The position numbers and the translations under genes were made by a program. The notes under the pieces are model-generated. The model had not been told where the DNA came from and ran no database searches. It saw only the letters and a program-made list of their open reading frames with translations. From NCBI GenBank assembly GCA_964486045.1, contig CAZALK010000001.1, positions 920,837-984,836 of the forward strand: a DNA stretch of 64,000 nucleotides. The letters are read 5' to 3'. How positions within the stretch are numbered: position 1 is the first letter of the stretch; each line of letters begins with the position of its first letter. This stretch comes from an uncultured archaeon (lineage in GTDB: Archaea; Asgardarchaeota; Lokiarchaeia; Sigyniarchaeales; SOKP01). Below are positions 1-64,000 of the stretch, piece after piece.

Positions 1-82
1 AATGAAATAAATCATATATTTAAAGTAAAATATAAGATTCAAAGCGTTTCAGAAATAATCTAAATATTTAATTCATTCAAAC

Positions 83-1486
83 TTAATTTTTTAATTTTTG
101 ATCATTAAATCTATCAATAAATAACCCAACTAATTCATTAATCCGTTTTTTTGAGATGTTTGGTAAATTTATAACAGCATTTTCGTATACATCACCTTCT
201 TCCGTAAAACCTTTTATAAACCCATTTTTTAAACATATATCATATAATTCTGTTCCCAAAAAGGGTGAAAAGTGATGAACAGCGATACTTTCGGGATTTA
301 ATTTGAGATTAAAATTAATTGATTCAATAATCTGCTCTTCTGTTTCAAAAGGAACCCCCACAATATAATTTGCTGTAGCTCTTATTCCGTATTTTTCAGC
401 AACTCTAAATGCATTGAAAATTGACTCATCAGAAATGTACTTACACATAATTTTTTCTCTTATCTCTTTTGAACCACTTTCAACACCTATACTAATTGCA
501 ACACAACCCATATTTTTCAATATTCTAGCAGTAGTATTAGTTATGGTTTTGGACTCTGACTGTATTGTAAAAGGGAGCTTGATTTCTTTCACCCATAATC
601 TTTCAAACTCTTCTAAATCATTCTCATCCATTAATAAAAGAAAGTTGGTGTCCCCAAACGAAACCATATTAAACTCAAACATTTCTTTCATATATTTAAT
701 CTCATCAATCATTCTTCTTATGGATTTTCTCCTTAGGTATGGTTTTGGATATCCTTGAGCTTTCCTTAAACTAGGTGCAACACAAAATGAACAATTATTT
801 AGACATCCTCTACTGAATTCAAATGAACCTCCTTTATATACATTTCCCACAAAAGGTTTCCACATATGTCTTTCATCAAATAGGGACCAATCTGGGTATG
901 GTAAATCATCTAATTCAACCAAAGGTCTTATGGGGTTTTTTATTACTTTCCCATCTTTTTTCAACCATAGATTTTTAATATCATATATATTTTCATTATT
1001 AACAATTTTGTCTGCAAGGTCAACAATAGCCCCTTCTCCTTCACCAACACAAATTATATCAACAAAATGTAAATTAATAATCATATCTGGCACTATAGTG
1101 GGTAATATCCCCCCAACTATTATTGGAACTAAAAAATTCTCTTTTATCTTTTTCATCAAATCTTTTGCAACGAAGAAATTTCTTTCAAGAAGTGAAATTG
1201 CAATTAAATCTGGTTTAAATTCATTAATTTTTTTAAGAAGCTCTTCCGTTATATTTTTTTCTTCTATTTCGCCAATGTAGTCATTTAGATTTGTTTCTTC
1301 AACAAGACCTTTTTTTTCCATTAACTCAGTATCTTTGTTATAATTAGGAGTCATGAAAGTTGTATCAAATAATTCAACAATATGCCCTGACCTTTTGAGA
1401 CAAGATGATAAAATCGTTATTGAAAGAGGAATTCTAAATTCTGATTCAAAATTTGGATATATAAACAATGTTCTCGCTTTATTCAT
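83..1486 (-). CDS. Cobalamin-binding (class B) radical SAM protein
   Basis: N-terminal B12-binding-like domain (PDLIAIS...IIVGGILPT...VGEGE), CLNNCSFC CxxxCxxC motif after SRG, GVESGS, PFLGT; SD GGAGA upstream of the ATG. Confidence 0.85.
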   Translation of the reverse strand: MNKARTLFIYPNFESEFRIPLSITILSSCLKRSGHIVELFDTTFMTPNYNKDTELMEKKGLVEETNLNDYIGEIEEKNITEELLKKINEFKPDLIAISLLERNFFVAKDLMKKIKENFLVPIIVGGILPTIVPDMIINLHFVDIICVGEGEGAIVDLADKIVNNENIYDIKNLWLKKDGKVIKNPIRPLVELDDLPYPDWSLFDERHMWKPFVGNVYKGGSFEFSRGCLNNCSFCVAPSLRKAQGYPKPYLRRKSIRRMIDEIKYMKEMFEFNMVSFGDTNFLLLMDENDLEEFERLWVKEIKLPFTIQSESKTITNTTARILKNMGCVAISIGVESGSKEIREKIMCKYISDESIFNAFRVAEKYGIRATANYIVGVPFETEEQIIESINFNLKLNPESIAVHHFSPFLGTELYDICLKNGFIKGFTEEGDVYENAVINLPNISKKRINELVGLFIDRFNDQKLKN

Positions 1487-1507
1487 GATATCTCCAATAA
1501 ATTTTAC

Positions 1508-2545
1508 TTATATATTCTTATTATTTATTACTGCTTTTCTAAACCCACATCTTCTACAAATATCTAATTCTCTTGATTTTCCTTCTAAATGCAGTTTTCT
1601 TATTCTCTCTAGCTTTTCTCCTTTCCATATTGATTCAATATTTTGATCTCTTAAATTTCCCAATATATCTTTTTTATTATGATTACCACAACACATGACT
1701 ACATCTCCATTATATAAAATAAAAAGCCTCTGCCACAAATATTGACAAGTAAAGTCACAATCATTTGAGAGAAAATCATATTCTAAAATAAATTCGCTTA
1801 ATTTGTCAATAGCAACATTTTCTACTATATTTTCCCATCTTTTGACAAAAAATTTTAACTGTTCTTTATTGTTTCTCATATCAAAAACTTGAACAGAAAC
1901 AATCGGTTTTAAAATAGCCTTTCTTCTCTTCAATAACATAAAATTTTGTATATTTTTAATTATTTTTGATGTTTTAATTATACCCCTTCTCAAATTTAAC
2001 TTACCTTCTGAAAGTGGACCAAGGACACAAAATAATTTATCAAGGGATGAATTTAACAGATTCAAACTCATATCTCCTGATAACAATGATGAATTTGAGT
2101 TAAGCATAACATCCAATATCCCGTGTTGTTTTGCATACCAAATAAACTCAATTATTTTTGGATGTAGAAGAGGTTCTCCTCTGTAATTTAGTTTGATAGA
2201 CAATAATCCTTTCTTCTCACCCTCTGTTATTATTCTCTTAAATAATTCAACATCAAAATTAATTTGTGGAAGTTTTCTATCATCGGGTAAATCATATGGA
2301 CATTTTAATGTGCAGATTTTTTGTTGACAGTTTAAATTGCAATAGGTTGTTATCTCAAAGTCGAGATGTATAGGAAAATTGTCAACAATATGATCTCGTG
2401 GATATTGTTCCCATTTTCTTCGGTATTCCTTATATTCTAGAGTTTCAGTTAAGGTTTTATAATGAGCTTTAGAGGGATATTCTCTATATGTATTGCTTTG
2501 AATTAATCTCGTTTTTTCAGCTTTTATTAGCTTATTATGCACCAT
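1508..2545 (-). CDS. Radical SAM/SPASM-domain protein with atypical cluster motif
   Basis: FPIHLDFEITTYCNLNCQQKICTLKC, GEPLLHP, C-terminal CQYLW..CCGN..CRRC SPASM/twitch cysteines; paralog of 6203-7267. Confidence 0.8.
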   Translation of the reverse strand: MVHNKLIKAEKTRLIQSNTYREYPSKAHYKTLTETLEYKEYRRKWEQYPRDHIVDNFPIHLDFEITTYCNLNCQQKICTLKCPYDLPDDRKLPQINFDVELFKRIITEGEKKGLLSIKLNYRGEPLLHPKIIEFIWYAKQHGILDVMLNSNSSLLSGDMSLNLLNSSLDKLFCVLGPLSEGKLNLRRGIIKTSKIIKNIQNFMLLKRRKAILKPIVSVQVFDMRNNKEQLKFFVKRWENIVENVAIDKLSEFILEYDFLSNDCDFTCQYLWQRLFILYNGDVVMCCGNHNKKDILGNLRDQNIESIWKGEKLERIRKLHLEGKSRELDICRRCGFRKAVINNKNI

Positions 2546-2808
2546 GTTTTTAGGATCAAAATATAAACCATATCATATGATTTGTTTTCTGCTGGAAAAC
2601 CAATAAAAAAAGTAATAAAAAATTAATAAAAGTTGTTATTACAATTTACAAATTTTTTGTATTTGCTGATTTTGTTTAATCAGAGAATTTTTTTTCTCAA
2701 ATAAAATTAATCTTCATTCTTGTACCTTTTATTATTTGAATAAAATTCATTAAAAATTATGACATATTTTATAATATACTTACTCTAAAATCAAGAATGT
2801 AAACAACT

Positions 2809-3840
2809 ATGCTAAATAATAAAAATATATTAATTACGGGAGGAACGGGCACAATTGGGCTAGGTTTGATTAAATTTTTATTAGACCATTATTCTCCGAA
2901 AGTAATAAGAATTTTTAGTCGAGATGAAACAAAACAGGCTAAAATTTGGAATCTATTAGGAAAAAAATCTCAAGATAAATTAAGGTTTTTTATAGGCAAT
3001 ATTAGAGATAAACAAAGATTAACAATAGCATTAGAGGATGTAGAAGTAGTTTTTCATTTAGCAGCATTAAAACACGTTGCTGTTTGTGAATATAATCCAT
3101 TTGAAGCAATTAAGACCAATGTTATAGGACTTCAGAATTTAATAGAAATTTGTATTGAAAAAAATGTTGAAACAGTAGTTTATACAAGTTCGGATAAAGC
3201 AGCTACACCTTGTAATACTATGGGGGTTACAAAATTGCTAGGTGAAAAATTATTAACCACAGCTAATTATTATAAAGGAAGAAAAAGAACAAAATTTTAC
3301 TCAGTAAGATTTGGAAATGTTTTAGGATCTAGGGGATCTCTTATTCCATTAATCAAAAATCAAATTAAAAACAATCACCCTATTACGTTAACAGATAATA
3401 AAATGACTAGATATATTATGAGTTTGGATATGGCAATTAATTTACTCATTAAGACTTTACCCATTGCTCAGGGTGGAGAAGTTTTTGTTCTTAAAATGGA
3501 TTCTATTCAAATCATTGATCTCGTTGAAGTGTTAATAGAGAATTTTGCTGAAAAATATCAAAAAGAAAAAAGAAATATCGAAATTAAAGAAATTGGGATG
3601 TTTGAGGGAGAAAAATTATATGAAGAATTATTTTCCATCGAAGAATCTGAAAGGACTTATGAACTAGACGAGACATTTGTTATTATTCCTCAATTAACAC
3701 CTGTGCATACGAAAATTGATTTAAAAAAATATAAAGAAATAAAGAAATTTGATTGTTCCCTCCCATTTAATTCTAGAGAAGGACCATTTCTTTCTCAAGG
3801 AGAAATTAAAGAATTTCTGAAGAAATATAATATAATTTAA
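2809..3840 (+). CDS. pseB: UDP-N-acetylglucosamine 4,6-dehydratase (PseB/FlaA1/CapD family)
   Basis: TGGTGTIG, FSRDETKQ, HLAALKHV..CEYNPFEAIKTN, SSDKA, VRFGNVLGSRGS, GEKLYEEL. Confidence 0.8.
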   Translation: MLNNKNILITGGTGTIGLGLIKFLLDHYSPKVIRIFSRDETKQAKIWNLLGKKSQDKLRFFIGNIRDKQRLTIALEDVEVVFHLAALKHVAVCEYNPFEAIKTNVIGLQNLIEICIEKNVETVVYTSSDKAATPCNTMGVTKLLGEKLLTTANYYKGRKRTKFYSVRFGNVLGSRGSLIPLIKNQIKNNHPITLTDNKMTRYIMSLDMAINLLIKTLPIAQGGEVFVLKMDSIQIIDLVEVLIENFAEKYQKEKRNIEIKEIGMFEGEKLYEELFSIEESERTYELDETFVIIPQLTPVHTKIDLKKYKEIKKFDCSLPFNSREGPFLSQGEIKEFLKKYNII

Positions 3841-3859
3841 ATAATTCTGGTGATTTGAA

Positions 3860-4804
3860 ATGGTATTTTTAGTTACTGGTGGTGCGGGGTTTATTGGACG
3901 GTGGGTTGTAAAGAAATTATTATCAATGGAAAGAGACATCGTTGTAATTGATAATTTAAGTAATGGTAGTAAAGAAAACTTATTGGAATTTAATGAAAAT
4001 TTGCATTTAAAAGAAATCATTGTAGAAGATATAAGAAATAATAAAATTCTCGATGACTTGTTTTTAAAATATAGATTTAATTGTTGTATTCATTTAGCAG
4101 CTCAAATAAATGTACAAGAAAGCTTAGAAAATCCTGAGAAATCGTTTGAATATAATGTCATAGGAACCTATAATCTCTTAGAAACTGCTCGTAAATATCA
4201 AACAAAAGTAGTTATTGTAGGAACATGTATGGTGTATGATTTAGCAGAATCGGTTATACCAATATCTGAGTCACATAGAACTAAGCCATCTTCTCCTTAT
4301 GCCGGATCTAAATTGGCAGCAGAGGATTTAGCTCTATCTTATTTTTACGGATTTAATTTACCAGTTGTTATATTAAGACCTTTTAACACTTATGGTCCAT
4401 TTCAAAAAACTGATATGGAGGGCGGAGTTGTTCCTATATTTGTTAAGAATAAGATCAACAATGAAAAGTTAAAGGTATTTGGGGACGGAACTCAGACCAG
4501 AGATTTATTATATGTTGAGGATTGCGCTGAATTTATAGTAAAAGCGTCAGAATGCGAAAAATGTGTTGGGGAAGTTATTAATGCTGGAATAGGAGAAGAT
4601 ATTTCTATTAATGATTTAGCAAAATTAATTATTAGTGATGAGAACCTTATTGAACATGTTAAACATCATCACCCACAGAGCGAAATCATGAAACTAGTAT
4701 GTAATAACTTAAAAGCAAAGACATTATTAAAATGGGAACCAAAGATTTCATTAGAAGAGGGGATTGCTAGATTAGAAGAATGGATTCGTGGAGGTGAAAG
4801 ATAA
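3860..4804 (+). CDS. NAD-dependent nucleotide-sugar epimerase/dehydratase (extended SDR)
   Basis: TGGAGFIG, HLAAQ, YAGSK catalytic motif, RPFNTYGP, GDGTQTRD. Confidence 0.9.
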   Translation: MVFLVTGGAGFIGRWVVKKLLSMERDIVVIDNLSNGSKENLLEFNENLHLKEIIVEDIRNNKILDDLFLKYRFNCCIHLAAQINVQESLENPEKSFEYNVIGTYNLLETARKYQTKVVIVGTCMVYDLAESVIPISESHRTKPSSPYAGSKLAAEDLALSYFYGFNLPVVILRPFNTYGPFQKTDMEGGVVPIFVKNKINNEKLKVFGDGTQTRDLLYVEDCAEFIVKASECEKCVGEVINAGIGEDISINDLAKLIISDENLIEHVKHHHPQSEIMKLVCNNLKAKTLLKWEPKISLEEGIARLEEWIRGGER

Positions 4805-5997
4805 TAGAAAAACCAGCAATAGAAGGGGGAAAACCAGTTAGAGCGAATTTTCTTCCCTATGGAACCCAATGGTTAGATGATGATGAAATTGATGAAGTTG
4901 TAAATACATTAAAATCTAACTGGATTACTACTGGTCCTAAAATGAGACTTTTCGAGGAAAATTTTAATAAATATATTGGATCTAAATACGCAGTAGCTGT
5001 TAATTCTGGAACTGCCGCTTTACATGTATCTACTTCAAGTATTGACATAAATCCAGGAGATGAAGTAATTACTACCCCTTTAACGTTTGTTGCATCTGCG
5101 AATTGCATAGTTTATCGAGGGGGAACTCCAGTTTTTGCTGATATCAAAGAGGACACGTACAATATTAATCCTCTTGAGATTAAGAAAAAAATAAATTCAA
5201 AGACGAAGGCAATAATCCCTGTGCATTTTGCAGGTCAACCTTGCGATATGGATGAAATACATGAAATTGCTAATGAAAACGATCTGTATATAATTGAAGA
5301 TGCCGCACACGCAATAGATGCAGAATATAAAGGGAAAAAAATAGGTAATCTCAGTGATTTAACAATTTTTAGTTTCCATCCTGTAAAAAATATCACCACA
5401 GCAGAGGGTGGTATGGTTACAACTAATAATGAGGAATTATATGAAAAGTTAGTAATGTTTAGAACTCATGGAATCACAAAGGATACTATAAAAAGATTTG
5501 GTAAGGAAGGGGGTTTTTATTATGATATGCAACACTTAGGATTTAGATATAACTTAAGCGAACTTCATTCTTCTTTAGGAATTCATCAGTTAAGGAAACT
5601 CAAATCCTTTCAGAAAAGAAGAAGGGAAATTGTCAAAATTTATAACAAAGAATTAAATACAAATGATCTAATTAAAATTCCATTTGTAAAGGAAAATGTT
5701 AAACACTCTTGGCATCTCTACATAATTCAATTAAATTTGGAAAATCTGAAGGTTGATAGAGATCATATTTTTAAAGCTCTTAGAGAAGAAAATATAGGCG
5801 TCAATGTTCACTATATTCCAGTCCACTACCATTCATTTTATTATGAAAAATTTGGATTAAGAAAAGGGATATTACCAAAAGTAGAAAATTTATTTCCAAG
5901 ATTACTAACGATTCCGCTATTTCCTAAAATGAGTGATAAGGATGTTAATGATGTTATAAATGCTTTGGAAAAAGTTCTGAATTATTATCGAAAATAA
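4804..5997 (+). CDS. pseC: DegT/DnrJ/EryC1/StrS sugar aminotransferase (PseC-like); true start upstream of the ORF-track ATG, at ATA 4801 or 4804
   Basis: NSGTAALH, EDAAHA, SFHPVKNITTAEGG (PLP lysine). The in-frame upstream sequence encodes the family N-terminus KPAIEGGKPVRANFLPYGTQWLDDDEI..SNWITTGPK; in-frame TGA at 4795-4797; SD GGAGGTGA at 4790-4797. Confidence 0.8.
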   Translation: MEKPAIEGGKPVRANFLPYGTQWLDDDEIDEVVNTLKSNWITTGPKMRLFEENFNKYIGSKYAVAVNSGTAALHVSTSSIDINPGDEVITTPLTFVASANCIVYRGGTPVFADIKEDTYNINPLEIKKKINSKTKAIIPVHFAGQPCDMDEIHEIANENDLYIIEDAAHAIDAEYKGKKIGNLSDLTIFSFHPVKNITTAEGGMVTTNNEELYEKLVMFRTHGITKDTIKRFGKEGGFYYDMQHLGFRYNLSELHSSLGIHQLRKLKSFQKRRREIVKIYNKELNTNDLIKIPFVKENVKHSWHLYIIQLNLENLKVDRDHIFKALREENIGVNVHYIPVHYHSFYYEKFGLRKGILPKVENLFPRLLTIPLFPKMSDKDVNDVINALEKVLNYYRK

Positions 5998-6202
5998 AAA
6001 AAGATTTAATCTTTTATTTTTCCTTGCATTCGTTTCTATTTAAGAAATGAGGTATTCCTTATTTTTCATTGATCTTAAATATATATTATAATTAACTCAT
6101 TAAGTATTAGAGTAAGTAATAAAAAGAATCAAGTATATTGATAGTGTAGCGTAAAGACTTACCCGAAGATAATATTTTAACTTTATAAATTGAGTTTATA
6201 AA

Positions 6203-7267
6203 ATGGAAAAGAAAGAAGTAGATCTTTATTTTGGCTTTCAAGAAGTTAAAAGCGACAATGCGATCAATTGGGAGAAGAGTCGTTCAGAAGCATATAAAGA
6301 ATATAGGAAAAAATGGGATGAGATACCTAAAACGCTTAAAATACCAAAATTTCCATTACATTTAGATATTGAAGCTTCTAATAAGTGTAATCTCAAATGT
6401 CCAATGTGTCCAAGGACAGTCCGAATTACTGAAGGAAAATGGAGAGCTGAAAGAAATTTTAACTTTTCTTTGTATAAAAAGGTTTTGGATGAAGGTGGAA
6501 AGAAAGGATTATGTGCATTAAATTTAAATCATTCAGGAGAGCCTTTACTTCATCCATCTTTGCCAGAAATGATAAAATATGCAAAAGATGTAGGGATACT
6601 TGATGTTTTTTTTCATACTAATGGTACTTTACTGACAGAAAAGATGTCTAGAAAACTGGTAACCTCAGGCCTTGATAGAATGGTGATTTCTTTTGATTCA
6701 CCATACAGAGAAAAATATAATAGAATTAGGATTGGAGCCGATTATGATCAAGTTTTCGATAATATTAAAAAAATGAAAGATGTAAAAAAAGAATTAAAAA
6801 GTCTTACACCGATAACTCGAATCAATATGGTAAAATTCCTGGATATTGAAAAAAAAGAAATTGATGATGCGGTAAATTTGTTCTCTAAAATTGTCGATAT
6901 AGTCGGATTTTTAGATTATGTAGACTATGATCTCGTATTTAGCAATATAGGAAACAAAATTGAATTTCCTGAAAATTACATATCAAATTTTATTTGTACC
7001 CAACCACTCACAAGAATGACATTATATGAAGATGGCAGAGTTTTCCCATGTTGTTGGGATAGTTATGAGCTTTATTGTATAGGAGATGTAAATAAAAATA
7101 GTCTTGAAAATATTTGGACATCTGACAAATTAGAATTCCTCAGAAAGAAGCACTCAGAGGGTAAATTCTTTGAAATCCCTATGTGTAAGAATTGTATTTA
7201 TGCACTAGAATCTGATAATTTTTCTAAGAAAATTATTCAATCTTCTCATGGTAGAAAGAAATATTAA
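6203..7267 (+). CDS. Radical SAM/SPASM-domain protein
   Basis: FPLHLDIEASNKCNLKCPMC, GEPLLHP, HTNGTLL, C-terminal CTQP..CCWD..CKNC. Confidence 0.88.
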   Translation: MEKKEVDLYFGFQEVKSDNAINWEKSRSEAYKEYRKKWDEIPKTLKIPKFPLHLDIEASNKCNLKCPMCPRTVRITEGKWRAERNFNFSLYKKVLDEGGKKGLCALNLNHSGEPLLHPSLPEMIKYAKDVGILDVFFHTNGTLLTEKMSRKLVTSGLDRMVISFDSPYREKYNRIRIGADYDQVFDNIKKMKDVKKELKSLTPITRINMVKFLDIEKKEIDDAVNLFSKIVDIVGFLDYVDYDLVFSNIGNKIEFPENYISNFICTQPLTRMTLYEDGRVFPCCWDSYELYCIGDVNKNSLENIWTSDKLEFLRKKHSEGKFFEIPMCKNCIYALESDNFSKKIIQSSHGRKKY

Positions 7268-7355
7268 AAAGTGGATTTTAAAAAAAACTTTTTATCAATA
7301 TACCACTTAAACAGAATTAGTAATGGTAATAATTAAAATCAAGATTTAAGTTTCT

Positions 7356-8351
7356 TTGCGTATGGAAAAATCTGAAAAACGAATAATGATTGTAGGAGTC
7401 GGGAATATTGGAAGCCGACATTTACAGGCTTTAAAGGCCATTAATATTCCATTAGACATTTTTGTGATAGATCCAAATCCTGATTCATTAAAGCAAGCAA
7501 AAGAAATGTATGATTCAATGCCCTCAAACAAACAAATTCATGAAGTTACTTATACAAGCTCAATTAAAAAACTTGGTCAAGAAATTGATATAGCAATTAT
7601 CGCTACTAATTCGGATATCAGGAGAAAGGTTATTGAGAAGTTAATTGAATTTAATCAAGTAAATAATTTTCTTTTAGAAAAATTACTATTCCAAAAAGTA
7701 GAAGATTATCATTTCATTAAGGATCTCCTAAAAATAAATAATTGTCGTGCATGGGTTAATTGTAATAGAAGAATTACACCAACTTATAATAACAAAATAA
7801 AAAATTGGTTTAATAAGAAAAAATTATTTTATTATAACATCTCTGGAAGCCTTTATGGCTTAATGACTAATGTTATTCATGAAATAGATTATATGACATA
7901 TCTTCTCGAATCTAATGATTTTTATGTTGACACAACTTATTTGGATAGTAAACTCATCCAAAGTAAGAGAAAAGGATTTCTAGAAATGACTGGAATTTTA
8001 CAAATTCATTTTAAAAATGGTAGTCATGGTTTTTTTGCTCGATATCCTTCAGGAAGGCTTTCAGAAATGACGATAATTGAGTCAGATACAGACCGTTGTA
8101 TTATAAACCTAATAGAGGAAGTATCATGGATCAAAAACATTCAAAAACTAGGATGGAAAACATTTAATGCGATGTTAACCTATCAGAGTGAATTAACTAC
8201 TACAATCATAGAAAATATACTAAATAAAGATAAAAGTTATTTACCCTCTTATAAAAATTCGATGACAATTCATCTGAAATTACTTGAACCTATATTAGAA
8301 TTTATAAATAAAAATTCTTTTCAAAAATTTGATATTTTTCCATTTACATAA
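7356..8351 (+). CDS. Gfo/Idh/MocA-family oxidoreductase (likely start ATG 7362)
   Basis: Rossmann motif GVGNIGSRH, AIIAT, LLEK, VNCNRR. Confidence 0.75.
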   Translation: MRMEKSEKRIMIVGVGNIGSRHLQALKAINIPLDIFVIDPNPDSLKQAKEMYDSMPSNKQIHEVTYTSSIKKLGQEIDIAIIATNSDIRRKVIEKLIEFNQVNNFLLEKLLFQKVEDYHFIKDLLKINNCRAWVNCNRRITPTYNNKIKNWFNKKKLFYYNISGSLYGLMTNVIHEIDYMTYLLESNDFYVDTTYLDSKLIQSKRKGFLEMTGILQIHFKNGSHGFFARYPSGRLSEMTIIESDTDRCIINLIEEVSWIKNIQKLGWKTFNAMLTYQSELTTTIIENILNKDKSYLPSYKNSMTIHLKLLEPILEFINKNSFQKFDIFPFT

Positions 8352-8374
8352 AATTTTGAGAGGAAAATGATAAT

Positions 8375-9340
8375 ATGACTAATGAACTAAATTATTCAGT
8401 CTTATTGGTTGGAGCTGGAGAAATGGCAATCGAATACGTAAAAGTTTTAACAGCCATGGAAAAAAATTCTATTATTGTGGGTAGAGGTGAAGAATCTGCG
8501 AAGAAATTTAAGGAAATTACTGGTCTTAATGTAGAAACAGGAGGAATTAATAATTTTTTAAAAAAAACGAGATGCTCTTCTGAATATGCAATAGTAGCAG
8601 TAAACGGTAACCAATTAGGAGAGGTAACAAGAGAGCTTATTAAATTTGGTATAAAAAATATCCTTTTAGAAAAACCTGGTGGGCTAGACGATAAAGACAT
8701 TGAATCTGTTGCTGAGTTAACTGATAGATATGAAGCTAATGTATTAATTGCTTATAATCGTCGCTTCTATGCATCAGTATCCAAAGCTAAGGAAATTATT
8801 AAAGAAGATGGAGGTGTAACTTCCTTTTATTTTGAGTTTACAGAATGGAGTCATATAATTGAAAAGGCAAATGTGCCCATAGAAGTTAAGAATCGTTTAG
8901 TCCTACATAATTCTTCGCATGTAATCGATTTAGCATTCTATTTGGGGGGTGAGCCAATAAATATTAATTGTTATGTTAATGGTGGTTTGAGTTGGCATCC
9001 CACGGCGTCTATATTTACAGGGGCTGGAATCAGTTCCAAAAATGCAATCTTTTCATATCATTCAAATTGGGATGCACCTGGACGATGGGGTGTAGAAATT
9101 TTAACTAAAAAACATCGACTGATCTTTAGACCTTTAGAGAAACTAAATATTCAAAAAAGAGCAAGTACGGCAATTAAAGAAATTGATATTAACGATGATT
9201 TAGATATAAAATTTAAACCAGGTTTATATAGAGAAGTTGAGGCTTTTTTAGGTGATAATGAGAATGAATTCATGACTATTAAACAGCAAGTATCACGATT
9301 AGCTGTTTATAACATGATTATTAAAGGTAATCATAAATAA
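8375..9340 (+). CDS. Gfo/Idh/MocA-family oxidoreductase
   Basis: GAGEMA, LLEKPG, AYNRRFY, SHVIDL. Confidence 0.8.
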   Translation: MTNELNYSVLLVGAGEMAIEYVKVLTAMEKNSIIVGRGEESAKKFKEITGLNVETGGINNFLKKTRCSSEYAIVAVNGNQLGEVTRELIKFGIKNILLEKPGGLDDKDIESVAELTDRYEANVLIAYNRRFYASVSKAKEIIKEDGGVTSFYFEFTEWSHIIEKANVPIEVKNRLVLHNSSHVIDLAFYLGGEPININCYVNGGLSWHPTASIFTGAGISSKNAIFSYHSNWDAPGRWGVEILTKKHRLIFRPLEKLNIQKRASTAIKEIDINDDLDIKFKPGLYREVEAFLGDNENEFMTIKQQVSRLAVYNMIIKGNHK

Positions 9341-9381
9341 AGTGCAAATTTTTAATATAAAAATCAAAGACAATATTTTAA

Positions 9382-10530
9382 TTATATTTCTAATAAGTTA
9401 AGATAGAATTCCCGTACAATATCTTCAGGAATTGTTTTAATTTTATAACTAAAATCTTTTGAGCAAACTTGATCTATAGCTCTTTTTGTATTTTTATCAA
9501 AATTTTCATTAAAAACCCAAAAATTTTTAAAATTTGGCTTTATATTTTTAAATTTATTAAACATATTAATACCTCTGAGTATAGCATTATCAATAAAAGG
9601 AACACCAATTTTAGTTAAATCCATATATGCGCTAGTATCAAAACCAATTACTAACGTTGAAATGAGAGGATAGAAGGTTGCTTCTGCTGGATACCATATG
9701 TCATCATAAATTATTAAATCTGCTCCAATTTTCTTTGGAACACGTTGATCTTTTTTTCTTTGTTTAATTAAGATAAAAAAGTTTTTACTTTTAAGATATT
9801 TTATAATAGAGCGTACTAATCTTACGTGGCCATAAAAAGGAAAGAAAATTAAAGCAATCTTCTTATCTGTATCAATTTTATTTCTTGCAAAATCTATTTG
9901 TCTATTAATATTTGAAAAAGCAACTGGTAAGGGAGTAACTAAAAATTGTGCGTTGTATCTAGACTGAAAGTGTAATCCATACTCCTCTGAGGAGCATAAA
10001 AATATAGTCTTTGAATCATAATTTTTAATTTCATCAAAACCGTGATGTATTGCATAATGTTTTTTGTAATCAAACTTATCGCTATCTAAACAATTTATAC
10101 TAAAAAGAACATCACATTCTATTTTTTTTTTGGTCAAAGGAATAATTTTAGTGGGATTTAAGGAAGATGCAATATTTTTAAATTTTTCATAGTTCTTTTT
10201 GTGTAGCAAATCATTGTATTTAGCTCTAACATTGGTTATGCATAAAAAAATTGCTTTATTCTTTTCATCTTTTATTAATTCAATTATCGGACCAAAATAT
10301 TTGAAACATCCTAAACCGTTACACACTGCAAAACATACTTTTATTGTTTTATCCTCGTAATCTTCGTAAATCTCCAATAATTCTTTTTCTCCTATAGAGT
10401 CAAATTTGTTAATTTTTTTAGTATTTTTTTTTATCTTTGATTCTAATTTTTTTAAGCTATCAGATTTAGTGATTTCTATAACTCTATTTAGAATCTTCAG
10501 AATAAAGTCGAAAATTATTTTAAGATTCAT
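9382..10530 (-). CDS. Hypothetical protein, possibly a GT-B-fold glycan-modifying enzyme
   Basis: 382-aa ORF inside the glycan island; C-terminal LVIGFDTSAYMDLTKIGVPF resembles a GT-B beta/alpha unit. Function is weak inference. Confidence 0.45.
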   Translation of the reverse strand: MNLKIIFDFILKILNRVIEITKSDSLKKLESKIKKNTKKINKFDSIGEKELLEIYEDYEDKTIKVCFAVCNGLGCFKYFGPIIELIKDEKNKAIFLCITNVRAKYNDLLHKKNYEKFKNIASSLNPTKIIPLTKKKIECDVLFSINCLDSDKFDYKKHYAIHHGFDEIKNYDSKTIFLCSSEEYGLHFQSRYNAQFLVTPLPVAFSNINRQIDFARNKIDTDKKIALIFFPFYGHVRLVRSIIKYLKSKNFFILIKQRKKDQRVPKKIGADLIIYDDIWYPAEATFYPLISTLVIGFDTSAYMDLTKIGVPFIDNAILRGINMFNKFKNIKPNFKNFWVFNENFDKNTKRAIDQVCSKDFSYKIKTIPEDIVREFYLNLLEI

Positions 10531-11069
10531 AAGTAATTTTTCAATTGTTAATACTTAGATATTAGCTTGACTAATTTAATTATTTTATCAATTGACTAAT
10601 TATGCACTTGAACTATAGCAGAAAGCTTTCAAACCGTTTATTATAACTCGAAAACATACAAGAACGCTAAATTTCAACCGCGTTTAAATTTAGAGGCCGG
10701 AAAAACACGATACAAAAGTATTGAACTTAATATTTATTTCATTCATGTTTATAATTATTTGTAAGATCTTAGCAAATTTGTTTTAAAAAATAGAATTTGC
10801 CTGATACAGGTAATATTAGCACCATTTCCTAAAAAAATAGTTTATACATTTAAAATTAAGTCTTTAGGATTTATTACCATTCGCTAATTCTTACATCCAG
10901 ATGATGTGGGTTGAAACGGTTTTGGTTTTTGAATTAAAGTTAACTACTAATAAAGATCGGGATAAAATGTGAGTAAATATTGCATTTTTTTTTGTAAGTA
11001 AAAAATAGAATACGTAAATAGCTGTTAAAGTTTGGTAAAAAATAAATAGTTAATAATTATTCCACAATT

Positions 11070-11834
11070 ATGCATTTTAAATTTTGGTTGAAAACATATT
11101 TATATCGCTTTATTCCATTTAATATAGGGCATCTACATAAATATAAAGAACCTAACTATGACTTCAGTCGTGATAAACATCCTGTTCGAAAAAAACATCA
11201 TGGAGGTGGTGGTTGGGAAAATCAAATGCAAGAAGATTTTCATTACCGTGATTATGAAGATTATGAAGAATATAAAATTCATCAAATACAGAAATTTAAT
11301 GAAATATTAAAAATCGGTTATTTTTCTAATCGAACAATATATTTTTACCGAATAAAATTTTATAAAACTTTTTATAATTTATCAAAATACGTGCCAAAAT
11401 CTTCTTATATTCTATGCGCTGGTGCTCGTCAGGGAACCGAAGTAGAAGTTTTACAAGATCTTGGATTTAAGAAAGCTTATGGAATTGATTTAAATCCCGG
11501 ACCAAATAATAAATTTGTCAAATTTGGGGATTTCATGCATTTAGAGAATCCCAACTCCTCCTTAGATATGATTTACTGCAATTGTCTTGATCACGCATAT
11601 AATCTTGAATCATTTTTTACTGAGCATGCACGTGTAATAAAACCAAAAGGATTTGTATTGTATCATATACCATTAAGAGGTGGAGGTCCATTTGAATCTG
11701 TTAATTGGAAATCTAGTACATCAATTATTATCCTAATGCTTAAATTCTTTAAAAGAATTATAAAAGTAGAGACAGAATTCAATCTAAAATGGATCTTATT
11801 ACAAGGGAAAAAGAATGCAACGAATCAATTATAA
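11070..11834 (+). CDS. Class I SAM-dependent methyltransferase
   Basis: ILCAGARQGTE motif I variant, GIDL, GDF, LDH, ARVIKPKG. Confidence 0.75.
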   Translation: MHFKFWLKTYLYRFIPFNIGHLHKYKEPNYDFSRDKHPVRKKHHGGGGWENQMQEDFHYRDYEDYEEYKIHQIQKFNEILKIGYFSNRTIYFYRIKFYKTFYNLSKYVPKSSYILCAGARQGTEVEVLQDLGFKKAYGIDLNPGPNNKFVKFGDFMHLENPNSSLDMIYCNCLDHAYNLESFFTEHARVIKPKGFVLYHIPLRGGGPFESVNWKSSTSIIILMLKFFKRIIKVETEFNLKWILLQGKKNATNQL

Positions 11835-11988
11835 TATTAATATTTAATTCAAAGAAATCAAATTTTGTTTGATTAAATGAGATTTTCACATTTATGAATT
11901 ATATCCTTATTTTAAAATTAAACTCATTCAAAGATAAATAGTCCTAAGAAGAATATATATAAATTAAATATCAAATTATTATTTAAAA

Positions 11989-12821
11989 ATGAGATATTAT
12001 GATGAGATTAATAAAAGGCTACTTTACTTTAGAAAAAAAGTAGATGGAAAAGACTTATGGGATAATCATTGGTTAAAAACTTTAAATGAAGACAGAAAAT
12101 TAATATATTCTTATAAGCCAAAATCTTTGGTTTGTAAAATAACTTCTAAATTTTTGACTCCCAGAGATGGACCTATACTTGAAGGTGGGTGTGGATTAGG
12201 ATATAATGTATATCACTTAAGTAAACTGAATTATAAAATTATTGGTGTTGATAACGCTAATAAAACTATAGAATTAATTAAAAAACAGAATCCCGAATTA
12301 AATTTTCAATTTGGGGATGTAAGAAAATTATCATATCAAAAAAATTATTTTGCAGGATACTGGTCATTAGGTGTAATAGAGCATTTTTTTGATGGCTTTT
12401 CTCAAATCGCTTTAGAAATGAAGAGGGTTATAAAACCAAACGGTTTTTTATTTCTTACATTTCCATATATGTCGCCGTTTAGGAAATTGAAAGTAAAGTT
12501 TCACTTCTTCAAAATATTTAATAATACATATTACGAAAAATTCAAAAAACTAAGAATTTCTATCAGTTTATTCTTAATAAGAAAAATATTGTTGAGATTT
12601 TTGAAAAAATTGGCTTCATTCATAAATATACATCCAAGGAGGGGGGCATAAAAGGATTTAAAGATGAAATCTTCTTTTTAAAATTTTTTCTGAAAAGATT
12701 TTTTCAATTGCTCTATAAAGCCAATAAACCAAAAATAGTCAATAAAATAAAGAGATTAATAGATAAGGTTTTTAGCAAATTTACAGCTCATACCATTGTT
12801 TTAGTATTTCAAAAGGCTTAA
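11989..12821 (+). CDS. Class I SAM-dependent methyltransferase, split by a 1-nt frameshift near 12544-12549
   Basis: LEGGCGLG, GVD, GDV, SLGVIEHF, RVIKPNG; the reading continues in another frame after the A6 run as KNFYQFILNKKNIV...HTIVLVFQKA* ending at 12821. Confidence 0.75.
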
Positions 12822-12893
12822 ATTTTACAATAAAAAAAACTATTATAATTAACACCTATAAAATTCATAAATTAGCTGATTTAAACTAATAAT

Positions 12894-14549
12894 ATGGCAA
12901 TAAGAGATCTTACAGACAACAAAAATTATTTTGAGAAATTACCAAATATCGTGCTTATATCATGGCATTATGATAACGAATCTATTGGTCCCTATCCTTA
13001 TTGTGGGAGACGTGAAATAATCTGCGGACCTAACCTGCAAAATAGAGATTCTAAAGAAAGAAAATTTATTCGTACAAGTGGACGTTTTTTTGATATAGAT
13101 GAAGTGCTTTCACAGCTAAATGAAAATGATCAAAAAATTGATTTAATTGTTTCTATCCTTGAAAGTAGCAATAAAATCAGTTTTCCAAAAAATTTATCTA
13201 AAATAAAATGTCCTAAACTTGCTTTAGTTACTGACACACATCATTCAATGTACCCTATAAGTTCAGTAATTCGTTACATAAAACGCGAAAAATTTGAACA
13301 TATGCTTATTTTTGCACAACCAGCTCACTTACATTTTTTTTATGAAGCAAGTATTAAACATTGTGCATATATTCCACGGCCTGTACTGAAGCTCGAAACA
13401 GTGGATAATAAAAAACCTTGGGTAACATTCATTGGAAAAAGGTGGAAATCCTCACATCCACGTCGCAGTAGGATGTTACAATTTTTAGAAAAAAAGTTGC
13501 CCAAGAAAAATATCCCATTTCATAGATATAACCGTCTTTCCAAACCAAATTGGAGAAAAGTTTTAACCCATTCAAAAATAGTTGTTGTTAGTAGTTTAAA
13601 TGGACAAATAACTCCTCAAATATATAGTGCCCTTTGTGCTGGAGCATTATGTCTCGCTGACGAATTAAGTTCACAAACATCCCTTTATCGATTTTTTGAA
13701 CCTGGAAAACATTTCGTTGAATGGAATAGTTTTGAAGATTTGCTAGAAAAAATTATTTATTATTATAATCATCCTGGCGAAGCAGAAGCAATTGCTAAAG
13801 CAGGGAATCTCCAAGCTGAAAATATATACATAAGTTATGAAAGTTTTCCACATTTTGTTTCAGAATTTGTTTTTGAAAATAAAATTGATGAATGTTTATT
13901 AGCTATAAAAGATCATCGATGTCAGGAAAATAGTAATGAAGCACGGGAATATTTTAATGCAAGAGTAAGGTTATATGAAAATATTCAAGAATTGCACCGT
14001 ATTCACGAATCTTTGAGGTTAATTTCGATGACAGATAAAAATCTTAAACCATCCGCAGATTTAGCTGATTTACAAAGATTAAAAATAACTCATACTTTTA
14101 TTTCTGATATTTCAAAAAAAGAAGCTGACTTTTACTTTGAGAGTGTTGGAGTGAGTCATCAAATAAAAACAATTATGATAAATAAAATACAAAAATATCG
14201 TTCATTTGATATTGGAATTTTAGAAACCCCAACAAACCAAGCTGTTTGGAAATTTCTGGTGAATAATATTTCGAGTCTACTTAAATTGAATTCATTATTA
14301 TGGGTGTTAGGCAAACTAACATCTAATGATAAAGAGATTTTAAAAGGAGAAGGTTTTAAACCTTATTTCTTGAATAAAACTTCAGCAATGTCAACAATTA
14401 GAGAAAAGAGTAAAAAGCTATGTTTTTTGTTTTGGAAAATGGGGATGTATCCTTTCCCATACTTAACATTAAAACCAACTATGGAAACAACTACTAATCT
14501 AAATGTATTTCTACGAGGTTGGCAGTCTAATTTATCATTTATATATTAG
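12894..14549 (+). CDS. Glycosyltransferase-like protein (CgeB/Glyco_trans_1_2 type domain plus C-terminal extension)
   Basis: VTDTHH, VTFIG, SLNGQ..IYSALCAGA, FEPGKHFVEWNSFEDLLEKIIYYYNHPGEAEAIAKAG is the typical CgeB-like C-terminal signature. Confidence 0.7.
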   Translation: MAIRDLTDNKNYFEKLPNIVLISWHYDNESIGPYPYCGRREIICGPNLQNRDSKERKFIRTSGRFFDIDEVLSQLNENDQKIDLIVSILESSNKISFPKNLSKIKCPKLALVTDTHHSMYPISSVIRYIKREKFEHMLIFAQPAHLHFFYEASIKHCAYIPRPVLKLETVDNKKPWVTFIGKRWKSSHPRRSRMLQFLEKKLPKKNIPFHRYNRLSKPNWRKVLTHSKIVVVSSLNGQITPQIYSALCAGALCLADELSSQTSLYRFFEPGKHFVEWNSFEDLLEKIIYYYNHPGEAEAIAKAGNLQAENIYISYESFPHFVSEFVFENKIDECLLAIKDHRCQENSNEAREYFNARVRLYENIQELHRIHESLRLISMTDKNLKPSADLADLQRLKITHTFISDISKKEADFYFESVGVSHQIKTIMINKIQKYRSFDIGILETPTNQAVWKFLVNNISSLLKLNSLLWVLGKLTSNDKEILKGEGFKPYFLNKTSAMSTIREKSKKLCFLFWKMGMYPFPYLTLKPTMETTTNLNVFLRGWQSNLSFIY

Positions 14550-14649
14550 AATTACTCAAAGTCTTTCGTAACTATAATTTTAAACTCTCAAAGGTATTCG
14601 AATTTAAGTTTAGGAAATGAGTCAGGAGTGTAACACTCATAATTAATAT

Positions 14650-15426
14650 TCATAGATAAATCACGCCTATTCCAGCCCAATTTTGGTTTACGTCTTTGAT
14701 GATCTCAACAGAATCGTACTCATTTTTTATTTCATTCCAAAACTTACTAACCTCACATTCATGCTTGGGGGAAATCTCAACTATATCATGCAATGCAATA
14801 ATACCTCCTTCTTTAACTAAACCCAAGTACATGTTGAAGTCTCTTTTAACACCTTCATAGGTGTGATCTCCATCGATAAATAGAAAATCAACCATTCTAC
14901 CATCAAGAACGATCTTAGCGAGTTCAAGCGTTTTCTGATTATGAGAATCGGCTCTTAATAAATCGATTTTTTGTCTCCTTTTCGCAAAAGATTGATAGAG
15001 AGGGACCTTCCATTTGGTATAACCTCCTCCAAAAGGTCCTCCTGGAAGATCTATACTTATTAGATTGGCTTCGGGATGGGCTATTTTTGTAAAAAGAAAA
15101 AAGGTTCCTCCCCCAGCTGTTCCTATTTCCAAGATTGTTTTAGGTTTTAATTCTTTAAGAATTTCAAGGAGTTTAGTTATCTCATATTTAACTTGACACG
15201 TTCTAATAGTAAAACCAAGATATTGAAAAGAGAAAGCAAACTGAATAATATCCTTAATATCATTAATTTTCTTGATTTCTTTATTTAAAAACTTTCCTTT
15301 ATTCAATTTTAAAACGATTATTGGACTAAGTAATTTCATCACTTTAGAATAAATGTAAAATGCCGATTTCTTAAGAACTGGGGGCATTATCCTATATAGC
15401 TGTAAAATTCTGTTTTTAAATGACAT
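14650..15426 (-). CDS. Class I methyltransferase (Methyltransf_24 type)
   Basis: ILEIGTAGGGT, SIDL, DFLFIDGDHTYEGVKRDF, GGIIALHDI, GIGVI. Confidence 0.85.
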   Translation of the reverse strand: MSFKNRILQLYRIMPPVLKKSAFYIYSKVMKLLSPIIVLKLNKGKFLNKEIKKINDIKDIIQFAFSFQYLGFTIRTCQVKYEITKLLEILKELKPKTILEIGTAGGGTFFLFTKIAHPEANLISIDLPGGPFGGGYTKWKVPLYQSFAKRRQKIDLLRADSHNQKTLELAKIVLDGRMVDFLFIDGDHTYEGVKRDFNMYLGLVKEGGIIALHDIVEISPKHECEVSKFWNEIKNEYDSVEIIKDVNQNWAGIGVIYL

Positions 15427-15959
15427 ATTATTGCAACATTATTTATACAATTGAGTAATGTAATTTAAGTACTTGATTATTATTAGGTTGTCTATTTTCT
15501 TGTTGATACATTGTTACGATTATAGAGTCATTGAAAGGACTTCTTACTACGCGGGTATTTTTAATTTTATAAATCAAAAATCTATGAAGTAGAAGATATG
15601 AAAATCCTTAATGATTGTGCTAATAATCCAATTAATAAAAACCTTGTTAGGGTATGTAATAAGGCTAGACCGATAGAAATCGATGAAAATATTAAAATTC
15701 CAATCAAATTTTTTTATTTTTCTTCTTTTAAATTTATAATTTTATCGTAAATAAAAGTAAAAATGGTAAATAATACCAAAAAAAGAAAATGGAATTGAAG
15801 GTCAATATGGGAAACTAAAGTTTATTGAAAACTAATTTAAGATAGATCTATCAAATCCACTTTAAAAGGTTTTAAATTGTGGATCTCGTAAATTAAAAAG
15901 ATTACATATTTTTGATAAAGATAAAATTTTAAATTTTAAAAGCCATACCAAATATACTT

Positions 15960-16529
15960 ATGGCACATAAAGAACAAAGAGATTTTATAAAAAGGCTTAA
16001 AAAAGAATTCCCGAAGGCATTTAAAGAGCGTAAAGTGTTGGACATAGGTTCTTTTGATGTGAATGGCAATGAAGAACCATTTTTTGACAATTGTGACTTT
16101 ATTGGATTGGATATAGGTCCTGGGCCAGGTGTTCATGTTGTTTGTCCAATACAAGATTATAATGCTCCCGATGAAACATTTGGTACCATTATTTCGTGTG
16201 AATGTTGGGAACATAACCCATTCTTTAAAGAAAGTATTCCGAATGTGATAAGAATGTTAAAATCAGGAGGTTATTTCATTTTTACTTGTGCCACCACCGG
16301 TAGACCAGTTCATGGGGTTGCTTCAATGGAAAAAGAATGTAAAGAAAAATATGAAAATTGGAAAACAATGCCAAATGTTTCACGAGAGAACTGGGATAAT
16401 GAATATTATAAAACCTTAACAGAATCTGATATAAGAGAATGTATGGATGTAGATGAAATATTTAAAGAATATGAATTTGAAGTGGAGACTAATCACTGCG
16501 ATTTATATTTCTGGGGGATTAAAAAATAA
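15960..16529 (+). CDS. Class I SAM-dependent methyltransferase
   Basis: VLDIGSFDVNG, GLDIGPGPGV, SCECWEHNP, LKSGG. Confidence 0.8.
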   Translation: MAHKEQRDFIKRLKKEFPKAFKERKVLDIGSFDVNGNEEPFFDNCDFIGLDIGPGPGVHVVCPIQDYNAPDETFGTIISCECWEHNPFFKESIPNVIRMLKSGGYFIFTCATTGRPVHGVASMEKECKEKYENWKTMPNVSRENWDNEYYKTLTESDIRECMDVDEIFKEYEFEVETNHCDLYFWGIKK

Positions 16530-16722
16530 AAATTAAGATATAATTGTAAGATCAATACATATTTCAAAATGAAACTACGTTTTAACCTCCTCGGGATTAT
16601 ACTTTTATCAAATAACAATAAACAATACTCTTTCCTTCAATTAATTATATTAATATATTTTTAACGCTTTCACTGGAATTTTAAAAAATATTTAATTAAA
16701 AGAACTTATTTATCCCTATTAA

Positions 16723-17640
16723 ATGAGAAATACAGATCAATCAAAAAATAACTATTTTTCAATTTTAATGGCTAATTTTAATAATGCCAGATTTATTAAG
16801 ACTGCTATAAACAGTGTCATTTCTCAGACATATCCATACTGGGAATTAATTATTGTAGATGATTGTTCTACAGATAATTCATTAACTATTATTAATCATT
16901 TACTAAAAGATGATAGAATTAAATTAATAAGACATGAAAGAAATCAGGGATATGGAGGTTCTTTAAAAACTGCTGCAGCTAACGGATTAAATGATATAAT
17001 TGGAATAGTTGATGCAGATGATAAGCTCCATAAAGATGCTTTAAAAATTATTGCAGATGCTTATCAAAAAAATCCTGATTATGGTTTTATTTATAGTACT
17101 ATGTGGGAATGTGACGCCCAATTAAAGAATTGCATAAAAAACAGATGGATAGGATATGACGTGCCAAAAAAAACAAATATTTTTAAAATTAAGATATCTC
17201 ATTTTAAAACTTTTCTAAGAAGAGCTTATTTAAAGACATCTGGTTTCGATCCAGACCAAAAGAGAGCTGTGGATAAAGATATTATTTTTAAATTAGAAGA
17301 AGTAACTAAATTCAAATTTGTAAATATTCCCCTATATTATTACAGATGGCATAGGGAAGGAATCTCACAAGCTAAAAGTTCATTTCAACCAGAATTTTAC
17401 CATTATCTAGCGAAATTAAAAGCCTATAAAAGAAGACTGAATACGAAAATTCCCAACTTCACTAGAAAACAGATTTCTTTTGAATACTATAGAATAACCT
17501 TTTATAAAGTAATCCATTTTCTGCTTTATTTGTATGACAAATTAAAAATTAGAGCTCTAGTTAAAGGATCGCTAGAAAAAAACTATTATATTCTTGAGTC
17601 CATTAAATTGAAGCTAAGATTTCTAAAAAAATTTAATTAA
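16723..17640 (+). CDS. Glycosyltransferase family 2
   Basis: SILMANFN..AINSVISQTYPYWELIIVDDCSTD, DxD motif VDADD. Confidence 0.9.
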   Translation: MRNTDQSKNNYFSILMANFNNARFIKTAINSVISQTYPYWELIIVDDCSTDNSLTIINHLLKDDRIKLIRHERNQGYGGSLKTAAANGLNDIIGIVDADDKLHKDALKIIADAYQKNPDYGFIYSTMWECDAQLKNCIKNRWIGYDVPKKTNIFKIKISHFKTFLRRAYLKTSGFDPDQKRAVDKDIIFKLEEVTKFKFVNIPLYYYRWHREGISQAKSSFQPEFYHYLAKLKAYKRRLNTKIPNFTRKQISFEYYRITFYKVIHFLLYLYDKLKIRALVKGSLEKNYYILESIKLKLRFLKKFN

Positions 17641-18768
17641 TTATGTCTTATAAAGCAGTTCTTCAATTAAATTGACCCATTTATTAAAAAATTTACTTTT
17701 TACGAAAATATTAATGCGTTCGGTTGATTTTTTGGAAAATCTTTCTCTGGCTTCTTGGTTTTTAGCTAAATAAATCATTTTTTCCCCTAAATCACTTGAA
17801 TCTGCTACATTAGTTAAAATGCCATATTTTCCATTGGCTAGTATTTCTTTTGGGCCTGTTTCGCAGTCGGTTGAAACTATTGGTAGGTTACAAACTAAAG
17901 CTTCAATTAACACAGTAGGGAGACCTTCGTGTAGAGAAGAAAGTACAAAGATATCCGCTTTTGAAAGGTATTTATAAGGATTCTTCTTAGTTCCAAGTAG
18001 AATCACCTTATTTTCTAGTTGTTTATCTTTTATTGATTTCATTAATTTTGCTCTTAATGGTCCCTCCCCAATTATAAACAATCTAGAATTGGGGATTTCT
18101 TTAATCACTTTAGAAAAGGCATTAATCAGGTATTTATGTCCTTTTTCCTTTGATAATCTACCAATCGTTATGAATTTGATTAAACTTGTATTATTTAGTA
18201 TTTCATTATAATCACTAACGTTTTCTTTTGCTAGTTTTTGGATTCCTTCAATATCGAAACCATTATAAATCGGCCTAATTTTCATTCCATCCAATCTATA
18301 CTTATTAACTAAAATATTTTTAAGCTCTTTTGAAACAGGTACAATTGTACTTACTTTTTTTAAAGGATATAAGAATCTAATTAAATATTTTCCGTATAGT
18401 CTTTTACGATAATGAAAATTTGGATTAGTATTTAAACTTATAATTAGTGGAGAATCATTTTTGTATATATACATAAATGGAATAATCCAGAAACTTGTTT
18501 TATTCATAAAAGTAATAATAATATCTGGGGAAATCGATTTAATTATTTTGTGAATTTTGAAATACCTTAAAAAAACACCTCTAAAATGATGTCTTTCTTG
18601 AATAGTATAATATTTCCCTTTGAAGGGATAAATCTCAGGGAAATGAAAAAAAGTAAGTATAGAGATATCATACTTTTTTGACAAATTTAAAGAAAGATCT
18701 GAAGCTACTTTTTCAGCACCTCCACCAAACATTAAGGAGGGGACTAAAATTAAAATTTTTTTACTCAT
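17641..18768 (-). CDS. Glycosyltransferase family 4
   Basis: GGGAEK, IYNG, IGRLSKEKG, GEGP, EGLPTVLIEA (E-x7-E), TDCETGPKEIL. Confidence 0.9.
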   Translation of the reverse strand: MSKKILILVPSLMFGGGAEKVASDLSLNLSKKYDISILTFFHFPEIYPFKGKYYTIQERHHFRGVFLRYFKIHKIIKSISPDIIITFMNKTSFWIIPFMYIYKNDSPLIISLNTNPNFHYRKRLYGKYLIRFLYPLKKVSTIVPVSKELKNILVNKYRLDGMKIRPIYNGFDIEGIQKLAKENVSDYNEILNNTSLIKFITIGRLSKEKGHKYLINAFSKVIKEIPNSRLFIIGEGPLRAKLMKSIKDKQLENKVILLGTKKNPYKYLSKADIFVLSSLHEGLPTVLIEALVCNLPIVSTDCETGPKEILANGKYGILTNVADSSDLGEKMIYLAKNQEARERFSKKSTERINIFVKSKFFNKWVNLIEELLYKT

Positions 18769-18977
18769 CAGTAGGATTTTATTCTATTTCAGGAATATAT
18801 ATTAGTAGTTTTAAATGGCTTTAAATTGTTAAAATTTATTAAATTTTAGATGAAGGTTAAGTATTTACTTTAGGTTCATTACTGAAAAAACTTAAGGAAA
18901 TAGAATATTATTAAAATCCACCAGAGTATTTAATAATTAAATTAAAAACAAATAAATTATTACTACTAAATCATACT

Positions 18978-20129
18978 ATGGACGATCTTATCCCTATTGA
19001 GGAAGTTGTTAAAGAAAATCCTCGAGTTAAAGAACTTGAACAACAAGGTTTTATCATCAAACCTGAAAAGATTGATGAATACTTAAATGAGTTTAAGAAC
19101 AGGATATCTGCTTTACCTGATGAAAAATTCTGGAATGACAAAAGAGTGTTAATAACTGGAATTAGTGGGTTTGCAGGAAGCCATTTAGCAGAACAATTAT
19201 TAAATTTAGGTTGTAAAGTTCATGGGACTATACGTAGGCATGCTGTGCCTATGCATGAGAATATCGAACATCTTAGAGGTAAAATTACATTACATGAAGC
19301 TGACATCACATCAGCAGAAAGGATTCTTAGCATATTTGAGGAAATACAACCAAACGCTGTATTTCATCTAGCTGCTGAATCTTTTATACCAACTTCTTTT
19401 AGAGAACCCATAAGAGTAAGTTATAATAATATAGTAGGTACAATTACGATTTTTGAAGCCGCAAGAAGGTTTGATGACGATTTAAATAGTATACATGTTG
19501 CTTGTAGTAGCGAACAATACGGTTTAGTAGATCCGAATGAAGTTCCTGTAACAGAAAATATAAAGAAAAACCCATTCCGTCCTAGAAGCATTTATGGAAT
19601 ATCTAAATGCGCAACAGAGCAAATAGCTTGGTTATATCATGATGCTTACGGTGTACCAAGTATTATTACTCGGGGTTTTAATCATGAAGGTCCTAGAAGA
19701 GGAATTCAGTTCGTTACAAGTGTAGTGCATAGACAAATTGTTGAGATTCTGGAAAATAAAAGAGATAAAATAATTATTGGAAATCCTAATTCTATACGAG
19801 ATTTTACACATGTAAAGGATACAGTGAACGCTTATATCTTAACGAGCGAAAAAAAGATTTATGGAGAACCTTTTAATGTTTGTTCTGGGAAAGGAATTAG
19901 CATCGCAGATTACGTGAAATTAGCAAAAAATTTATACAATCTGAATAATGAAGTTTTTATCGACCCGAAAAGGCTTAGACCCAGTGAAGTGCCATTGTTA
20001 GTTGGTAGAAATGAGAAAATTCACCGAAAAACTGGATGGCTACCAACGAGAACTGTTATTGATATTATAAAAGAAGGAGTTCAATACTTTCAAGAACATC
20101 AAGAGCAATTAGGAATTGAAGCCCATTAA
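18978..20129 (+). CDS. gmd: GDP-mannose 4,6-dehydratase-like SDR
   Basis: TGISGFAGSHLA, HLAAESF, SSEQYG, PRSIYGISK, FNHEGPRRG..FVT, GNPNSIRDF, LRPSEV. Confidence 0.75.
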   Translation: MDDLIPIEEVVKENPRVKELEQQGFIIKPEKIDEYLNEFKNRISALPDEKFWNDKRVLITGISGFAGSHLAEQLLNLGCKVHGTIRRHAVPMHENIEHLRGKITLHEADITSAERILSIFEEIQPNAVFHLAAESFIPTSFREPIRVSYNNIVGTITIFEAARRFDDDLNSIHVACSSEQYGLVDPNEVPVTENIKKNPFRPRSIYGISKCATEQIAWLYHDAYGVPSIITRGFNHEGPRRGIQFVTSVVHRQIVEILENKRDKIIIGNPNSIRDFTHVKDTVNAYILTSEKKIYGEPFNVCSGKGISIADYVKLAKNLYNLNNEVFIDPKRLRPSEVPLLVGRNEKIHRKTGWLPTRTVIDIIKEGVQYFQEHQEQLGIEAH

Positions 20130-20156
20130 AGTTTTAATATAATTTATATGAAATAA

Positions 20157-20873
20157 TTATATATTTAATATTTCTTTTTGAATCTGAATCAATTCTAATA
20201 CTCCCTTTTCCCCTAATTCAATTATATCACTTAATTTATCCTTAGAAAATGGTGCACCTTCTGCTGTCCCTTGCACTTCAATAATTTCTGAATCTTCATT
20301 CATCACTAAGTTTAAATCAACATCTACTTTAGAGTCTTCAGCATAATTCAAATCTAGAAGAATTTGATTATCTTTGATACCTAATGAAATAGCTGCTAAA
20401 ACTTTATAATCCGGAAAGTCGTATACCAGTTGTTGATTGTATAAGTAATTCATTGCATCAAAAACTGCAATGAATGCTCCAGTTATGGCTGCACATCTAG
20501 TTCCTCCATCCGCTTGAATCACATCACAATCAATCCTTATTGTTCTTTCCCCAAGTTTCTCGTAATTAAAAGCCGCTCGTAAACTTCTTCCAATCAACCT
20601 TTGAATCTCTTGTGATCTACCTCTATTTGTATCCCTTTGATTTCTAGTTTGAGTAGCCCTAGGTAACATTGAATATTCTGCTGTAATCCATCCTGTTCCC
20701 GTATCTAATAGAAACCTCGGAACTGACTCCATAACTGATGCTGTTACAATAATTTTAGTGTTTCCTTGTGTTATTAAAACAGATCCCTCAGGGTACTTAA
20801 GATAATTCCTTTCAATCTTAATCTTTCTTAACTCGTCAAATTTCCTGCCATCAAATCTTATATTCCCCACCAT
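20157..20873 (-). CDS. rph: Ribonuclease PH, bacterial type
   Basis: GWITAEYSMLPRAT, GRSQEIQRLIGRSLRA, DCDVIQADGGTRCAAITG, LDLNYAEDS, EVQGTAEGAPF. Confidence 0.92.
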   Translation of the reverse strand: MVGNIRFDGRKFDELRKIKIERNYLKYPEGSVLITQGNTKIIVTASVMESVPRFLLDTGTGWITAEYSMLPRATQTRNQRDTNRGRSQEIQRLIGRSLRAAFNYEKLGERTIRIDCDVIQADGGTRCAAITGAFIAVFDAMNYLYNQQLVYDFPDYKVLAAISLGIKDNQILLDLNYAEDSKVDVDLNLVMNEDSEIIEVQGTAEGAPFSKDKLSDIIELGEKGVLELIQIQKEILNI

Positions 20874-21005
20874 CTAATAATAACCAATTTTTGTTAATCT
20901 AATTACTAATAAAAATGATAGTAATTGAAAGTTTTATATGCAAAGAGTCTACTATTATATTTTTTGTTAAGTAAAAAAGTTAATTAAATTCAAGGTAATT
21001 TCTTT

Positions 21006-22109
21006 TCACTCCACCATAGGATAAGATCCCAATATTTTGTACCAAATCACATTTTCGTTCATTTTTTCAATAATTTTAACGACTTTCGGATCATTTTTAT
21101 CACCTTCGAAATCCATCAGAAAAATATACTCCCACCGACCTTTCCTTCGTGGGCGAGATTCAATTTTCAATAAATTAATATTTCCATCAGCGTAAATCTC
21201 CAATACTCGATATAGGGAGCCGGGTGTATGTTTAGTAACAAAAACAACAGACGTTTTGATTTTCCCCTCTTTCTGTTCATTCTCTTTTTTGGAAATTATA
21301 AGAAATCTGGTAAAATTTAAGGAACTATCTTCGATATTGGAGCTTAGAACTTTCAGATTATAAATACGACTCGAAAATTCAGTTCCTATAGCCGCATATG
21401 ATTCATCCTCTAATTCCTTAACCTTTCGGGCAGCTTCAGCTGTAGAATTTACACTAATTAGAGTAGCATTTGGTAAATTTGCTTTAATCCAAGCTCTTGA
21501 CTGAGCAAAGGCTTGTGGATGCGAAATTAGGGTCTTTATTTTTGATAATTCTGAATCTTTCAAAGAAATTAAATTTTGGACAATCCTTAATTCAATCTCT
21601 CCATAAATAATTACATTTTTCTCGATTAACAAGTCAAGTGTATCTCTAACGGTACCCTGAAGGCTATTTTCAATGGCAATGACCCCAAAATCAACAATGT
21701 CTTTTTCAATCCTTTCAAATATTTCTATTAAACTATTAGATGTAATGAATTCTGATCCTGCTTTTGGAAAATATTCAAGAGCTGCTTGATGGGTAAAGGT
21801 TCCATTTGGTCCTAGATAACCAACTCGATTTTTTAAACCTTGAATTAATTTACTGGCGCTTACGATTTCTTCCCAAATTGCTTCTATACTTGTATTTTTA
21901 AAAACAATTGATTTGTTTTTTAACCTTTCAATAATTTCCTTTTCTCTTTGAGGTTGAAAAATCTTAAGATCTAATTTTTTCTTAAGATTTCCAATTTTAA
22001 TTACGTTATTTCCACGTTCATTTAGAAGATCTACAAGATCATCATCAATTTTATCGATGTCTTCTCTTAATTTTCTTAATTCTTTTTTTAGATTATTTTG
22101 GTCATTCAT
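21006..22109 (-). CDS. pheA: Chorismate mutase / prephenate dehydratase (P-protein)
   Basis: N-terminal CM (LREDIDKID..LLNER), YLGPNGTFT, IENSLQG, SHPQA, NFTRF, ACT domain with ESRP, LGSYP. Confidence 0.92.
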   Translation of the reverse strand: MNDQNNLKKELRKLREDIDKIDDDLVDLLNERGNNVIKIGNLKKKLDLKIFQPQREKEIIERLKNKSIVFKNTSIEAIWEEIVSASKLIQGLKNRVGYLGPNGTFTHQAALEYFPKAGSEFITSNSLIEIFERIEKDIVDFGVIAIENSLQGTVRDTLDLLIEKNVIIYGEIELRIVQNLISLKDSELSKIKTLISHPQAFAQSRAWIKANLPNATLISVNSTAEAARKVKELEDESYAAIGTEFSSRIYNLKVLSSNIEDSSLNFTRFLIISKKENEQKEGKIKTSVVFVTKHTPGSLYRVLEIYADGNINLLKIESRPRRKGRWEYIFLMDFEGDKNDPKVVKIIEKMNENVIWYKILGSYPMVE

Positions 22110-22155
22110 CTCAAAGCCCTCAATTATTATTCATATAAAAAATTTAAGATTTAAA

Positions 22156-23835
22156 CTAATCAAAAAACTTTTCAATATTTAATTCCATTGCCGCAACAGG
22201 AAATTCTAATTTAAAATTTAATAAAACTTCTGGATCTATTTCACCAATTTCACCAATAACCGAATTACCTAAAAAAATTTCTCCAAATCTTCCATCAATG
22301 TAGCTTACATTTTTACCAGGGCTTACTTGGTAATCACTATAATATCCAAGCGAAGTCATAACGAAGTCTAAAGTAGATTTAAGCTCTGTATAATTTGCAT
22401 CTTCATGATAAGACACAGCAGATAGATGGACCTCTCTTTTTGTTCCCGTTTCTTCTTTTCTATCTAATAAAAGAACATCACCAACTTCGAAGATTCTAAT
22501 TGGTTTCTCCTCAGATCTATTTAAAAGTAAGGTATTCATTAATTTTGGAAGCAATTTTGTTCTAGTTGTATTATACTCTTTAGAAACAGGATTTGCAATC
22601 TCAACAATATCTTCCATCACAAATTCTTGTTTCATATAGTCAAATTGTTTTTCAGAGCTAGCAAGAATGAAATTTAAAACCTCTAGATATCCTGCCCCTA
22701 TCATAATTTTCCTTATTCTATTTGAATAATCTTGAATAGGATGATACTGTCCTATACCGCCTAGATGGATAGTCAAAGGTAAATTAACGTATCCAAACCC
22801 TATAGCACATTCTTCAGTAAAATCTACTGGATGCATTAAATCTCCTCTGTACGCAGGTACTAAAACATCTAAATAACCATTCTTTTTGGATTTTTTAGCA
22901 TTCATTCTCACTTTCTTAAAACACTTTATCATCTCTGAAATTGATAAGCTTAATCCAATTACATTGTTAATATAATCAATTTCAACCTCCCATCTTGTTG
23001 GTTCTAAATTAGGAGTCACAATTTCTCTCTCTCCTTCATAATTCACTTTGACACTTTCAATTTTTGCCCCCATATCTGCTAATGTTGTAGATAAGATATT
23101 TAATGCTAAATTTACAGCTTTAAAATCGGTACCAGTTAAATCTAAAAACAAATTTTTTGTATCATCTGTCACCGTAGTGAGTTCACCATTTATGATAGGT
23201 GGGAAGGATAATACTTCATTTTTTCCATCAAGGATGACAGGGTATACTTCTTTACCTTCTAAAATATGAGCATACTCGATTCCTTTTTCGTGTAATAATA
23301 GAATTTCCTCTAAATTCATTGGATAACCATCTCCATGAAGGGGAGTAAAGCTGACTGAATCTGGTTTTACTGCAGTATATTTGTATGGGGGGATAATTTT
23401 ATCTAAATCATGAACACCAATTGCAACTTTTTTTCTATCCCTACCAACAGCCCAATGTAAGTGTTCTTGAATATTCATCAGAGTTGCAACTTCATCTTCA
23501 TCCAAATCAATATCTCTAATAACACCACAGACTATATATGGCCTTACTTTTTTCACACTCGGATCCACAGTAATGGATATAGGTCCTGGCTTAATATCAT
23601 AAGAAGGAAGACCTTCTTCAATTTCATAATATCCTTTGAGAGTTCTAGCAATACCCTCTGGACTTGAAAAATCTGGTCTATTTGGATTATATTCCACTTT
23701 TATTTTTTGTTCTTCTTCATTGATATCTTCTAAATCCAAGCTAATCCATTGTAAATCATACTCTAATTTCTTTATATCTAATTGTTTTCCAACTAATTTT
23801 TCTAATCTTTCTACTTTCAAATCAATTGTAGGCAG
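22156..23835 (-). CDS. pheT: Phenylalanine--tRNA ligase beta subunit (archaeal type); probable CTG start at 23835
   Basis: PNRPD, QEHLH..GRDRKKVAIGVHD, SFPPIING, PAYRGD..HPVD, FEVGDV; the GTG of the ORF track lies inside the SD GAGGTG, and CTG-CCT-ACA-ATT gives the usual MPTI N-terminus. Confidence 0.9.
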   Translation of the reverse strand: MPTIDLKVERLEKLVGKQLDIKKLEYDLQWISLDLEDINEEEQKIKVEYNPNRPDFSSPEGIARTLKGYYEIEEGLPSYDIKPGPISITVDPSVKKVRPYIVCGVIRDIDLDEDEVATLMNIQEHLHWAVGRDRKKVAIGVHDLDKIIPPYKYTAVKPDSVSFTPLHGDGYPMNLEEILLLHEKGIEYAHILEGKEVYPVILDGKNEVLSFPPIINGELTTVTDDTKNLFLDLTGTDFKAVNLALNILSTTLADMGAKIESVKVNYEGEREIVTPNLEPTRWEVEIDYINNVIGLSLSISEMIKCFKKVRMNAKKSKKNGYLDVLVPAYRGDLMHPVDFTEECAIGFGYVNLPLTIHLGGIGQYHPIQDYSNRIRKIMIGAGYLEVLNFILASSEKQFDYMKQEFVMEDIVEIANPVSKEYNTTRTKLLPKLMNTLLLNRSEEKPIRIFEVGDVLLLDRKEETGTKREVHLSAVSYHEDANYTELKSTLDFVMTSLGYYSDYQVSPGKNVSYIDGRFGEIFLGNSVIGEIGEIDPEVLLNFKLEFPVAAMELNIEKFFD

Positions 23836-23845
23836 CGTTTTCACC

Positions 23846-25387
23846 TCACTTAAGATAAGACTGTTGTCTTAACCATTTTATTGGATTAATATAAAAATCT
23901 CGTATATCCTCTCGTCCATAATAAGGCATCGCAATTCTTTCAAGCCCTTGTCCCCAAGCTAAAACCCGAGTTGGTTCTTTTATTCCCCAAGGGTATGTAA
24001 CTTCTGGTCTAAATATCCCAGATCCTCCCATTTCCAACCATTCTCCTAATTTGTCATAGTAAACTGAAACTTCCATAGAAGGTTCTGTATAAGGAAAAAA
24101 TCCTGGTCTAGTGACTATTTTCTTAAATCCCATTTTTCTATAAAATTCAGATAATAAGCCGATTAAATCACATAACGTAACATTATCATCAATAACAATT
24201 CCTTCTATTTGGGTAAATTCTGCTAAATGAGATTTGTCAACACTTTCATTTCGAAAGACTCTATCAATACAAAAAACCTTTACAGGGACTTTATCATTTT
24301 CGTTGTAAAATTGAGCTAATCTACGCATAGTTGTTGCGGTTGTATGAGTCCTCAAAACTGTCTTTTTAGCATTGTTAACATCCCATTTATACCCCCATCC
24401 TAAAGAACCTGAATCCCCTCCATTCTCATGAATTTCTTGTACAGCTAATACTCTTTCTTTATCTGGCAATCTTGCTGTTTTTGGATTATTAAGATAAAAT
24501 GTATCTTGCATATCTCGAGCAGGATGATCCTGAGGCTGAAATAACGCATCGAAATTATAAAATGCACTTTCAATAATTGGTCCTCTTATTTCTATAAAAC
24601 CCATTGATAAAAAAATCTCCCTTATTTCATTGATTAAACTTATTAATGGATGAATTTTTCCTGCCTTTAATAATGGGCCTGGTTTGGTGACATCAAATGG
24701 TTTTAAGTCAGATTTTCGCCAGCTTCCTGAACTTAGCATTTCAGGTGTAATTTTACTAACTTGCTTTAACTCCTCAATTTCCGAAATTGAGATTTTTTTC
24801 CCTTTCCCTGTTAAAAATATAGTTCTTTGTGTTTCCCGCGTTTTCTTTATTAATTTTCTTTTATTTAAACTATCGAGTAATTTTAAATTATCGTTAGATA
24901 ATGAAGAATGATCTATGACTTTTTTTACTTTAAATTTTGTCAGAAAAGATTCGAGTTTAGTTTGAGGAAAATCTTCTACAATAAGATATATTTTGTCTTC
25001 TCCTGTAGCTTTACTTTGCGCAATCCACCTGTTTTTCTTTAAATTTGAAATCCCAATATAAAAAATTGATTGTTCGAATTTTGAATGTTTTAATAATTCC
25101 TCTATGGTAAATTCTTTTACCTTGTCTTTCAAAAACAAATTTAATAGTTGTCTTTCAGGTAATCCATTTTCCAAATACTCATAACCCTCATCATTTAAGG
25201 AAATTTGATTAATCTCCACTTCTTCAAATCCTCCTAATTTATTAGCGATCAATTCATTTACGGCAGACATAAGTACTATGTAATCTAATTCCATTTCTTT
25301 TGCTAAATTAGTAGTTATTACATTAGATTGCTTATTTTTTATCACATCTAGAATTTCAATTGTTTGTTTTCTAAGTTTGATTGTCAT
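23846..25387 (-). CDS. pheS: Phenylalanine--tRNA ligase alpha subunit (archaeal/eukaryal long form)
   Basis: GLPER, NFDALFQPQDHPARDMQDTF, LRTHTT, VFRNE, FFPYTEPS, GSGIFRPEV, WGQGLER. Confidence 0.95.
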   Translation of the reverse strand: MTIKLRKQTIEILDVIKNKQSNVITTNLAKEMELDYIVLMSAVNELIANKLGGFEEVEINQISLNDEGYEYLENGLPERQLLNLFLKDKVKEFTIEELLKHSKFEQSIFYIGISNLKKNRWIAQSKATGEDKIYLIVEDFPQTKLESFLTKFKVKKVIDHSSLSNDNLKLLDSLNKRKLIKKTRETQRTIFLTGKGKKISISEIEELKQVSKITPEMLSSGSWRKSDLKPFDVTKPGPLLKAGKIHPLISLINEIREIFLSMGFIEIRGPIIESAFYNFDALFQPQDHPARDMQDTFYLNNPKTARLPDKERVLAVQEIHENGGDSGSLGWGYKWDVNNAKKTVLRTHTTATTMRRLAQFYNENDKVPVKVFCIDRVFRNESVDKSHLAEFTQIEGIVIDDNVTLCDLIGLLSEFYRKMGFKKIVTRPGFFPYTEPSMEVSVYYDKLGEWLEMGGSGIFRPEVTYPWGIKEPTRVLAWGQGLERIAMPYYGREDIRDFYINPIKWLRQQSYLK

Positions 25388-26059
25388 AAACCACAACTTT
25401 CATTTTTTATTCTTTCGTTAATATTTTTAAAATCTTAAGTGTATTTAAATCTTTCGTGAATTAAATCGTTTGAATTTGCTCGATCTTGAAATAGCATAAT
25501 CTTTTAATGATTAAAGTCTTAAAATATCAGTTTTAAAATATAGTAGAGATACATATTCCGTAGCCAAGAGATCTATTCTACTGTTTAGATTATTAATCCC
25601 TTGGCAAGTTAAAGAATTTAATGAAAAATGAAACTGGGTTATGGATAACTAATGCACTTGAAACATAAACCTGTTTAGTCATATTGATCTATACACAAGT
25701 ATTCATTCATAATTAATTTATATATTTTTACTCTTAAAAAATTTTCTTACCCATATTGGTTAGAAATGGTATAATTTTAAACAATACTATTCATTTTATT
25801 AATAATTTATTAATAATATCGAATTTAGAGCACTTAATTTAGTCCCGAGATTCTATTAATAATCTTTAAATAAAATAATTCAAATTTTTAAAGTAATCAA
25901 TAAGATAAAAACATCTAATATTTGAATTTAAATGAATAAATCTAAACTAATAGCTTTGGTTTTATGAATAAATTAAATACTATTTAGTGATTTTAACAAT
26001 TAAAAGATATTTTTCTATCTTATCAAACAAGACGTTTCAAAATAGAATCAATTATTATA

Positions 26060-26755
26060 ATGTCAAAAATCAAATCTTCTCCCTTTGCAAACAAATTTAC
26101 AAATTTTTTTCGCAAGAATCTAATAAGAGAATTTAGATTTATGATTATTTCTAAATTCTTAGCAAAAAAAAAAAATAAAATTCTTGACATCGGCTGCGGA
26201 AACTTTTCTGTTCAACGTACTAAACTAAATTTTCCAAATTGCCATTATTACGGATTAGATTTGTCTCGAAGATTTTACACTTTAGAAGAGTTATCATTAA
26301 TGGATGAATTTTACGAGTTAAATCTTAATTCAGGAAATTTCTCTGAAATTCCAAACGATTTCTTCGATTTATTAATACTATCACATGTAATCGAACACTT
26401 ACCACATGGAGAAAAAAGATTGATACAATTAATACCGAAATTAAAGAAAAATGGGTTAATATACATAGAATATCCTTCAATCAGAAGCACTAAACTTCCA
26501 CATAGGAAAGGAACTTTAAATTTTTACGACGACTCTAGTCATGTAAGTTTATTTTGCAATGATACATTACTATATATTTTAAAAAGAAAAGATTTTAAAG
26601 TATTAAAGCAAGGTATCCGTCGAGATTTCAGAAAAATTATTTTTCTCCCAATAATAATCGCTTATGATTTATTCAGATATCAACGAGTAAAAACGGGTCA
26701 TTTATGGGATCTTTTTGGATTTGCCGATTATATCATAGCGTTAAAGAATGTTTAG
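26060..26755 (+). CDS. Class I SAM-dependent methyltransferase
   Basis: ILDIGCGN, GLD, FDLLILSHVIEHL, LKKNGLIYIEYP. Confidence 0.8.
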   Translation: MSKIKSSPFANKFTNFFRKNLIREFRFMIISKFLAKKKNKILDIGCGNFSVQRTKLNFPNCHYYGLDLSRRFYTLEELSLMDEFYELNLNSGNFSEIPNDFFDLLILSHVIEHLPHGEKRLIQLIPKLKKNGLIYIEYPSIRSTKLPHRKGTLNFYDDSSHVSLFCNDTLLYILKRKDFKVLKQGIRRDFRKIIFLPIIIAYDLFRYQRVKTGHLWDLFGFADYIIALKNV

Positions 26756-26812
26756 AATTCTGATAATATTAAAAATTTAAAATTAATACTAAATTTAAAT
26801 TTGTTTTTTCTC

Positions 26813-27165
26813 ATTAGATTTTATGCAAATGACACTGTAAGCTGTGAAATTTTTATAGATATAATGTCTATAATGAGCTTCCCCCTCCAATTACAGAACC
26901 AAGAGCACATTTTCTGTTAATCTTCATTTTGATTGGAACATTTTCATTGTTAGGAATAGTTGTTTTTAGCATTGTATATAAAAAAGTTTATAGATCCTCA
27001 AAAAAACCTAAGCGCCGAAAGGTTAAGCTAAAAAAAGTAAAATCAAGAAAAGAGATCCCCAAATGTGTCGAAAATCTTTGCCCATTTTGTAATACTGCTA
27101 TTATTAATGAGCAGAAGTTTTGTACTTATTGTGGTAGTAAGCTTAAAGAAGCGGAAAATAATTAA
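26813..27165 (+). pseudogene. C-terminal remnant of a membrane-anchored surface protein (TM helix, basic stretch, zinc ribbon)
   Basis: The open frame extends upstream of TTG 26929 as PPPITEPRAHFLLIFILIGTFSLLGIVVFSIVYKK, then KKPKRRK and CPFC..CTYCG. An out-of-frame IRFYANDT segment at 26813-26836 resembles beta-sandwich ends of archaeal surface proteins. Confidence 0.5.
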
Positions 27166-27178
27166 AAATTTCTTTTTT

Positions 27179-27622
27179 TTATAATTTCTCTCTTATAGAT
27201 GTGGAGCTTATTTTTTGGTTATTTTTGTCTTTGAAAATTGGAATTACAATGAGGATAAGAGGCTGTAAACCTATTTTTTCTCTTTTATCATTCAATTTTA
27301 CCGCGTTTTCATAAGTTTCTTGACTTACAACTAATCCTTCATATTCAGGATCTTGAGCGTATCTACTCATATCATCCCAATTCTTTATTTCAACTATATT
27401 AATTCTTTCTAAATTAGCAAAAGAGTTTATAAATTCTTTCAGTTTGTCTTGTCTTGTTTTATAATCCTCTAAATTTGAATAATATTTCTTTTTTTCTAAG
27501 AGTTTCTGACTTGTTAATCCAATTTCAACATTCTCAGAAATAGATAAGGCAGTTTTTAATAAAAATTTATGTCCTTCATGAAGATGATCGAAAGTTCCGC
27601 CCATTCCAACTTTCTTTAGAAT
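27179..27622 (-). CDS. coaD: Phosphopantetheine adenylyltransferase (archaeal/eukaryal type); probable ATT start at 27622
   Basis: GGTFDHLHEGH, VVSQET, KISSTSIR; the first beta-strand (I)LKKVGM lies upstream of ATG 27604, in-frame TAG at 27623-27625, SD AGGTG at 27631-27635. Confidence 0.88.
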   Translation of the reverse strand: MLKKVGMGGTFDHLHEGHKFLLKTALSISENVEIGLTSQKLLEKKKYYSNLEDYKTRQDKLKEFINSFANLERINIVEIKNWDDMSRYAQDPEYEGLVVSQETYENAVKLNDKREKIGLQPLILIVIPIFKDKNNQKISSTSIREKL

Positions 27623-27652
27623 CTAGAATACACCTTTACATTTGAAAAACTT

Positions 27653-28090
27653 TTATAATTTTTCCTTAATCTTTACTTGCTTTTTCTTATCTTCATCTTT
27701 TTTATTGGGTTCAGTTGGCTTTTTCAATTTTACAGAATAAATTTGGTTAATCTCCATTGATTCAGCACATTCGCTACATTTACCTATTTTTCTATAGATA
27801 AAATCACCCTTCTCGTAATTCCTAACCTTTGTAAGTCCACATAAACTACATAAAAGAATCGTCAATGTTTGCCTTATCGGTTCTACTGGGCTTTTTTGCC
27901 ATTGGATCAATGTAGCTCCAACACAAATCATCATAAAACCAATAGACCAACTTGTTATTTGGTCACCAATCCCGGAATAAATAAATACTGCTCCTAAAAT
28001 GATAAAAATTATAGAAATTAGATTTTTTAGAACATTTTTAAGCGTAATTCCTTTTTTTAGGATATCCTCATCGTCTTCTTCTTCAATCAT
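27653..28090 (-). CDS. Small membrane protein with C-terminal zinc ribbon (conserved archaeal type)
   Basis: Two TM helices, then CSLCG...GDFIYR..KCSEC. Confidence 0.65.
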   Translation of the reverse strand: MIEEEDDEDILKKGITLKNVLKNLISIIFIILGAVFIYSGIGDQITSWSIGFMMICVGATLIQWQKSPVEPIRQTLTILLCSLCGLTKVRNYEKGDFIYRKIGKCSECAESMEINQIYSVKLKKPTEPNKKDEDKKKQVKIKEKL

Positions 28091-28208
28091 AGAAAATGTC
28101 CAAATTTCTTGTTATCAATGCTTTATAATAGAAAAGAATAAATAAATTTTCTTATTATAAAAACTAAATAGATTTAAATTATCAAAGAGACTTTAATTTT
28201 AAAAAATA

Positions 28209-29351
28209 ATGTTTAATATTGCTCAATTAGGTGGACAAAGTACCGATCCTATATCTCTAATTCTAAATTTGTTATTCTTTGTATTGATTTTTGTCTCAAT
28301 GTTTTATGGACAAAAGCTCCAAGGGTGGAAAGCATCTAAAGAAATACAAGCGGGCTTAGATAAGCTAAAGAAATGGAATGATGAATGTAAAGAAATTCTG
28401 GTTAGCAATTTTAAAGAATTTGCTGATAAAAAGAAAACTCAAAAAGATTTGATGCTTCAACTTGAGGATTTCATTACATTTATAACCATACCTCCAGTTT
28501 CACTTGATCCTTATGGCATTATCCCTAAATTTGACCATGTAGTTGATGTAAGAGATTTTCGATTTAAGGAAGAAGTTGAATTACTAGCACCACTTGCAGA
28601 TACTGTTCAAAGATATAATTTAGAGAATCTTGTAGAAGCTACAATGGCAATAGATTCTATATATAGGCTTATTAGACATTTTCTCATATTAGGCAAGAAA
28701 TCAAAATCAATGATTCTCCTACTTCAAATCTCAATGCAATTGGGTTTAATCTTAAGCATGGCTAAAGCCTACTACTATGCGGCAAAGTCTTTTGCGGAAG
28801 GTAGCCCAATAGGAGATGGTCTTGGACCTTTAGTCGTGGCAAGTTTTTTAAGAGATATTTCGAACGGAGAAGTGGAGGCGAAAGAAATTGAAAGAGATAC
28901 TATTGTACAAGAGGTAGAATTTGAAGATAGGGACATTTATATCGTGAGAGCAAAAGGTCCAGGGGGTTCTGTGGGAAAGCCGGGAAAAGCGATAAAGACG
29001 CTAGTTGATAAGCATGGTAATGATATTTCACGCATAATTATGATTGACGCTGGTTTGAAATTAACGGGAGATAAAACTGGATCAATGGCTATAGGTGTAG
29101 GAGCTGCTATAGGAGGTCTCGGAATTGAAAAATATTTTATTGAAGAATCTTCAACTGAAAAAGCGATACCCATTGATGCATTAATTTGTAAGCAATCTTT
29201 AGAGGATGCGATTACAACAATGAAGAGACCAATAACAAAATCGGTCGCGAAATTTGTTGATAAGATAAAGATGACAATTCGAAAACGCACTGAAAAAGGT
29301 ACTAAAGTAATTATAGCTGGAATCGGAAACACAATTGGAATCGGTGTATAA
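28209..29351 (+). CDS. DUF1512-family protein
   Basis: N-terminal TM, PVSLDPYGI, PIGDGLGPLV, KGPGGSVGKPG, IMIDAGLKL, GVGAAIGG, GIGNTIGIG. Confidence 0.8.
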   Translation: MFNIAQLGGQSTDPISLILNLLFFVLIFVSMFYGQKLQGWKASKEIQAGLDKLKKWNDECKEILVSNFKEFADKKKTQKDLMLQLEDFITFITIPPVSLDPYGIIPKFDHVVDVRDFRFKEEVELLAPLADTVQRYNLENLVEATMAIDSIYRLIRHFLILGKKSKSMILLLQISMQLGLILSMAKAYYYAAKSFAEGSPIGDGLGPLVVASFLRDISNGEVEAKEIERDTIVQEVEFEDRDIYIVRAKGPGGSVGKPGKAIKTLVDKHGNDISRIIMIDAGLKLTGDKTGSMAIGVGAAIGGLGIEKYFIEESSTEKAIPIDALICKQSLEDAITTMKRPITKSVAKFVDKIKMTIRKRTEKGTKVIIAGIGNTIGIGV

Positions 29352-29357
29352 TGTAAC

Positions 29358-29371
29358 TTTTTTTTTTTTTT
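29358..29371 (+). terminator. Oligo(T) archaeal terminator
   Basis: T14 run starting 7 nt after the DUF1512 stop codon. Confidence 0.55.
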
Positions 29372-29528
29372 ATTTCTGTTTTTTGCTTTATGTTTCTAAT
29401 TTTGCTAGTATAAGGGGAGTTTTATCTTTTATAGGAAAAAAATAGAAATTGTTTTATAATTAAGGTAATAAGATCAATTAACTAAAATCATAAAACTACA
29501 ATAAAATAGTTTGATTAAATTCATAATT

Positions 29529-29534
29529 GAGGTG
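29529..29534 (+). promoter_or_regulatory. Shine-Dalgarno motif GAGGTG for aor
   Basis: GAGGTG lies 8 nt before ATT 29543; the same motif precedes pseC, pheT, the acyl-CoA ligase (31448) and Fe-ADH. Confidence 0.7.
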
Positions 29535-29542
29535 TAAAGATT

Positions 29543-31417
29543 ATTTACGGTTATATGGGAAAAATTCTGAGAGTTAATTTAACTAATGGAGAAATTAGTG
29601 AAGAGTTTCCAGATGAAGAAACAATTAAAATGTATTTAGGTGGAGCGGGACTCGCAACTAAATATTTGATCGATGAGGTACCTAGGGGGACTGATCCATT
29701 AAGTCCAGAAAACTTATTAATTTTTATGACGGGACCATTAACGGGAACACCTTCTCCAAGTACAGGAAGGTATAGCGTTGTTGCAAAATCTCCTCTAACT
29801 GGCTTTTGGGGAGAAGCGAATTCTGCTGGTTTTTGGGGTCGGGATCTTAAGAGATCTGGATTCGATGGGGTAATTTTTGAAGGTAAATCATCAAAACCGC
29901 TGTATCTGATTACAGAGGATGGTAAAGCCGAACTTAAAGATGCAGGACATTTATGGGGAAAAAATACATCAGAAACTACAAAATTGATTAGAGAAGAATT
30001 AGGTGATAATTTTAATGTAGCATGCATCGGAATTGGGGGAGAAAATCTGGTTAAATACGCAGCTATAATGAATGATTGTGATAAACCTAACTATGGTCGA
30101 GCAGCTGGAAGATGTGGGATGGGAGCTGTAATGGGTTCAAAAAATTTAAAGGCAATAGCTTCAAGGGGGAAATTAAAAATTAAAATAGCGAATCCAGAAG
30201 AATATAAAGCAGAAGCTCGGCAGAGGTATGACTGGGTTAATCAAAGTTTGTTGAAAATGACACTGGAAGTATTTGGAACCGCAGCCATTCTTGATTTAGT
30301 TAACGCAAAGGGTGGCCTTCCAACAAAAAATTGGCAAACCGGTGTATTTAAAGATGCAGATATGATAAATGGAACAGCAATTAACGAAACAATTCTAACT
30401 GGAAGGAAACCTTGTTTTGCATGCCCTGTTGCTTGTGGGAGACTTTCTGAAATTAAAGAAGGAAAGTATAAAAGTGCTGGTGAAGGACCAGAATATGAAT
30501 CAGTCGTGTCATTTGGTACTATGTGCGGAATCAATGATTTAGGAGCAATAACCTTAGCCCATTTTCTATGTAATGAGTATGGTCTTGACACTATATCTGC
30601 AGGAAGCACTATAGCATTTGCAATGGAATGTTATGAGAAAGAGATATTAAGCAAGGAGGATGCAGAGGGTATAGATTTTAGTTTTGGTAATTCAGATTCT
30701 ATTATAGAACTCGTTCCAAAAATTGCTAAACGAGAAGGTATTGGAGATCTTTTGGCTGAAGGATCCAAAAGGATGGCTGAAAAACTAGGAAAGAATTCGA
30801 TAAGATTTGCGATGCAAGTAAAAGGCTTGGAACTTCCTGCATATGATAGTAGAGCCGCCAAAATAACTGGGTTATCTTTTGCTGTTGCCAATCGTGGAGG
30901 GGATCATATGACGGCGTTTATTGAAGGTCCTACTTTCATGTCGATGCCCTTTATGATAGTTGAAGATGCAGAAGTAGGGGATATACTTAAAGAAAATGTT
31001 GAAGATACAGAGGTTGTAAAAAATTTTGAGGATGCATTTGGAATTTTTGATGCAATCGGTGGGTGCAAATTTATGGGAATGGTTTTAACTTCAGAGGATT
31101 GGGCCTCCTTAATGTCAAAACTCTTAGGATATGACTATACTGTAGCAGATTTTAAAAAAACAGGTGAGAGAATTTACAATCTTGCAAGAATTTATAATAT
31201 TAGAGAAGGCTTAACTAGAGCTGATGATACTCTTCCAGCAAGATTGTTGGAAGACCCATTACCTGAAGGGCCTGCAAAAGGAGAAGTAGTAAATCTGGAG
31301 CCACTGTTAGACGCATATTATGACTACAGAGGTTGGGATAGAGATGGGATCCCTACTCAGGACAAACTCAGAGAATTAGGGTTGGAATGGGCAATTGATG
31401 TAATAAAGAAAAAGTAA
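29543..31417 (+). CDS. aor: Tungsten-dependent aldehyde:ferredoxin oxidoreductase family protein; probable ATT start at 29543 (or 29540)
   Basis: (I)YGYMGKILRVNLT, AKSPLTG, GRCGMGAVMGSKNLKAI, CFACPVAC, EGPEYE, GLDTIS, YYDYRGWD..GIPT. Confidence 0.92.
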   Translation: MYGYMGKILRVNLTNGEISEEFPDEETIKMYLGGAGLATKYLIDEVPRGTDPLSPENLLIFMTGPLTGTPSPSTGRYSVVAKSPLTGFWGEANSAGFWGRDLKRSGFDGVIFEGKSSKPLYLITEDGKAELKDAGHLWGKNTSETTKLIREELGDNFNVACIGIGGENLVKYAAIMNDCDKPNYGRAAGRCGMGAVMGSKNLKAIASRGKLKIKIANPEEYKAEARQRYDWVNQSLLKMTLEVFGTAAILDLVNAKGGLPTKNWQTGVFKDADMINGTAINETILTGRKPCFACPVACGRLSEIKEGKYKSAGEGPEYESVVSFGTMCGINDLGAITLAHFLCNEYGLDTISAGSTIAFAMECYEKEILSKEDAEGIDFSFGNSDSIIELVPKIAKREGIGDLLAEGSKRMAEKLGKNSIRFAMQVKGLELPAYDSRAAKITGLSFAVANRGGDHMTAFIEGPTFMSMPFMIVEDAEVGDILKENVEDTEVVKNFEDAFGIFDAIGGCKFMGMVLTSEDWASLMSKLLGYDYTVADFKKTGERIYNLARIYNIREGLTRADDTLPARLLEDPLPEGPAKGEVVNLEPLLDAYYDYRGWDRDGIPTQDKLRELGLEWAIDVIKKK

Positions 31418-31447
31418 AATCTAAGTTTATGTGAAGAGGTGATTTGA

Positions 31448-33157
31448 TTGGGTGAAAATGAGAATTTAACATATGCAGATAAACCTTGGCTCAAATCTTA
31501 CTTTGTTGGACCTTTTAAACTTAAACACACTATGGAACCGTATCCAAAAATAAATGTTTACAACTTTCTTGAAAAAAGTGCAACTGACTTCCCTGACAAT
31601 ATTGCTTGTATCTATGTTGATGAGGAAATTACATATTCAGAGTTGAAATTAAAAGTAGATAAACTAGCTAGCGCTTTTGTAGATTTTGGGTTAAAAAAAG
31701 GAGATACAATTGCTTCAGTACTTCCATCTTGCCCAGAATTTATAATTGTCGATTTTGCTACACTGAAAATAGGAGCAATTCATGTTCCACTAAGCATTTT
31801 GCATAAAAAAGACGATCTTATTCATGAAATCAAAGAAAGCAATGCTAGAACAGTTGTATGTTCATATAGACGTCTGGAACGTGTTAACGAAGTGAAGAGG
31901 GAAGTTGAGCTTAATACGATCATTTACACTCCAACGAGAATATTTCCCGACTATGAAATGCCTGAGTTGGAAGAAATCTCAGTAGATGGAACTTATCTCT
32001 TAGGAGATTTAATAGAAAAATATAATCCGCATTCGGAAACAGTGGAAATAGACCCCATGGAAGATATAGCACTATTGCCTTTTACAGGAGGCACAACTGG
32101 ACTTCCAAAGGGAACGATGTTAACTCATTATAATATTACTACTAATATAATTCAATTTTTACATTGGATGTTGGATCCTTTAAAATCCGGAATTATTGGA
32201 AAAGCCTCATTTTTAATTTGTGTTCCAATATTCCATGCTTATGGACATTTTGGAGTCTACGCGGGAATTTCCTGGGGTCTCAAGATCCTTTTGATGGATC
32301 CAAGAGATATGATACGAATCGCAGACACGATAAATAAATATCGTCCTTTCTTGGTCGCTGCGGTACCAGCCCACTATACAAGATTTCTTAAATTAAATAT
32401 TCCTAAAGCTCCAATATTTTACCTTTCAGGTGCAGCACCAATGCCTACAGAACTCGCTGAAGAATTTGAGAAGAAGAGTGGTGTTCCTTTAGGTGAGGGT
32501 TATGGTGCTACAGAAACTACTGCTGGATCAACAGTCAATCTTTCACCTTTATCAAAAGTAACAGGATTTATGTCAAAAATAAAAAGGGGTATTGGTATAC
32601 CTCTTCCCGATACAGAAGTGAAAATTGTTGATCCAGAGACTGGTCTAGAATGTCCTTTTGGTGAATCTGGTGAAATATGGATCCGTGGACCTCAAGTTAT
32701 GAAAGGTTACTGGCCTACACCAGGTAAAGGTTTAACTGAAGATGGATGGCTCCAGATGGGTGATATTGGTAAAATGGACGAGGATGGCTATTTTTTCATT
32801 GTAGATCGTATAAAAGATATGATAAATGTTTCCGGGAATAAAGTTTACTCTCGATTGATTGATGATATCTTACATGAGCATCCAGCAATTAAAAATGCAG
32901 GTGTAATTGGAATCCCAGATCCTGAGCGCCCAGGTAGTGAAAGAGTAAAGGCATTTGTATCATTAAAGCAGGAATATGAGGGTAAGGTTACTGAGCAGGA
33001 AATAATTGAATATTTAAAAGATAAAGTCAAGCCATATGCGGTACCTAAATATGTCGAATTTAGGAAAGATCTCCCTTTGACGATGATTATGAAACTTTTT
33101 AAGAGGAAGCTCAGAGAAGAAGAAATAGCAAAAATGAAAGAAAGGGGAGAAATTTAA
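31448..33157 (+). CDS. AMP-forming long-chain acyl-CoA synthetase (FadD-like)
   Basis: FTGGTTGLPKG, GYGATET, RGPQVMKGYW, GDIG, IVDRIKDMINVSG; TTG start after SD GAGGTGA. Confidence 0.9.
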   Translation: MGENENLTYADKPWLKSYFVGPFKLKHTMEPYPKINVYNFLEKSATDFPDNIACIYVDEEITYSELKLKVDKLASAFVDFGLKKGDTIASVLPSCPEFIIVDFATLKIGAIHVPLSILHKKDDLIHEIKESNARTVVCSYRRLERVNEVKREVELNTIIYTPTRIFPDYEMPELEEISVDGTYLLGDLIEKYNPHSETVEIDPMEDIALLPFTGGTTGLPKGTMLTHYNITTNIIQFLHWMLDPLKSGIIGKASFLICVPIFHAYGHFGVYAGISWGLKILLMDPRDMIRIADTINKYRPFLVAAVPAHYTRFLKLNIPKAPIFYLSGAAPMPTELAEEFEKKSGVPLGEGYGATETTAGSTVNLSPLSKVTGFMSKIKRGIGIPLPDTEVKIVDPETGLECPFGESGEIWIRGPQVMKGYWPTPGKGLTEDGWLQMGDIGKMDEDGYFFIVDRIKDMINVSGNKVYSRLIDDILHEHPAIKNAGVIGIPDPERPGSERVKAFVSLKQEYEGKVTEQEIIEYLKDKVKPYAVPKYVEFRKDLPLTMIMKLFKRKLREEEIAKMKERGEI

Positions 33158-33348
33158 TAATTTTCTATTTATCTATTTATCACCACCTTTATTAGAATGG
33201 GATAATAAAGGAAAGAATCATAATATGAGTTTATTAAATCTTTTTATTTGAATGAAAAGAATATTAATAAAACTCTTTATTAAATAAAATATACAAATAA
33301 ATAACTTACCTAAAAGTTAGCGAAATAAACTTATTCTAAGTGATAATA

Positions 33349-33771
33349 ATGAAGTTTGGATCTCCAGAATGGGCAAAGGCATATTGTAAAGCTATAAATG
33401 ATAATGAAAATTATAGCGAAGCTGCTGGACCTATCGGGTTTCCACCTGATGGGTGGGAAGGTAACTTTCTCTTTATTATTGAGCCTGAGGGAAATTTAGA
33501 TCATGAGATTAGGATGTTTGTAGGGTTATATCATGGTGAATGCACAGGAGCAAGAATATTAGAGCAGGGAGAAGAATCAGACGCAGAATTTATATATTCA
33601 GGACCCTATGATGCTTGGGTGCAAATCTTAAAAAAGGAGTTAGATCCTATACGTGCTTTACTCGCTGGCAAGTTCAAGCTCCAAGGGGACATGGCTAAAG
33701 TATTAAAAGCCGTAAGAGCAGCACAGGAACTTGTCAATTCTAGCACGATGATTGATACAGAATTTTATTAA
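33349..33771 (+). CDS. SCP2 sterol/lipid-binding domain protein
   Basis: FGSPEWAKAY, SGPYDAWVQIL..LDPIRALLAGKFKLQGDM. Confidence 0.85.
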   Translation: MKFGSPEWAKAYCKAINDNENYSEAAGPIGFPPDGWEGNFLFIIEPEGNLDHEIRMFVGLYHGECTGARILEQGEESDAEFIYSGPYDAWVQILKKELDPIRALLAGKFKLQGDMAKVLKAVRAAQELVNSSTMIDTEFY

Positions 33772-33837
33772 AATAAATTAACTTTATTTACTTTTTTTTC
33801 CTTTTTATTGTATCCAACCTATTTTTTAATATCTCAA

Positions 33838-34647
33838 ATGCCCTTTCATAATAAGAACATTACTGAATTAATAAACAAGCAAGCCTACTTTTTTGATTTA
33901 GATGGAACAATTTATTTAGGTAATAAATTGTTTAAAGGTGTACATGAATTAGTCAAACTATTGAAAGAAAAAAACAAATCATTTTACTTTCTTTCAAATA
34001 ATTCAAGTATTTCAACAACAGATTATCTCAAAAAATTAAATAAATTTAATCTTCAAATAACTCGAGATAATCTTATATTATCCCAACATCCAACTATAGA
34101 TTATCTAAAAAAAAATGGATTTTCTAAGGTATTTTTGATGGGGACAACATCGCTTAAAGAAGAATTCTTAAAAGAAGGATTTGTATTAACTGAGGATAAT
34201 CCTGAAATTGTGGTTCTTGCTTTTGATAAAGAATTGACGTATGAACGACTTTCTAAAGCAACGCATTTTCTTTTAAAGAAGGATTTTCCTTACATAGCAA
34301 CTCATCTGGATAACAGGTGCCCTACTGAAGACGGGTATATTCCAGATGCGGGAGGGATTGCTGCCTTATTGTTTAAAGCTACAGAAAAGATGCCTAAAGT
34401 TTTAGGCAAACCTAATAAAGAGATGCTTTTATTCAAGTTAGATCAATTTGGATTTTCACCCAAAGATGCTGTGATGTTTGGTGATCGCCTTTATACAGAT
34501 ATGAAAATGGGAAAAAATGCTGGTGTTGTTACATGTTGCGTTTTATCTGGGGAAACCACTTTAGAAATGATAAATAATAGCGATAACAAACCAGATTACA
34601 TATTAAATGGAATTTGGGAACTTATGAACGAATTTAATAAAGGTTAA
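33838..34647 (+). CDS. HAD-superfamily class IIA hydrolase (NagD-like)
   Basis: FDLDGTIY, LSNNS, PDAG, GKP, GDRLYTD, LSGET. Confidence 0.9.
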   Translation: MPFHNKNITELINKQAYFFDLDGTIYLGNKLFKGVHELVKLLKEKNKSFYFLSNNSSISTTDYLKKLNKFNLQITRDNLILSQHPTIDYLKKNGFSKVFLMGTTSLKEEFLKEGFVLTEDNPEIVVLAFDKELTYERLSKATHFLLKKDFPYIATHLDNRCPTEDGYIPDAGGIAALLFKATEKMPKVLGKPNKEMLLFKLDQFGFSPKDAVMFGDRLYTDMKMGKNAGVVTCCVLSGETTLEMINNSDNKPDYILNGIWELMNEFNKG

Positions 34648-34814
34648 TTGAAGCATAACGTTTATGGTCTAAAGTTTTGAAATTTTTCTTCTTTATTGTA
34701 AACTATTAAACTTAGAAATACTTTCTTTGATATTGAAGTAAAATATAAAAATATAAACCATTGTTTTTAATGTAAATATGTCTTGATGATTATTGAGATT
34801 ATGGTGAAAAAAAG

Positions 34815-37508
34815 TTGACAAGTATAGAAAATACCAAATTCATCTATGATTTTCATGAAGGAAATAAGGATTTAAAGAGTTTACTTGGGGGTAAGGGAGC
34901 AAATCTAGCAGAAATGACAAAGCTTGGTTTAAATATTCCACCCGGATTTACTATAACAACTGAGGCTTGTTTACTATATTTTCGAGATCCAGAAGAGGTT
35001 ATGGAAAAAATTAGGCCAAATGTAATGAATCACTTAAAGGACTTGGAGATAAAGACAGGAAAGAAATTTGGTGATATTCATAATCCATTATTGGTTAGCG
35101 TTCGTTCTGGATCTGTAGTTTCTATGCCAGGGATGATGGATACAGTTTTAAATTTAGGACTGAATGATGAAAGTGTAGTGGGATTAGCAAATCAAACTAA
35201 TAATGAGCGTTTTGCCTATGACTCATGGAGGCGATTTCTTCAGATGTTTTCAGATGTAGTCATGGATATTGGAGGTGAAAAGTTTGAGAGAATTTTAACT
35301 AAATATAAGAGAAAGATCGGTAGAAATGCCCAAGATACGGATCTGGGTATTAATGAATTGAGAAAAATAATTGCGGACTATAAAGCTCTATATGAAAAAG
35401 AGGTTGGTTCACCATTCCCTCTAGATCCTGTTAAACAACTGTTTCTTTCTATTGAAGCCGTATTTAAATCTTGGAATAATAGACGAGCTATTACCTACAG
35501 AAAAATCAGCAACATTCCAGACTTTGGGACAGCAGTTAATATTCAAGCAATGGTATTTGGTAATAAAGGTGATCATTCCGCAACTGGTGTAACTTTTACC
35601 AGAGATCCGTCAAACGGGCAAAATCAAAACTTTGGTGAATATTTAACCAATGCACAAGGTGAAGATGTTGTTGCGGGTATTAGAACTCCAAAAAAACTTG
35701 AAACCATGAAAGAAGAGTTTCCAAAGATATATTCTGAATTATTAGAAACAATGGATAGATTAGAAAAGCATTACAGAGATATGCAAGATATTGAATTTAC
35801 AATTGAAGATAGAAAATTATATATTTTACAAACACGAAATGGAAAGCGAACTCCTTCTGCTGCTGTAAAGATCGCTGTTGATATGGTTAAAGAAGGATTA
35901 ATTACAAAAGAAGAAGCAATTATGAGTTTAGATCCCAAAAAAATTTCAAAATTATTATTTAAAAGTATAGATGAGAATGCTATAATACACGTTCTCGCTC
36001 ATGGGATAAGTGCTTCCCCAGGAGCAGTTTCAGGAATTGCAATTTTTGATCCTGATACGGCGGAAAATTTGGCAAACGAGGGTGAGAAAGAGATTATACT
36101 TGTTCGACCACAAACCAAACCCGACGATATTCATGGGTTATATGCATCTAGTGGAGTGTTAACTCAATTTGGAGGAAAAACTTCTCATGCAGCAGTTGTA
36201 GCGAGAGGGATGGGTAAACCCGCTGTTGTTGGAGCTGCAGATATAGATATAGATGAAGAAAATAAAGAATTTCGAGTTGCAGATGTGATTGTTCGAGAGG
36301 GGGATTATATAACTATTGATGGAACAAACGGGCAAATAATCGAAGGAAAAGTCCCATTAGTTGAGCCTGAAATTAAAGGAGAATTTCTTGAATTACTACA
36401 AATAGCAGATGAATTAAAATCTCTTGGTGTTAGAGCTAATGCTGATACACCCCTAGATGCTCAAAAGGCTTTAGAATTTGGAGCTGAAGGAATAGGACTT
36501 TGTAGGACTGAACATATGTTCATGGAAAAAGAGAGATTACCAATTGTGCAGAATATGATAATGGCGAGAACAAAAGAAACCAGACAAGAGGCTCTTGACA
36601 AGATATTACCAATGCAAAAAGGAGATTTCTATGAAATTTTTAAAATCATGGAAGGTAAACCAGTAACAATAAGGTTATTGGATCCACCCTTGCATGAATT
36701 TCTCCCAGAATTATCAATAGTTCAATTAGAACGTCAAGAACTCAAAATGACAAACGCGTTGTCAAAATCACTTCTAAATATTAGCCCATTAGATGATGAA
36801 ATTAAGAAAAAAAATAAGGTTATCAGCCTAATCAGGTCTCTCTCTGAAGAAAATCCCATGATGGGTTTAAGAGGTTGCAGATTAGGAATTGTATGGCCTG
36901 AGATCAATGAGATGCAAGTTAAAGCAATTTTTCAAGCCGCTTGTGAACTAAAGCTACAAGGAATCAATGTTATTCCTGAAGTTATGATTCCGCTTGTAGG
37001 AATGATCTCAGAATTGCAATATGTGAAAGTACAATTAATGCAAGTTGCTCTGGAAACAATTAAAGAATATAATGTAGAACTTGAGTATAAATTTGGAACA
37101 ATGATAGAGATCCCCAGAGCTGCTCTAACCGCTGATAAAATCGCAATTGAAGCTGAATTTTTTTCATTTGGAACAAATGATCTAACCCAAATGACTTACG
37201 GTTTTTCCCGAGATGATGCCGAAGGAAAATTTATTCCCATATACTTGAATAAAGAGATATTGGAGCATAATCCATTTGAGATTCTTGATCAGGAGGGAGT
37301 AGGGCAACTTATGAAAATGGCGATCGAACTTGGTAAAAGGACTAGACCTGATTTGAAGACAGGTATATGTGGAGAACATGGTGGAGAGCCAAGTTCAATT
37401 AAGTTTTCGCATTCTATTGGGTTAGATTATGTTTCTTGTTCTCCTTTCAGAATACCAGTAGCTAAAATTGCAGCAGCTCAAGCAGCAATTGAAAGCAAGC
37501 AAGACTAG
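34815..37508 (+). CDS. ppdK: Pyruvate phosphate dikinase
   Basis: GGKGANLAEM, SVRSG..SMPGMMDTVLN, GEDVVAG, GGKTSHAAVVARG (phospho-His), GLCRTEHMF, FSFGTNDLTQ, GICGEHGG; TTG start after SD GGTGA. Confidence 0.96.
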   Translation: MTSIENTKFIYDFHEGNKDLKSLLGGKGANLAEMTKLGLNIPPGFTITTEACLLYFRDPEEVMEKIRPNVMNHLKDLEIKTGKKFGDIHNPLLVSVRSGSVVSMPGMMDTVLNLGLNDESVVGLANQTNNERFAYDSWRRFLQMFSDVVMDIGGEKFERILTKYKRKIGRNAQDTDLGINELRKIIADYKALYEKEVGSPFPLDPVKQLFLSIEAVFKSWNNRRAITYRKISNIPDFGTAVNIQAMVFGNKGDHSATGVTFTRDPSNGQNQNFGEYLTNAQGEDVVAGIRTPKKLETMKEEFPKIYSELLETMDRLEKHYRDMQDIEFTIEDRKLYILQTRNGKRTPSAAVKIAVDMVKEGLITKEEAIMSLDPKKISKLLFKSIDENAIIHVLAHGISASPGAVSGIAIFDPDTAENLANEGEKEIILVRPQTKPDDIHGLYASSGVLTQFGGKTSHAAVVARGMGKPAVVGAADIDIDEENKEFRVADVIVREGDYITIDGTNGQIIEGKVPLVEPEIKGEFLELLQIADELKSLGVRANADTPLDAQKALEFGAEGIGLCRTEHMFMEKERLPIVQNMIMARTKETRQEALDKILPMQKGDFYEIFKIMEGKPVTIRLLDPPLHEFLPELSIVQLERQELKMTNALSKSLLNISPLDDEIKKKNKVISLIRSLSEENPMMGLRGCRLGIVWPEINEMQVKAIFQAACELKLQGINVIPEVMIPLVGMISELQYVKVQLMQVALETIKEYNVELEYKFGTMIEIPRAALTADKIAIEAEFFSFGTNDLTQMTYGFSRDDAEGKFIPIYLNKEILEHNPFEILDQEGVGQLMKMAIELGKRTRPDLKTGICGEHGGEPSSIKFSHSIGLDYVSCSPFRIPVAKIAAAQAAIESKQD

Positions 37509-37640
37509 TTTCTTATTTATTGTAACTTTTTTGGATAAAGTTTATCAAAATTATATAAACACGTAATAGATGGCAAAATCCGAAAAAGTTTTATCAATCT
37601 TTTTATTCACAACATTATAAAGTAGTGTGGTAGTGACATA

Positions 37641-38747
37641 ATGTCCAAAACAATAGAGGAAAAAATTTCTTTATTAAAGGAAGTTGGAGAGGAAATCATC
37701 GATTTAGATGAATTAAGAGAGATGATTAAATGGAAGACTAAAAATAATGAAAGAATTTACGCTTATGATGGGTTTGAGCCTTCTGGAAATATTCACATTG
37801 CTCAAGGCCTGCTAAGGGCAATAAATGTAAATAAAATAACAAAAACTGGAATTCATTTTAAATTTCTTGTAGCAGATTGGCATGCCGCTGCAAACAAAAA
37901 ATTTGGAGGAAATTTGGATATAATAAAAAAAGTAGGCGATTTTTTTATTGAATTATGGAAGGTTTGTGGAATGGATTTAGACAAAGTAGAATTCATTTAT
38001 GCATCTGATATCGTAAAAGATCCAAAATATTGGGAGTTAGTTCTAAAGATTGGTATTGACACAACTCTAAAACGGGTGAAAAGATGTACTCAAATAATGG
38101 GTAGAAGTGAATCAGATAAACTTTATGCATCACAGATTCTCTATCCTCTTATGCAAACAGCTGATATATTTTATCTTCCAGCTGATATCTGCCAATTAGG
38201 TTTAGATCAAAGAAAAGTAAATATGCTTGCGAGAGAAGTAGCAAAAAAGTTGGGTCGGCCAAAACCAGTAGCTATTCACCATCATATGTTGATGGGTTTA
38301 AATAAACCACCAAAAACTGATTTAACTGGGATTGATAAAGCCATTGAATTTAAAATGTCTAAATCTGATCCAAATAATGCTATTTTTATGTTAGATACAC
38401 CCCTTGATGTAAAGCGTAAAATTAGTAAAGCTTTTTGTCCACCTAAACAAGTAACTGAAAATCCTGTATTAGAATATTGCAAATTTATTATTTTTGAGCT
38501 TACTGATTATTTTATAATTGAGCGACCAGAGAAGTATGGTGGAAGTATAAAATACACCTCTTTTGAGGAGTTAGAAAAGGACTACGAAGTAGGAGAGCTG
38601 AATCCACCCGATTTAAAACCTGCTGTTATAAAATATCTAAATCAGTTTTTAGCACCTGTTATTGATCATTTTGAAACAGACGAAAACGCAAAAAAATTAC
38701 ATGATTTTGTTAAAGCTGAATATAAGAAGTATAAGAGTAAGGTCTAA
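37641..38747 (+). CDS. tyrS: Tyrosine--tRNA ligase
   Basis: YDGFEPSGNIHIAQG (HIGH-like), YPLMQTAD, GLDQRKVNMLARE, KMSKS, KAFCP. Confidence 0.93.
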   Translation: MSKTIEEKISLLKEVGEEIIDLDELREMIKWKTKNNERIYAYDGFEPSGNIHIAQGLLRAINVNKITKTGIHFKFLVADWHAAANKKFGGNLDIIKKVGDFFIELWKVCGMDLDKVEFIYASDIVKDPKYWELVLKIGIDTTLKRVKRCTQIMGRSESDKLYASQILYPLMQTADIFYLPADICQLGLDQRKVNMLAREVAKKLGRPKPVAIHHHMLMGLNKPPKTDLTGIDKAIEFKMSKSDPNNAIFMLDTPLDVKRKISKAFCPPKQVTENPVLEYCKFIIFELTDYFIIERPEKYGGSIKYTSFEELEKDYEVGELNPPDLKPAVIKYLNQFLAPVIDHFETDENAKKLHDFVKAEYKKYKSKV

Positions 38748-38768
38748 TAAGTAAAGGAAGTAATAAAT

Positions 38769-40247
38769 ATGCCGGATAGTAATGTTATTGACCTGTTTTT
38801 TAATCCAAAATCAGTAGCCGTAATAGGGGCATCAAAAAATCCAATGAAAGGTGGCCACAGAATCATTCAAAATCTCGTAAGAAATAATTATAAAGGGGGG
38901 ATTTATCCTGTAAATCCTAATTCAGATGGTGAAATACTAGGTTTAGATTTTAAGAAATCAGTACGAGAAATTGAAAATCATGTTGATCTTGCAATTTTTT
39001 ATGTACCAAATCGTCTCATTCCGGACCTACTAGTAGAATGCATAGAGATGGGAATCCCAGGTGCAATAATCGAAGCATCGGGATTTGAAGAAGTAGGGAA
39101 AATAGGTCTTGAATTGAGGGATCAAATACTTAACATTACAGATAACTTTTCTAAGATTAGAATTCTCGGTCCGAATTGTATGGGAATTACTAGAATTGAT
39201 GGAGATAGCGATAATAAAACTAATGATAAAGGGGGATTTTTTTCCAGCTTCGGTTTTATTTCTAAATATAAAAGAGGAAATATTGCGATAATTAGTCAAT
39301 CTGGTATGTTAAACGGAGGATATCTTCCACACTTAATGGATCAGTATCCAGAGATGGGAATTAGGTATTCTTGCTCCATAGGTAATAAAATGGATTTAAA
39401 TGAGACTGAATTTTTAGAATATTTACTAGACGATCAAACTGTTAATGTTATTGCTATCTATCTTGAATCCTTTAAAAGTCCCCGGAAATTTATTGAGTTA
39501 TGTAAGAGAGCAAAGAAAATCCCCGATAAAACGATCATCTTAGTTAAGGGGGGTAAAACTGAACAAGGTCAAAAAGCTTCATTGAGTCATACAGGGAATC
39601 TTGCAGAAAACTATCAACTAATAAAAGCTATAATTAGTCAGTCTGGAGTAATTCAAGCAAATAGTTTCTATGAGTTATTCCAATTTGCAAGAACCTTCTC
39701 AATGATGTACAAATCTGGGAAGAAATTACCTATATATGGTAATGTATCCATGGTAACGGGATCTGGTGGTGCGGGGACAATTACTGCAGATATTACAAAG
39801 AAATATAGTTTGAATTTTCCATCATTTGGTGATGAGTCTTATAAAGCTCTTGAGGACATATTTCCTGAATGGATGCCACCGAACCGTTTCACACTTGTAG
39901 ATATTTGGCCAGCAATAGAAAAAGCTATGACTAATAAGCTAAATCCAGGAACTGTAATGCAAAAAGTTTACAAAATATTATCAAATGAGCCAGAAGTCGA
40001 AGGTATTTTTGATATGGAGTTTTGTTTTAGTGGGAACAGAGATCGGTATGAAAATATGGTAAAAAACTTTGAAAAAATTTCTAAACCAATATTTTTCTGG
40101 CTTGTTGGGCAAGCAGAGGAAATTCGTAGAGTATCTCAACTTCTAGCTAAAAACAATATACCTAATTTTCCCAGTTTAGAAGATATGATAAAAAATTTCG
40201 CAATATTAGTTCAAGAATCAAAGAATAAAAAAAATGATTTAAATTAA
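38769..40247 (+). CDS. ADP-forming acyl-CoA synthetase alpha-subunit-like CoA-binding protein
   Basis: FFNPKSVAVIGAS, YPVNP, GPNCMG, ISQSG, SIGNKMD, SHTG (phospho-His), GSGGAG; no ATP-grasp domain. Confidence 0.85.
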   Translation: MPDSNVIDLFFNPKSVAVIGASKNPMKGGHRIIQNLVRNNYKGGIYPVNPNSDGEILGLDFKKSVREIENHVDLAIFYVPNRLIPDLLVECIEMGIPGAIIEASGFEEVGKIGLELRDQILNITDNFSKIRILGPNCMGITRIDGDSDNKTNDKGGFFSSFGFISKYKRGNIAIISQSGMLNGGYLPHLMDQYPEMGIRYSCSIGNKMDLNETEFLEYLLDDQTVNVIAIYLESFKSPRKFIELCKRAKKIPDKTIILVKGGKTEQGQKASLSHTGNLAENYQLIKAIISQSGVIQANSFYELFQFARTFSMMYKSGKKLPIYGNVSMVTGSGGAGTITADITKKYSLNFPSFGDESYKALEDIFPEWMPPNRFTLVDIWPAIEKAMTNKLNPGTVMQKVYKILSNEPEVEGIFDMEFCFSGNRDRYENMVKNFEKISKPIFFWLVGQAEEIRRVSQLLAKNNIPNFPSLEDMIKNFAILVQESKNKKNDLN

Positions 40248-40254
40248 AAACCTT

Positions 40255-40884
40255 ATGACAAGAATCTTATGCATTGGGGATTCACATATACCGAATAGAG
40301 CTAAAGAACTTCCTGAGAAAGTTTACAATAAGTTAAATGATCTCACTAAAAAAGATCTCTTTGATTATACGCTGTTTACAGGTGATATCATTAAATTTCC
40401 AAAACTTCTTGAGTATTTAGGCTTAAGAACAAAAAAAGAAATGTTAATAGTTCTGGGAAATATGGATTATTACTATGGAAATCGGGATACCCCTATTTAT
40501 CAACAAATGGTTATAGATTTTGATGATCATAGCAGTATGGTTATTGGTTTAACCCATGGAGCCCAGATAAGTCCACGGGGGGATCATACAGAATTAAAGA
40601 ATCTTGCCATTAAGAAAAAATATAATATCTTAATTTCTGGTCACACTCATAAGGAAGAGATATTTCTCACAGATAATCATATTTTATTAATAAATCCGGG
40701 AAGTGTTACGGGTGCTTGGTCATTTGTAGCAAGTGGTCGACCTTCTTTCATCGAATTAACAGTTCATAAATCAAATAAAGAAATTAAACTAAACCATATT
40801 CAAATTAACAAACAAACCAGAGAAATTACCGAGTTTAGGTCTAATTTTCTATTTCGAAATAATCAGATTGTGGAAAAATTTTAA
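40255..40884 (+). CDS. Metallophosphoesterase of the YfcE/MJ0936/Vps29 family (Vps29-like)
   Basis: GDSHIPNRA, GNMD, THGAQISPRGD, ILISGHTH, INPGSVTGA, PSF. Confidence 0.85.
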   Translation: MTRILCIGDSHIPNRAKELPEKVYNKLNDLTKKDLFDYTLFTGDIIKFPKLLEYLGLRTKKEMLIVLGNMDYYYGNRDTPIYQQMVIDFDDHSSMVIGLTHGAQISPRGDHTELKNLAIKKKYNILISGHTHKEEIFLTDNHILLINPGSVTGAWSFVASGRPSFIELTVHKSNKEIKLNHIQINKQTREITEFRSNFLFRNNQIVEKF

Positions 40885-40959
40885 AACTTCATTAGCTCTT
40901 TCATACATATCTTCATTCAATATTTTAGGGATTTTTAGAAGAGTTAAAAGGATTTTGAC

Positions 40960-40973
40960 TTTTTTTTTTTTTT
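40960..40973 (+). terminator. Oligo(T) archaeal terminator
   Basis: T14 run downstream of the tyrS-ACD-Vps29-like run of genes. Confidence 0.45.
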
Positions 40974-41059
40974 AAGTTCTCCACCCAATGCATTTCAGGG
41001 TTACAAAAAAATATTTATTTAAGTAATATATTTATTTAAGCAAATCTTGTGATAAGTTT

Positions 41060-42184
41060 ATGTCTCCCATTCATTTTTCAAAGAGCGGTTCTCGTCTCTC
41101 TCTTTTCACACCTGGGCCAGTACAAGTTCCAGATAGACTTTTAAAAGAAATGGCGAAACCAAATGACACACATAGATCTAAACCTTATGAAGAAATGCAC
41201 CAAAAAGTTGTAGAAGGGCTTCAAAAATTATTATATACTAAAAACGACTGTCTAATCTTCACTTCAAGTGCTTCTGGTATCTTAGAAGCATGTGTAAGAA
41301 ATCTAGTTAAAAATGATGAAAAAGGATTAGTTTTATCAATAGGAGCATTTGGTGATCGGTGGCATCAAATTGGTCTTGCTAATGGCAAAAATATAGTTAA
41401 AGAAAATATTGAATGGGGAAAAGCCTTAACTCCTGATTTTATACAAAATGCTTTATCTAAAGATACTTATAGTGCCGTTTTTCTTCAATCAAATGAAACT
41501 TCTACAGGGGTGTATAACCCACTTGATGAAATTATACCAATTATTAAAGATAATGGAGTCATAGTATGCGTTGATGCTACATCTTCAATGGCAGGAATAA
41601 AAATTGAAGTCGATAAACTTGAAATTGATGTTTGTCTGGGATCTACTCAAAAATGTTTTGCTTTACCTCCAGGATTGGCAGTCTGTTCAATTTCAGAGAA
41701 CGCAATAGAAAAATCATCAAATGTAAAAGATCGTGGATACTATCTGGATTTCCTAACCCTTAGTAAAAAGAATAAAGTATACCAAACCCCTGCAACACCT
41801 CCGATCCCCCAGATAAGAGGATTAGCGGCTCAATTAGATTATATATTAAACACAGAAGGTATACTAAATAGGTTTCAAAGACATGAACAATTAGGAGAAA
41901 AGACAAGGACTTGGGCTAAAGATCTGGGATTGAGTATGTTTTCTGAAGAAGGATATGAATCTAATACCGTTTCCACGATAAGAAATAGCTTCAATCTTGA
42001 GATAGGAGAGCTTATTATAAAAATGCTAGAAAACGGGTACCGTCTTGTGAATGGGTATGGTGATCTTAGAAATTTGACATTTCGAATTGGTCATATGGGT
42101 GAAGTGACATTAAAAGAATTAGAAGAAATGTTAAAAGTTCTAACTATTGTTTTTTCAGAAATGAAGAAAGCCAAAAATTCTTGA
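41060..42184 (+). CDS. Class V PLP aminotransferase (alanine-glyoxylate/serine-pyruvate type)
   Basis: LFTPGPV, HRS, GAFGDRW, NETSTGV, VDATSS, STQKCFALPPG, TPATP, FRIGHMG. Confidence 0.9.
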   Translation: MSPIHFSKSGSRLSLFTPGPVQVPDRLLKEMAKPNDTHRSKPYEEMHQKVVEGLQKLLYTKNDCLIFTSSASGILEACVRNLVKNDEKGLVLSIGAFGDRWHQIGLANGKNIVKENIEWGKALTPDFIQNALSKDTYSAVFLQSNETSTGVYNPLDEIIPIIKDNGVIVCVDATSSMAGIKIEVDKLEIDVCLGSTQKCFALPPGLAVCSISENAIEKSSNVKDRGYYLDFLTLSKKNKVYQTPATPPIPQIRGLAAQLDYILNTEGILNRFQRHEQLGEKTRTWAKDLGLSMFSEEGYESNTVSTIRNSFNLEIGELIIKMLENGYRLVNGYGDLRNLTFRIGHMGEVTLKELEEMLKVLTIVFSEMKKAKNS

Positions 42185-42199
42185 AGTATAGCAGAATTT

Positions 42200-42607
42200 T
42201 TAATCTAATACAATAATTTTAGAGAATCTTAGTAATGTTCCTAAATTCCGTTTTCCATTTGAACTCTTTGAAAATCTTAATTTTCTAAATCCAAACTCAT
42301 TCTTTTTCACCATCATCTCAAAAACAGAATTCTCACCATTTGAAAAAAACAATAGATCTATTGGTGTTGCCATTATTTCTAAGTCATAAATATCTAATCT
42401 TCCTTTTTTTAGGGTATAATCACCTTTATCTGCCAATAGATTTACCCAAAAATAGAATTCTTCACTCATTTGCAGCCCTAAATTAATTTTTGCTTTAAAT
42501 TTCTTTAATAGCTTCTCATTTTTAGGGTTCCTATATTTATCAATAATTATACTTTCAATAACTTGTTGAAAGGTAATGTAAAGATTATCTTTTTCTTTTT
42601 CTTTCAT
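42200..42607 (-). CDS. Divergent SCP2-like small protein
   Basis: 135 aa; KINL...KGRLDIYDLEIMATPIDLL pattern resembles an SCP2 fold. Confidence 0.45.
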   Translation of the reverse strand: MKEKEKDNLYITFQQVIESIIIDKYRNPKNEKLLKKFKAKINLGLQMSEEFYFWVNLLADKGDYTLKKGRLDIYDLEIMATPIDLLFFSNGENSVFEMMVKKNEFGFRKLRFSKSSNGKRNLGTLLRFSKIIVLD

Positions 42608-42791
42608 TTTTCTTACTTACTTAAGTTCCAAGATTTTAGAAAAATATAATTTAGTTAAGTTCAATATATTATTTTTGTTTTGTGGATTTATCATTTTATT
42701 AAATTTAATAAAATTGAAAAAACTATTATCAAAATAAATAAGAAAATCTTTTTTTTAAACCAATCAGAAATTTAAGAGGTGAAAAATAGAA

Positions 42792-43991
42792 ATGTGGCAT
42801 TTTTATAGTCCAAATATAATTTATGGAGAGGATGCTCTAGATTTTATTGAAAAAATAAAGGGAGTTAAATGTTTTATTGTAACTGATAAAAATCTTGAAG
42901 AATTGGGATATTTAAAAATATTAACAGATAAATTAGATAAGTTTGGTAAGAATTTTATTATATTTACTGATGTTGTTCCTGATCCCCATGAAGAAGATAT
43001 TATTAAGGGTAAAGCAAAATGCAATGAATTTAGTCCTGATTTGATAATTGCTTTAGGAGGGGGTTCTGTAATTGATTCTGCAAAGGCAATATGGGCAATG
43101 TATGAATATCCCGATTATACACTCGATGATATCAATGCCTTTAACGATAATTTGTATGATTTTGCAAATAAAGCAAAGATGATTGCTATTCCCACCACCT
43201 CAGGAACAGGAGCGGAAACAACTTGGGCCTTAGTTATATCTAGATTTGAGAATGGTGTGTGGAGAAAAATAGGAACGAACCATGCTTCATTAGTTCCAAC
43301 GTATGCTATAGTTGATCCCATCTTTCCTGAGGGAATGCCTCAAAAATTAACTGTAAATACTGCATTTGACGCATTAGCTCAAGCGATGGAAGGATATTCT
43401 TCTAGCTGGAGAAATGAATTTAGCGATGCTATAGGACTAAAGACTATAGAGCTGATTTTTAAGTATTTACCAGTAGTTTTTAAGGATGGAAAAAATTTGG
43501 AAGCAAGAGATTTTTTGCATCAAGCAGCCTCCATGTCAGGATTAGCCTATGGCAATAGTCAAGTTCATTTAGCTCACACTATGGGGCATAGTTGGGGTGC
43601 TGTATTTCATACTCATCATGGACAGGCAGTTGGTCTCTTTCTTCCTTATATAATTCAATTTTGTTTGAATCAATCTGGTGAAACTAATGATGCGATTAGA
43701 ATGTGTTCAGATATGGCAAAAAAGTTAGGATGGGCTAAATGGGAAGATGATGAAAAAAAAGCGGCTTTTAAAGTTGATGGAAAGATAAAAGAGCTTCAAA
43801 ATGAAGTAGATTTTATATCTAATCTAAAAGATTTAGGAGTTAAAAAAGAAGATTTTGAAAAAAATCTAGAAAAGTTAATCAGTTTATGCTTTCAAGATGT
43901 ATGTGGTGTAATGGCCCCTAGAACTCCTACTAAGGAAGAATTCATAAAACTTTATACTTATGCTTATGAAGGAAAAAACGTAGATTTCTAA
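42792..43991 (+). CDS. Iron-containing alcohol dehydrogenase
   Basis: ALGGGSVIDSAK, IPTTSGTGAE, DALAQAMEG, HTMGH, HGQAVG; SD GAGGTG. Confidence 0.9.
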   Translation: MWHFYSPNIIYGEDALDFIEKIKGVKCFIVTDKNLEELGYLKILTDKLDKFGKNFIIFTDVVPDPHEEDIIKGKAKCNEFSPDLIIALGGGSVIDSAKAIWAMYEYPDYTLDDINAFNDNLYDFANKAKMIAIPTTSGTGAETTWALVISRFENGVWRKIGTNHASLVPTYAIVDPIFPEGMPQKLTVNTAFDALAQAMEGYSSSWRNEFSDAIGLKTIELIFKYLPVVFKDGKNLEARDFLHQAASMSGLAYGNSQVHLAHTMGHSWGAVFHTHHGQAVGLFLPYIIQFCLNQSGETNDAIRMCSDMAKKLGWAKWEDDEKKAAFKVDGKIKELQNEVDFISNLKDLGVKKEDFEKNLEKLISLCFQDVCGVMAPRTPTKEEFIKLYTYAYEGKNVDF

Positions 43992-44148
43992 ATTTAAATT
44001 TTACTCTTATTTCTTTTTATTATTAATTTTTATCTCTGAATACCATATTCTATGCTCAATTTCATTGAATTAAATATATGATAAACATAAATATAACGAT
44101 ACGATATTATCTTTTTAAAGAATATGTACAAAGAATTTTATAAGAATT

Positions 44149-45899
44149 TTGGTTGAATACGAGAATATGACAATTCCTGATAAAGAACAAGAAGCATTAG
44201 AGTTATTAGAAAGCCATGTAGAAGCATCAATACCAGAGATATCAGAATTAGAGCGTTACAATTTTGCATTTGAAGTTCTAAATAATCATGTTACTGGAAT
44301 CAGCCTCTTTTCTTGCGGATTATCTTCAATTCCAAAAATTATTGAATCATTTTCTTTTCTTAAAGAACTTTATCTAAGAGGTAATAATTTAAGTTCAATT
44401 CCTGATGAATTATGCACACTCCCGGTTCTTGAAATAATAGATTTAAGTGAAAACCGATTAAATGAACTACCAGATTTAATTAAATCTTTATCAAAGCTGA
44501 GAGAATTACATTTAGAATCAAACCGTTTGACAAATTTACCAGATTCTTTTGGAGATCTTATCTCCTTAGAGTTATTGGATTTGAGTGAAAATCAAATAGT
44601 GAATATTCCATCTTCCTTAGGGAAATTGAGTAAGTTAAAAACACTAGATCTAAGCTCAAATGAAATACTAGATTTACCCGATTCTCTGGGGGAACTTAAT
44701 TCACTAAAAGTACTTTATCTAGGAAAAACAAGCTTGAAACTCTACCTGGATCAATTGGTTATCTCAAATCAATTAAGAGACTAAATTTAAGAAATAACAA
44801 ATTAACTAATCTTCCAGCTACGATAGGTGATTTAAGCTCATTAACCTCATTATTCTTAAAAGGAAATCTCTTAAAAAGTATTCCTAGTTCAATAGGGGCA
44901 CTAAATAACCTAAAATACCTTGGTTTAACCTCTAATCGTTTAGACTCTCTTCCTTCTGCTATTGGTTCGCTTTCTGCACTAGAAAACTTAAGTATTTCAT
45001 CAAATGAATTACTTGAATTACCACCTACAATAGATTCTCTTAAATCCTTATTAAGACTTGAAATTTCTGATAATAAGTTAAAATCCCTACCGGAATCTAT
45101 TGGAGGTCTTACTTCTCTTAAGATATTAAGATGTGATCGCAATAACCTTATTCAACTTCCTAATTCTATTGGAAATTTATCCTCACTTGAAACCTTAAAA
45201 ATTGATATTAATAATTTGAAGAATTTACCTGAATCTATTGGACTATTAAAGCTTTTAAAGGAGTTAAATTTGTATGATAACAAAATAGATAATCTTCCAG
45301 GATCCATAGGAGCTCTTTCATCATTAGAAATTTTAGATCTCAGTAAAAATGAACTCTCAAGTCTTCCTGATTCAATTGGTTCATTAGATTCACTTATAGA
45401 GTTAGATCTATCTACAAATAAGCTAACTTACATACCTCCATCAATTGGGGCCCTTCCTAAAATAAAGAATCTAATTTTAGGTTTCAATCGATTGGTAGAT
45501 ATTCCAAAATCCCTTGGATTTCTTACAACATTGGAAATTTTAGATTTAGGAAAAAATCGATTAAATTTTATCCCTGAAACAATAGGATCACTGACATCCC
45601 TTAAATATTTATATCTCTATTATAATGAGTTAGGTAGTATTCCAGACTCAATTGGATCTTTACACTCTTTGAAATATATGTATATAGGGAATAACAAATT
45701 AAATGTACTCCCCGAATCGGTAGGACACTTGAAATCCTTAAAATATTTATTCTTAAGATCAAATTTCTTAACTGAACTACCTAAAACACTTGAGTTATTA
45801 CCATCCTTGCAATATTTAAATATTGAAAAGAATAACTTCAAAGGTTATTTGCGTTTTATACATAATTTGGAAATTAGAGGTATAAAAATTTTAAAATAA
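44149..45899 (+). CDS. Leucine-rich repeat protein (about 22 repeats of 23 aa), interrupted by a single 1-nt frameshift at 44724-44728
   Basis: ORFs 44149-44784 and 45216-45899 are joined by a continuous LRR-coding frame (NKLETLPGSIGYLKSIKRLNLRNNKL...) starting right at GGAAAAAC; consensus LxxLxLxxNxLxxLPxSIGxL. Confidence 0.88.
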
Positions 45900-46051
45900 T
45901 AGGGTAAAATGGCTGTTTTTTTCCCTTTCTAAATAAAATTTCTTGTTAAAAAATCATTTCCATTATAACAGGAAACGTTTCTGCATTCTTCTTTTTAAAA
46001 CCATCAATAAAAATAACATGATTTAAATATTAAACGCCGCTAGATAAAAGT

Positions 46052-48076
46052 ATGGATGTTTCAAAAGCTATGAGAATCAAATTATCGAATGAACTACCGA
46101 TATATCCTAAATTTATCGAAGGAATAAGAAGGGCACCATCAAGGGGCTACACTCTTAATGCTTCGCAGACAAAGTTAGCATTAAAAAATGCGTTAAGATA
46201 TATCGATCCTTCTTTACATGAAACGATAACACTAGAATTCTTAAAAGAACTGGTTCAAAGAGGAAGAATCTATGGTTACAGATTCAGACCCGAGGGACAC
46301 ATAAAGGCTAAACCAATAGAGGAATATTCTGGAAAGATACTCGAAGGAAAAGCCTTACAAGTAATGATTGATAACAATCTTGATTTTGATATTGCATTAT
46401 ATCCTTATGAATTAGTAACATATGGGGAAAGCGGACAAGTTTTTCAAAATTGGATGCAATATCGGTTAGTAAAAAAATATTTAGAAGAAATGACAGAAAA
46501 TCAAACTCTTGTTATAGCCTCAGGACATCCTGTTGGACTTTTTCCTTCATCAGAAATGGCTCCTAGAGTAATTTCTACAAATGGGTTAATGATTGGGATT
46601 TTTGATAATTCAATCGATTTCTCATCTGCAGCTGCACTTGGTGTAGCTAATTACGGACAAATGACGGCGGGAGGATGGATGTATATAGGACCTCAAGGAA
46701 TCGTACACGGAACTTACATAACACTAATGAACGCAGGAAGAATATATCTCAATATTCCTCAAGAAAAGAATTTAAGTGGAGTAGTATACATCTCTTCTGG
46801 CCTTGGTGGCATGAGTGGAGCTCAAGCTAAGGCTGTCGAAATTGCAGGTGGGATCGGAGTGATTGCAGAAGTTGATGAGTCAAGAATCAAATCAAGGTAT
46901 GACCAAGGATGGGTTTCTATGATCTCTGACGATTTGGATGAAATTTTTGAATGGGTAAATGACGCTAGAGAAACTGGTAGATCTTTATCAATTGCGTATA
47001 ATGGGAATGTTGTTAATTTATGGAAATATGTTGTTGAAAATAACATAAAAGTAGAGCTTGCATCAGATCAAACTTCTTGTCATGCAGTTTATGAGGGTGG
47101 TTATACACCCTACCAGATCACTTTTAAAGAAGGGAGAGAGTTAATTAGATCTGATATTGACAGATTTAAGCAACTAGTTAATGAATCTTTAAGAGAACAA
47201 TTTAGATATATTAAAGTAATGAAAGAAAATAGACACACTTTTTTCTGGGATTATGGAAATTCCTTTTTGAAGGCAGTGTATGATGCTGGAGTTAATGAAA
47301 TCACAAAAAATGGTGTAGACCTATCTGATGGATTTATCTTCCCCTCTTATGTAGAAGACATTATGGGTCCTATATGTTTTGATTTCGGTTATGGACCATT
47401 TCGATGGGTGTGCCTTTCAGGAAAAGAAGAAGATTTAGAAAAAACCGATCTGGCCGCAATGAGTTGTATTAATCCCGAAAAGAGAGCTCAAGATCGAGAT
47501 AATTATAATTGGATTCAAAATGCTAAAAAAAATAGGTTAGTAGTTGGTACCAAAGCAAGAATTTTGTATGCTGCTGCTAAAGAAAGAATTAATATCGCTC
47601 TTAAATTTAATGATTTAACGAGAAAAGGTAAAATTGGACCAATAATGATAGGGCGAGATCATCATGACGTATCAGGAACAGATTCACCATTTAGGGAAAC
47701 TTCCAATATTAAAGATGGAAGTAATGTAATGGCGGAAATGGCTGTCCACAGTTTTACTGGAAATGCCGTTAGAGGAATGACTTATGTAGTTTTATCTAAT
47801 GGAGGTGGTGTTGGGGTTGGAAAAAGCATTAATGGTGGTTTTGGGTTAGTTCTCGATGGTTCTGAAAAGGTAGATTCTATCATTAAGAATGCAATTGAAT
47901 GGGATGTTATGGGAGGAATCGCTCGTAGGGGTTGGGCAAGAAACCCAAACGCTTTTGAAACAAGTTATAACTGGAATATCGAAAATAAGGAAAGAGGACA
48001 TTTAACCTTACCATTTATAGCTGAAGATAAACTATTAGATAATATTATAAAAGATTATTTTAGAAAAAATTCTTAA
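46052..48076 (+). CDS. hutU: Urocanate hydratase (long, ~670-aa type)
   Basis: IYGYRFRP, MIDNNLD, YPYELVTYG, YGQMTAGGWMYIGPQGIVHGT, GLGGMSGAQ, SDQTSCH, GRDHHDVSGTDSPFRET. Confidence 0.95.
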   Translation: MDVSKAMRIKLSNELPIYPKFIEGIRRAPSRGYTLNASQTKLALKNALRYIDPSLHETITLEFLKELVQRGRIYGYRFRPEGHIKAKPIEEYSGKILEGKALQVMIDNNLDFDIALYPYELVTYGESGQVFQNWMQYRLVKKYLEEMTENQTLVIASGHPVGLFPSSEMAPRVISTNGLMIGIFDNSIDFSSAAALGVANYGQMTAGGWMYIGPQGIVHGTYITLMNAGRIYLNIPQEKNLSGVVYISSGLGGMSGAQAKAVEIAGGIGVIAEVDESRIKSRYDQGWVSMISDDLDEIFEWVNDARETGRSLSIAYNGNVVNLWKYVVENNIKVELASDQTSCHAVYEGGYTPYQITFKEGRELIRSDIDRFKQLVNESLREQFRYIKVMKENRHTFFWDYGNSFLKAVYDAGVNEITKNGVDLSDGFIFPSYVEDIMGPICFDFGYGPFRWVCLSGKEEDLEKTDLAAMSCINPEKRAQDRDNYNWIQNAKKNRLVVGTKARILYAAAKERINIALKFNDLTRKGKIGPIMIGRDHHDVSGTDSPFRETSNIKDGSNVMAEMAVHSFTGNAVRGMTYVVLSNGGGVGVGKSINGGFGLVLDGSEKVDSIIKNAIEWDVMGGIARRGWARNPNAFETSYNWNIENKERGHLTLPFIAEDKLLDNIIKDYFRKNS

Positions 48077-48137
48077 AGCTGATTTATTTTTATCTTAAAT
48101 CTAGTGTTCTTATAAATATTTCAAGGTTACTTATGAA

Positions 48138-49643
48138 ATGAATAACAAGTTTCGATATGGTTCCGATAAGTTAACAATAGAAATTGCCCTGAGTTTAGCA
48201 AGAGGGGAAATAAAAGGAGAAATTACTGATGAGGTAAAATCAAAAATATTGAAAAGTTTTGATGCAGTAAAATCAATTGTTCAGGGAGATAAACTTGTGT
48301 ATAGTATTAATACTGGTTTTGGGTCATTGTGTTCAACTAAAATTTCACTTAAAGAGACCAAAAATCTACAAAAAAATCTTCTAAAAAGTCATAGTGTAGG
48401 TGTAGGCTCTCCAATAGATAAAGAAATTTCAAAATTAATGTTAATTCTAAAAGTCCATGTTCTCTGCCTTGGGTTCTCTGGGATATCTTTACAAGTAATA
48501 GAAAGAATTATCTGGCACATAGATAATGGTTATTTACCACTTGTACCTGAACAGGGCTCAGTAGGGGCTTCAGGTGATTTAGCACCTCTAGCGCATTTAT
48601 TTTTGCCTTTGATTGGATTAGGATATTTAACTAAAGATGGTATAAATTACAATGAATCTGAAAAAATCCTAAAAGAGCATAAACTTGAACCAATAGATCT
48701 CCAAGCAAAGGAAGGCTTAGCTTTAATCAATGGAACTCAATTTATAGCTGCTTTTGCTGTTATAATTGCTGAAAAATTCTCAAATTGCCTTGATCATGCT
48801 GATCTCATCAGTGGTTTATCCCTTGATAGTTACTTAGGATCTATCCAACCATTCGAGCAAAAATTAATAGAATTACGCCCCCATCGTGGATCGCTAATCG
48901 TGGCTGAAAGAATGAGAAAAATACTTAAGAATTCACAATTAGTAGAGTCACATAAAGATTGTGGACGCGTGCAAGATCCATATTCTATTAGATGTATACC
49001 ACAAGTTCATGGTGCTTCGAGGGATGCTTTCTCCCATTTTAAAGAAAAATTGGAATGTGAATTGAACTCTGTCACTGATAATCCTGTAATTTTTAGTAAA
49101 GAAGAGACATATAGCGGTGGTAATTTTCATGGTCAACCATTAGCTTTACCATTAGATTATGTGAGCCTAGCTGCGGCTGAAATTGGAAATATCTCTGATC
49201 GGAGGATCTATTTACTTTTAGAGGGAAAATGGGGCTTACCCCAATATTTAATCGAAAACGCGGGTTTAAATTCTGGGTTTATGATGACTCAATACGTGTC
49301 TGCAGCTTTAGCCAGCGAAAACAAATCTCTTTGTTTTCCTGCAAGTGCAGATAGCATTCCTACAGGGGGTGGTCAAGAAGATCATGTAAGTATGGGATCT
49401 ATTAGTGCCAGAAAAACACTTAGAATTATAGAAAACCTAGAAAAGATTCTCGCTATAGAACTCTTATGTGCTGCACAAGCTTTTGATTTCAGAAAACCGT
49501 TAAAGTCAAGTAGAATTCTAGAAGAATGCCATAAACGTATACGTGAAATTATACCATTTATAAAAGAAGACACAATCTTGTCTGAATATATCAATTCTGC
49601 AATAGAAATTATAAGGAGTGATGAATTATTAAAAATCGCTTAG
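48138..49643 (+). CDS. hutH: Histidine ammonia-lyase
   Basis: YSINTGFG, GSVGASGDLAPL (MIO Ala-Ser-Gly), KEGLALINGT, QDPYSIRC, GGNFHG, QEDHVSMG. Confidence 0.96.
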   Translation: MNNKFRYGSDKLTIEIALSLARGEIKGEITDEVKSKILKSFDAVKSIVQGDKLVYSINTGFGSLCSTKISLKETKNLQKNLLKSHSVGVGSPIDKEISKLMLILKVHVLCLGFSGISLQVIERIIWHIDNGYLPLVPEQGSVGASGDLAPLAHLFLPLIGLGYLTKDGINYNESEKILKEHKLEPIDLQAKEGLALINGTQFIAAFAVIIAEKFSNCLDHADLISGLSLDSYLGSIQPFEQKLIELRPHRGSLIVAERMRKILKNSQLVESHKDCGRVQDPYSIRCIPQVHGASRDAFSHFKEKLECELNSVTDNPVIFSKEETYSGGNFHGQPLALPLDYVSLAAAEIGNISDRRIYLLLEGKWGLPQYLIENAGLNSGFMMTQYVSAALASENKSLCFPASADSIPTGGGQEDHVSMGSISARKTLRIIENLEKILAIELLCAAQAFDFRKPLKSSRILEECHKRIREIIPFIKEDTILSEYINSAIEIIRSDELLKIA

Positions 49644-49662
49644 AAATTAAAGAGGTAATTTT

Positions 49663-50970
49663 TTGTTTGTAGCATCAACTTATGAAAAAAAGGAAATTTT
49701 TGCTGAAAGCGAACCAAATCTTGTTATAATTGGTGCAAACGAATTAGTCACTATGAATACAGCCTATGGTGCACCAAAAATTGGTGAAGATATGTCTAAT
49801 TTAGCTATTATCAATGATGGGGCCATTGCTATAAAAGACGATAGGATTATCTTCACGGGTTCAACAGACGAGTTAAGATCAAAATACAATATAAAGAAAA
49901 TTGAAACTAAAATTGATGCTTCAAATAAATTAGTAACACCTGGTTTTGTAGATCCACATACCCATATCATTTTTGATGGCACACGAGAAAATGAATTATC
50001 CATGAAACTTGAGGGAAAATCATATCTCGATATTCTTAATGAAGGAGGTGGGATTTTAAAAACTGTTAGGGATACTAGGAAAGCTTCAATAGAGAAACTA
50101 ATTCTGAACGGTAAAAAAATTTTGGATCAGATGTTGGCTTACGGTACGACTACAATTGAAACAAAATCTGGTTATGGTTTAACAACTGAAAGTGAGATAA
50201 AAATATTAAGGGCAGTTAAAACCTTAAATATGGAACATTGCATAGATATAATTCCAACTTTTTTAGGTGCTCACGCGATACCGGTAGAATATCAAAATAA
50301 TCCAGATCAATATATTGATTTAATAATCACTGAAATGATTCCTGGTATCGTTAAAGAAAATCTTGCCGAATTTTGTGATGTCTTCTGTGAAGAAGGTATA
50401 TTTTCTATTGAAGAGACTAAAAAAATATTACAGACAGCAAAGAGATATGGTTTACAATCTCTAATTCATGTTGATGAGATTGTTGATACTAACGGTGCTA
50501 TGTTAGCAGCCGAAATGATGGCAGTGCAAGCAAGTCATTTATTAAAATCGAATGAAGAAGGTTTAAAAGCCATGGCAGAAGCTAATGTTATCGCTACGCT
50601 TCTACCAGGAACACCATTTTGCTCAATGTCTAATGATTATGCACCGGCAAGAAGAATGGTTGATCTAGGAATACCTATTGCATTAGGAACTGATTTAAAT
50701 CCAAATTGTTGGACACCATCAATGCAGATGATAATTAGTTTAGCGTGTTTCTGTATGCAACTTTCACCTGCTGAAGCATTAACCGCGTCTACAATAAATA
50801 GTGCTTGTGCAATCCAACGACAGGATGAAATAGGAAGTATTGAGATTGGTAAAAAAGCAGATTTGATAATTTTTGATGTTCCGAATCATCAATTCCTTCC
50901 TTATCAATTTGGAGTAAACCTTGTATCAGATGTTATAAAAAATGGGAGGATCGTAGTAAGAAATAGCTAA
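49663..50970 (+). CDS. hutI: Imidazolonepropionase
   Basis: PGFVDPHTH, GGGILKTV, GTTTIETKSGYGL, GAH, DVFCE, HVDE, TDLNP; TTG start after GAGGT. Confidence 0.93.
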   Translation: MFVASTYEKKEIFAESEPNLVIIGANELVTMNTAYGAPKIGEDMSNLAIINDGAIAIKDDRIIFTGSTDELRSKYNIKKIETKIDASNKLVTPGFVDPHTHIIFDGTRENELSMKLEGKSYLDILNEGGGILKTVRDTRKASIEKLILNGKKILDQMLAYGTTTIETKSGYGLTTESEIKILRAVKTLNMEHCIDIIPTFLGAHAIPVEYQNNPDQYIDLIITEMIPGIVKENLAEFCDVFCEEGIFSIEETKKILQTAKRYGLQSLIHVDEIVDTNGAMLAAEMMAVQASHLLKSNEEGLKAMAEANVIATLLPGTPFCSMSNDYAPARRMVDLGIPIALGTDLNPNCWTPSMQMIISLACFCMQLSPAEALTASTINSACAIQRQDEIGSIEIGKKADLIIFDVPNHQFLPYQFGVNLVSDVIKNGRIVVRNS

Positions 50971-50986
50971 TCAACCCAAAAAAATC

Positions 50987-51904
50987 TTAAAAATCAAAAT
51001 AATGTTCAAGTAAGTGTTTTTCTTCTAGCTTTTGAGGTTTTTCAAGCTGTAGATAATACTCTATTGAATTCAATACAGCATCTAAAGGTAAAACACCTAC
51101 CAATTCTGTACCAACTATAGAAACACCAAATCGAGCAGCTTCAATTCTAACAAGTTCCATTTGTCTGTAGAGGGGAGTTTTACGATAATTGATATTGCTA
51201 ATTCCTACTTGTACATAATCTCTTTTAGCTAGTTCTGTCCCCATTGCTTTAATATTTACTAACCCTCCAGAACGCAGGTGAATGGATTTTGCAACTTTTT
51301 TAGCAATATTAATATTTTTTGTTCCTAGATTAATATTAAAGCTAATTAATGGATATCTAGCTCCCGTAATAATAGCTCCTGCAGTAGGGTGAAGTTCCAT
51401 TGGTCCATAGTCTGGTTTTCGCTCGGGATCAGTTTTTATAGAGTCTTTCAGCCCTTCATATTCTCCTACCCTAATATTATCAATATTTTTCCTCTCCATT
51501 TTGCGTGCTGATTCTTCATATAGATATACAGGTATTCCTTCCTTTGCCATAGTCTCCGCAAATTTACTAGATAATTGAATACATTCCTCGATTGTAACAT
51601 TTTGTGCTGGAACAAACGGAACTACATCAACAGCTCCAATTCGAGGATGTTGTCCTTTATGTTTATTCATATTAATTAGTTCAATTCCTTTTTTCGCAGC
51701 AGCTACATTAGCAATTAAAACTGCTTGGGGTGTTCCTAGGAAAGTAACCACCGTTCGATTATAGTCAGTATCATACTGAACATCAACAATACGAGTATTT
51801 GGTGTGTTTTCAATCTCTGATACTATCATTTTAATTTTCGCAGCATCAATTCCCTCACTATAATTTGGAACTGATTCGACAATTTTCTTTTTTCCCTTTT
51901 CCAT
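50987..51904 (-). CDS. ftcd: Glutamate formimidoyltransferase (FTCD formiminotransferase domain only)
   Basis: VESVPNYSEG, DYNRTV, HKGQHPRIGAVDVVPFVP, PVYLYE, IRVGEYEGL, PDYGP..HPTAGA, ELVG. Confidence 0.92.
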   Translation of the reverse strand: MEKGKKKIVESVPNYSEGIDAAKIKMIVSEIENTPNTRIVDVQYDTDYNRTVVTFLGTPQAVLIANVAAAKKGIELINMNKHKGQHPRIGAVDVVPFVPAQNVTIEECIQLSSKFAETMAKEGIPVYLYEESARKMERKNIDNIRVGEYEGLKDSIKTDPERKPDYGPMELHPTAGAIITGARYPLISFNINLGTKNINIAKKVAKSIHLRSGGLVNIKAMGTELAKRDYVQVGISNINYRKTPLYRQMELVRIEAARFGVSIVGTELVGVLPLDAVLNSIEYYLQLEKPQKLEEKHLLEHYFDF

Positions 51905-52101
51905 TAAAACAGCCTTTTATATGTGTTTTGATCTAAAAAAAAAAATTTAGGGATAAATTAATATTATCTTTAAGAATTGATAAAATTAATCTTTAATCAT
52001 AATGAATAGACCTTTTTAGGGTAAGTTCTATCTGTTAATTTATTCGAAGAAAAAGTGTTTAAAATCTTAGATAAAATGAAAGATTAATTCATTCACTTCC
52101 T

Positions 52102-52521
52102 TTAATTAATTCCGAATCTTTTTAATATTACTTTTGCTGGGGGGAATAGAAAATTTTCCTGTTTAGCAAACTTTTCAGCATGGTAATAAGAATTTTTTAA
52201 GATGAATGTATCTACTATTTTTCTTACTGGTTGAGGAGCATTTTGCATTAAGAATTCAACCTTATTTTGCTCAAGAGATTCTAAGATACATTCACCATCA
52301 AAATTTATTTCCCCTAGATCTGACCTCATAACTAATCTAAAATGAAATTTAATCTTTCTCTCATTTGGACTAATTAGACGATAACCTAAAATATCAATAA
52401 AATGTTGAAATTGAATTTTAGTCCAATTTAAAGTCGATTTAAATGTTCCCCTTAAAAGAAATTCATCAGAAAATTTAAAATCTCTAAATTTAATGTCAAA
52501 ATCAATTGATCTTCTTCCCAC
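52102..52521 (-). CDS. Hypothetical protein, possible SecB-like fold
   Basis: 139 aa, GTG start; beta-strand run (KFHFRL..LGEINFDGECIL) followed by helices ending FPP. Confidence 0.5.
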   Translation of the reverse strand: MGRRSIDFDIKFRDFKFSDEFLLRGTFKSTLNWTKIQFQHFIDILGYRLISPNERKIKFHFRLVMRSDLGEINFDGECILESLEQNKVEFLMQNAPQPVRKIVDTFILKNSYYHAEKFAKQENFLFPPAKVILKRFGIN

Positions 52522-52669
52522 TTAACTCACTTTTTTCATTATTATAATTAGAATTCCAAAAGTACCAAACAGCATCTATGTAATCTGTTTTTTCTTCAAA
52601 TTTTCTTGACTTTCGTTTGATATACCATTGTTTTATTTTATCAATTTTATTTTTAAACAATTCATTCAC
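52502..52669 (-). CDS. Small hypothetical protein (55 aa)
   Basis: Manual translation VNELFKNKIDKIKQWYIKRKSRKFEEKTDYIDAVWYFWNS...; overlaps the start of 52102-52521; below the ORF-track cut-off. Confidence 0.35.
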   Translation of the reverse strand: MNELFKNKIDKIKQWYIKRKSRKFEEKTDYIDAVWYFWNSNYNNEKSELSGKKIN

Positions 52670-52713
52670 TTCTTTTTATTTTTTTTTATAATATTTTTTT
52701 TATATATTTAAGC

Positions 52714-52824
52714 CTATGAAAAATATGTTTCTGTATCGCAAATGAGACATTAATGAAATCCTTCCTTAACTTCGAGTTATATCCCACATTCTTGACAAAA
52801 TTTTTTATCTTTTTGCGTTGACAT
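52714..52824 (-). pseudogene. Zinc-ribbon microprotein pseudogene
   Basis: MSTQKDKKFCQECGI*LEVKEGFH*CLICDTETYFS*: two CxxC knuckles with two internal TAA stops; starts immediately after the GIY-YIG stop. Confidence 0.55.
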
Positions 52825-52825
52825 A

Positions 52826-53380
52826 CTATATTTCTTCCTTTTGTTTAAGAATAAGACCCTTTTTCTTAATGATAGGATTTAAACTTTCTATATTTTGCCT
52901 AATGATTTCTAATTTCTCACCTTTATCCATTGAAATAAAATCTATTTTTTCCCTTACTTCATGAGGTAAATATGCGAAAAGATTATCAATCTGAGTTTCG
53001 GTTAATGGCTTAGTAATATTATATCCATCCATAAAATCTAATTGCATTGGATTTTCTAATTCCACATCTTTATAATAAGTTATATTTTTATATTTAAATT
53101 TTTTCTTTAAGGTTTTTGGGAGTTTTGCTCGTTTCTTTATGAATTCTAATAATGTTGATACTGGTTTAAACCACTCTCCCCTTATTAAACAATTTCTAAA
53201 ACTTAATTGTATTCTTTGTTCAATTTCTTTATCTCCTTCTATTAATCCCAATAAAATTAAATCTTCAGCGTTTCCAACTTGTAATTTTTCCATTCTATCT
53301 AAAACATCAGTAGTAATACCTATTTTTATAGCTCCTTTTTTACCAGATCTTATAAAATATATATACGGCACTTCACTCAC
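52826..53380 (-). CDS. T5orf172/MUG113-type GIY-YIG domain protein
   Basis: YIYFI..AIKIGIT..DRMEKLQVGN...EQRIQ..F...IRGEWF. Confidence 0.8.
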   Translation of the reverse strand: MSEVPYIYFIRSGKKGAIKIGITTDVLDRMEKLQVGNAEDLILLGLIEGDKEIEQRIQLSFRNCLIRGEWFKPVSTLLEFIKKRAKLPKTLKKKFKYKNITYYKDVELENPMQLDFMDGYNITKPLTETQIDNLFAYLPHEVREKIDFISMDKGEKLEIIRQNIESLNPIIKKKGLILKQKEEI

Positions 53381-53393
53381 TTTCTTTATTATA

Positions 53394-53546
53394 TTAATTT
53401 ACTTTTTCTAATAATATCTTTTTTGCTTTTAATTTAGTAACAGGTTCTTCAATTTGATTGATAATTGATTTTAGATCTTCAGGAGTAAGATCTTTTTTCC
53501 ATTTCCTTATTTTTTCCTCAAGTGATAATCTCTCCTGTAAAGTCAT
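53394..53546 (-). CDS. Small hypothetical protein (50 aa)
   Basis: MTLQERLSLEEKIRKWKKDLTPEDLKSIINQIEEPVTKLKAKKILLEKVN; SD GGAGG upstream; ATGA overlap with the upstream ORF. Confidence 0.55.
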   Translation of the reverse strand: MTLQERLSLEEKIRKWKKDLTPEDLKSIINQIEEPVTKLKAKKILLEKVN

Positions 53547-53762
53547 CGAAACATACCTCCTGGATCCTTTTTTATGGGAATTGTCTGCTCTGGTTGTTTT
53601 ACTAAGGCAGTAAAAGTCTTTGCCATCTCTTTAATTCCATTGCCCATCTCAATTATCGCATTTTTAAGCTCTGAAATTTCAGTTTTTATATTTTCAAGTT
53701 CATTAGGCATGTCAGGATAAGATTTTGCTTTTTCTATATCATCAGTTTCTTCTTCTCCTCCA
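53543..53762 (-). pseudogene. 5'-truncated coiled-coil ORF
   Basis: GEEETDDIEKAKSYPDMPNELENIKTEISELKNAIIEMGNGIKEMAKTFTALVKQ...PGGMFR*; no credible start, coding character stops near 53765. Confidence 0.45.
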
Positions 53763-53767
53763 GTATA

Positions 53768-54224
53768 GGGAGAATTGAAAAAGAATTAAAAAGAATTAGA
53801 GTAATCAGAACATCTATAGATACTGCCTTAAATCCAGAAAAACTCTCAGAGGGTGCTAAATCTTTTTTTTATGAGGATATTTTTGGGATTTAATGAAAGA
53901 TTTAGAAAAAGAGGATTTAGATGATAGTTGTAGATGCCTATAGGTTCAATCTTGGACATCTTCTTCTATGATTACTATGAGAGTTGTAGAATCTGCTTTA
54001 AGATCATATTATCAAAAAATTACAGGAAATGATCCTGAAAGAAAAACCTACGGAAGTTTATTAGGAGAATTATAAATAGTAAATCTACAAATAAAACTCT
54101 AATTAGATATCTGGACTATTTAAGGGAAATTCGAAATAAGCTAGGGCACCCAGATACTCGGTTTGAACAGTTCGAAGCGGAAGCCATGTTTCATCGATCT
54201 AATCTTTTTTTGCTATTCATATAA
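53768..54224 (+). pseudogene. HEPN-domain (DUF4145-like) pseudogene
   Basis: Fragments LDDSCRCL*VQSWTSSSMITMRVVESALRSYY and LDYLREIRNKLGHPD (RxxxxH at 54132-54149); in-frame stops and two frameshifts. Confidence 0.65.
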
Positions 54225-54430
54225 AGAGATTTTAGTCGTGCAGTTTAGAGAGAGGAAAAATTATTTCTTTGGATGGCGCAATTTTTTAATAGTTATGTCG
54301 TTAAGGCGCCTCCCAATATTTAAGGTTTAATGAAAAGGTTTATATATTTAGATTTATATGATTAAATAGAAATGGAATGAAACAGGTTAAAATTAGCAGA
54401 TGCTAGTTTAATCTGTATGAATACTTTTTT

Positions 54431-54958
54431 TTAAGGATATTGTATTTCTTCAATAATATCATCAATATTATTAACGCTGTCAACTTTATTTTTCAATTCT
54501 TTACCTAAAGCATGTTTAAATGCCCATAATTCTATTCTTCTCCCAAGATCTCTAACTCTTTCAATAGGAGGTATAAAATCTGCATCAGCGCTTACAACAA
54601 TCCCTGTATCATAACTTCTTTGAAATGCATGCCATAATAAATCTGTAGACAAACTTGCATCAATCCCTTTTTCGACAAAAGTATTCGTTATTTCTCCACA
54701 AGATCGACATGTTACATCTCTCTTTTTTAAGAGTTTAGTTTTAATTTCTACTCCAAGACCCTTAAGCATTTTAAAGAATTTTCCTTTTTCCTGACTTTTT
54801 GATTTTATTCCTGAATAATAATACGCTCTAATTACATTTCGATCTTTTCGTAAAATTGAGAGGAATTTTTCATAACTTATTTTAAAATTTAGTTGTCTAC
54901 AAGAACGAAATATATTAGAACCATCAATAAAAATCATAACCTTATCATATTGCGACAT
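54431..54958 (-). CDS. NYN-domain (LabA/DUF88, PIN-like) protein
   Basis: IFIDGSN, RAYYY, CRSC insertion, EKGIDASL..D, VSADADF.P. Confidence 0.88.
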   Translation of the reverse strand: MSQYDKVMIFIDGSNIFRSCRQLNFKISYEKFLSILRKDRNVIRAYYYSGIKSKSQEKGKFFKMLKGLGVEIKTKLLKKRDVTCRSCGEITNTFVEKGIDASLSTDLLWHAFQRSYDTGIVVSADADFIPPIERVRDLGRRIELWAFKHALGKELKNKVDSVNNIDDIIEEIQYP

Positions 54959-55245
54959 TATAATTTTTGACTTTTTTGTTATTAATTAAAGATTTTTTAA
55001 TAATTATTATTGATGAATATTTATAAAGAAATGTATTAGTGAAAGGATATAAAAACTAAAATGAGTAAAGATTATTTTTTATTTAGAATATATGACTATA
55101 GACTAATGAATTATTAACAGCAAAAGATTTATTTGATAAAATTGGATTTGAAATAATTTGTACTAAATACATTAATATATAAACGATATACGTTGTTAAG
55201 AAAAAGAAAATCGATTCTGTGAATGATAATTTCAGACAAAAAAAA

Positions 55246-56511
55246 TTAGGGTAAAACATATTCTTTTCCGTAAGTTTTATCGGTAAAAACATAGATTTTG
55301 TCTTCCCCATTGCTAACTACTTTTCCATCAACTTTTAATTCTGCGAGTAAAGGTTTTTCCTTTGTACCTCGGGGAGTTTTCTTAACTTTTTTTTCCTCGA
55401 ATTTAATTATCTTTACGTTTTGATGAATATAGGTATCGGTATTCTTACCCATGATGATTATATCATCATTTTGAGTAAGATATCCGTCATCTAATGTAAT
55501 ATTTGCGAAACCAGTCCTCTGATTAAACTTCTTAATATGACCCACTTTTATATAACGATAATGAGATAAATTCGATGGTGATTTATGTTGATGATCCTCT
55601 TCTGTCATTCTTTTAAAATAAAAACCAGGGGTAAAACCTCTATTATAAACTCTTTTCAAATCAGTGACCCATCTTCCTACTTTTTTTTTTGTAAATGTTC
55701 CATTATAATATGCGTCAATAGCCTCTCGATATGATTTTGTCACTACATCAACGTAATGCGGATGTTTCATCCGACCCTCAATTTTGAACGCATCAATCCT
55801 TGCCTCAATAAGTTTAGGGATATATGCGATTGTACATAGATCTCTCGAATTAAGAAACCTTACTCCATCATAAAAATATTCCTTCCCAGATTCTTCACGA
55901 AGCCACCAACGCCTTCTACAAGGTTGCTCACAATTTCCTCTATTTGCTGATTTTTCTTCAGAACCACAAATATCCTGAGAAAAATAACATCTTCCGCTAA
56001 TGGAGGTGCACATTGCACCATGTATAAAAACTTCGATTTCTGTTTGTGCCAAATTTCTCTTAATTTCTCTTATCCTTTCAAGAGATAATTCTCGTGCCAA
56101 AATAATTCTTTGGGCTCCTAAATTTTCATAGAATCTTGCGGATAGAGAGTTAGAAATATTAAATTGAGTAGAAATATGAAATGGAAGTTGTAGTTCTTTT
56201 GCAATTTCAATTGCCGCAAAATCATGAACAATTACGGCATCAATGCCCGCATTTTTGCTTTTTTCAATGATATCTCGTAATAATTCCAATTCATTGTCAT
56301 ATAACAAAATATTAGTCGTTAAATATGCCTTTAAATCGATGTTGTGACAGAAATCCACCACTTTATTTAAATTCTCTAAAGCAATATTTTCTGACCGCAT
56401 CCTCATATTAAATTTTTTAGATATTCCGAAATAAACAGAATCTGCGTATCTGGATGCAGCTTTAATTGCTTTAAAATTTTTAGCGGGAGCGAGTAATTCT
56501 ACTTTTTTCAT
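55246..56511 (-). CDS. U32 peptidase-family protein (probable Fe-S RNA hydroxylation protein)
   Basis: ELLAPA, ADSVYFG, HISTQ, ILARELS, FIHGAMCTSISGRC, NRGNCEQPCR, KIEGR. Confidence 0.88.
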   Translation of the reverse strand: MKKVELLAPAKNFKAIKAASRYADSVYFGISKKFNMRMRSENIALENLNKVVDFCHNIDLKAYLTTNILLYDNELELLRDIIEKSKNAGIDAVIVHDFAAIEIAKELQLPFHISTQFNISNSLSARFYENLGAQRIILARELSLERIREIKRNLAQTEIEVFIHGAMCTSISGRCYFSQDICGSEEKSANRGNCEQPCRRRWWLREESGKEYFYDGVRFLNSRDLCTIAYIPKLIEARIDAFKIEGRMKHPHYVDVVTKSYREAIDAYYNGTFTKKKVGRWVTDLKRVYNRGFTPGFYFKRMTEEDHQHKSPSNLSHYRYIKVGHIKKFNQRTGFANITLDDGYLTQNDDIIIMGKNTDTYIHQNVKIIKFEEKKVKKTPRGTKEKPLLAELKVDGKVVSNGEDKIYVFTDKTYGKEYVLP

Positions 56512-56701
56512 TTCTGTTTTTTCATTTCTGTTAATTTAGTAACGTTGTTTTATCATCATTTTTATTCTGAAACCATCATTCTTCATTATAAGTTTGTTAT
56601 AATTTAATATATTAATTCTATCGTCTTTTTTAATGAATATTTAAGTTTAGTATTTTCTTTTATTCTATAAAAAGGATAAATTATTTTTAAAAGAAGAGTT
56701 T

Positions 56702-58144
56702 TTGGTGAACATTTTAACGGGTAAAAATAATCATCTCACTGTTATGAAATTTGGTGGATCTTGTCTACAAGACATGAGATCTTATTACCGGACCGTAGAA
56801 ATTATCAAAACTTATTTAGGGAAATCTAAATTAGTTATAGTTGCTTCAGCTATGAAGAACATTACTGATAAACTACTCAATTTCTATAAAAAGTCTTGCA
56901 TCGAGGATCCTGAATGTGAAGTCATGCTTAATGAAATAAATACAATTCATACGAATTTAATTGATAAATTAATCGAATCAAAAACTCTCGAATACCAAAA
57001 ATCAATTGCTTTCCTAAAAAAAAATATCGAAGAAATAACTCAATTAGGTTTTGTCATACAATTGATTAGACCAAGCACCGATATTCAAGATCTTATCATA
57101 TCTTATGGGGAAAAACTTAGCACTTTTATTTTAGCTCAATATCTCAATTCGATTGGGATCGATTCTGAATATGTCCCCTCGAATGAAATAATTATTACTG
57201 ATGATAATTTTGGTAATGCTATGCCTCTTTTAAAGGATACTGAAGAGGTTGTTCTTGAGAGATTAATACCAACCTTGAATTCAAAGCGTAATCCAACATT
57301 ATGTATTACTGGTTTTTTTGGTTCAACTAAAGAGGATAAGAAAATTACAACGCTTGGTCGAGGAGGAACGGATTTAACGGCAGCTATTCTTGCTTATGCG
57401 TTAAGAAACTCATTTCTTTGCAATGTTATATATTGGAAAGATGTAAAGGGTCTACTGGATGCGGATCCTAAGATCGTGAAAAAAACTTCTCTTATTAAAA
57501 ACATTTCATATGTTGAAGCTAAAGAACTAGCATTTTTTGGTGCAAAAGTTTTGCATCCTTTATGCCTTGATATTAACGAGAAGGGAAACATTCCTTCTGA
57601 AATTAGATCGTTCAATAATCCTAATTCAGATGAGTTTACAACAATAACAAAAGAAATTGAGAAGGAAGGAAATGTAATTAAAGCGATTACTTCAATCTAT
57701 AAGATATCAATGGTAACAGTTGAGGGTGATACGATGATTCCTCTTCCTGGAACTGCCTCTAAACTCTTTTCTCTCTTAGGAGACAACAATATAGATCTTG
57801 TGTTTATTTCTCAAAGTTCCTCAGAAAATAATATTACATTTGGAATAGATTTGGAGGATTCAAAGAAAGTAAGTTTTCTTTTGAGAAATTCAGATTTATT
57901 TGGTAAGAGTTGGTTCCAAATTAAAATTAATAATGATATTTCTCTTATAGCTATCATAGGTGCAGGAATTCTTTATACACCTGGCATTGCTGGTAAAGTT
58001 TTTTCTGCTTTGGGAGATAATAATATAAATATTTTAGCGATTGCTCAAGGATCTTCCGAATTAAACTTTACTGCAATAATAGAAAGAAAAGAATGTGAAA
58101 AAGCAATTAATGTTTTGTACGATGCTTTTATTAATTCACAATAA
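56702..58144 (+). CDS. lysC: Aspartate kinase
   Basis: VMKFGGS, VASAM, SYGEKLS, TLGRGGTDLTA, KDVKG..ADP, EAKELAFFGAKVLHP, two ACT domains (QSSSE, AQGSSE). Confidence 0.92.
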   Translation: MVNILTGKNNHLTVMKFGGSCLQDMRSYYRTVEIIKTYLGKSKLVIVASAMKNITDKLLNFYKKSCIEDPECEVMLNEINTIHTNLIDKLIESKTLEYQKSIAFLKKNIEEITQLGFVIQLIRPSTDIQDLIISYGEKLSTFILAQYLNSIGIDSEYVPSNEIIITDDNFGNAMPLLKDTEEVVLERLIPTLNSKRNPTLCITGFFGSTKEDKKITTLGRGGTDLTAAILAYALRNSFLCNVIYWKDVKGLLDADPKIVKKTSLIKNISYVEAKELAFFGAKVLHPLCLDINEKGNIPSEIRSFNNPNSDEFTTITKEIEKEGNVIKAITSIYKISMVTVEGDTMIPLPGTASKLFSLLGDNNIDLVFISQSSSENNITFGIDLEDSKKVSFLLRNSDLFGKSWFQIKINNDISLIAIIGAGILYTPGIAGKVFSALGDNNINILAIAQGSSELNFTAIIERKECEKAINVLYDAFINSQ

Positions 58145-58149
58145 AAAAG

Positions 58150-59394
58150 CTAAAAACTAAAGAAATTTGTAAACATCTCTTTAGCAAGTTTTTTCCTTAT
58201 GTTTTCTCTTTTTTCACTAGTAATATTATCTTTGAGAGCATCATTACAAATCTTCTTTCCAATAATGACTTTAGGATTATTTGCCCAATTAACATCAATC
58301 AGTAAACAAAGGTAATATACTGAAGATAAAATAAACGCAACAAGGACGCCCATACTTTCTTCTGAAGGATTTGTTAAGGTAATTTTAGCAGATGGAGTAC
58401 GTTGTTGAATTAAAGCTTGAAAAGTTGCATCTGCTTGATAATTAATTATGCTCTGAGCACTTTTTCCGTTAACATAATCAATGGAAGATGTTAAATCCAA
58501 CTCTGAAATTTCATGTTCAACCGTCCACAAAATTGGAATTACCAATCCTTTCGATCCTCCTAATAAATACTCTAATACCGAATGCTGGCATATTGGAGCC
58601 TCCTGATATGTTCCTATCATACCTCTCTCGTTTTTTCCAGTGCTTTCAGATACCCCTTGGACCCACAATCCAGTGCTTCCTTCTAAATTTTTTGAATAAG
58701 GCATAGAAAAAATAACCTTATAATTCTTTTTATACAAGTTGTATATGTAAGCAGAAAACTTTATGGCTCTATTATTGTTGTCTAATGAAGAAAAACTTTT
58801 ATACCCAATTTCTAAACCCTTTAAGAACTCTTTAATATTAATTCCGGCAATACATGCGGGGACAACAGCAACATTGGTAACCGATCCTGCGTAACGACCA
58901 GAAAGATTTGGCACTTCTAAAATAGGACAGTTAATTTCACGTAAAATTTCATTCATGGACCCTGTTGATGATAAACCTAAAAATTTATATCCCCTCTTCC
59001 AGAAGGTTCCTATCGTTGAGTTAACATCCAATGTTTCACCCCCTCTCGAAATTGGTATTACAACCGAGTCTTTTGGAGAAGTTGCAGCTAAACATCCCTT
59101 TAGTTCCACTGCTCTTGAACTAGTTATAGGAAAAATCCGCTTCTTCGATAAATGTTTCAATGCTAGTAATGTTTGAATTGAACCTCCAGTCCCTAAAACT
59201 ATTATATTTTTAATTTCCTCTGACAAAAATGGTTTAATTGTTCTTCTAATTTTGTCAAAATCTAAATATGATTTCGTATCAAAAAAAAAGGGTTCATCCC
59301 ATTTACTTTTATTTTCTTTGATCTTATTGATTGAAATTTGAAGTAATTCATCATTAATGCCTGGATAATATTCCAATTTTAAATTTTTTAACAT
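58150..59394 (-). CDS. pgi: Glucose-6-phosphate isomerase-like SIS protein
   Basis: GTGGS, SRGGET, GRYA, QGVSESTGK, QHS, NPKVIIGKK correspond to the PGI motifs GIGGS/SKSGxT/GRYS/QxxxESxGK/QHS/QPGVExGK. Confidence 0.65.
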   Translation of the reverse strand: MLKNLKLEYYPGINDELLQISINKIKENKSKWDEPFFFDTKSYLDFDKIRRTIKPFLSEEIKNIIVLGTGGSIQTLLALKHLSKKRIFPITSSRAVELKGCLAATSPKDSVVIPISRGGETLDVNSTIGTFWKRGYKFLGLSSTGSMNEILREINCPILEVPNLSGRYAGSVTNVAVVPACIAGINIKEFLKGLEIGYKSFSSLDNNNRAIKFSAYIYNLYKKNYKVIFSMPYSKNLEGSTGLWVQGVSESTGKNERGMIGTYQEAPICQHSVLEYLLGGSKGLVIPILWTVEHEISELDLTSSIDYVNGKSAQSIINYQADATFQALIQQRTPSAKITLTNPSEESMGVLVAFILSSVYYLCLLIDVNWANNPKVIIGKKICNDALKDNITSEKRENIRKKLAKEMFTNFFSF

Positions 59395-59665
59395 AATATT
59401 TCATCTGTTAGATTGACACAATTTTCATCTATATCTAATAATTCTGTGTTGTTTTTATTATTTTTTTAATCCAATTAGGAAACAATCGATAAAAAAAAAT
59501 CAAATATATTAAAAATTATAATTATTTTGTCGCTTATGTTAATATACATTCTAAAAAAATCTATAAACTATAACTCTATTTTACTTAAAATAAAGAACAG
59601 AACAACTATACATAATAAAGCCTAAGTATATAAAATACTATAAAATTTTAATTAAGTGATAAAAA

Positions 59666-61003
59666 GTGGCAAAAGCAGCAGATTTAAAAAATAAGGATGG
59701 ATTTGTTGAAGGTCAAGCATATTTCTGCCCAGAATGTAATAGAATGCATAATAAAGGAAAAATATACAAAGAACATTTAGAGTATGCCCAAACAGAGAAA
59801 TCTACTGAGGACTCTAAAGAAAATAATTTTGATGATGAACAAGAATTAATTGAAGCATTCAATGAAATAGAAAAAGAAGTTGGTGTAGAAGAAGACATAG
59901 GTGTAGAAGAAGACATAGGTGTAGAAGAAGACATAGGTGTAGAAGAAGTCATAGGTGTAGAAGAAGACATAGGCGCAGAAGAAGACATAGGTGTAGAAGA
60001 AGACATAGGCGCAGAAGAAGATATAAATTTGCTCTTAGATGACAACGATGATACTATTGAGGATAGTGTAAAGACAGTTAAAAAACTTCCAGGTGTAGGA
60101 GAAGCTACTCTTAATAAACTTATAAAAGCAGGTTTCAATAGCCTTGAATCTATAGCATATACACCACCTAGAATAATCAAAGAGGAGAGCGGACTTGGTG
60201 ATAAAACGATTGAAAAATTAATAAAAGCCTCGATGGAACAATTGGGATTAGGTTTTAAATCTGCAGAAGCAATATGGGAGCACAGAAAGAATATTGCTAG
60301 AATTACAACGGGAAGTCAAGAATTAGATGACGTATTAGGTGGTGGTATAGAGACGGGGAGTGTTATTGAGTTTTTTGGAGAATTTAGAACGGGTAAAACT
60401 CAGATCATGCATCAGTTATGTGTGAACGTACAGTTACCAAAGGAAAAAGGTGGACTCGAGGGTAGAGCTTTATATATAGATACTGAAGGAACCTTTCGAC
60501 CAGAAAGGATTATACAGATGTCAGAAGGTCTTGATATAGATTATAAACAGGTGCTTAAGAATATCGTTTATGGAAGAGCCTACAATAGTGATCACCAAAT
60601 ACTCTTAGTTAAGGAAGCTACTAACTTAATCAAAGAAAAAAACATTAAGTTAATTGTGATTGACTCATTAATTGGTCATTTCCGAAGTGAATATATTGGT
60701 CGAGGTACATTAGCAACTAGACAACAGACCATCAATGCTCATCTCCATGACTTATTGAGATTGTGTGATATATATACGGATTTAGCAGTTGTACTAACTA
60801 ATCAAGTCCAGTCTAAGCCAGATACATTTTATGGGAACCCATTACGGGCTACAGGAGGAAATATTGTTGCTCATGGGTCAACTATTAGGATTTATTTACG
60901 AAAAGGTAAGGGAGAACAGAGGATTGCAAAAGTAGTCGATGCCCCTCACCTACCCGAAGGCGAGGCTGTTTTTAGTATTCTTGAGAGTGGGATATCTGAT
61001 TAA
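59666..61003 (+). CDS. radA: RadA/Rad51-family recombinase with N-terminal Zn-finger and acidic repeat extension
   Basis: HhH (LPGVG), FxxA polymerisation motif (GFKSA), Walker [20 protein letters not shown], Walker [28 protein letters not shown]. Confidence 0.95.
59882..60025 (+). repeat. In-frame 18-bp tandem repeat, 8 copies (GGTGTAGAAGAAGACATA) encoding G(V/A)EE(D/V)I
   Basis: Five exact copies and three variants read directly from the sequence. Confidence 0.95.
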
Positions 61004-61044
61004 TTCAGTTTCAAAGAAAGCTTTTCATTAAATCAATTCCTTCA

Positions 61045-61269
61045 CTATATTTTTATTTTCCAACCAAATTTTTGAGTAAACTCAATTTTTTCCTCATTAT
61101 TCAGTTGGTGTATTATCAAATTTATTACTTTTTCAGAAATAGTAATTCTTTGAATAGCTGCTCTCTCTAAAATTTTATCACTCAATATTTTTTGCGATTT
61201 TACTGACTTTTCTTCATACAGTATCTTTAAAATGATCTTTTCAATCTGTTTTTCAATTTTAGATGAGAT
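61045..61269 (-). CDS. Small winged-helix-like protein (74 aa) with probable ATC start; absent from the ORF track
   Basis: (I)SSKIEKQIEKIILKILYEEKSVKSQKILSDKILERAAIQRITISEKVINLIIHQLNNEEKIEFTQKFGWKIKI*; SD GGAGG at 61278-61282; no ATG/GTG/TTG between the upstream TAG (61303) and codon 28. Confidence 0.6.
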   Translation of the reverse strand: MSSKIEKQIEKIILKILYEEKSVKSQKILSDKILERAAIQRITISEKVINLIIHQLNNEEKIEFTQKFGWKIKI

Positions 61270-61541
61270 TGCTAATCCCTCCTTTTTCTTTTCTAAAATA
61301 TGCTATCTTTTGTATTATTTAATAGTCATCTGATCTACTTTTTTTTGAATATCGTTTGATGTTATCTAAGAAGTCAAAAAATATTCTACAATTTAATCTA
61401 TTTAACTATACCACTAATGGTTTAGAACTATTGGAATTCAATGACATTAAAAAATCTCTATTTAATAAAAAAATTACTCTAATATATAATTACTTTCAAA
61501 AAAAAATAGAATTGTAAAACAAAAAATACAAAATAAAAATT

Positions 61542-64000
61542 TTAGATTAATTTCTCGTATTCTTTAGATTTATTCGTAAGTCGTTTAACTTCCTTTGTCA
61601 TTTCATCTCCGCCTAGCTTAAATATTTCTGATGCTATTTTTGAAGATATTTTATATTTTTGAGAAGCTTCATTGTATTTTTCCTCTTTAGCTGCTAATTT
61701 TGCTTCTTTTTCAAGTTTGATCATTTTTTTCTTTAAATCTTCAATTTTTGTCAAGCGGATGAGTTCCTCTAGATCTTCTGATTCACCTAACAATTCCCAA
61801 TTTACAGCTATTTTAACAGCATTCTGTAAAATATTGATTGTCTTCTCATAATCCTCCTCTTTCTTCCCGGTTTTTGCTAGCTTTATTAAATTTTTAATCT
61901 CCTTTTTGGCAATTTTTATAGTGTCAATAACAGCCGCTCCTGGTTTTTCTTCAATAGGAGCAGATACAATTTCTTGTTCACTTAAGCTAACAAAATAAGC
62001 CTCTCTCTCGGCGGGACCCATTCGGGAAAGATCTTCTACTAATTTTTGTCTTTCTTCTTGGCTTAAATTGACTAAGCTGGCAACTTTTTGATTGATTAGA
62101 TCCATTTCTTGCTGGGAAATTGGTTGAACTTCTATAGCGCTTATTTCTATCGGTATCATTATTTTCTTGTCTCTTAATTCTTTTATTCCCATAAAAATTT
62201 CGGCTGTGTCTTTGTTTGTCTTTTCCGTTGCTTCTTTGAGAAGGGTCGCGATAAAGAAGAACTTTCTATCAGAAGTTTTCATTAAATTATTTGCTACTTT
62301 TAACACATCTCTAGAATGAGTATTCTTTAAGGCTTTTGCATTAGAGAATTCAAATGAGATTTCATGAGGCAAGATAATTGAAGTGTTCAATATCTCATCG
62401 ATTAGTATCCCAGATTCTCTGAATATATTCAATTGTCCTCTCCAATTAGGTAGCTCATTAATATAGGTTTTTTCAAATTCAATAATAAATTCCATCAAAT
62501 TTTTACGTAAGATTATTGATGGCTTTTTACTCAGTACCAAAGTTACCCTAATATATTCACCATCAGATAAGAGTAACATTTTATCACCATAAGTAATTTC
62601 GTTTAAAGTTTCCTGACATACCAGATCTTTACCAAAAGAGCATATAGCAGATATAAATCCGCTTATTAATTCGGGATCAATTAGATCTGAACCAAATGAC
62701 TTAAAGTAAACACATGTACCAGTTCCCTTATACAATACTAGAACATGTTCTAGATTAATAGCATCATCAAAAATTGTTTTTACTTCCTTCAAAACTCGTG
62801 CTTTCTCACGTTTTTTAGGAACAACCACTCCTCGGTATACTCCAATTGATCCACCACCTATCGCTAATGCTGCTCCAATAATTAATAAATAAGGTAGAAG
62901 ATCTTCGAAATTTAGACCTGTTGGAGGAGCCTTTACTGTAATATCAGAGATATCTAAAGTATCACCTAAATAATTGTAAACTTCTTGTATTTCAACCATA
63001 AGTGTCATATTTTTAGCGTCACTTCTTATTGTGATTTCAAACTCTACTTCACCGGTGCTATTAGTAGAAATTGGTGCAGTTGGATTTGTAGCAATTCCAT
63101 CAAAATATGGTGTTATTATACCATCTGTTCCTACTAAAACCAACCAATCTGAACCGTTATAATATTCTACTTTAAGAACTATTGTGAATGAATCCCCCGC
63201 AGTTATCTCAGTAGGTTTATTTACAACTGTGATTCTTGTTTCATATTTTGCTGCGATTCTTAATTTGAAACTCAATGTAGTCACATTATTACTACCTTTT
63301 CCCACTGTAATAAAAAATGTATAGTTGCCAGTAAGTAATTGGGATATGTTCAACGATCCAGAATGACTTGAAACTAATTCGGAAATCGAATGAAGTATTA
63401 CACCATTCTCACTCGTATCAATATTGGTGTAATTAATAATATAAGATAAACCAGCTCCTATTTGAATAATATTTCCAAAATTAGTATCTGTTATATTGAA
63501 TTCAATACCTACATTGCTTCCAATGAAAGTTTCATAAAAATTGTCTATACCTAATGATAATAGACCTCCTGGATTAGTTAATAATGTCATATTACTCTCT
63601 GCATAAACAATTCTTAAATTAAAATTAAGAGTGGAAACTATATTATTTGTTTTGTTAATAATAATGGTAATAGAGTAATTTCCAATTGAAAATGAGGAGA
63701 TATCTAAGCTCCCGGAATGACTTGAAGCTAATTCGGCAATAGAATGAAGTATTATACCATTATCACTAGTATCAATATTAGTATAATAAATAGTATAAGT
63801 ATTACCAGGCCCAATTTGAATAATGTTTCCAAAATTGGCATCTGTTGTATTGAATTCAATATTAATATCAGTTGCTACAGTAGGTTCATAAAATCCTCCC
63901 GCACCTGTAGGTGATAATTGACCCCCTAGGTTTGTTATCGATGTAATATTACTCTCTGCATAAACAATTCTTAAATTAAAATTAAGAGTGGAAACTATAT
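61542..64000 (-). CDS. Large single-pass surface protein: Ig-like repeats, TM helix, cytoplasmic longin/roadblock-like domain and helical tail (5' end beyond the window)
   Basis: The frame is open from 64000 through ATG 63590; ~119-aa beta-rich repeats with many N-x-S/T sequons; TM LLPYLLIIGAALAIGGGSIGVY then KKREK; LEHVLVLYKGTGTCVY..DPELISGFISAICSFGKDL. Confidence 0.8.
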   Translation of the reverse strand, partial: IVSTLNFNLRIVYAESNITSITNLGGQLSPTGAGGFYEPTVATDINIEFNTTDANFGNIIQIGPGNTYTIYYTNIDTSDNGIILHSIAELASSHSGSLDISSFSIGNYSITIIINKTNNIVSTLNFNLRIVYAESNMTLLTNPGGLLSLGIDNFYETFIGSNVGIEFNITDTNFGNIIQIGAGLSYIINYTNIDTSENGVILHSISELVSSHSGSLNISQLLTGNYTFFITVGKGSNNVTTLSFKLRIAAKYETRITVVNKPTEITAGDSFTIVLKVEYYNGSDWLVLVGTDGIITPYFDGIATNPTAPISTNSTGEVEFEITIRSDAKNMTLMVEIQEVYNYLGDTLDISDITVKAPPTGLNFEDLLPYLLIIGAALAIGGGSIGVYRGVVVPKKREKARVLKEVKTIFDDAINLEHVLVLYKGTGTCVYFKSFGSDLIDPELISGFISAICSFGKDLVCQETLNEITYGDKMLLLSDGEYIRVTLVLSKKPSIILRKNLMEFIIEFEKTYINELPNWRGQLNIFRESGILIDEILNTSIILPHEISFEFSNAKALKNTHSRDVLKVANNLMKTSDRKFFFIATLLKEATEKTNKDTAEIFMGIKELRDKKIMIPIEISAIEVQPISQQEMDLINQKVASLVNLSQEERQKLVEDLSRMGPAEREAYFVSLSEQEIVSAPIEEKPGAAVIDTIKIAKKEIKNLIKLAKTGKKEEDYEKTINILQNAVKIAVNWELLGESEDLEELIRLTKIEDLKKKMIKLEKEAKLAAKEEKYNEASQKYKISSKIASEIFKLGGDEMTKEVKRLTNKSKEYEKLI
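63591..64000 (-). repeat. Intragenic 357-bp period tandem repeat
   Basis: A 53-nt block at 63591-63643 is repeated identically at 63948-64000; the adjoining units encode similar peptides (IEFNxTDxNFGNIIQIG..YTNIDTSxNG.ILHSI.EL.SSHSGSL). Confidence 0.85.

Follow-up and report, generated by a model that had tools for sequence, protein, structure and literature searches.

Probable near-cognate start codons at Shine–Dalgarno distance in an Asgard archaeal genus

The genome of an uncultured Asgard archaeon, and the genus to which it belongs, appear to use ATA, ATT or ATC, and rarely ACG or CTG, as the start codon of at least 1–2% of genes, which in the present genome means at least ~80 of ~4,800. 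The codons concerned are optimally spaced behind Shine–Dalgarno (SD) motifs, lie in frame, are conserved or interchangeable across species and are needed for conserved N-termini, and they account for roughly every second start behind strong SD motifs. Judged from these sequence features, they are very probably genuine translation starts at AUA, AUU and AUC, with ACG or CUG in occasional cases. The window, the whole 64,000-nucleotide stretch of DNA that was analysed, carries all five sites named in the original prediction, located in pseC, aor, coaD, pheT and a small wHTH-like gene. The wider claim made from them, of systematic near-cognate initiation at a fixed distance from the SD, is borne out by a frame-specific enrichment across the genome and by conservation in the genus. 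A near-cognate start habit in an Asgard-type genus was not described in any publication that we found.

The genome-wide signal was obtained by a blind test, in which all 61 codons were scored at 13–15 nt behind SD motifs unexplained by ATG, GTG or TTG, with home-made gene calls (ORF length and a hexamer score, no validated gene finder). Only four of the 61 codons stood out: ATA (p = 7.5e-11), ATC (1.5e-7), ATT (2e-5) and ACG (1.3e-4). Together these four were seen 116 times behind unexplained motifs, with ~38 expected, corresponding to ~78 extra genes. CTG, which had been predicted alongside ATA, ATT and ATC, was not significantly enriched genome-wide (3 versus 13 in the background, p = 0.23). 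The near-cognate signal amounted to 32% in frame versus 6.8% and 5.7% in the two other frames, and no such signal appeared across the genome with decoy motifs in place of the SD. The distance from the first G of the SD to the start, modally 14 nt for ATG genes, has the same peak for ATA and ATT and one of 14–15 nt for ATC and ACG. Counted from the near-cognate codon, the stretch up to the first canonical start has a coding score of 0.31, versus 0.33 for true N-termini. SD motifs of at least 6 nt precede 53% of the near-cognate candidates, compared with 30% of ATG, 18% of TTG and 19% of GTG starts; behind motifs of this length, the starts number 56 for ATG, 24 for ATA, 18 for ATT, 11 for TTG, 10 for ATC, 4 for ACG and 3 for GTG, so that ATA, ATT and ATC together (52) roughly equal ATG. 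A second genome of the genus replicated the result, with ATA, ATC and ATT as its top three codons (21 of 54).

Two features of these data bear on how they are read. By chance, ~11% of in-frame codons at start distance are ATA, ATT, ATC or ACG, and the pattern of SD plus near-cognate codon is therefore weak evidence for any single gene; about one third of the candidate list (n = 119) is expected by chance. In addition, an SD of at least 5 nt is present in only ~16% of unambiguous ATG genes, so the proposal that SD position defines the start applies to a minority of genes only. At least one of the listed candidates falls within a Walker-A coding stretch and is a false positive.

The pseC-like DegT/DnrJ/EryC1 aminotransferase gene (4804..5997, plus strand) has a predicted ATA start. 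Its frame contains a TGA at 4795 and reaches its first ATG, GTG or TTG at ATG 4942, leaving an N-terminal stretch of 46 codons free of all three. The 8-nt SD GGAGGTGA (4790..4797, plus strand), located 3′-terminally within the preceding epimerase/dehydratase gene (3860–4804), matches the 16S 3′ end, ...GGATCACCTCCT, perfectly, and its first G lies 14 nt ahead of ATA 4804, the modal distance of ATG genes. Either ATA 4801 or ATA 4804 had been put forward as the start; orthologues place it at 4804, where the codon overlaps the TAA stop of the epimerase gene (TAATA) and is aligned to ATG in the sister species G018 (82% identity) and G017, giving MEKPAIEGGKPVR. These ATG-bearing sisters have weaker motifs in place of the 8-mer. 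Positions 4–359 of 360 in the Pfam DegT profile correspond to pseC residues 25–388; the first ATG does not come until residue 47. An independent Logan contig from the likely source run, with a depth of 286, shows 0 differences over 4600–24274. Comparison with relatives settles ATA 4804 as the predicted start. Internal ATA is swapped with ATT among the orthologues, indicating that ATA is read as Ile inside genes.

The aldehyde:ferredoxin oxidoreductase gene aor (29543..31417, plus strand) has its predicted start at ATT 29543, behind the SD GAGGTG (29529..29534, plus strand), with an in-frame TGA at 29528, four codons upstream, and ATG 29555 four codons downstream. All 17 orthologues examined in the genus keep the sequence ATT TAC GGT TAT, apart from the synonymous exchanges TAC/TAT and GGT/GGA; the SD is conserved in the 17 species as well, as is its spacing of 8 nt from ATT, the letters of the spacer differing. 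Paralogues begin M-V-N-G-Y, from an ATG one codon away from the aligned ATT. In the coaD-like cytidylyltransferase gene (27179..27622, minus strand), the SD AGGTG (27635–27631) is followed by an 8-nt spacer that ends in an in-frame TAG and then by ATT 27622, a codon conserved in 19 of 19 genus species. The next ATG of the present genome (27604) lies six codons further on, at a position occupied by a Leu codon (14 TTA/CTA, 1 TTG) in 15 of the 19 genus genomes, the present genome (G000) being counted among the 19; in 14 of the 19, the first canonical start is 20–70 codons downstream, past the GGTFDHLHEGH motif. The conservation expected of real sites is thus found in the relatives, which settle the predicted ATT starts of both aor and coaD.

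The remaining two sites are graded lower. In pheT (22156..23835, minus strand), encoding the Phe-tRNA synthetase beta subunit, the SD GAGGTGA (23847–23841, minus strand) overlaps the pheS stop TGA (23848–23846), and CTG 23835 follows after a 5-nt spacer, 13 nt from the SD anchor. This CTG is aligned to the residue-1 ATG, TTG or GTG (MPT[IL]) of 28 relatives, and position 1 of the Pfam PhetRS_B1 profile coincides with residue 1 counted from it. The predicted CTG start, with MPTI as N-terminus, is accordingly in register with the relatives; an in-frame GTG (23844) within the SD, three codons upstream, provides a canonical alternative, and the CTG start is considered probable. The small wHTH-like gene (61045..61282, minus strand) is a frame of 85 codons devoid of ATG, with the SD GGAGGG (61282–61277) and the candidate ATC 61269 after a 7-nt spacer, 13 nt past the SD anchor. 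GGAGG and ATC are present as predicted, GGAGG in G000 alone compared with the relatives. The gene is N-terminally shortened compared with 16 relatives, whose frames of 160–190 codons carry the domain at their C-terminal end, making the start at ATC 61269 plausible only, and a Pfam search of the gene gave no match. Weak canonical starts were also correctly predicted behind the same SD: TTG 31448 of an AMP-binding acyl-CoA ligase gene, with the SD AGAGGTGAT (8-nt match; 31433..31450, plus strand), and, each with a 5-mer SD 12–15 nt upstream, TTG 34815 of a PPDK gene, TTG 49663 of an amidohydrolase gene and GTG 59666 of a RadA gene.

Two further genes of the genus carry the pattern. The start position of the ribosomal protein gene L21e holds ATA in 10 genomes, ATC in 3, ATT in 3, CTG in 1, TTG in 2 and ATG in 0, and its first canonical start lies ~50–85 codons into a gene of ~100 codons, far downstream in 18 of 19 genes. 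The initiation factor aIF1 (SUI1), identified by its match to Methanocaldococcus jannaschii aIF1 4MO0 (5.1e-26), has a frame without a Met codon; all 21 genus genomes have ATT 8 nt past a GTGATAA motif, and in each of them the first canonical codon is 21–86 codons downstream. In other families of the same order aIF1 starts at TTG, GTG, ATG or ATA, and across other Asgard families an ATA or CTG start is seen in 6 of 30 loci. A canonical codon is absent before the conserved N-terminus in pseC, L21e, aIF1 and, in 14 of 19 genomes, coaD; in the present genome, aor, coaD and pheT do not strictly lack one. Relatives exchange start-capable codons at these positions: CTG, GTG, TTG and ATG in pheT, ATA and ATG in pseC, and ATA, ATC, ATT, CTG and TTG in L21e.

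The initiator tRNA has the canonical features (A1..U72, three G:C pairs, anticodon CAT), and no second, non-CAU initiator-like tRNA occurs among the 25–31 detectable tRNA genes, an inventory that is incomplete because many tRNA genes carry introns. In the aIF1 protein of the genus, the conserved columns show only conservative changes and none that is radical; the unusual feature is the ATT start of its gene. With a canonical initiator tRNA and an aIF1 lacking radical changes, relaxed start-codon discrimination in the lineage is something that we infer.

The start codon is positioned 13–15 nt past the first G of the GGAGGUGA Shine–Dalgarno, equivalent to a 5–8-nt spacer, and in the proposed mechanism the ordinary initiator tRNA (anticodon CAU) would pair with the near-cognate codon with one mismatch. 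A long SD/anti-SD duplex may bring the codon into the P site and offset the weak pairing, as in bacterial infC, pcnB and Staphylococcus aureus ccpN, with lowered or tunable expression as the likely outcome. In Sulfolobus solfataricus, aIF1 destabilises complexes on non-AUG mRNA, according to work cited in PMC6237735. As aIF1, a rejecter of non-AUG complexes, itself has a conserved AUU start, its level may be self-limiting, and this self-limitation might set a permissive stringency. A feedback loop of this kind, with aIF1 itself translated from AUU, would keep start stringency low in the genus and make strong SD plus AUH a regular second class of start that includes ribosomal proteins; we put this forward tentatively and consider it rather doubtful.

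The main competing account, to which we give somewhat less than an even chance, is one of ordinary tuning and drift, in which fidelity is not specially relaxed and discrimination is as in other prokaryotes. AT-biased mutation would turn ATG into ATA or ATT, selection on expression would be weak in a slow grower, and strong SDs would be kept because they rescue enough output. The GC content of the genome (31%), the canonical initiator tRNA, the aIF1 protein without radical changes and the recent ATG-to-ATA change in pseC, with an SD stronger than that of its ATG-bearing sisters, are all consistent with it, as is the low-frequency occurrence of similar sites in bacteria (PMC13009471). An equally AT-rich genome from another family of the same order (1.2-Mb sample, GC 31%) gives a weaker near-cognate signal, which speaks partly for and partly against this account. 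Drift is harder to reconcile with L21e, an essential and highly expressed gene that stays on ATA, ATC, ATT or CTG genus-wide and never returns to ATG, with the ATT codons of aor, coaD and aIF1, which are kept in 17–21 species in a manner resembling maintenance, and with the parity of near-cognates and ATG behind strong SDs.

That a second initiator-like tRNA, a modified anticodon reading AUH or RNA editing that turns the start codon into AUG provides dedicated decoding is very unlikely. Mitochondrial tRNA-Met reads AUA, the tRNA set is incompletely known, and the dominant codons AUA, AUU and AUC differ from AUG solely in the third position; however, the sole initiator tRNA found has the canonical CAT anticodon, internal ATA acts as Ile, and the use of ACG and CTG fits a general one-mismatch tolerance better than an AUH reader. 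True initiation at a downstream ATG, GTG or TTG, with SD and near-cognate codon coinciding by chance and the proteins shorter than their families, is highly improbable. The ATG codons 4 (aor) and 6 (coaD) codons downstream in the present genome, near whose residues the Pfam AFOR_N and CTP_transf_like profiles start, and the in-frame GTG 23844 of pheT would suit such a reading, which is already contradicted for most cases: the canonical codon is 20–86 codons on and past essential motifs in coaD (14 of 19), L21e (18 of 19) and aIF1 (21 of 21), the enrichment is specific to frame and distance, and the N-terminal extensions are coding-like in composition. Sequencing or assembly errors, or pseudogenes with a lost start codon, are extremely improbable. 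The assembly is of metagenome type, in 45 contigs with 7.8% estimated contamination, the pseC start codon is one base away from that of its sisters, and a nearby LRR gene is frameshifted, but identical near-cognate codons recur in 17–21 independently assembled species, the Logan contig agrees at each base of the stretch that it covers, and the genes are otherwise conserved and intact. Genuine near-cognate initiation is the reading that we prefer.

Individual near-cognate starts are known from bacteria: the AUU starts of Escherichia coli infC and pcnB (cited in PMC13009471), and those of S. aureus infC (AUA), cvfC1 (AUU), ccpN (AUA) and citZ (AUA). The S. aureus AUA and AUU starts all lie behind an extended SD and yield ~10–30% of AUG output (PMC13009471). 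The genus shares with these cases the AUU or AUA start, the strong or extended and properly spaced SD, a weak codon that relatives keep, and the mis-annotation by gene finders. It differs in scale, with 1.6% or more of genes affected in the present genome in contrast to a handful per bacterial genome, in the near parity with ATG behind strong SDs, in the inclusion of core ribosomal proteins and of ACG, and in its eukaryote-type initiation (aIF1, aIF1A and aIF2) where bacteria have IF3. In placing a fidelity factor on a poor start, the aIF1 ATT resembles infC (AUU/AUA), which encodes IF3, and eukaryotic eIF1, whose AUG in poor context is associated with autoregulation (Ivanov et al. 2010, as cited in PMC6237735). 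Unlike those two factors, no aIF1 is known to feed back on its own translation, and weak start codons in the lineage extend beyond this gene. Non-AUG initiation in eukaryotes and mitochondria similarly relies on an initiator tRNA that reads one-mismatch codons, with stringency set by eIF1-type factors and IF3mt, respectively; these systems use scanning and Kozak context or leaderless mRNAs, whereas the genus uses SD pairing at a fixed distance, and AUH predominates in the genus in place of CUG. Alternation of internal ATA with ATT in orthologues gives no sign of a mitochondrion-like code in which internal AUA is Met.

Should AUH starts prove efficient with eukaryote-type machinery, the lineage would be a natural system for studying how aIF1/eIF1 stringency is set and evolves, and could show whether autoregulation of fidelity factors predates eukaryotes. 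NCBI table 11 already includes ATT, ATC, ATA and CTG as starts; Prodigal-type gene calling accepts ATG, GTG and TTG only, so that ~2% or more of genes would be shortened or missed in genomes of the genus. Shortened N-termini distort Asgard protein families, marker sets and structure predictions. The predicted mis-annotation is visible in public sets, where the pseC product is a 351-aa truncation and the aor and coaD products are the short forms lacking the near-cognate N-termini. Genes truncated or missed in this way include those for aIF1, L21e, L34e, a TFS/RpoM-like zinc ribbon, an actin homologue and small GTPases.

All five near-cognate starts originally predicted in the window, in pseC, aor, coaD, pheT and a wHTH gene, are present in its sequence at the predicted positions behind a Shine-Dalgarno (SD) motif. 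The pseC frame (+ strand) is open from TGA 4795 and contains no ATG, GTG or TTG before ATG 4942; its SD, GGAGGTGA (4790–4797), is followed by ATA at 4801 and 4804. In aor (+), TGA 29528 and GAGGTG (29529–29534) precede ATT 29543, with ATG 29555 further downstream. The coaD start region (− strand) consists of AGGTG, an 8-nt spacer with an in-frame TAG at its end, ATT 27622 and then ATG 27604, the N-terminus predicted from the ATT being (M)LKKVGMGGTFDHLHEGHK. In pheT (−), GAGGTGA and a 5-nt spacer lead to CTG 23835, and an in-frame GTG (23844) lies within the SD, directly after the pheS stop. The wHTH frame (61302–61045, −) lacks ATG and carries GGAGGG 7 nt before ATC 61269. Pfam matches to DegT, AFOR_N/C, CTP_transf_like and PheRS beta domains confirm the gene identities, a Pfam search with the wHTH gene giving no match; the AFOR_N and CTP_transf_like profiles begin too late to place the start of either aor or coaD. 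The claimed TTG and GTG starts at 31448, 34815, 49663 and 59666 are also present, each behind an SD.

The genome carrying the window (5.18 Mb in 45 contigs, 31% GC) has a 16S rRNA ending in ...GGATCACCTCCT, which defines its SD as AGGAGGTGATCC; 4804 genes were called from ORF length and hexamer score. Ahead of unambiguous ATG starts, SD matches of at least 5 nt have their first G 11–18 nt upstream, with a peak at 14 nt, and occur in only ~16% of such genes, consistent with the rarity of SDs in Lokiarchaea noted in the literature (PMC12993045). For each gene, all in-frame codons from the upstream stop to the first ATG, GTG or TTG were tested, a test position lying 13–15 nt behind an SD that has no canonical codon at 10–19 nt in any frame. 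In this blind test of 61 codons, only ATA (44 cases against a 3.8% background, p = 7.5e-11), ATC (p = 1.5e-7), ATT (p = 2e-5) and ACG (p = 1.3e-4) are enriched, and codons as AT-rich as ATA and ATT show no enrichment behind these otherwise unexplained SDs. Near-cognate codons occupy 116 of the 331 test positions, against ~38 expected, and thus account for ~78 extra genes. The excess predicted genome-wide is therefore found, and it is in frame: ATA, ATT and ATC make up 32% of test positions in the gene’s frame versus 6.8% and 5.7% in the two shifted frames. Replacing the SD with a complementary decoy motif gave no near-cognate signal in this genome; a marginal ATT signal with a second decoy (p = 0.019) was not counted, as that motif contains GTGAG and hence is not clean.

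The stretch between the near-cognate codon and the first canonical one scores as coding (0.31 per codon; the opening 30 codons of ATG genes led by an SD score 0.33), and the operon context of the near-cognate genes is similar to that of SD-led ATG genes. An SD of at least 6 nt precedes 53% of near-cognate sites versus 30% of ATG sites, and the in-frame codons behind such SDs are ATG (56), ATA (24), ATT (18), TTG (11), ATC (10), ACG (4) and GTG (3). Candidates include ribosomal proteins L21e and L34e, a TFS/RpoM-like zinc ribbon, V-ATPase subunit D, archaeosine TGT, an actin homologue, small GTPases and ferredoxins, and in several of them a start at the first canonical codon would remove essential motifs. 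ACG was seen behind the SD 9 times in this genome, where ~1.4 would be expected. Examples of ACG sites lie at C30:16873, C3:185900 and C2(−):122164 (contigs of this genome), and ACG-start examples include response-regulator receiver, thiolase-like and FMN-dehydrogenase-like genes, with first canonical codons 22–69 codons downstream; one ACG candidate, falling within a KGGVGKT coding stretch, is a false positive.

Conservation was assessed in 40 related genomes, 24 of them from the genus itself and 16 from other families of the order. In aor, ATT TAC GGT TAT is present in 17 of 17 species with synonymous changes only, the spacer preceding the ATT being variable; aor paralogues begin M-V-N-G-Y, from an ATG at the adjacent codon. 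The coaD ATT is conserved in 19 of 19 species. At the position of ATG 27604, 15 of the 19 genus genomes, the present one included among the 19, have a Leu codon (14 TTA/CTA, 1 TTG), and in 14 of these 15 the first canonical codon lies 20–70 codons downstream, past the GGTFDHLHEGH motif; in other families, coaD starts with ATG and has a longer N-terminus. The L21e gene (C14:118487, +; loci L199–L221 in relatives) starts across 19 genus genomes with ATA (10), ATC (3), ATT (3), CTG (1) or TTG (2) and never with ATG, invariably behind AAGGTG, and in other families of the order it has an ATG or TTG start. The accessory gene pseC has close orthologues in only two of the 40 relatives, the sister species G018 (82% identity) and G017, whose ATG aligns exactly with ATA 4804, reading MEKPAIEGGK, and whose SDs are weaker than the 8-mer found here. 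For pheT, 28 relatives have ATG, TTG or GTG at the CTG position and read MPT[IL]. The wHTH domain stands at the end of a 126–196-codon frame in 12 of 15 relatives, while the frame in the present genome has a stop 11 codons upstream of the ATC and its GGAGG is new, so that a start at ATC 61269 is no more than plausible. Repeated on 0.8 Mb of a second, complete genome of the genus, the blind test again ranks ATA, ATC and ATT highest (21 of 54 cases); 1.2 Mb of a genome from another family gives a weaker signal (ATA, p = 0.009, ~6 extra cases).

Consensus errors, an altered genetic code or use of the downstream ATGs might each produce apparent near-cognate starts. An independently assembled contig from the likely source run (Logan; depth 286), from the same sample as the genome, is identical to 4600–24274 throughout, with 0 differences, bearing out the bases there; runs X2 and X3, which contain nothing but related strains as short contigs of 90–97% identity, are no firm guide to position 4804. 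For aor, coaD, L21e and the gene for the proofreading factor aIF1, consensus errors are excluded by conservation across many separately assembled species. Within genes, orthologues exchange ATA for ATT, which shows that the code is unaltered. Proteins beginning at ATG 4942, ATG 29555 and ATG 27604 occur letter for letter in public sets derived from this contig; public calls therefore truncate pseC, aor and coaD, as the anticipated mis-annotation implies.

The gene for aIF1 (SUI1) itself is a 108-codon frame without a Met codon (C1:612478–612795, −), 308 kb before the window, and its product aligns to Methanocaldococcus jannaschii aIF1 from residue 5 onwards. Its start is a conserved ATT, 8 nt past GTGATAA, in 21 of 21 genomes from the genus. 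TTG, GTG, ATG or ATA serves as the start in other families of the order, and of 30 loci from the rest of the phylum, 6 likewise have no canonical start, with ATA in two families and CTG in one. Substitutions in aIF1 fidelity residues, suggested as a possible basis of relaxed start selection, were not borne out: no genus-specific radical substitutions were found in the protein, its conserved columns showing conservative changes only. According to published work, aIF1 destabilises complexes formed on non-AUG mRNA (PMC6237735), and eIF1 and IF3 restrict their own synthesis via poor start sites (PMC6237735, PMC13009471). The aIF1 of this genus may be held in a loop like this self-limitation.

The initiator tRNA, recovered by a regular expression on the acceptor stem (C1:583602–583725, +), has a canonical structure (A1..U72, GGG/CCC anticodon stem, anticodon CAT), and its gene has an intron of ~49 nt after the anticodon loop. 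It was absent from the 12–31 tRNAs listed for this genome by ARAGORN with and without intron search, from the 25 matches of an Rfam tRNA search and from the results of simple anticodon-loop patterns.

Translation table 11 lists ATT, ATC, ATA and CTG as starts. A literature search on near-cognate or non-canonical start codons in Asgard archaea or Lokiarchaea returned no relevant paper. In bacteria, a handful of genes per genome are established to start at a near-cognate codon behind an extended SD, and Staphylococcus aureus has four, with an output of ~10–30% of that from AUG (PMC13009471). The weak codon behind an extended SD is shared with these cases; new are the scale, with ~78 extra genes rather than a handful, the archaeal host with its eukaryote-like machinery, the use of such starts by core ribosomal proteins of the genus, and the case of aIF1.

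Several minor features of the window and genome were also observed. Two overlapping frames (44149–44784 and 44700–45897, +) both encode leucine-rich repeats, the second lacking ATG, GTG and TTG for 172 codons; they look like a single gene (44149–45897) split by a frameshift within the 44700–44784 overlap, through an assembly error in the repeat, pseudogene formation or recoding. RadA/Rad51 (59666–61003, +) has an N-terminal extension ahead of its HhH and ATPase domains in which the acidic unit (V/A)EEDIG is repeated in tandem ~8 times (~59900–60010). A large repeat-rich ORF (61542–64000, −) extends beyond the window and into a scaffold gap of 100 N, flanked on each side by the duplicated segment IVSTLNFNLRIVYAESN, which makes the assembly there uncertain. 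Contigs C7 and C8 share an identical stretch at position 1357, at equal offset from the contig ends, suggesting duplicated contig ends or a boundary repeat.

Follow-up and report, generated by a model that had tools for sequence, protein, structure and literature searches.

A large bitopic surface protein of a Lokiarchaeia-type archaeon with a predicted longin domain in its cytoplasmic tail

Why would a putative surface glycoprotein of an archaeon carry a long, conserved and probably folded tail on the inner side of its membrane? The question is raised by a reading frame at the end of the window (the whole stretch of 64,000 nucleotides that was analysed, of which positions 61,542 to 64,000 are shown). 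The host is a Lokiarchaeia-type Asgard archaeon, and the product of the gene is a bitopic surface protein with a length of at least 2290 aa. The sequencing runs listed with this DNA are marine sediment metagenomes, one of them probably the source sample, and no RNA run is among them. The original prediction proposed a receptor-like architecture with tandem repeats, a single transmembrane (TM) helix and a multidomain cytoplasmic part, and all of its elements were found in place on the minus strand (Table 1).

Table 1. Features of the gene that lie in the window, with the predicted domains of the tail.
Feature	Position	Strand	Evidence
Stop codon of the gene	61542..61544	-	Translation
C-terminal helical domain, two TPR-like hairpins	61545..61919	-	Profile matches
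Acidic low-confidence linker, pI 4.05	61920..61976	-	pLDDT
Three short helices, long-tail subfamily only	61977..62126	-	AF2 model
Winged-helix-like segment, three helices and a short wing strand	62127..62369	-	DSSP of the model and conservation
Longin domain, beta-beta-alpha-beta-beta-beta-alpha-alpha	62370..62753	-	AF2 with 104 homologs and superposition
Basic juxtamembrane helix, pI 10, conserved P-K/R-K/R motif	62754..62834	-	AF2 helix 2-31
Single TM helix, 22 aa, LLPYLLIIGAALAIGGGSIGVY	62835..62900	-	Kyte-Doolittle peak 1.95
Membrane-proximal ectodomain segment, 118 aa, beta-rich in sequence	62901..63254	-	Translation
Repeat unit, 113 aa	63255..63593	-	Self-BLAST, 60% identical to the 119-aa unit, E 9e-41
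Repeat unit, 119 aa, sequon-rich	63594..63950	-	Self-BLAST and translation
Tandem-repeat unit, final 16 residues, cut at the window end	63951..63998	-	Same residues at the end of the next unit

The reading frame has its 3' end at 61542 and is still open at the end of the window, directly past which a 100-N scaffold gap sits within the frame's own tandem-repeat array. The 15 residues ahead of the gap are identical to the start of a repeat unit. Upstream of the gap, the same repeat continues in frame up to an ATG (MHNSNFKKKKR followed by a hydrophobic stretch, read as a signal anchor), and no other candidate start precedes it; the gene is therefore at least 2290 aa long, to which the part hidden by the gap has to be added. 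Recovery of the full gene, as proposed with the original prediction, reached this signal-anchor ATG, and a gap-free ortholog of 2115 aa in the same gene context confirms that it is a single gene. The version found in public databases, a 682-aa ORF with its ATG at 63590, is a truncation artefact. A division into two genes (the 682-aa ORF and an upstream ORF of 1525 aa) was rejected because the frames join across the gap and the sister strain has one ORF.

The ectodomain finishes with an array of units of about 119 aa, which bears out the predicted tandem repeats. Besides the 119- and 113-aa units, two more units are located upstream of the gap, with 45% and 31% identity to the 119-aa unit. These repeats are seen at the protein level only (Tandem Repeats Finder on the DNA gave 0 rows), with the exception of near-identical copies hidden by the scaffold gap. 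The many N-x-S/T sequons that had been noticed are a real excess: the 1807-aa ectodomain contains 100 of them compared to 40.9 +/- 5.3 in shuffled sequences, a density of 5.5 per 100 aa and 2.4 times the expectation, while the tail has 3 versus 2.2 expected. Judged from this excess, the ectodomain is probably N-glycosylated. In the only published Asgard glycoproteome, heavy glycosylation was found in a solute-binding protein only (PMC11284389). The predicted Ig-like fold is only a lead, suggested by language-model neighbours of the ectodomain carrying Big_3_5, MG4 or Big_1 domains (scores of 0.88-0.90). Neither of the ectodomain parts searched gave a match in Pfam or in the PDB sequences; the N-terminal 1472 aa had no meaningful Pfam match, and the N-terminal part matched no PDB sequence.

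The TM helix LLPYLLIIGAALAIGGGSIGVY is followed by the basic stretch RGVVVPKKREKAR and then by the tail, 430 residues from the membrane to the stop codon. The sequence features support a topology with the ectodomain outside, one TM helix and the tail inside, because of the sequon asymmetry (100 versus 3) and the positive-inside rule, in agreement with the arrangement originally proposed; neither the sequons nor the basic residues point to the reversed orientation. A signal sequence (KKKKR, then the hydrophobic stretch), a sequon-rich ectodomain and a single C-terminal TM helix characterize C-terminally anchored archaeal surface glycoproteins, and all three are found here. The protein resembles the S-layer-type glycoproteins in this respect, including the beta-rich nature of the ectodomain. 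Unlike it, those glycoproteins end a few residues past the anchor or are PGF-CTERM-processed. A PGF-CTERM/archaeosortase end was rejected for this protein, as no PGF motif precedes the TM helix and 430 predicted folded, conserved residues follow it.

Neither the window fragment nor the tail had a meaningful Pfam match. The structure of the tail was predicted with AF2. Single-sequence prediction (pLDDT 44.6) was unusable, and an alignment-based model with 104 homologs was used instead (pLDDT 84.5, pTM 0.67). From the membrane inwards, this model consists of a juxtamembrane helix and a longin domain, then a winged-helix-like segment and three helices, and finally a linker followed by two TPR-like hairpins. 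In the family alignment, the juxtamembrane helix has conserved P10, K11 and K12. R281, in the three-helix part, is kept in 54 of 57 sequences. The pLDDT of the linker drops below 50 at residues 299-302, in a block with a mean of 63-66, and the C-terminal helical domain has a W and a G that are invariant within the subfamily.

The first cytoplasmic domain of the model is a longin, not a roadblock domain. Its secondary structure (DSSP: E32-39, E45-50, H58-70, E81-86, E89-95, E99-105, H111-127, H145-158; pLDDT mostly 80-92) places the helices that pack on the sheet after beta5 (H111-127 and H145-158), in the style of longins. The roadblock/LC7 fold, which runs alpha-beta-beta-alpha-beta-beta-beta and has its N-terminal helix on the sheet and no C-terminal helix pair, does not fit the model; with VIA-align over residues 31-159, every row was a solved longin (Z 10-12.4). 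Nearly all of the best 50 Foldseek rows were longin or roadblock proteins, with target TM-scores of 0.6-0.72 for longins versus 0.41-0.57 for MglB/LAMTOR. The predicted model superposes on Sec22b (1ifq_B) with Z 12.4 and an rmsd of 3.0 Å over 123 of 128 residues, on synbindin with Z 11.8, on Fuzzy with Z 10.1-10.9 and on the Lokiarchaeal longin 8yqg_B with Z 10.5; sedlin, AP sigma, Ykt6 and SRX superpose on it within Z 10-11.8. Across the longin subfamilies these values are tied within about 2 units, so the structural matches cannot separate them. Of the longin/roadblock-like domain in the original prediction, the longin half stands and the roadblock half does not, AF2 and VIA-align giving a longin and Foldseek scoring longins above roadblock proteins. 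Its beta-beta-helix motif is also accounted for, VLVLYKGTGTCVY mapping to longin beta1-beta2 and DPELISGFISAICSFG to alpha1.

At the sequence level, conserved residues of the domain are K40, G43, G63-F64, F71, G96, R100, E125 (invariant) and F142. Pfam longin models have no match in the protein itself and one among its 104 relatives (Sybindin, E 0.0011). The longin HMM of the family matches three small proteins of the same genome (E 2e-8 to 1e-6) that pass the gathering score of Pfam Fuz_longin_1, and also a longin-Arf/Ras GTPase fusion encoded there.

The longin is followed by a segment that had been predicted to be wHTH-like. In the model it has a winged-helix-like topology of three helices and a strand (H176-192, H199-210, H214-226, E230-232) and starts with a nearly invariant P160-H161; the motif ELRDKKIMIPI corresponds to the third helix and the wing. 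The topology fits the prediction. In sequence comparison, the segment profile gave chance-level rows only against the PDB, and hhalign with the TrmB domains of the same genome had a probability of 18%, with the correct register of helix 3 and wing.

How does this tail compare with known longin proteins? The eukaryotic longins compared (Sec22b, Ykt6 and VAMP7; AP sigma and zeta-COP; sedlin, synbindin and Bet5; the tri-longin GEF subunits Fuzzy and Mon1) have the same fold over the full domain (Z 10-12.4, rmsd 2.6-3.4 Å, 114-125 aligned residues), with 6-18% identity to the tail and the highest values in Fuzzy (16-18%). None of them is located C-terminal to a TM helix under a large ectodomain: in SNAREs, the longin forms the N-terminus of a tail-anchored protein, and the remaining ones belong to soluble subunits. 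The described Asgard proteins, which are soluble longin/roadblock proteins and longin-GTPase fusions (Tran et al. 2024, PMC10933270; the Lokiarchaeal Roadblock-Longin 8yqg, chain B at Z 10.5), share phylum and fold with the tail but are cytosolic. No mention of a TM-anchored longin beneath a surface glycoprotein was found in the literature searched. As an analogy, the SRX domain of SR-alpha is the best functional parallel for a non-catalytic, membrane-proximal longin platform. It is a longin fold kept at a membrane, where it docks the Arf-like GTPase SR-beta, and it superposes on the model with Z 10.0-11.2 (7obq_y, 5ck3), a likeness of fold only. In the signal recognition particle receptor, the membrane anchor is on the GTPase SR-beta and not on the longin protein, and SR-alpha has no ectodomain.

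We tentatively propose that the protein is a surface protein with a docking-platform tail and a non-GAP longin, whose likeliest partner is a GTPase or a longin/roadblock protein, a reading that we hold with slightly less confidence than doubt. The ectodomain would serve in contact or adhesion, or as a coat, on the exposed side of the cell. The tail would be a docking platform close to the membrane, keeping a cytoplasmic partner against the inside of the membrane, below the surface protein. The likeliest partner would be a Rag/Arf-like small GTPase of the host genome, in which many are present, or alternatively a longin/roadblock protein pairing with such a GTPase. In the long-tail subfamily, the TPR-like end may add a second protein-binding site. 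Dimers of longin and roadblock domains are known as small-GTPase platforms (PMC3747258, PMC10933270), and both domains are expanded in Asgard archaea (10.1101/2020.10.19.343400). By analogy, a coupling of receptor to GTPase is plausible. The coupling to small GTPases or ESCRT-III put forward in the original prediction received no direct support: no GTPase, longin, roadblock or ESCRT genes are neighbours in five contexts (two metagenomic contigs, the host genome, the sister strain and Lokiarchaeum ossiferum). When tail residues 1-240 were co-folded as a pair, the score was 0.01 versus a mark of 0.42, which speaks neither for nor against dimerisation.

The distribution of the module bears on this proposal. 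The cassette of TM helix, longin and winged helix is present in 285 of the 301 Asgard genomes searched, in about 1000 protein clusters that are all labelled hypothetical, and a TM helix directly precedes the module in 111 of the 114 representatives with at least 200 aa upstream. In the host genome it is carried by five surface proteins, two polytopic membrane proteins and one soluble protein; the count of paralogs that the original prediction had suggested thus gives five surface proteins in this genome, and many unrelated ectodomains across the family. Between two strains, the ectodomain tip diverges fast and the tail hardly changes: identity is 98.4% in the tail, 89-100% in the flanking genes, 87% in the membrane-proximal segment (to the sister-strain ortholog) and 31-48% in the distal ectodomain.

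The same cassette beneath many unrelated ectodomains, five of them in the host genome, fits a generic housekeeping role better than ligand-specific signalling. It is possible, if rather unlikely, that the protein is purely a structural coat, a non-lattice surface glycoprotein replacing an S-layer, with a tail that only anchors, oligomerises or sorts it (e.g., by ties to lokiactin or to neighbouring tails) and no GTPase signalling. Many longins do not bind GTPases, such as the SNARE longins and the adaptor sigma subunits; SNARE and adaptor longins, which do not regulate GTPases, are the top structural matches here, and no GTPase genes are nearby. No ordered S-layer is seen on Lokiarchaeal cells, whose envelopes carry numerous complex, unidentified surface proteins (PMC9834061). 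Against a mere coat, a tail of 430 aa and four modules with such conservation far exceeds the anchoring needs of archaeal surface proteins. The sharing of the module with polytopic and soluble proteins argues for a portable interaction domain instead of a coat-specific anchor, and the host genome fuses related longins directly to Arf/Ras-like GTPases.

The C-terminal end of the tail had been predicted to be TPR/MIT-like, of which the TPR part holds. The tail profile A3 matches consensus TPR proteins with E 1e-15 to 1e-7 and TPR1 of PP5 with E 0.002, the TPR matches falling at two separate positions; the relatives of the C-terminal segment in the same genome are TPR proteins, and Pfam TPR_2 matches 8 of 104 family members. 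The TPR of Pins superposes on the tail model over 62 residues at 1.2 Å, and the two EE.Y motifs form the A-helices of the hairpins. As there are only two hairpins, the domain is TPR-like and not a TPR array. An Atlas feature search with the C-terminal 194 aa found nothing. The similarity to MIT domains is marginal (E 0.1-0.2 for the tail profile against Vps4/CdvC, archaeal and human), and Pfam MIT yields only matches under its threshold, for 6 of 104 members (best E 0.0014) and for the soluble paralog, at 15.2 bits where 30 are required. It would be on these matches that the protein could be an ESCRT-linked cargo or recruiter, an MIT-like domain binding ESCRT-III tails for membrane scission, vesicle release or the remodelling of protrusions, and multidomain proteins that are associated with ESCRT and unite longin, TPR, Ig-like and HTH domains are on record for Asgard archaea (PMC11188069). 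Such a role is very improbable: the MIT matches are many orders of magnitude weaker than the TPR matches, the nearest relatives of the tail in this genome are ordinary TPR proteins, the model has five helices and not a three-helix bundle, no ESCRT genes are nearby, and this tail is missing from most family members outside the host's order.

In the docking-platform reading, the type of platform depends on the longin itself. GAP-type longins are marked by a GP motif just before beta2 (PMC12290439). In the alignment of the present family this motif is absent: of the 104 sequences, 100 have G at column 43, the common residues at column 44 are T, I, V, L, A or S rather than P, and the sequence at the site is K-x-S/T-G followed by T, I or V. 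Such a platform would accordingly belong with scaffolds, GEFs or effectors (cf. SR-alpha SRX, TRAPP, Mon1/Fuzzy) and not with catalytic GAPs. It is very improbable that the protein is a membrane-anchored GAP of the FLCN/NPRL2/SMCR8 type, with an arginine finger acting on a Rag- or Arf-like GTPase. The order of longin and winged-helix-like segment would mirror NPRL2/NPRL3 of GATOR1 (Npr2/Npr3 of SEACIT) and the Asgard "NPRL2-like longin", in which an N-terminal longin is followed by wHTH units (PMC3747258), and NPRL2-like longins are reported to be abundant in Asgard archaea (10.1101/2020.10.19.343400). Those proteins are soluble with two or more winged-helix units (PMC3747258), whereas the surface protein has one unit, a TM helix and an ectodomain; the Pfam NPR2 signal is found in 0 of 104 members. 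Foldseek aligned the model co-linearly over 329-388 columns with GATOR1/SEA-complex chains of 370-400 aa (probability 0.72-0.92), but with an rmsd of about 25 Å and TM-scores of 0.16-0.21. R100 is kept in 88 of 104 sequences; it sits inside strand beta5 of the model, not in a loop.

Least probable of all is a membrane-tethered transcription regulator whose winged helix binds DNA, with the tail either still membrane-bound or freed by proteolysis (cf. ToxR-like and regulated-intramembrane-proteolysis systems), since the mildly basic segment (pI 9.1) and the TrmB or HTH_47 matches of related Atlas clusters and one paralog are outweighed by conserved positions that are mainly hydrophobic, a putative recognition helix of E-I-x-x-x-I-x-E-L-R, the lack of significant similarity to any DNA-binding wHTH, the binding of protein by longin-adjacent winged helices in eukaryotic complexes (which PMC3747258 leaves open) and the count of paralogous surface proteins, dozens per lineage, which would make for dozens of such regulators.

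The docking-platform proposal can be extended to the whole phylum. The cassette proteins would then be single-pass receptors whose hypervariable glycosylated ectodomains sense partners, prey, viruses or surfaces, and whose invariant longin-winged-helix tails directly recruit Rag/Arf-like GTPases at the site of contact; they would also be the "complex surface proteins" of Lokiarchaeal cells. This extended version is distinctly unlikely as a whole. If true, it would represent a prokaryotic forerunner of the receptor-to-GTPase coupling that drives membrane remodelling, trafficking and engulfment in eukaryotes.

Small GTPases, like longin and roadblock domains, are greatly expanded in Asgard archaea, and gene order offers little guidance to what these systems are wired to. 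A longin cassette under many surface glycoproteins would provide one concrete wiring point at the cell surface, and the soluble tail of about 240 to 430 aa is a defined bait for finding partners. Orthologs are present in cultured species, WP_371805894.1 in Lokiarchaeum ossiferum and DSAG12_03900 in Promethearchaeum syntrophicum, and the hypothesis is therefore testable in cultured organisms; no paper turned up in literature searches for three named orthologs by locus tag and accession. The cassette also supplies candidate genes, WP_371805894.1 among them, for the surface proteins that cryo-tomography has shown on L. ossiferum. Should the partner not be a GTPase, the family is nonetheless a sizeable part of the Asgard cell envelope that lacks annotation. 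Should it be one, the family would bear directly on the link between surface contact and membrane dynamics before the rise of eukaryotes.

The gene of the giant surface protein runs past the window end into an assembly gap. Ahead of this gap, the last 15 residues are identical to a repeat-unit start; past it, the first 16 are identical to a repeat-unit end. The gap is therefore located inside the tandem array, with its newest copies near-identical. Near-identical tandem copies are the usual cause of assembly breaks. Upstream of the gap, the frame stays open for a further 1472 codons, up to an ATG from which MHNSNFKKKKR and a hydrophobic stretch, forming a signal anchor, are encoded. Together with the codons in the window, the gene therefore comprises at least 2290 codons. 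A gap-free 2115-aa ortholog is present in the second assembly of a close strain (the sister strain), within the same gene order (P-type ATPase fragment, ATP-grasp_5, focal gene, small ORF, RadA, 414-aa protein, aspartate kinase), which establishes that this is one gene. The public 682-aa protein for this locus (P0003) begins at an internal ATG and is a truncated gene call, an artefact of the gap.

Coordinates of the gene, the predicted elements of its tail and the related loci (G000, source genome; C, its contigs; L, extracted loci; tail residues from the AlphaFold2 model)
Feature	Position	Strand	Remark
Window, contig placement	G000:C1:920837-984836		
Focal-gene ORF	stop at window 61542-61544	minus	open to window end, 818 codons
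Scaffold gap, exactly 100 N	L004 4838-4937 = G000:C1:984837-984936		adjoins window end, outside; within focal gene's repeat array
TM helix LLPYLLIIGAALAIGGGSIGVY	window 62835-62900		followed by RGVVVPKKREKAR
Long basic helix	tail 2-31		
Beta-beta-alpha-beta-beta-beta-alpha-alpha	tail 32-158		
Three helices and short strand	tail 176-232		
Three short helices	tail 245-288		
Acidic linker	between tail 288 and 310		low confidence
Five helices	tail 310-433		
Polytopic membrane protein ending in same-type longin domain	G000:C1:4039-6282	minus	~9 hydrophobic helices
Polytopic membrane protein ending in same-type longin domain	G000:C11:59160-60323	plus	~7 hydrophobic helices
Soluble 464-aa paralog, whole module	G000:C9:177546-178937	minus	L029; longin, winged-helix-like segment, TPR/MIT-like end
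Longin-like N-terminal domain fused to Arf/Ras/Roc-type small GTPase, 296 aa	G000:C17:94702-95589	minus	L027; found by family HMM; Pfam Arf E 5e-16
Conserved gene order	L040 5936-17923 (Ca. Lokiarchaeum ossiferum CP163304.1); L004 2379-13292		downstream side differs
RadA/Rad51-type recombinase with N-terminal extension	window 59666-61003	plus	CPEC..H zinc-knuckle-like motif
Small ORF, 46 aa, downstream of focal gene	window 61045-61185	minus	no known family

The ectodomain contains at least five copies of a ~119-aa repeat unit (two upstream of the gap, one interrupted by it, two inside the window), sharing 31-60% identity. The sister-strain ortholog has three units, so the copy number differs between strains. 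The repeats may be Ig-like, as originally proposed; sequence searches gave no match in Pfam or the PDB, and language-model neighbors of the ectodomain with Big_3_5, MG4 or Big_1 scored only 0.88-0.90. N-x-S/T sequons are abundant, with 100 in 1807 aa compared to 40.9 ± 5.3 in shuffles of the same composition, while the tail contains 3 for 2.2 expected. Only two strongly hydrophobic segments are found in the protein, the N-terminal one and LLPYLLIIGAALAIGGGSIGVY. Both the positive-inside rule and the uneven distribution of sequons place the ectodomain outside and the tail inside, and the topology is thus not reversed. The receptor-like architecture of the original prediction is real and well supported, its structural reading being largely right. 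Based on its sequons, the ectodomain is predicted to be N-glycosylated; such glycosylation was demonstrated in an Asgard archaeon, where a single solute-binding protein is the main case to date (PMC11284389).

Folded alone, with no alignment, the 430-aa cytoplasmic tail yielded an unusable model. Among 1.84 billion cluster representatives, HMMER recovered 1047 relatives (E ≤ 1e-3); 104 of these were aligned (A1) as input for AlphaFold2, which gave a pLDDT of 84.5 and a pTM of 0.67. Tail numbering, as used here, starts at residue 385 of the window fragment. The positions conserved family-wide are D28, K40, G43, G63-F64, F71, G96, R100, E125 (invariant), F142 and P160-H161.

Nearly all Foldseek matches of this model in the PDB are longin or roadblock domains (zeta-COP, Fuzzy, VAMP7, Sec22b, AP sigma, Mon1, LAMTOR and MglB among them), with modest E-values and a probability of ~1.0. 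VIA-align without the Foldseek pre-filter returned synbindin (Z 11.8), Sec22 (11.7), sedlin (11.0), VAMP7 (10.6) and the Lokiarchaeal Roadblock-Longin protein 8yqg_B (longin domain, 10.5), along with AP sigma and mu, SRX, Fuzzy, Lst4 and Mon1. All longin rows span tail residues 31-159 and nearly the entire target; in a second pass, Sec22b reached Z 12.4 (rmsd 3.0 Å, 123/128 residues). These Z values exceed the background stated by VIA-align for non-helical folds, with a predicted model, rather than a solved structure, as the query. As in longins, beta5 precedes the helices that pack on the sheet, and scores are lower for roadblock proteins; of the two folds in the originally proposed "longin/roadblock-like" domain, longin is thus retained. 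No Pfam model recognizes the domain from its sequence. An HMM of the longin region of the family matched ~45 ORFs in the source genome, three of which are small proteins passing the Fuz_longin_1 gathering score, and homology to curated longins thereby has transitive support.

In the GAP-type longins FLCN, NPRL2, SMCR8 and C9orf72, a GP motif ends the beta1-beta2 loop, beside the arginine finger (PMC12290439). The corresponding loop of the family reads K-x-S/T-G, then T/I/V; the G is present in 100/104 sequences, and P is absent among the common residues at the next position of the 104-sequence alignment. The only well-conserved arginine, R100 (88/104), lies inside beta5 in the model. Because of the missing GP motif and the location of R100, the assignment to the GAP longins was set aside. 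NPRL2/3 also combine a longin with a following winged helix (PMC3747258), a likeness in domain layout with the tail and not a membership: Foldseek alignments to GATOR1/SEA chains extend over 330-390 columns, but at an rmsd of ~25 Å and a TM of ~0.2.

The segment ending in ELRDKKIMIPI has a winged-helix topology in the AlphaFold2 model, as was originally anticipated, but its profile found no match in the PDB, and hhalign against eight TrmB domains of the source genome gave only 18% probability, in the expected helix-3/wing register. TrmB or HTH_47 matches occur on Atlas neighbors and one paralog. It is described as a putative winged-helix-like segment. The C-terminal 130 aa are, judged by profile comparison, TPR-like: consensus TPR proteins (E 1e-15 to 1e-7) and PP5 TPR1 (E 0.002) match in two places, those of the two previously noted EE.Y motifs, and the relatives of this end in the source genome are ordinary TPR proteins. 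The MIT alternative proposed with it is marginal (Vps4/CdvC MIT chains at E 0.1-0.2; Pfam MIT below cut-off in 6/104 members).

In 114 of the best 150 representatives, at least 200 aa precede the module, and in 111/114 a hydrophobic helix lies directly before it; the median sequon density of their upstream parts is 3.9 per 100 aa. The TPR-like tail is also present in ~55 representatives. Some proteins (P0040-P0051, P0056, P0062 and P0075, including the 2640-aa ortholog of L. ossiferum) have ~200 further residues beyond the TPR-like end. A match to the module at E ≤ 1e-10 was found in 285/301 genomes sampled across the phylum, and in 89/90 high-quality ones. Over those 301 genomes, full 430-position matches are limited to the family and order of the source genome; matches of ~360 positions occur in a single other genome of that class, and most matches elsewhere in the phylum cover positions 1-240, some reaching ~330.

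In the source genome, the module terminates five signal-anchored, sequon-rich surface proteins. As two polytopic membrane proteins end in the same longin domain, it is not limited to single-pass surface proteins. The soluble paralog, with a Cys-rich C-x7-C-x6-C-x2-C segment ahead of the module, is a candidate for heterodimer formation with the membrane-bound tails. In another surface-protein paralog (G000:C20:84369-86650, minus strand), the longin domain is divided between a 623-aa and a 156-aa ORF in overlapping frames, with the break near longin residue 76-85; a frameshift, a short intron or an error of assembly could be the cause. All database names read "hypothetical protein", including Lokiarch_08060, DSAG12_03900 (Promethearchaeum syntrophicum) and WP_371805894.1 (Lokiarchaeum ossiferum). 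A literature search covering few subscription journals returned no paper on these proteins or on a membrane-anchored longin, which does not prove that none exists.

None of the neighbors of the focal gene in five contexts, all unrelated, links it to a partner. The only conserved feature, shared by the source genome and L. ossiferum, is the order P-type cation ATPase, ATP-grasp_5 protein (229-233 aa) and giant surface protein. The extension of the nearby RadA/Rad51-type recombinase holds ~8 tandem acidic hexapeptides (GVEEDI), and the protein measures 445 aa compared to 413 aa in the sister strain (93.7% identity). The small ORF has an 86-aa version there (TTG start), with an identical C-terminal half.

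From the parts of the protein, which are observed, we infer its function. Longin and roadblock domains often are small-GTPase platforms (PMC3747258, PMC10933270), and Asgard genomes are rich in small GTPases, which they also fuse to related longins (10.1101/2020.10.19.343400). Many are also encoded in the source genome, one fused to a related longin. By analogy, the tail may be a small-GTPase platform, which we propose tentatively, at slightly less than an even chance. It would then serve as a scaffold, GEF or effector, since GAP motifs are absent. In functional terms, the nearest analogue is SR-alpha, whose SRX longin keeps the Arf-like SR-beta at a membrane. The main rival, in which the tail has only a structural or sorting role within a cell coat that forms no lattice, is in our view rather unlikely; it fits the generic use of the cassette, and also the finding that Lokiarchaeal cells display many surface proteins of unassigned identity (PMC9834061). 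We give lower odds to ESCRT coupling, to a membrane-anchored GAP and to a tethered transcription factor.

Compared to the sister strain, the tail is 98.4% identical (427/434) and six flanking genes are 89-100% identical, while the ectodomain declines steadily from 87% near the membrane to 31-33% at residues 121-300. A frozen inside under a fast-changing, copy-number-variable outside is the pattern to be expected if an exposed surface, of contact or antigen-like type, is coupled to an intracellular interaction that is conserved. The focal protein is an Asgard longin protein in a previously undescribed receptor-like setting.
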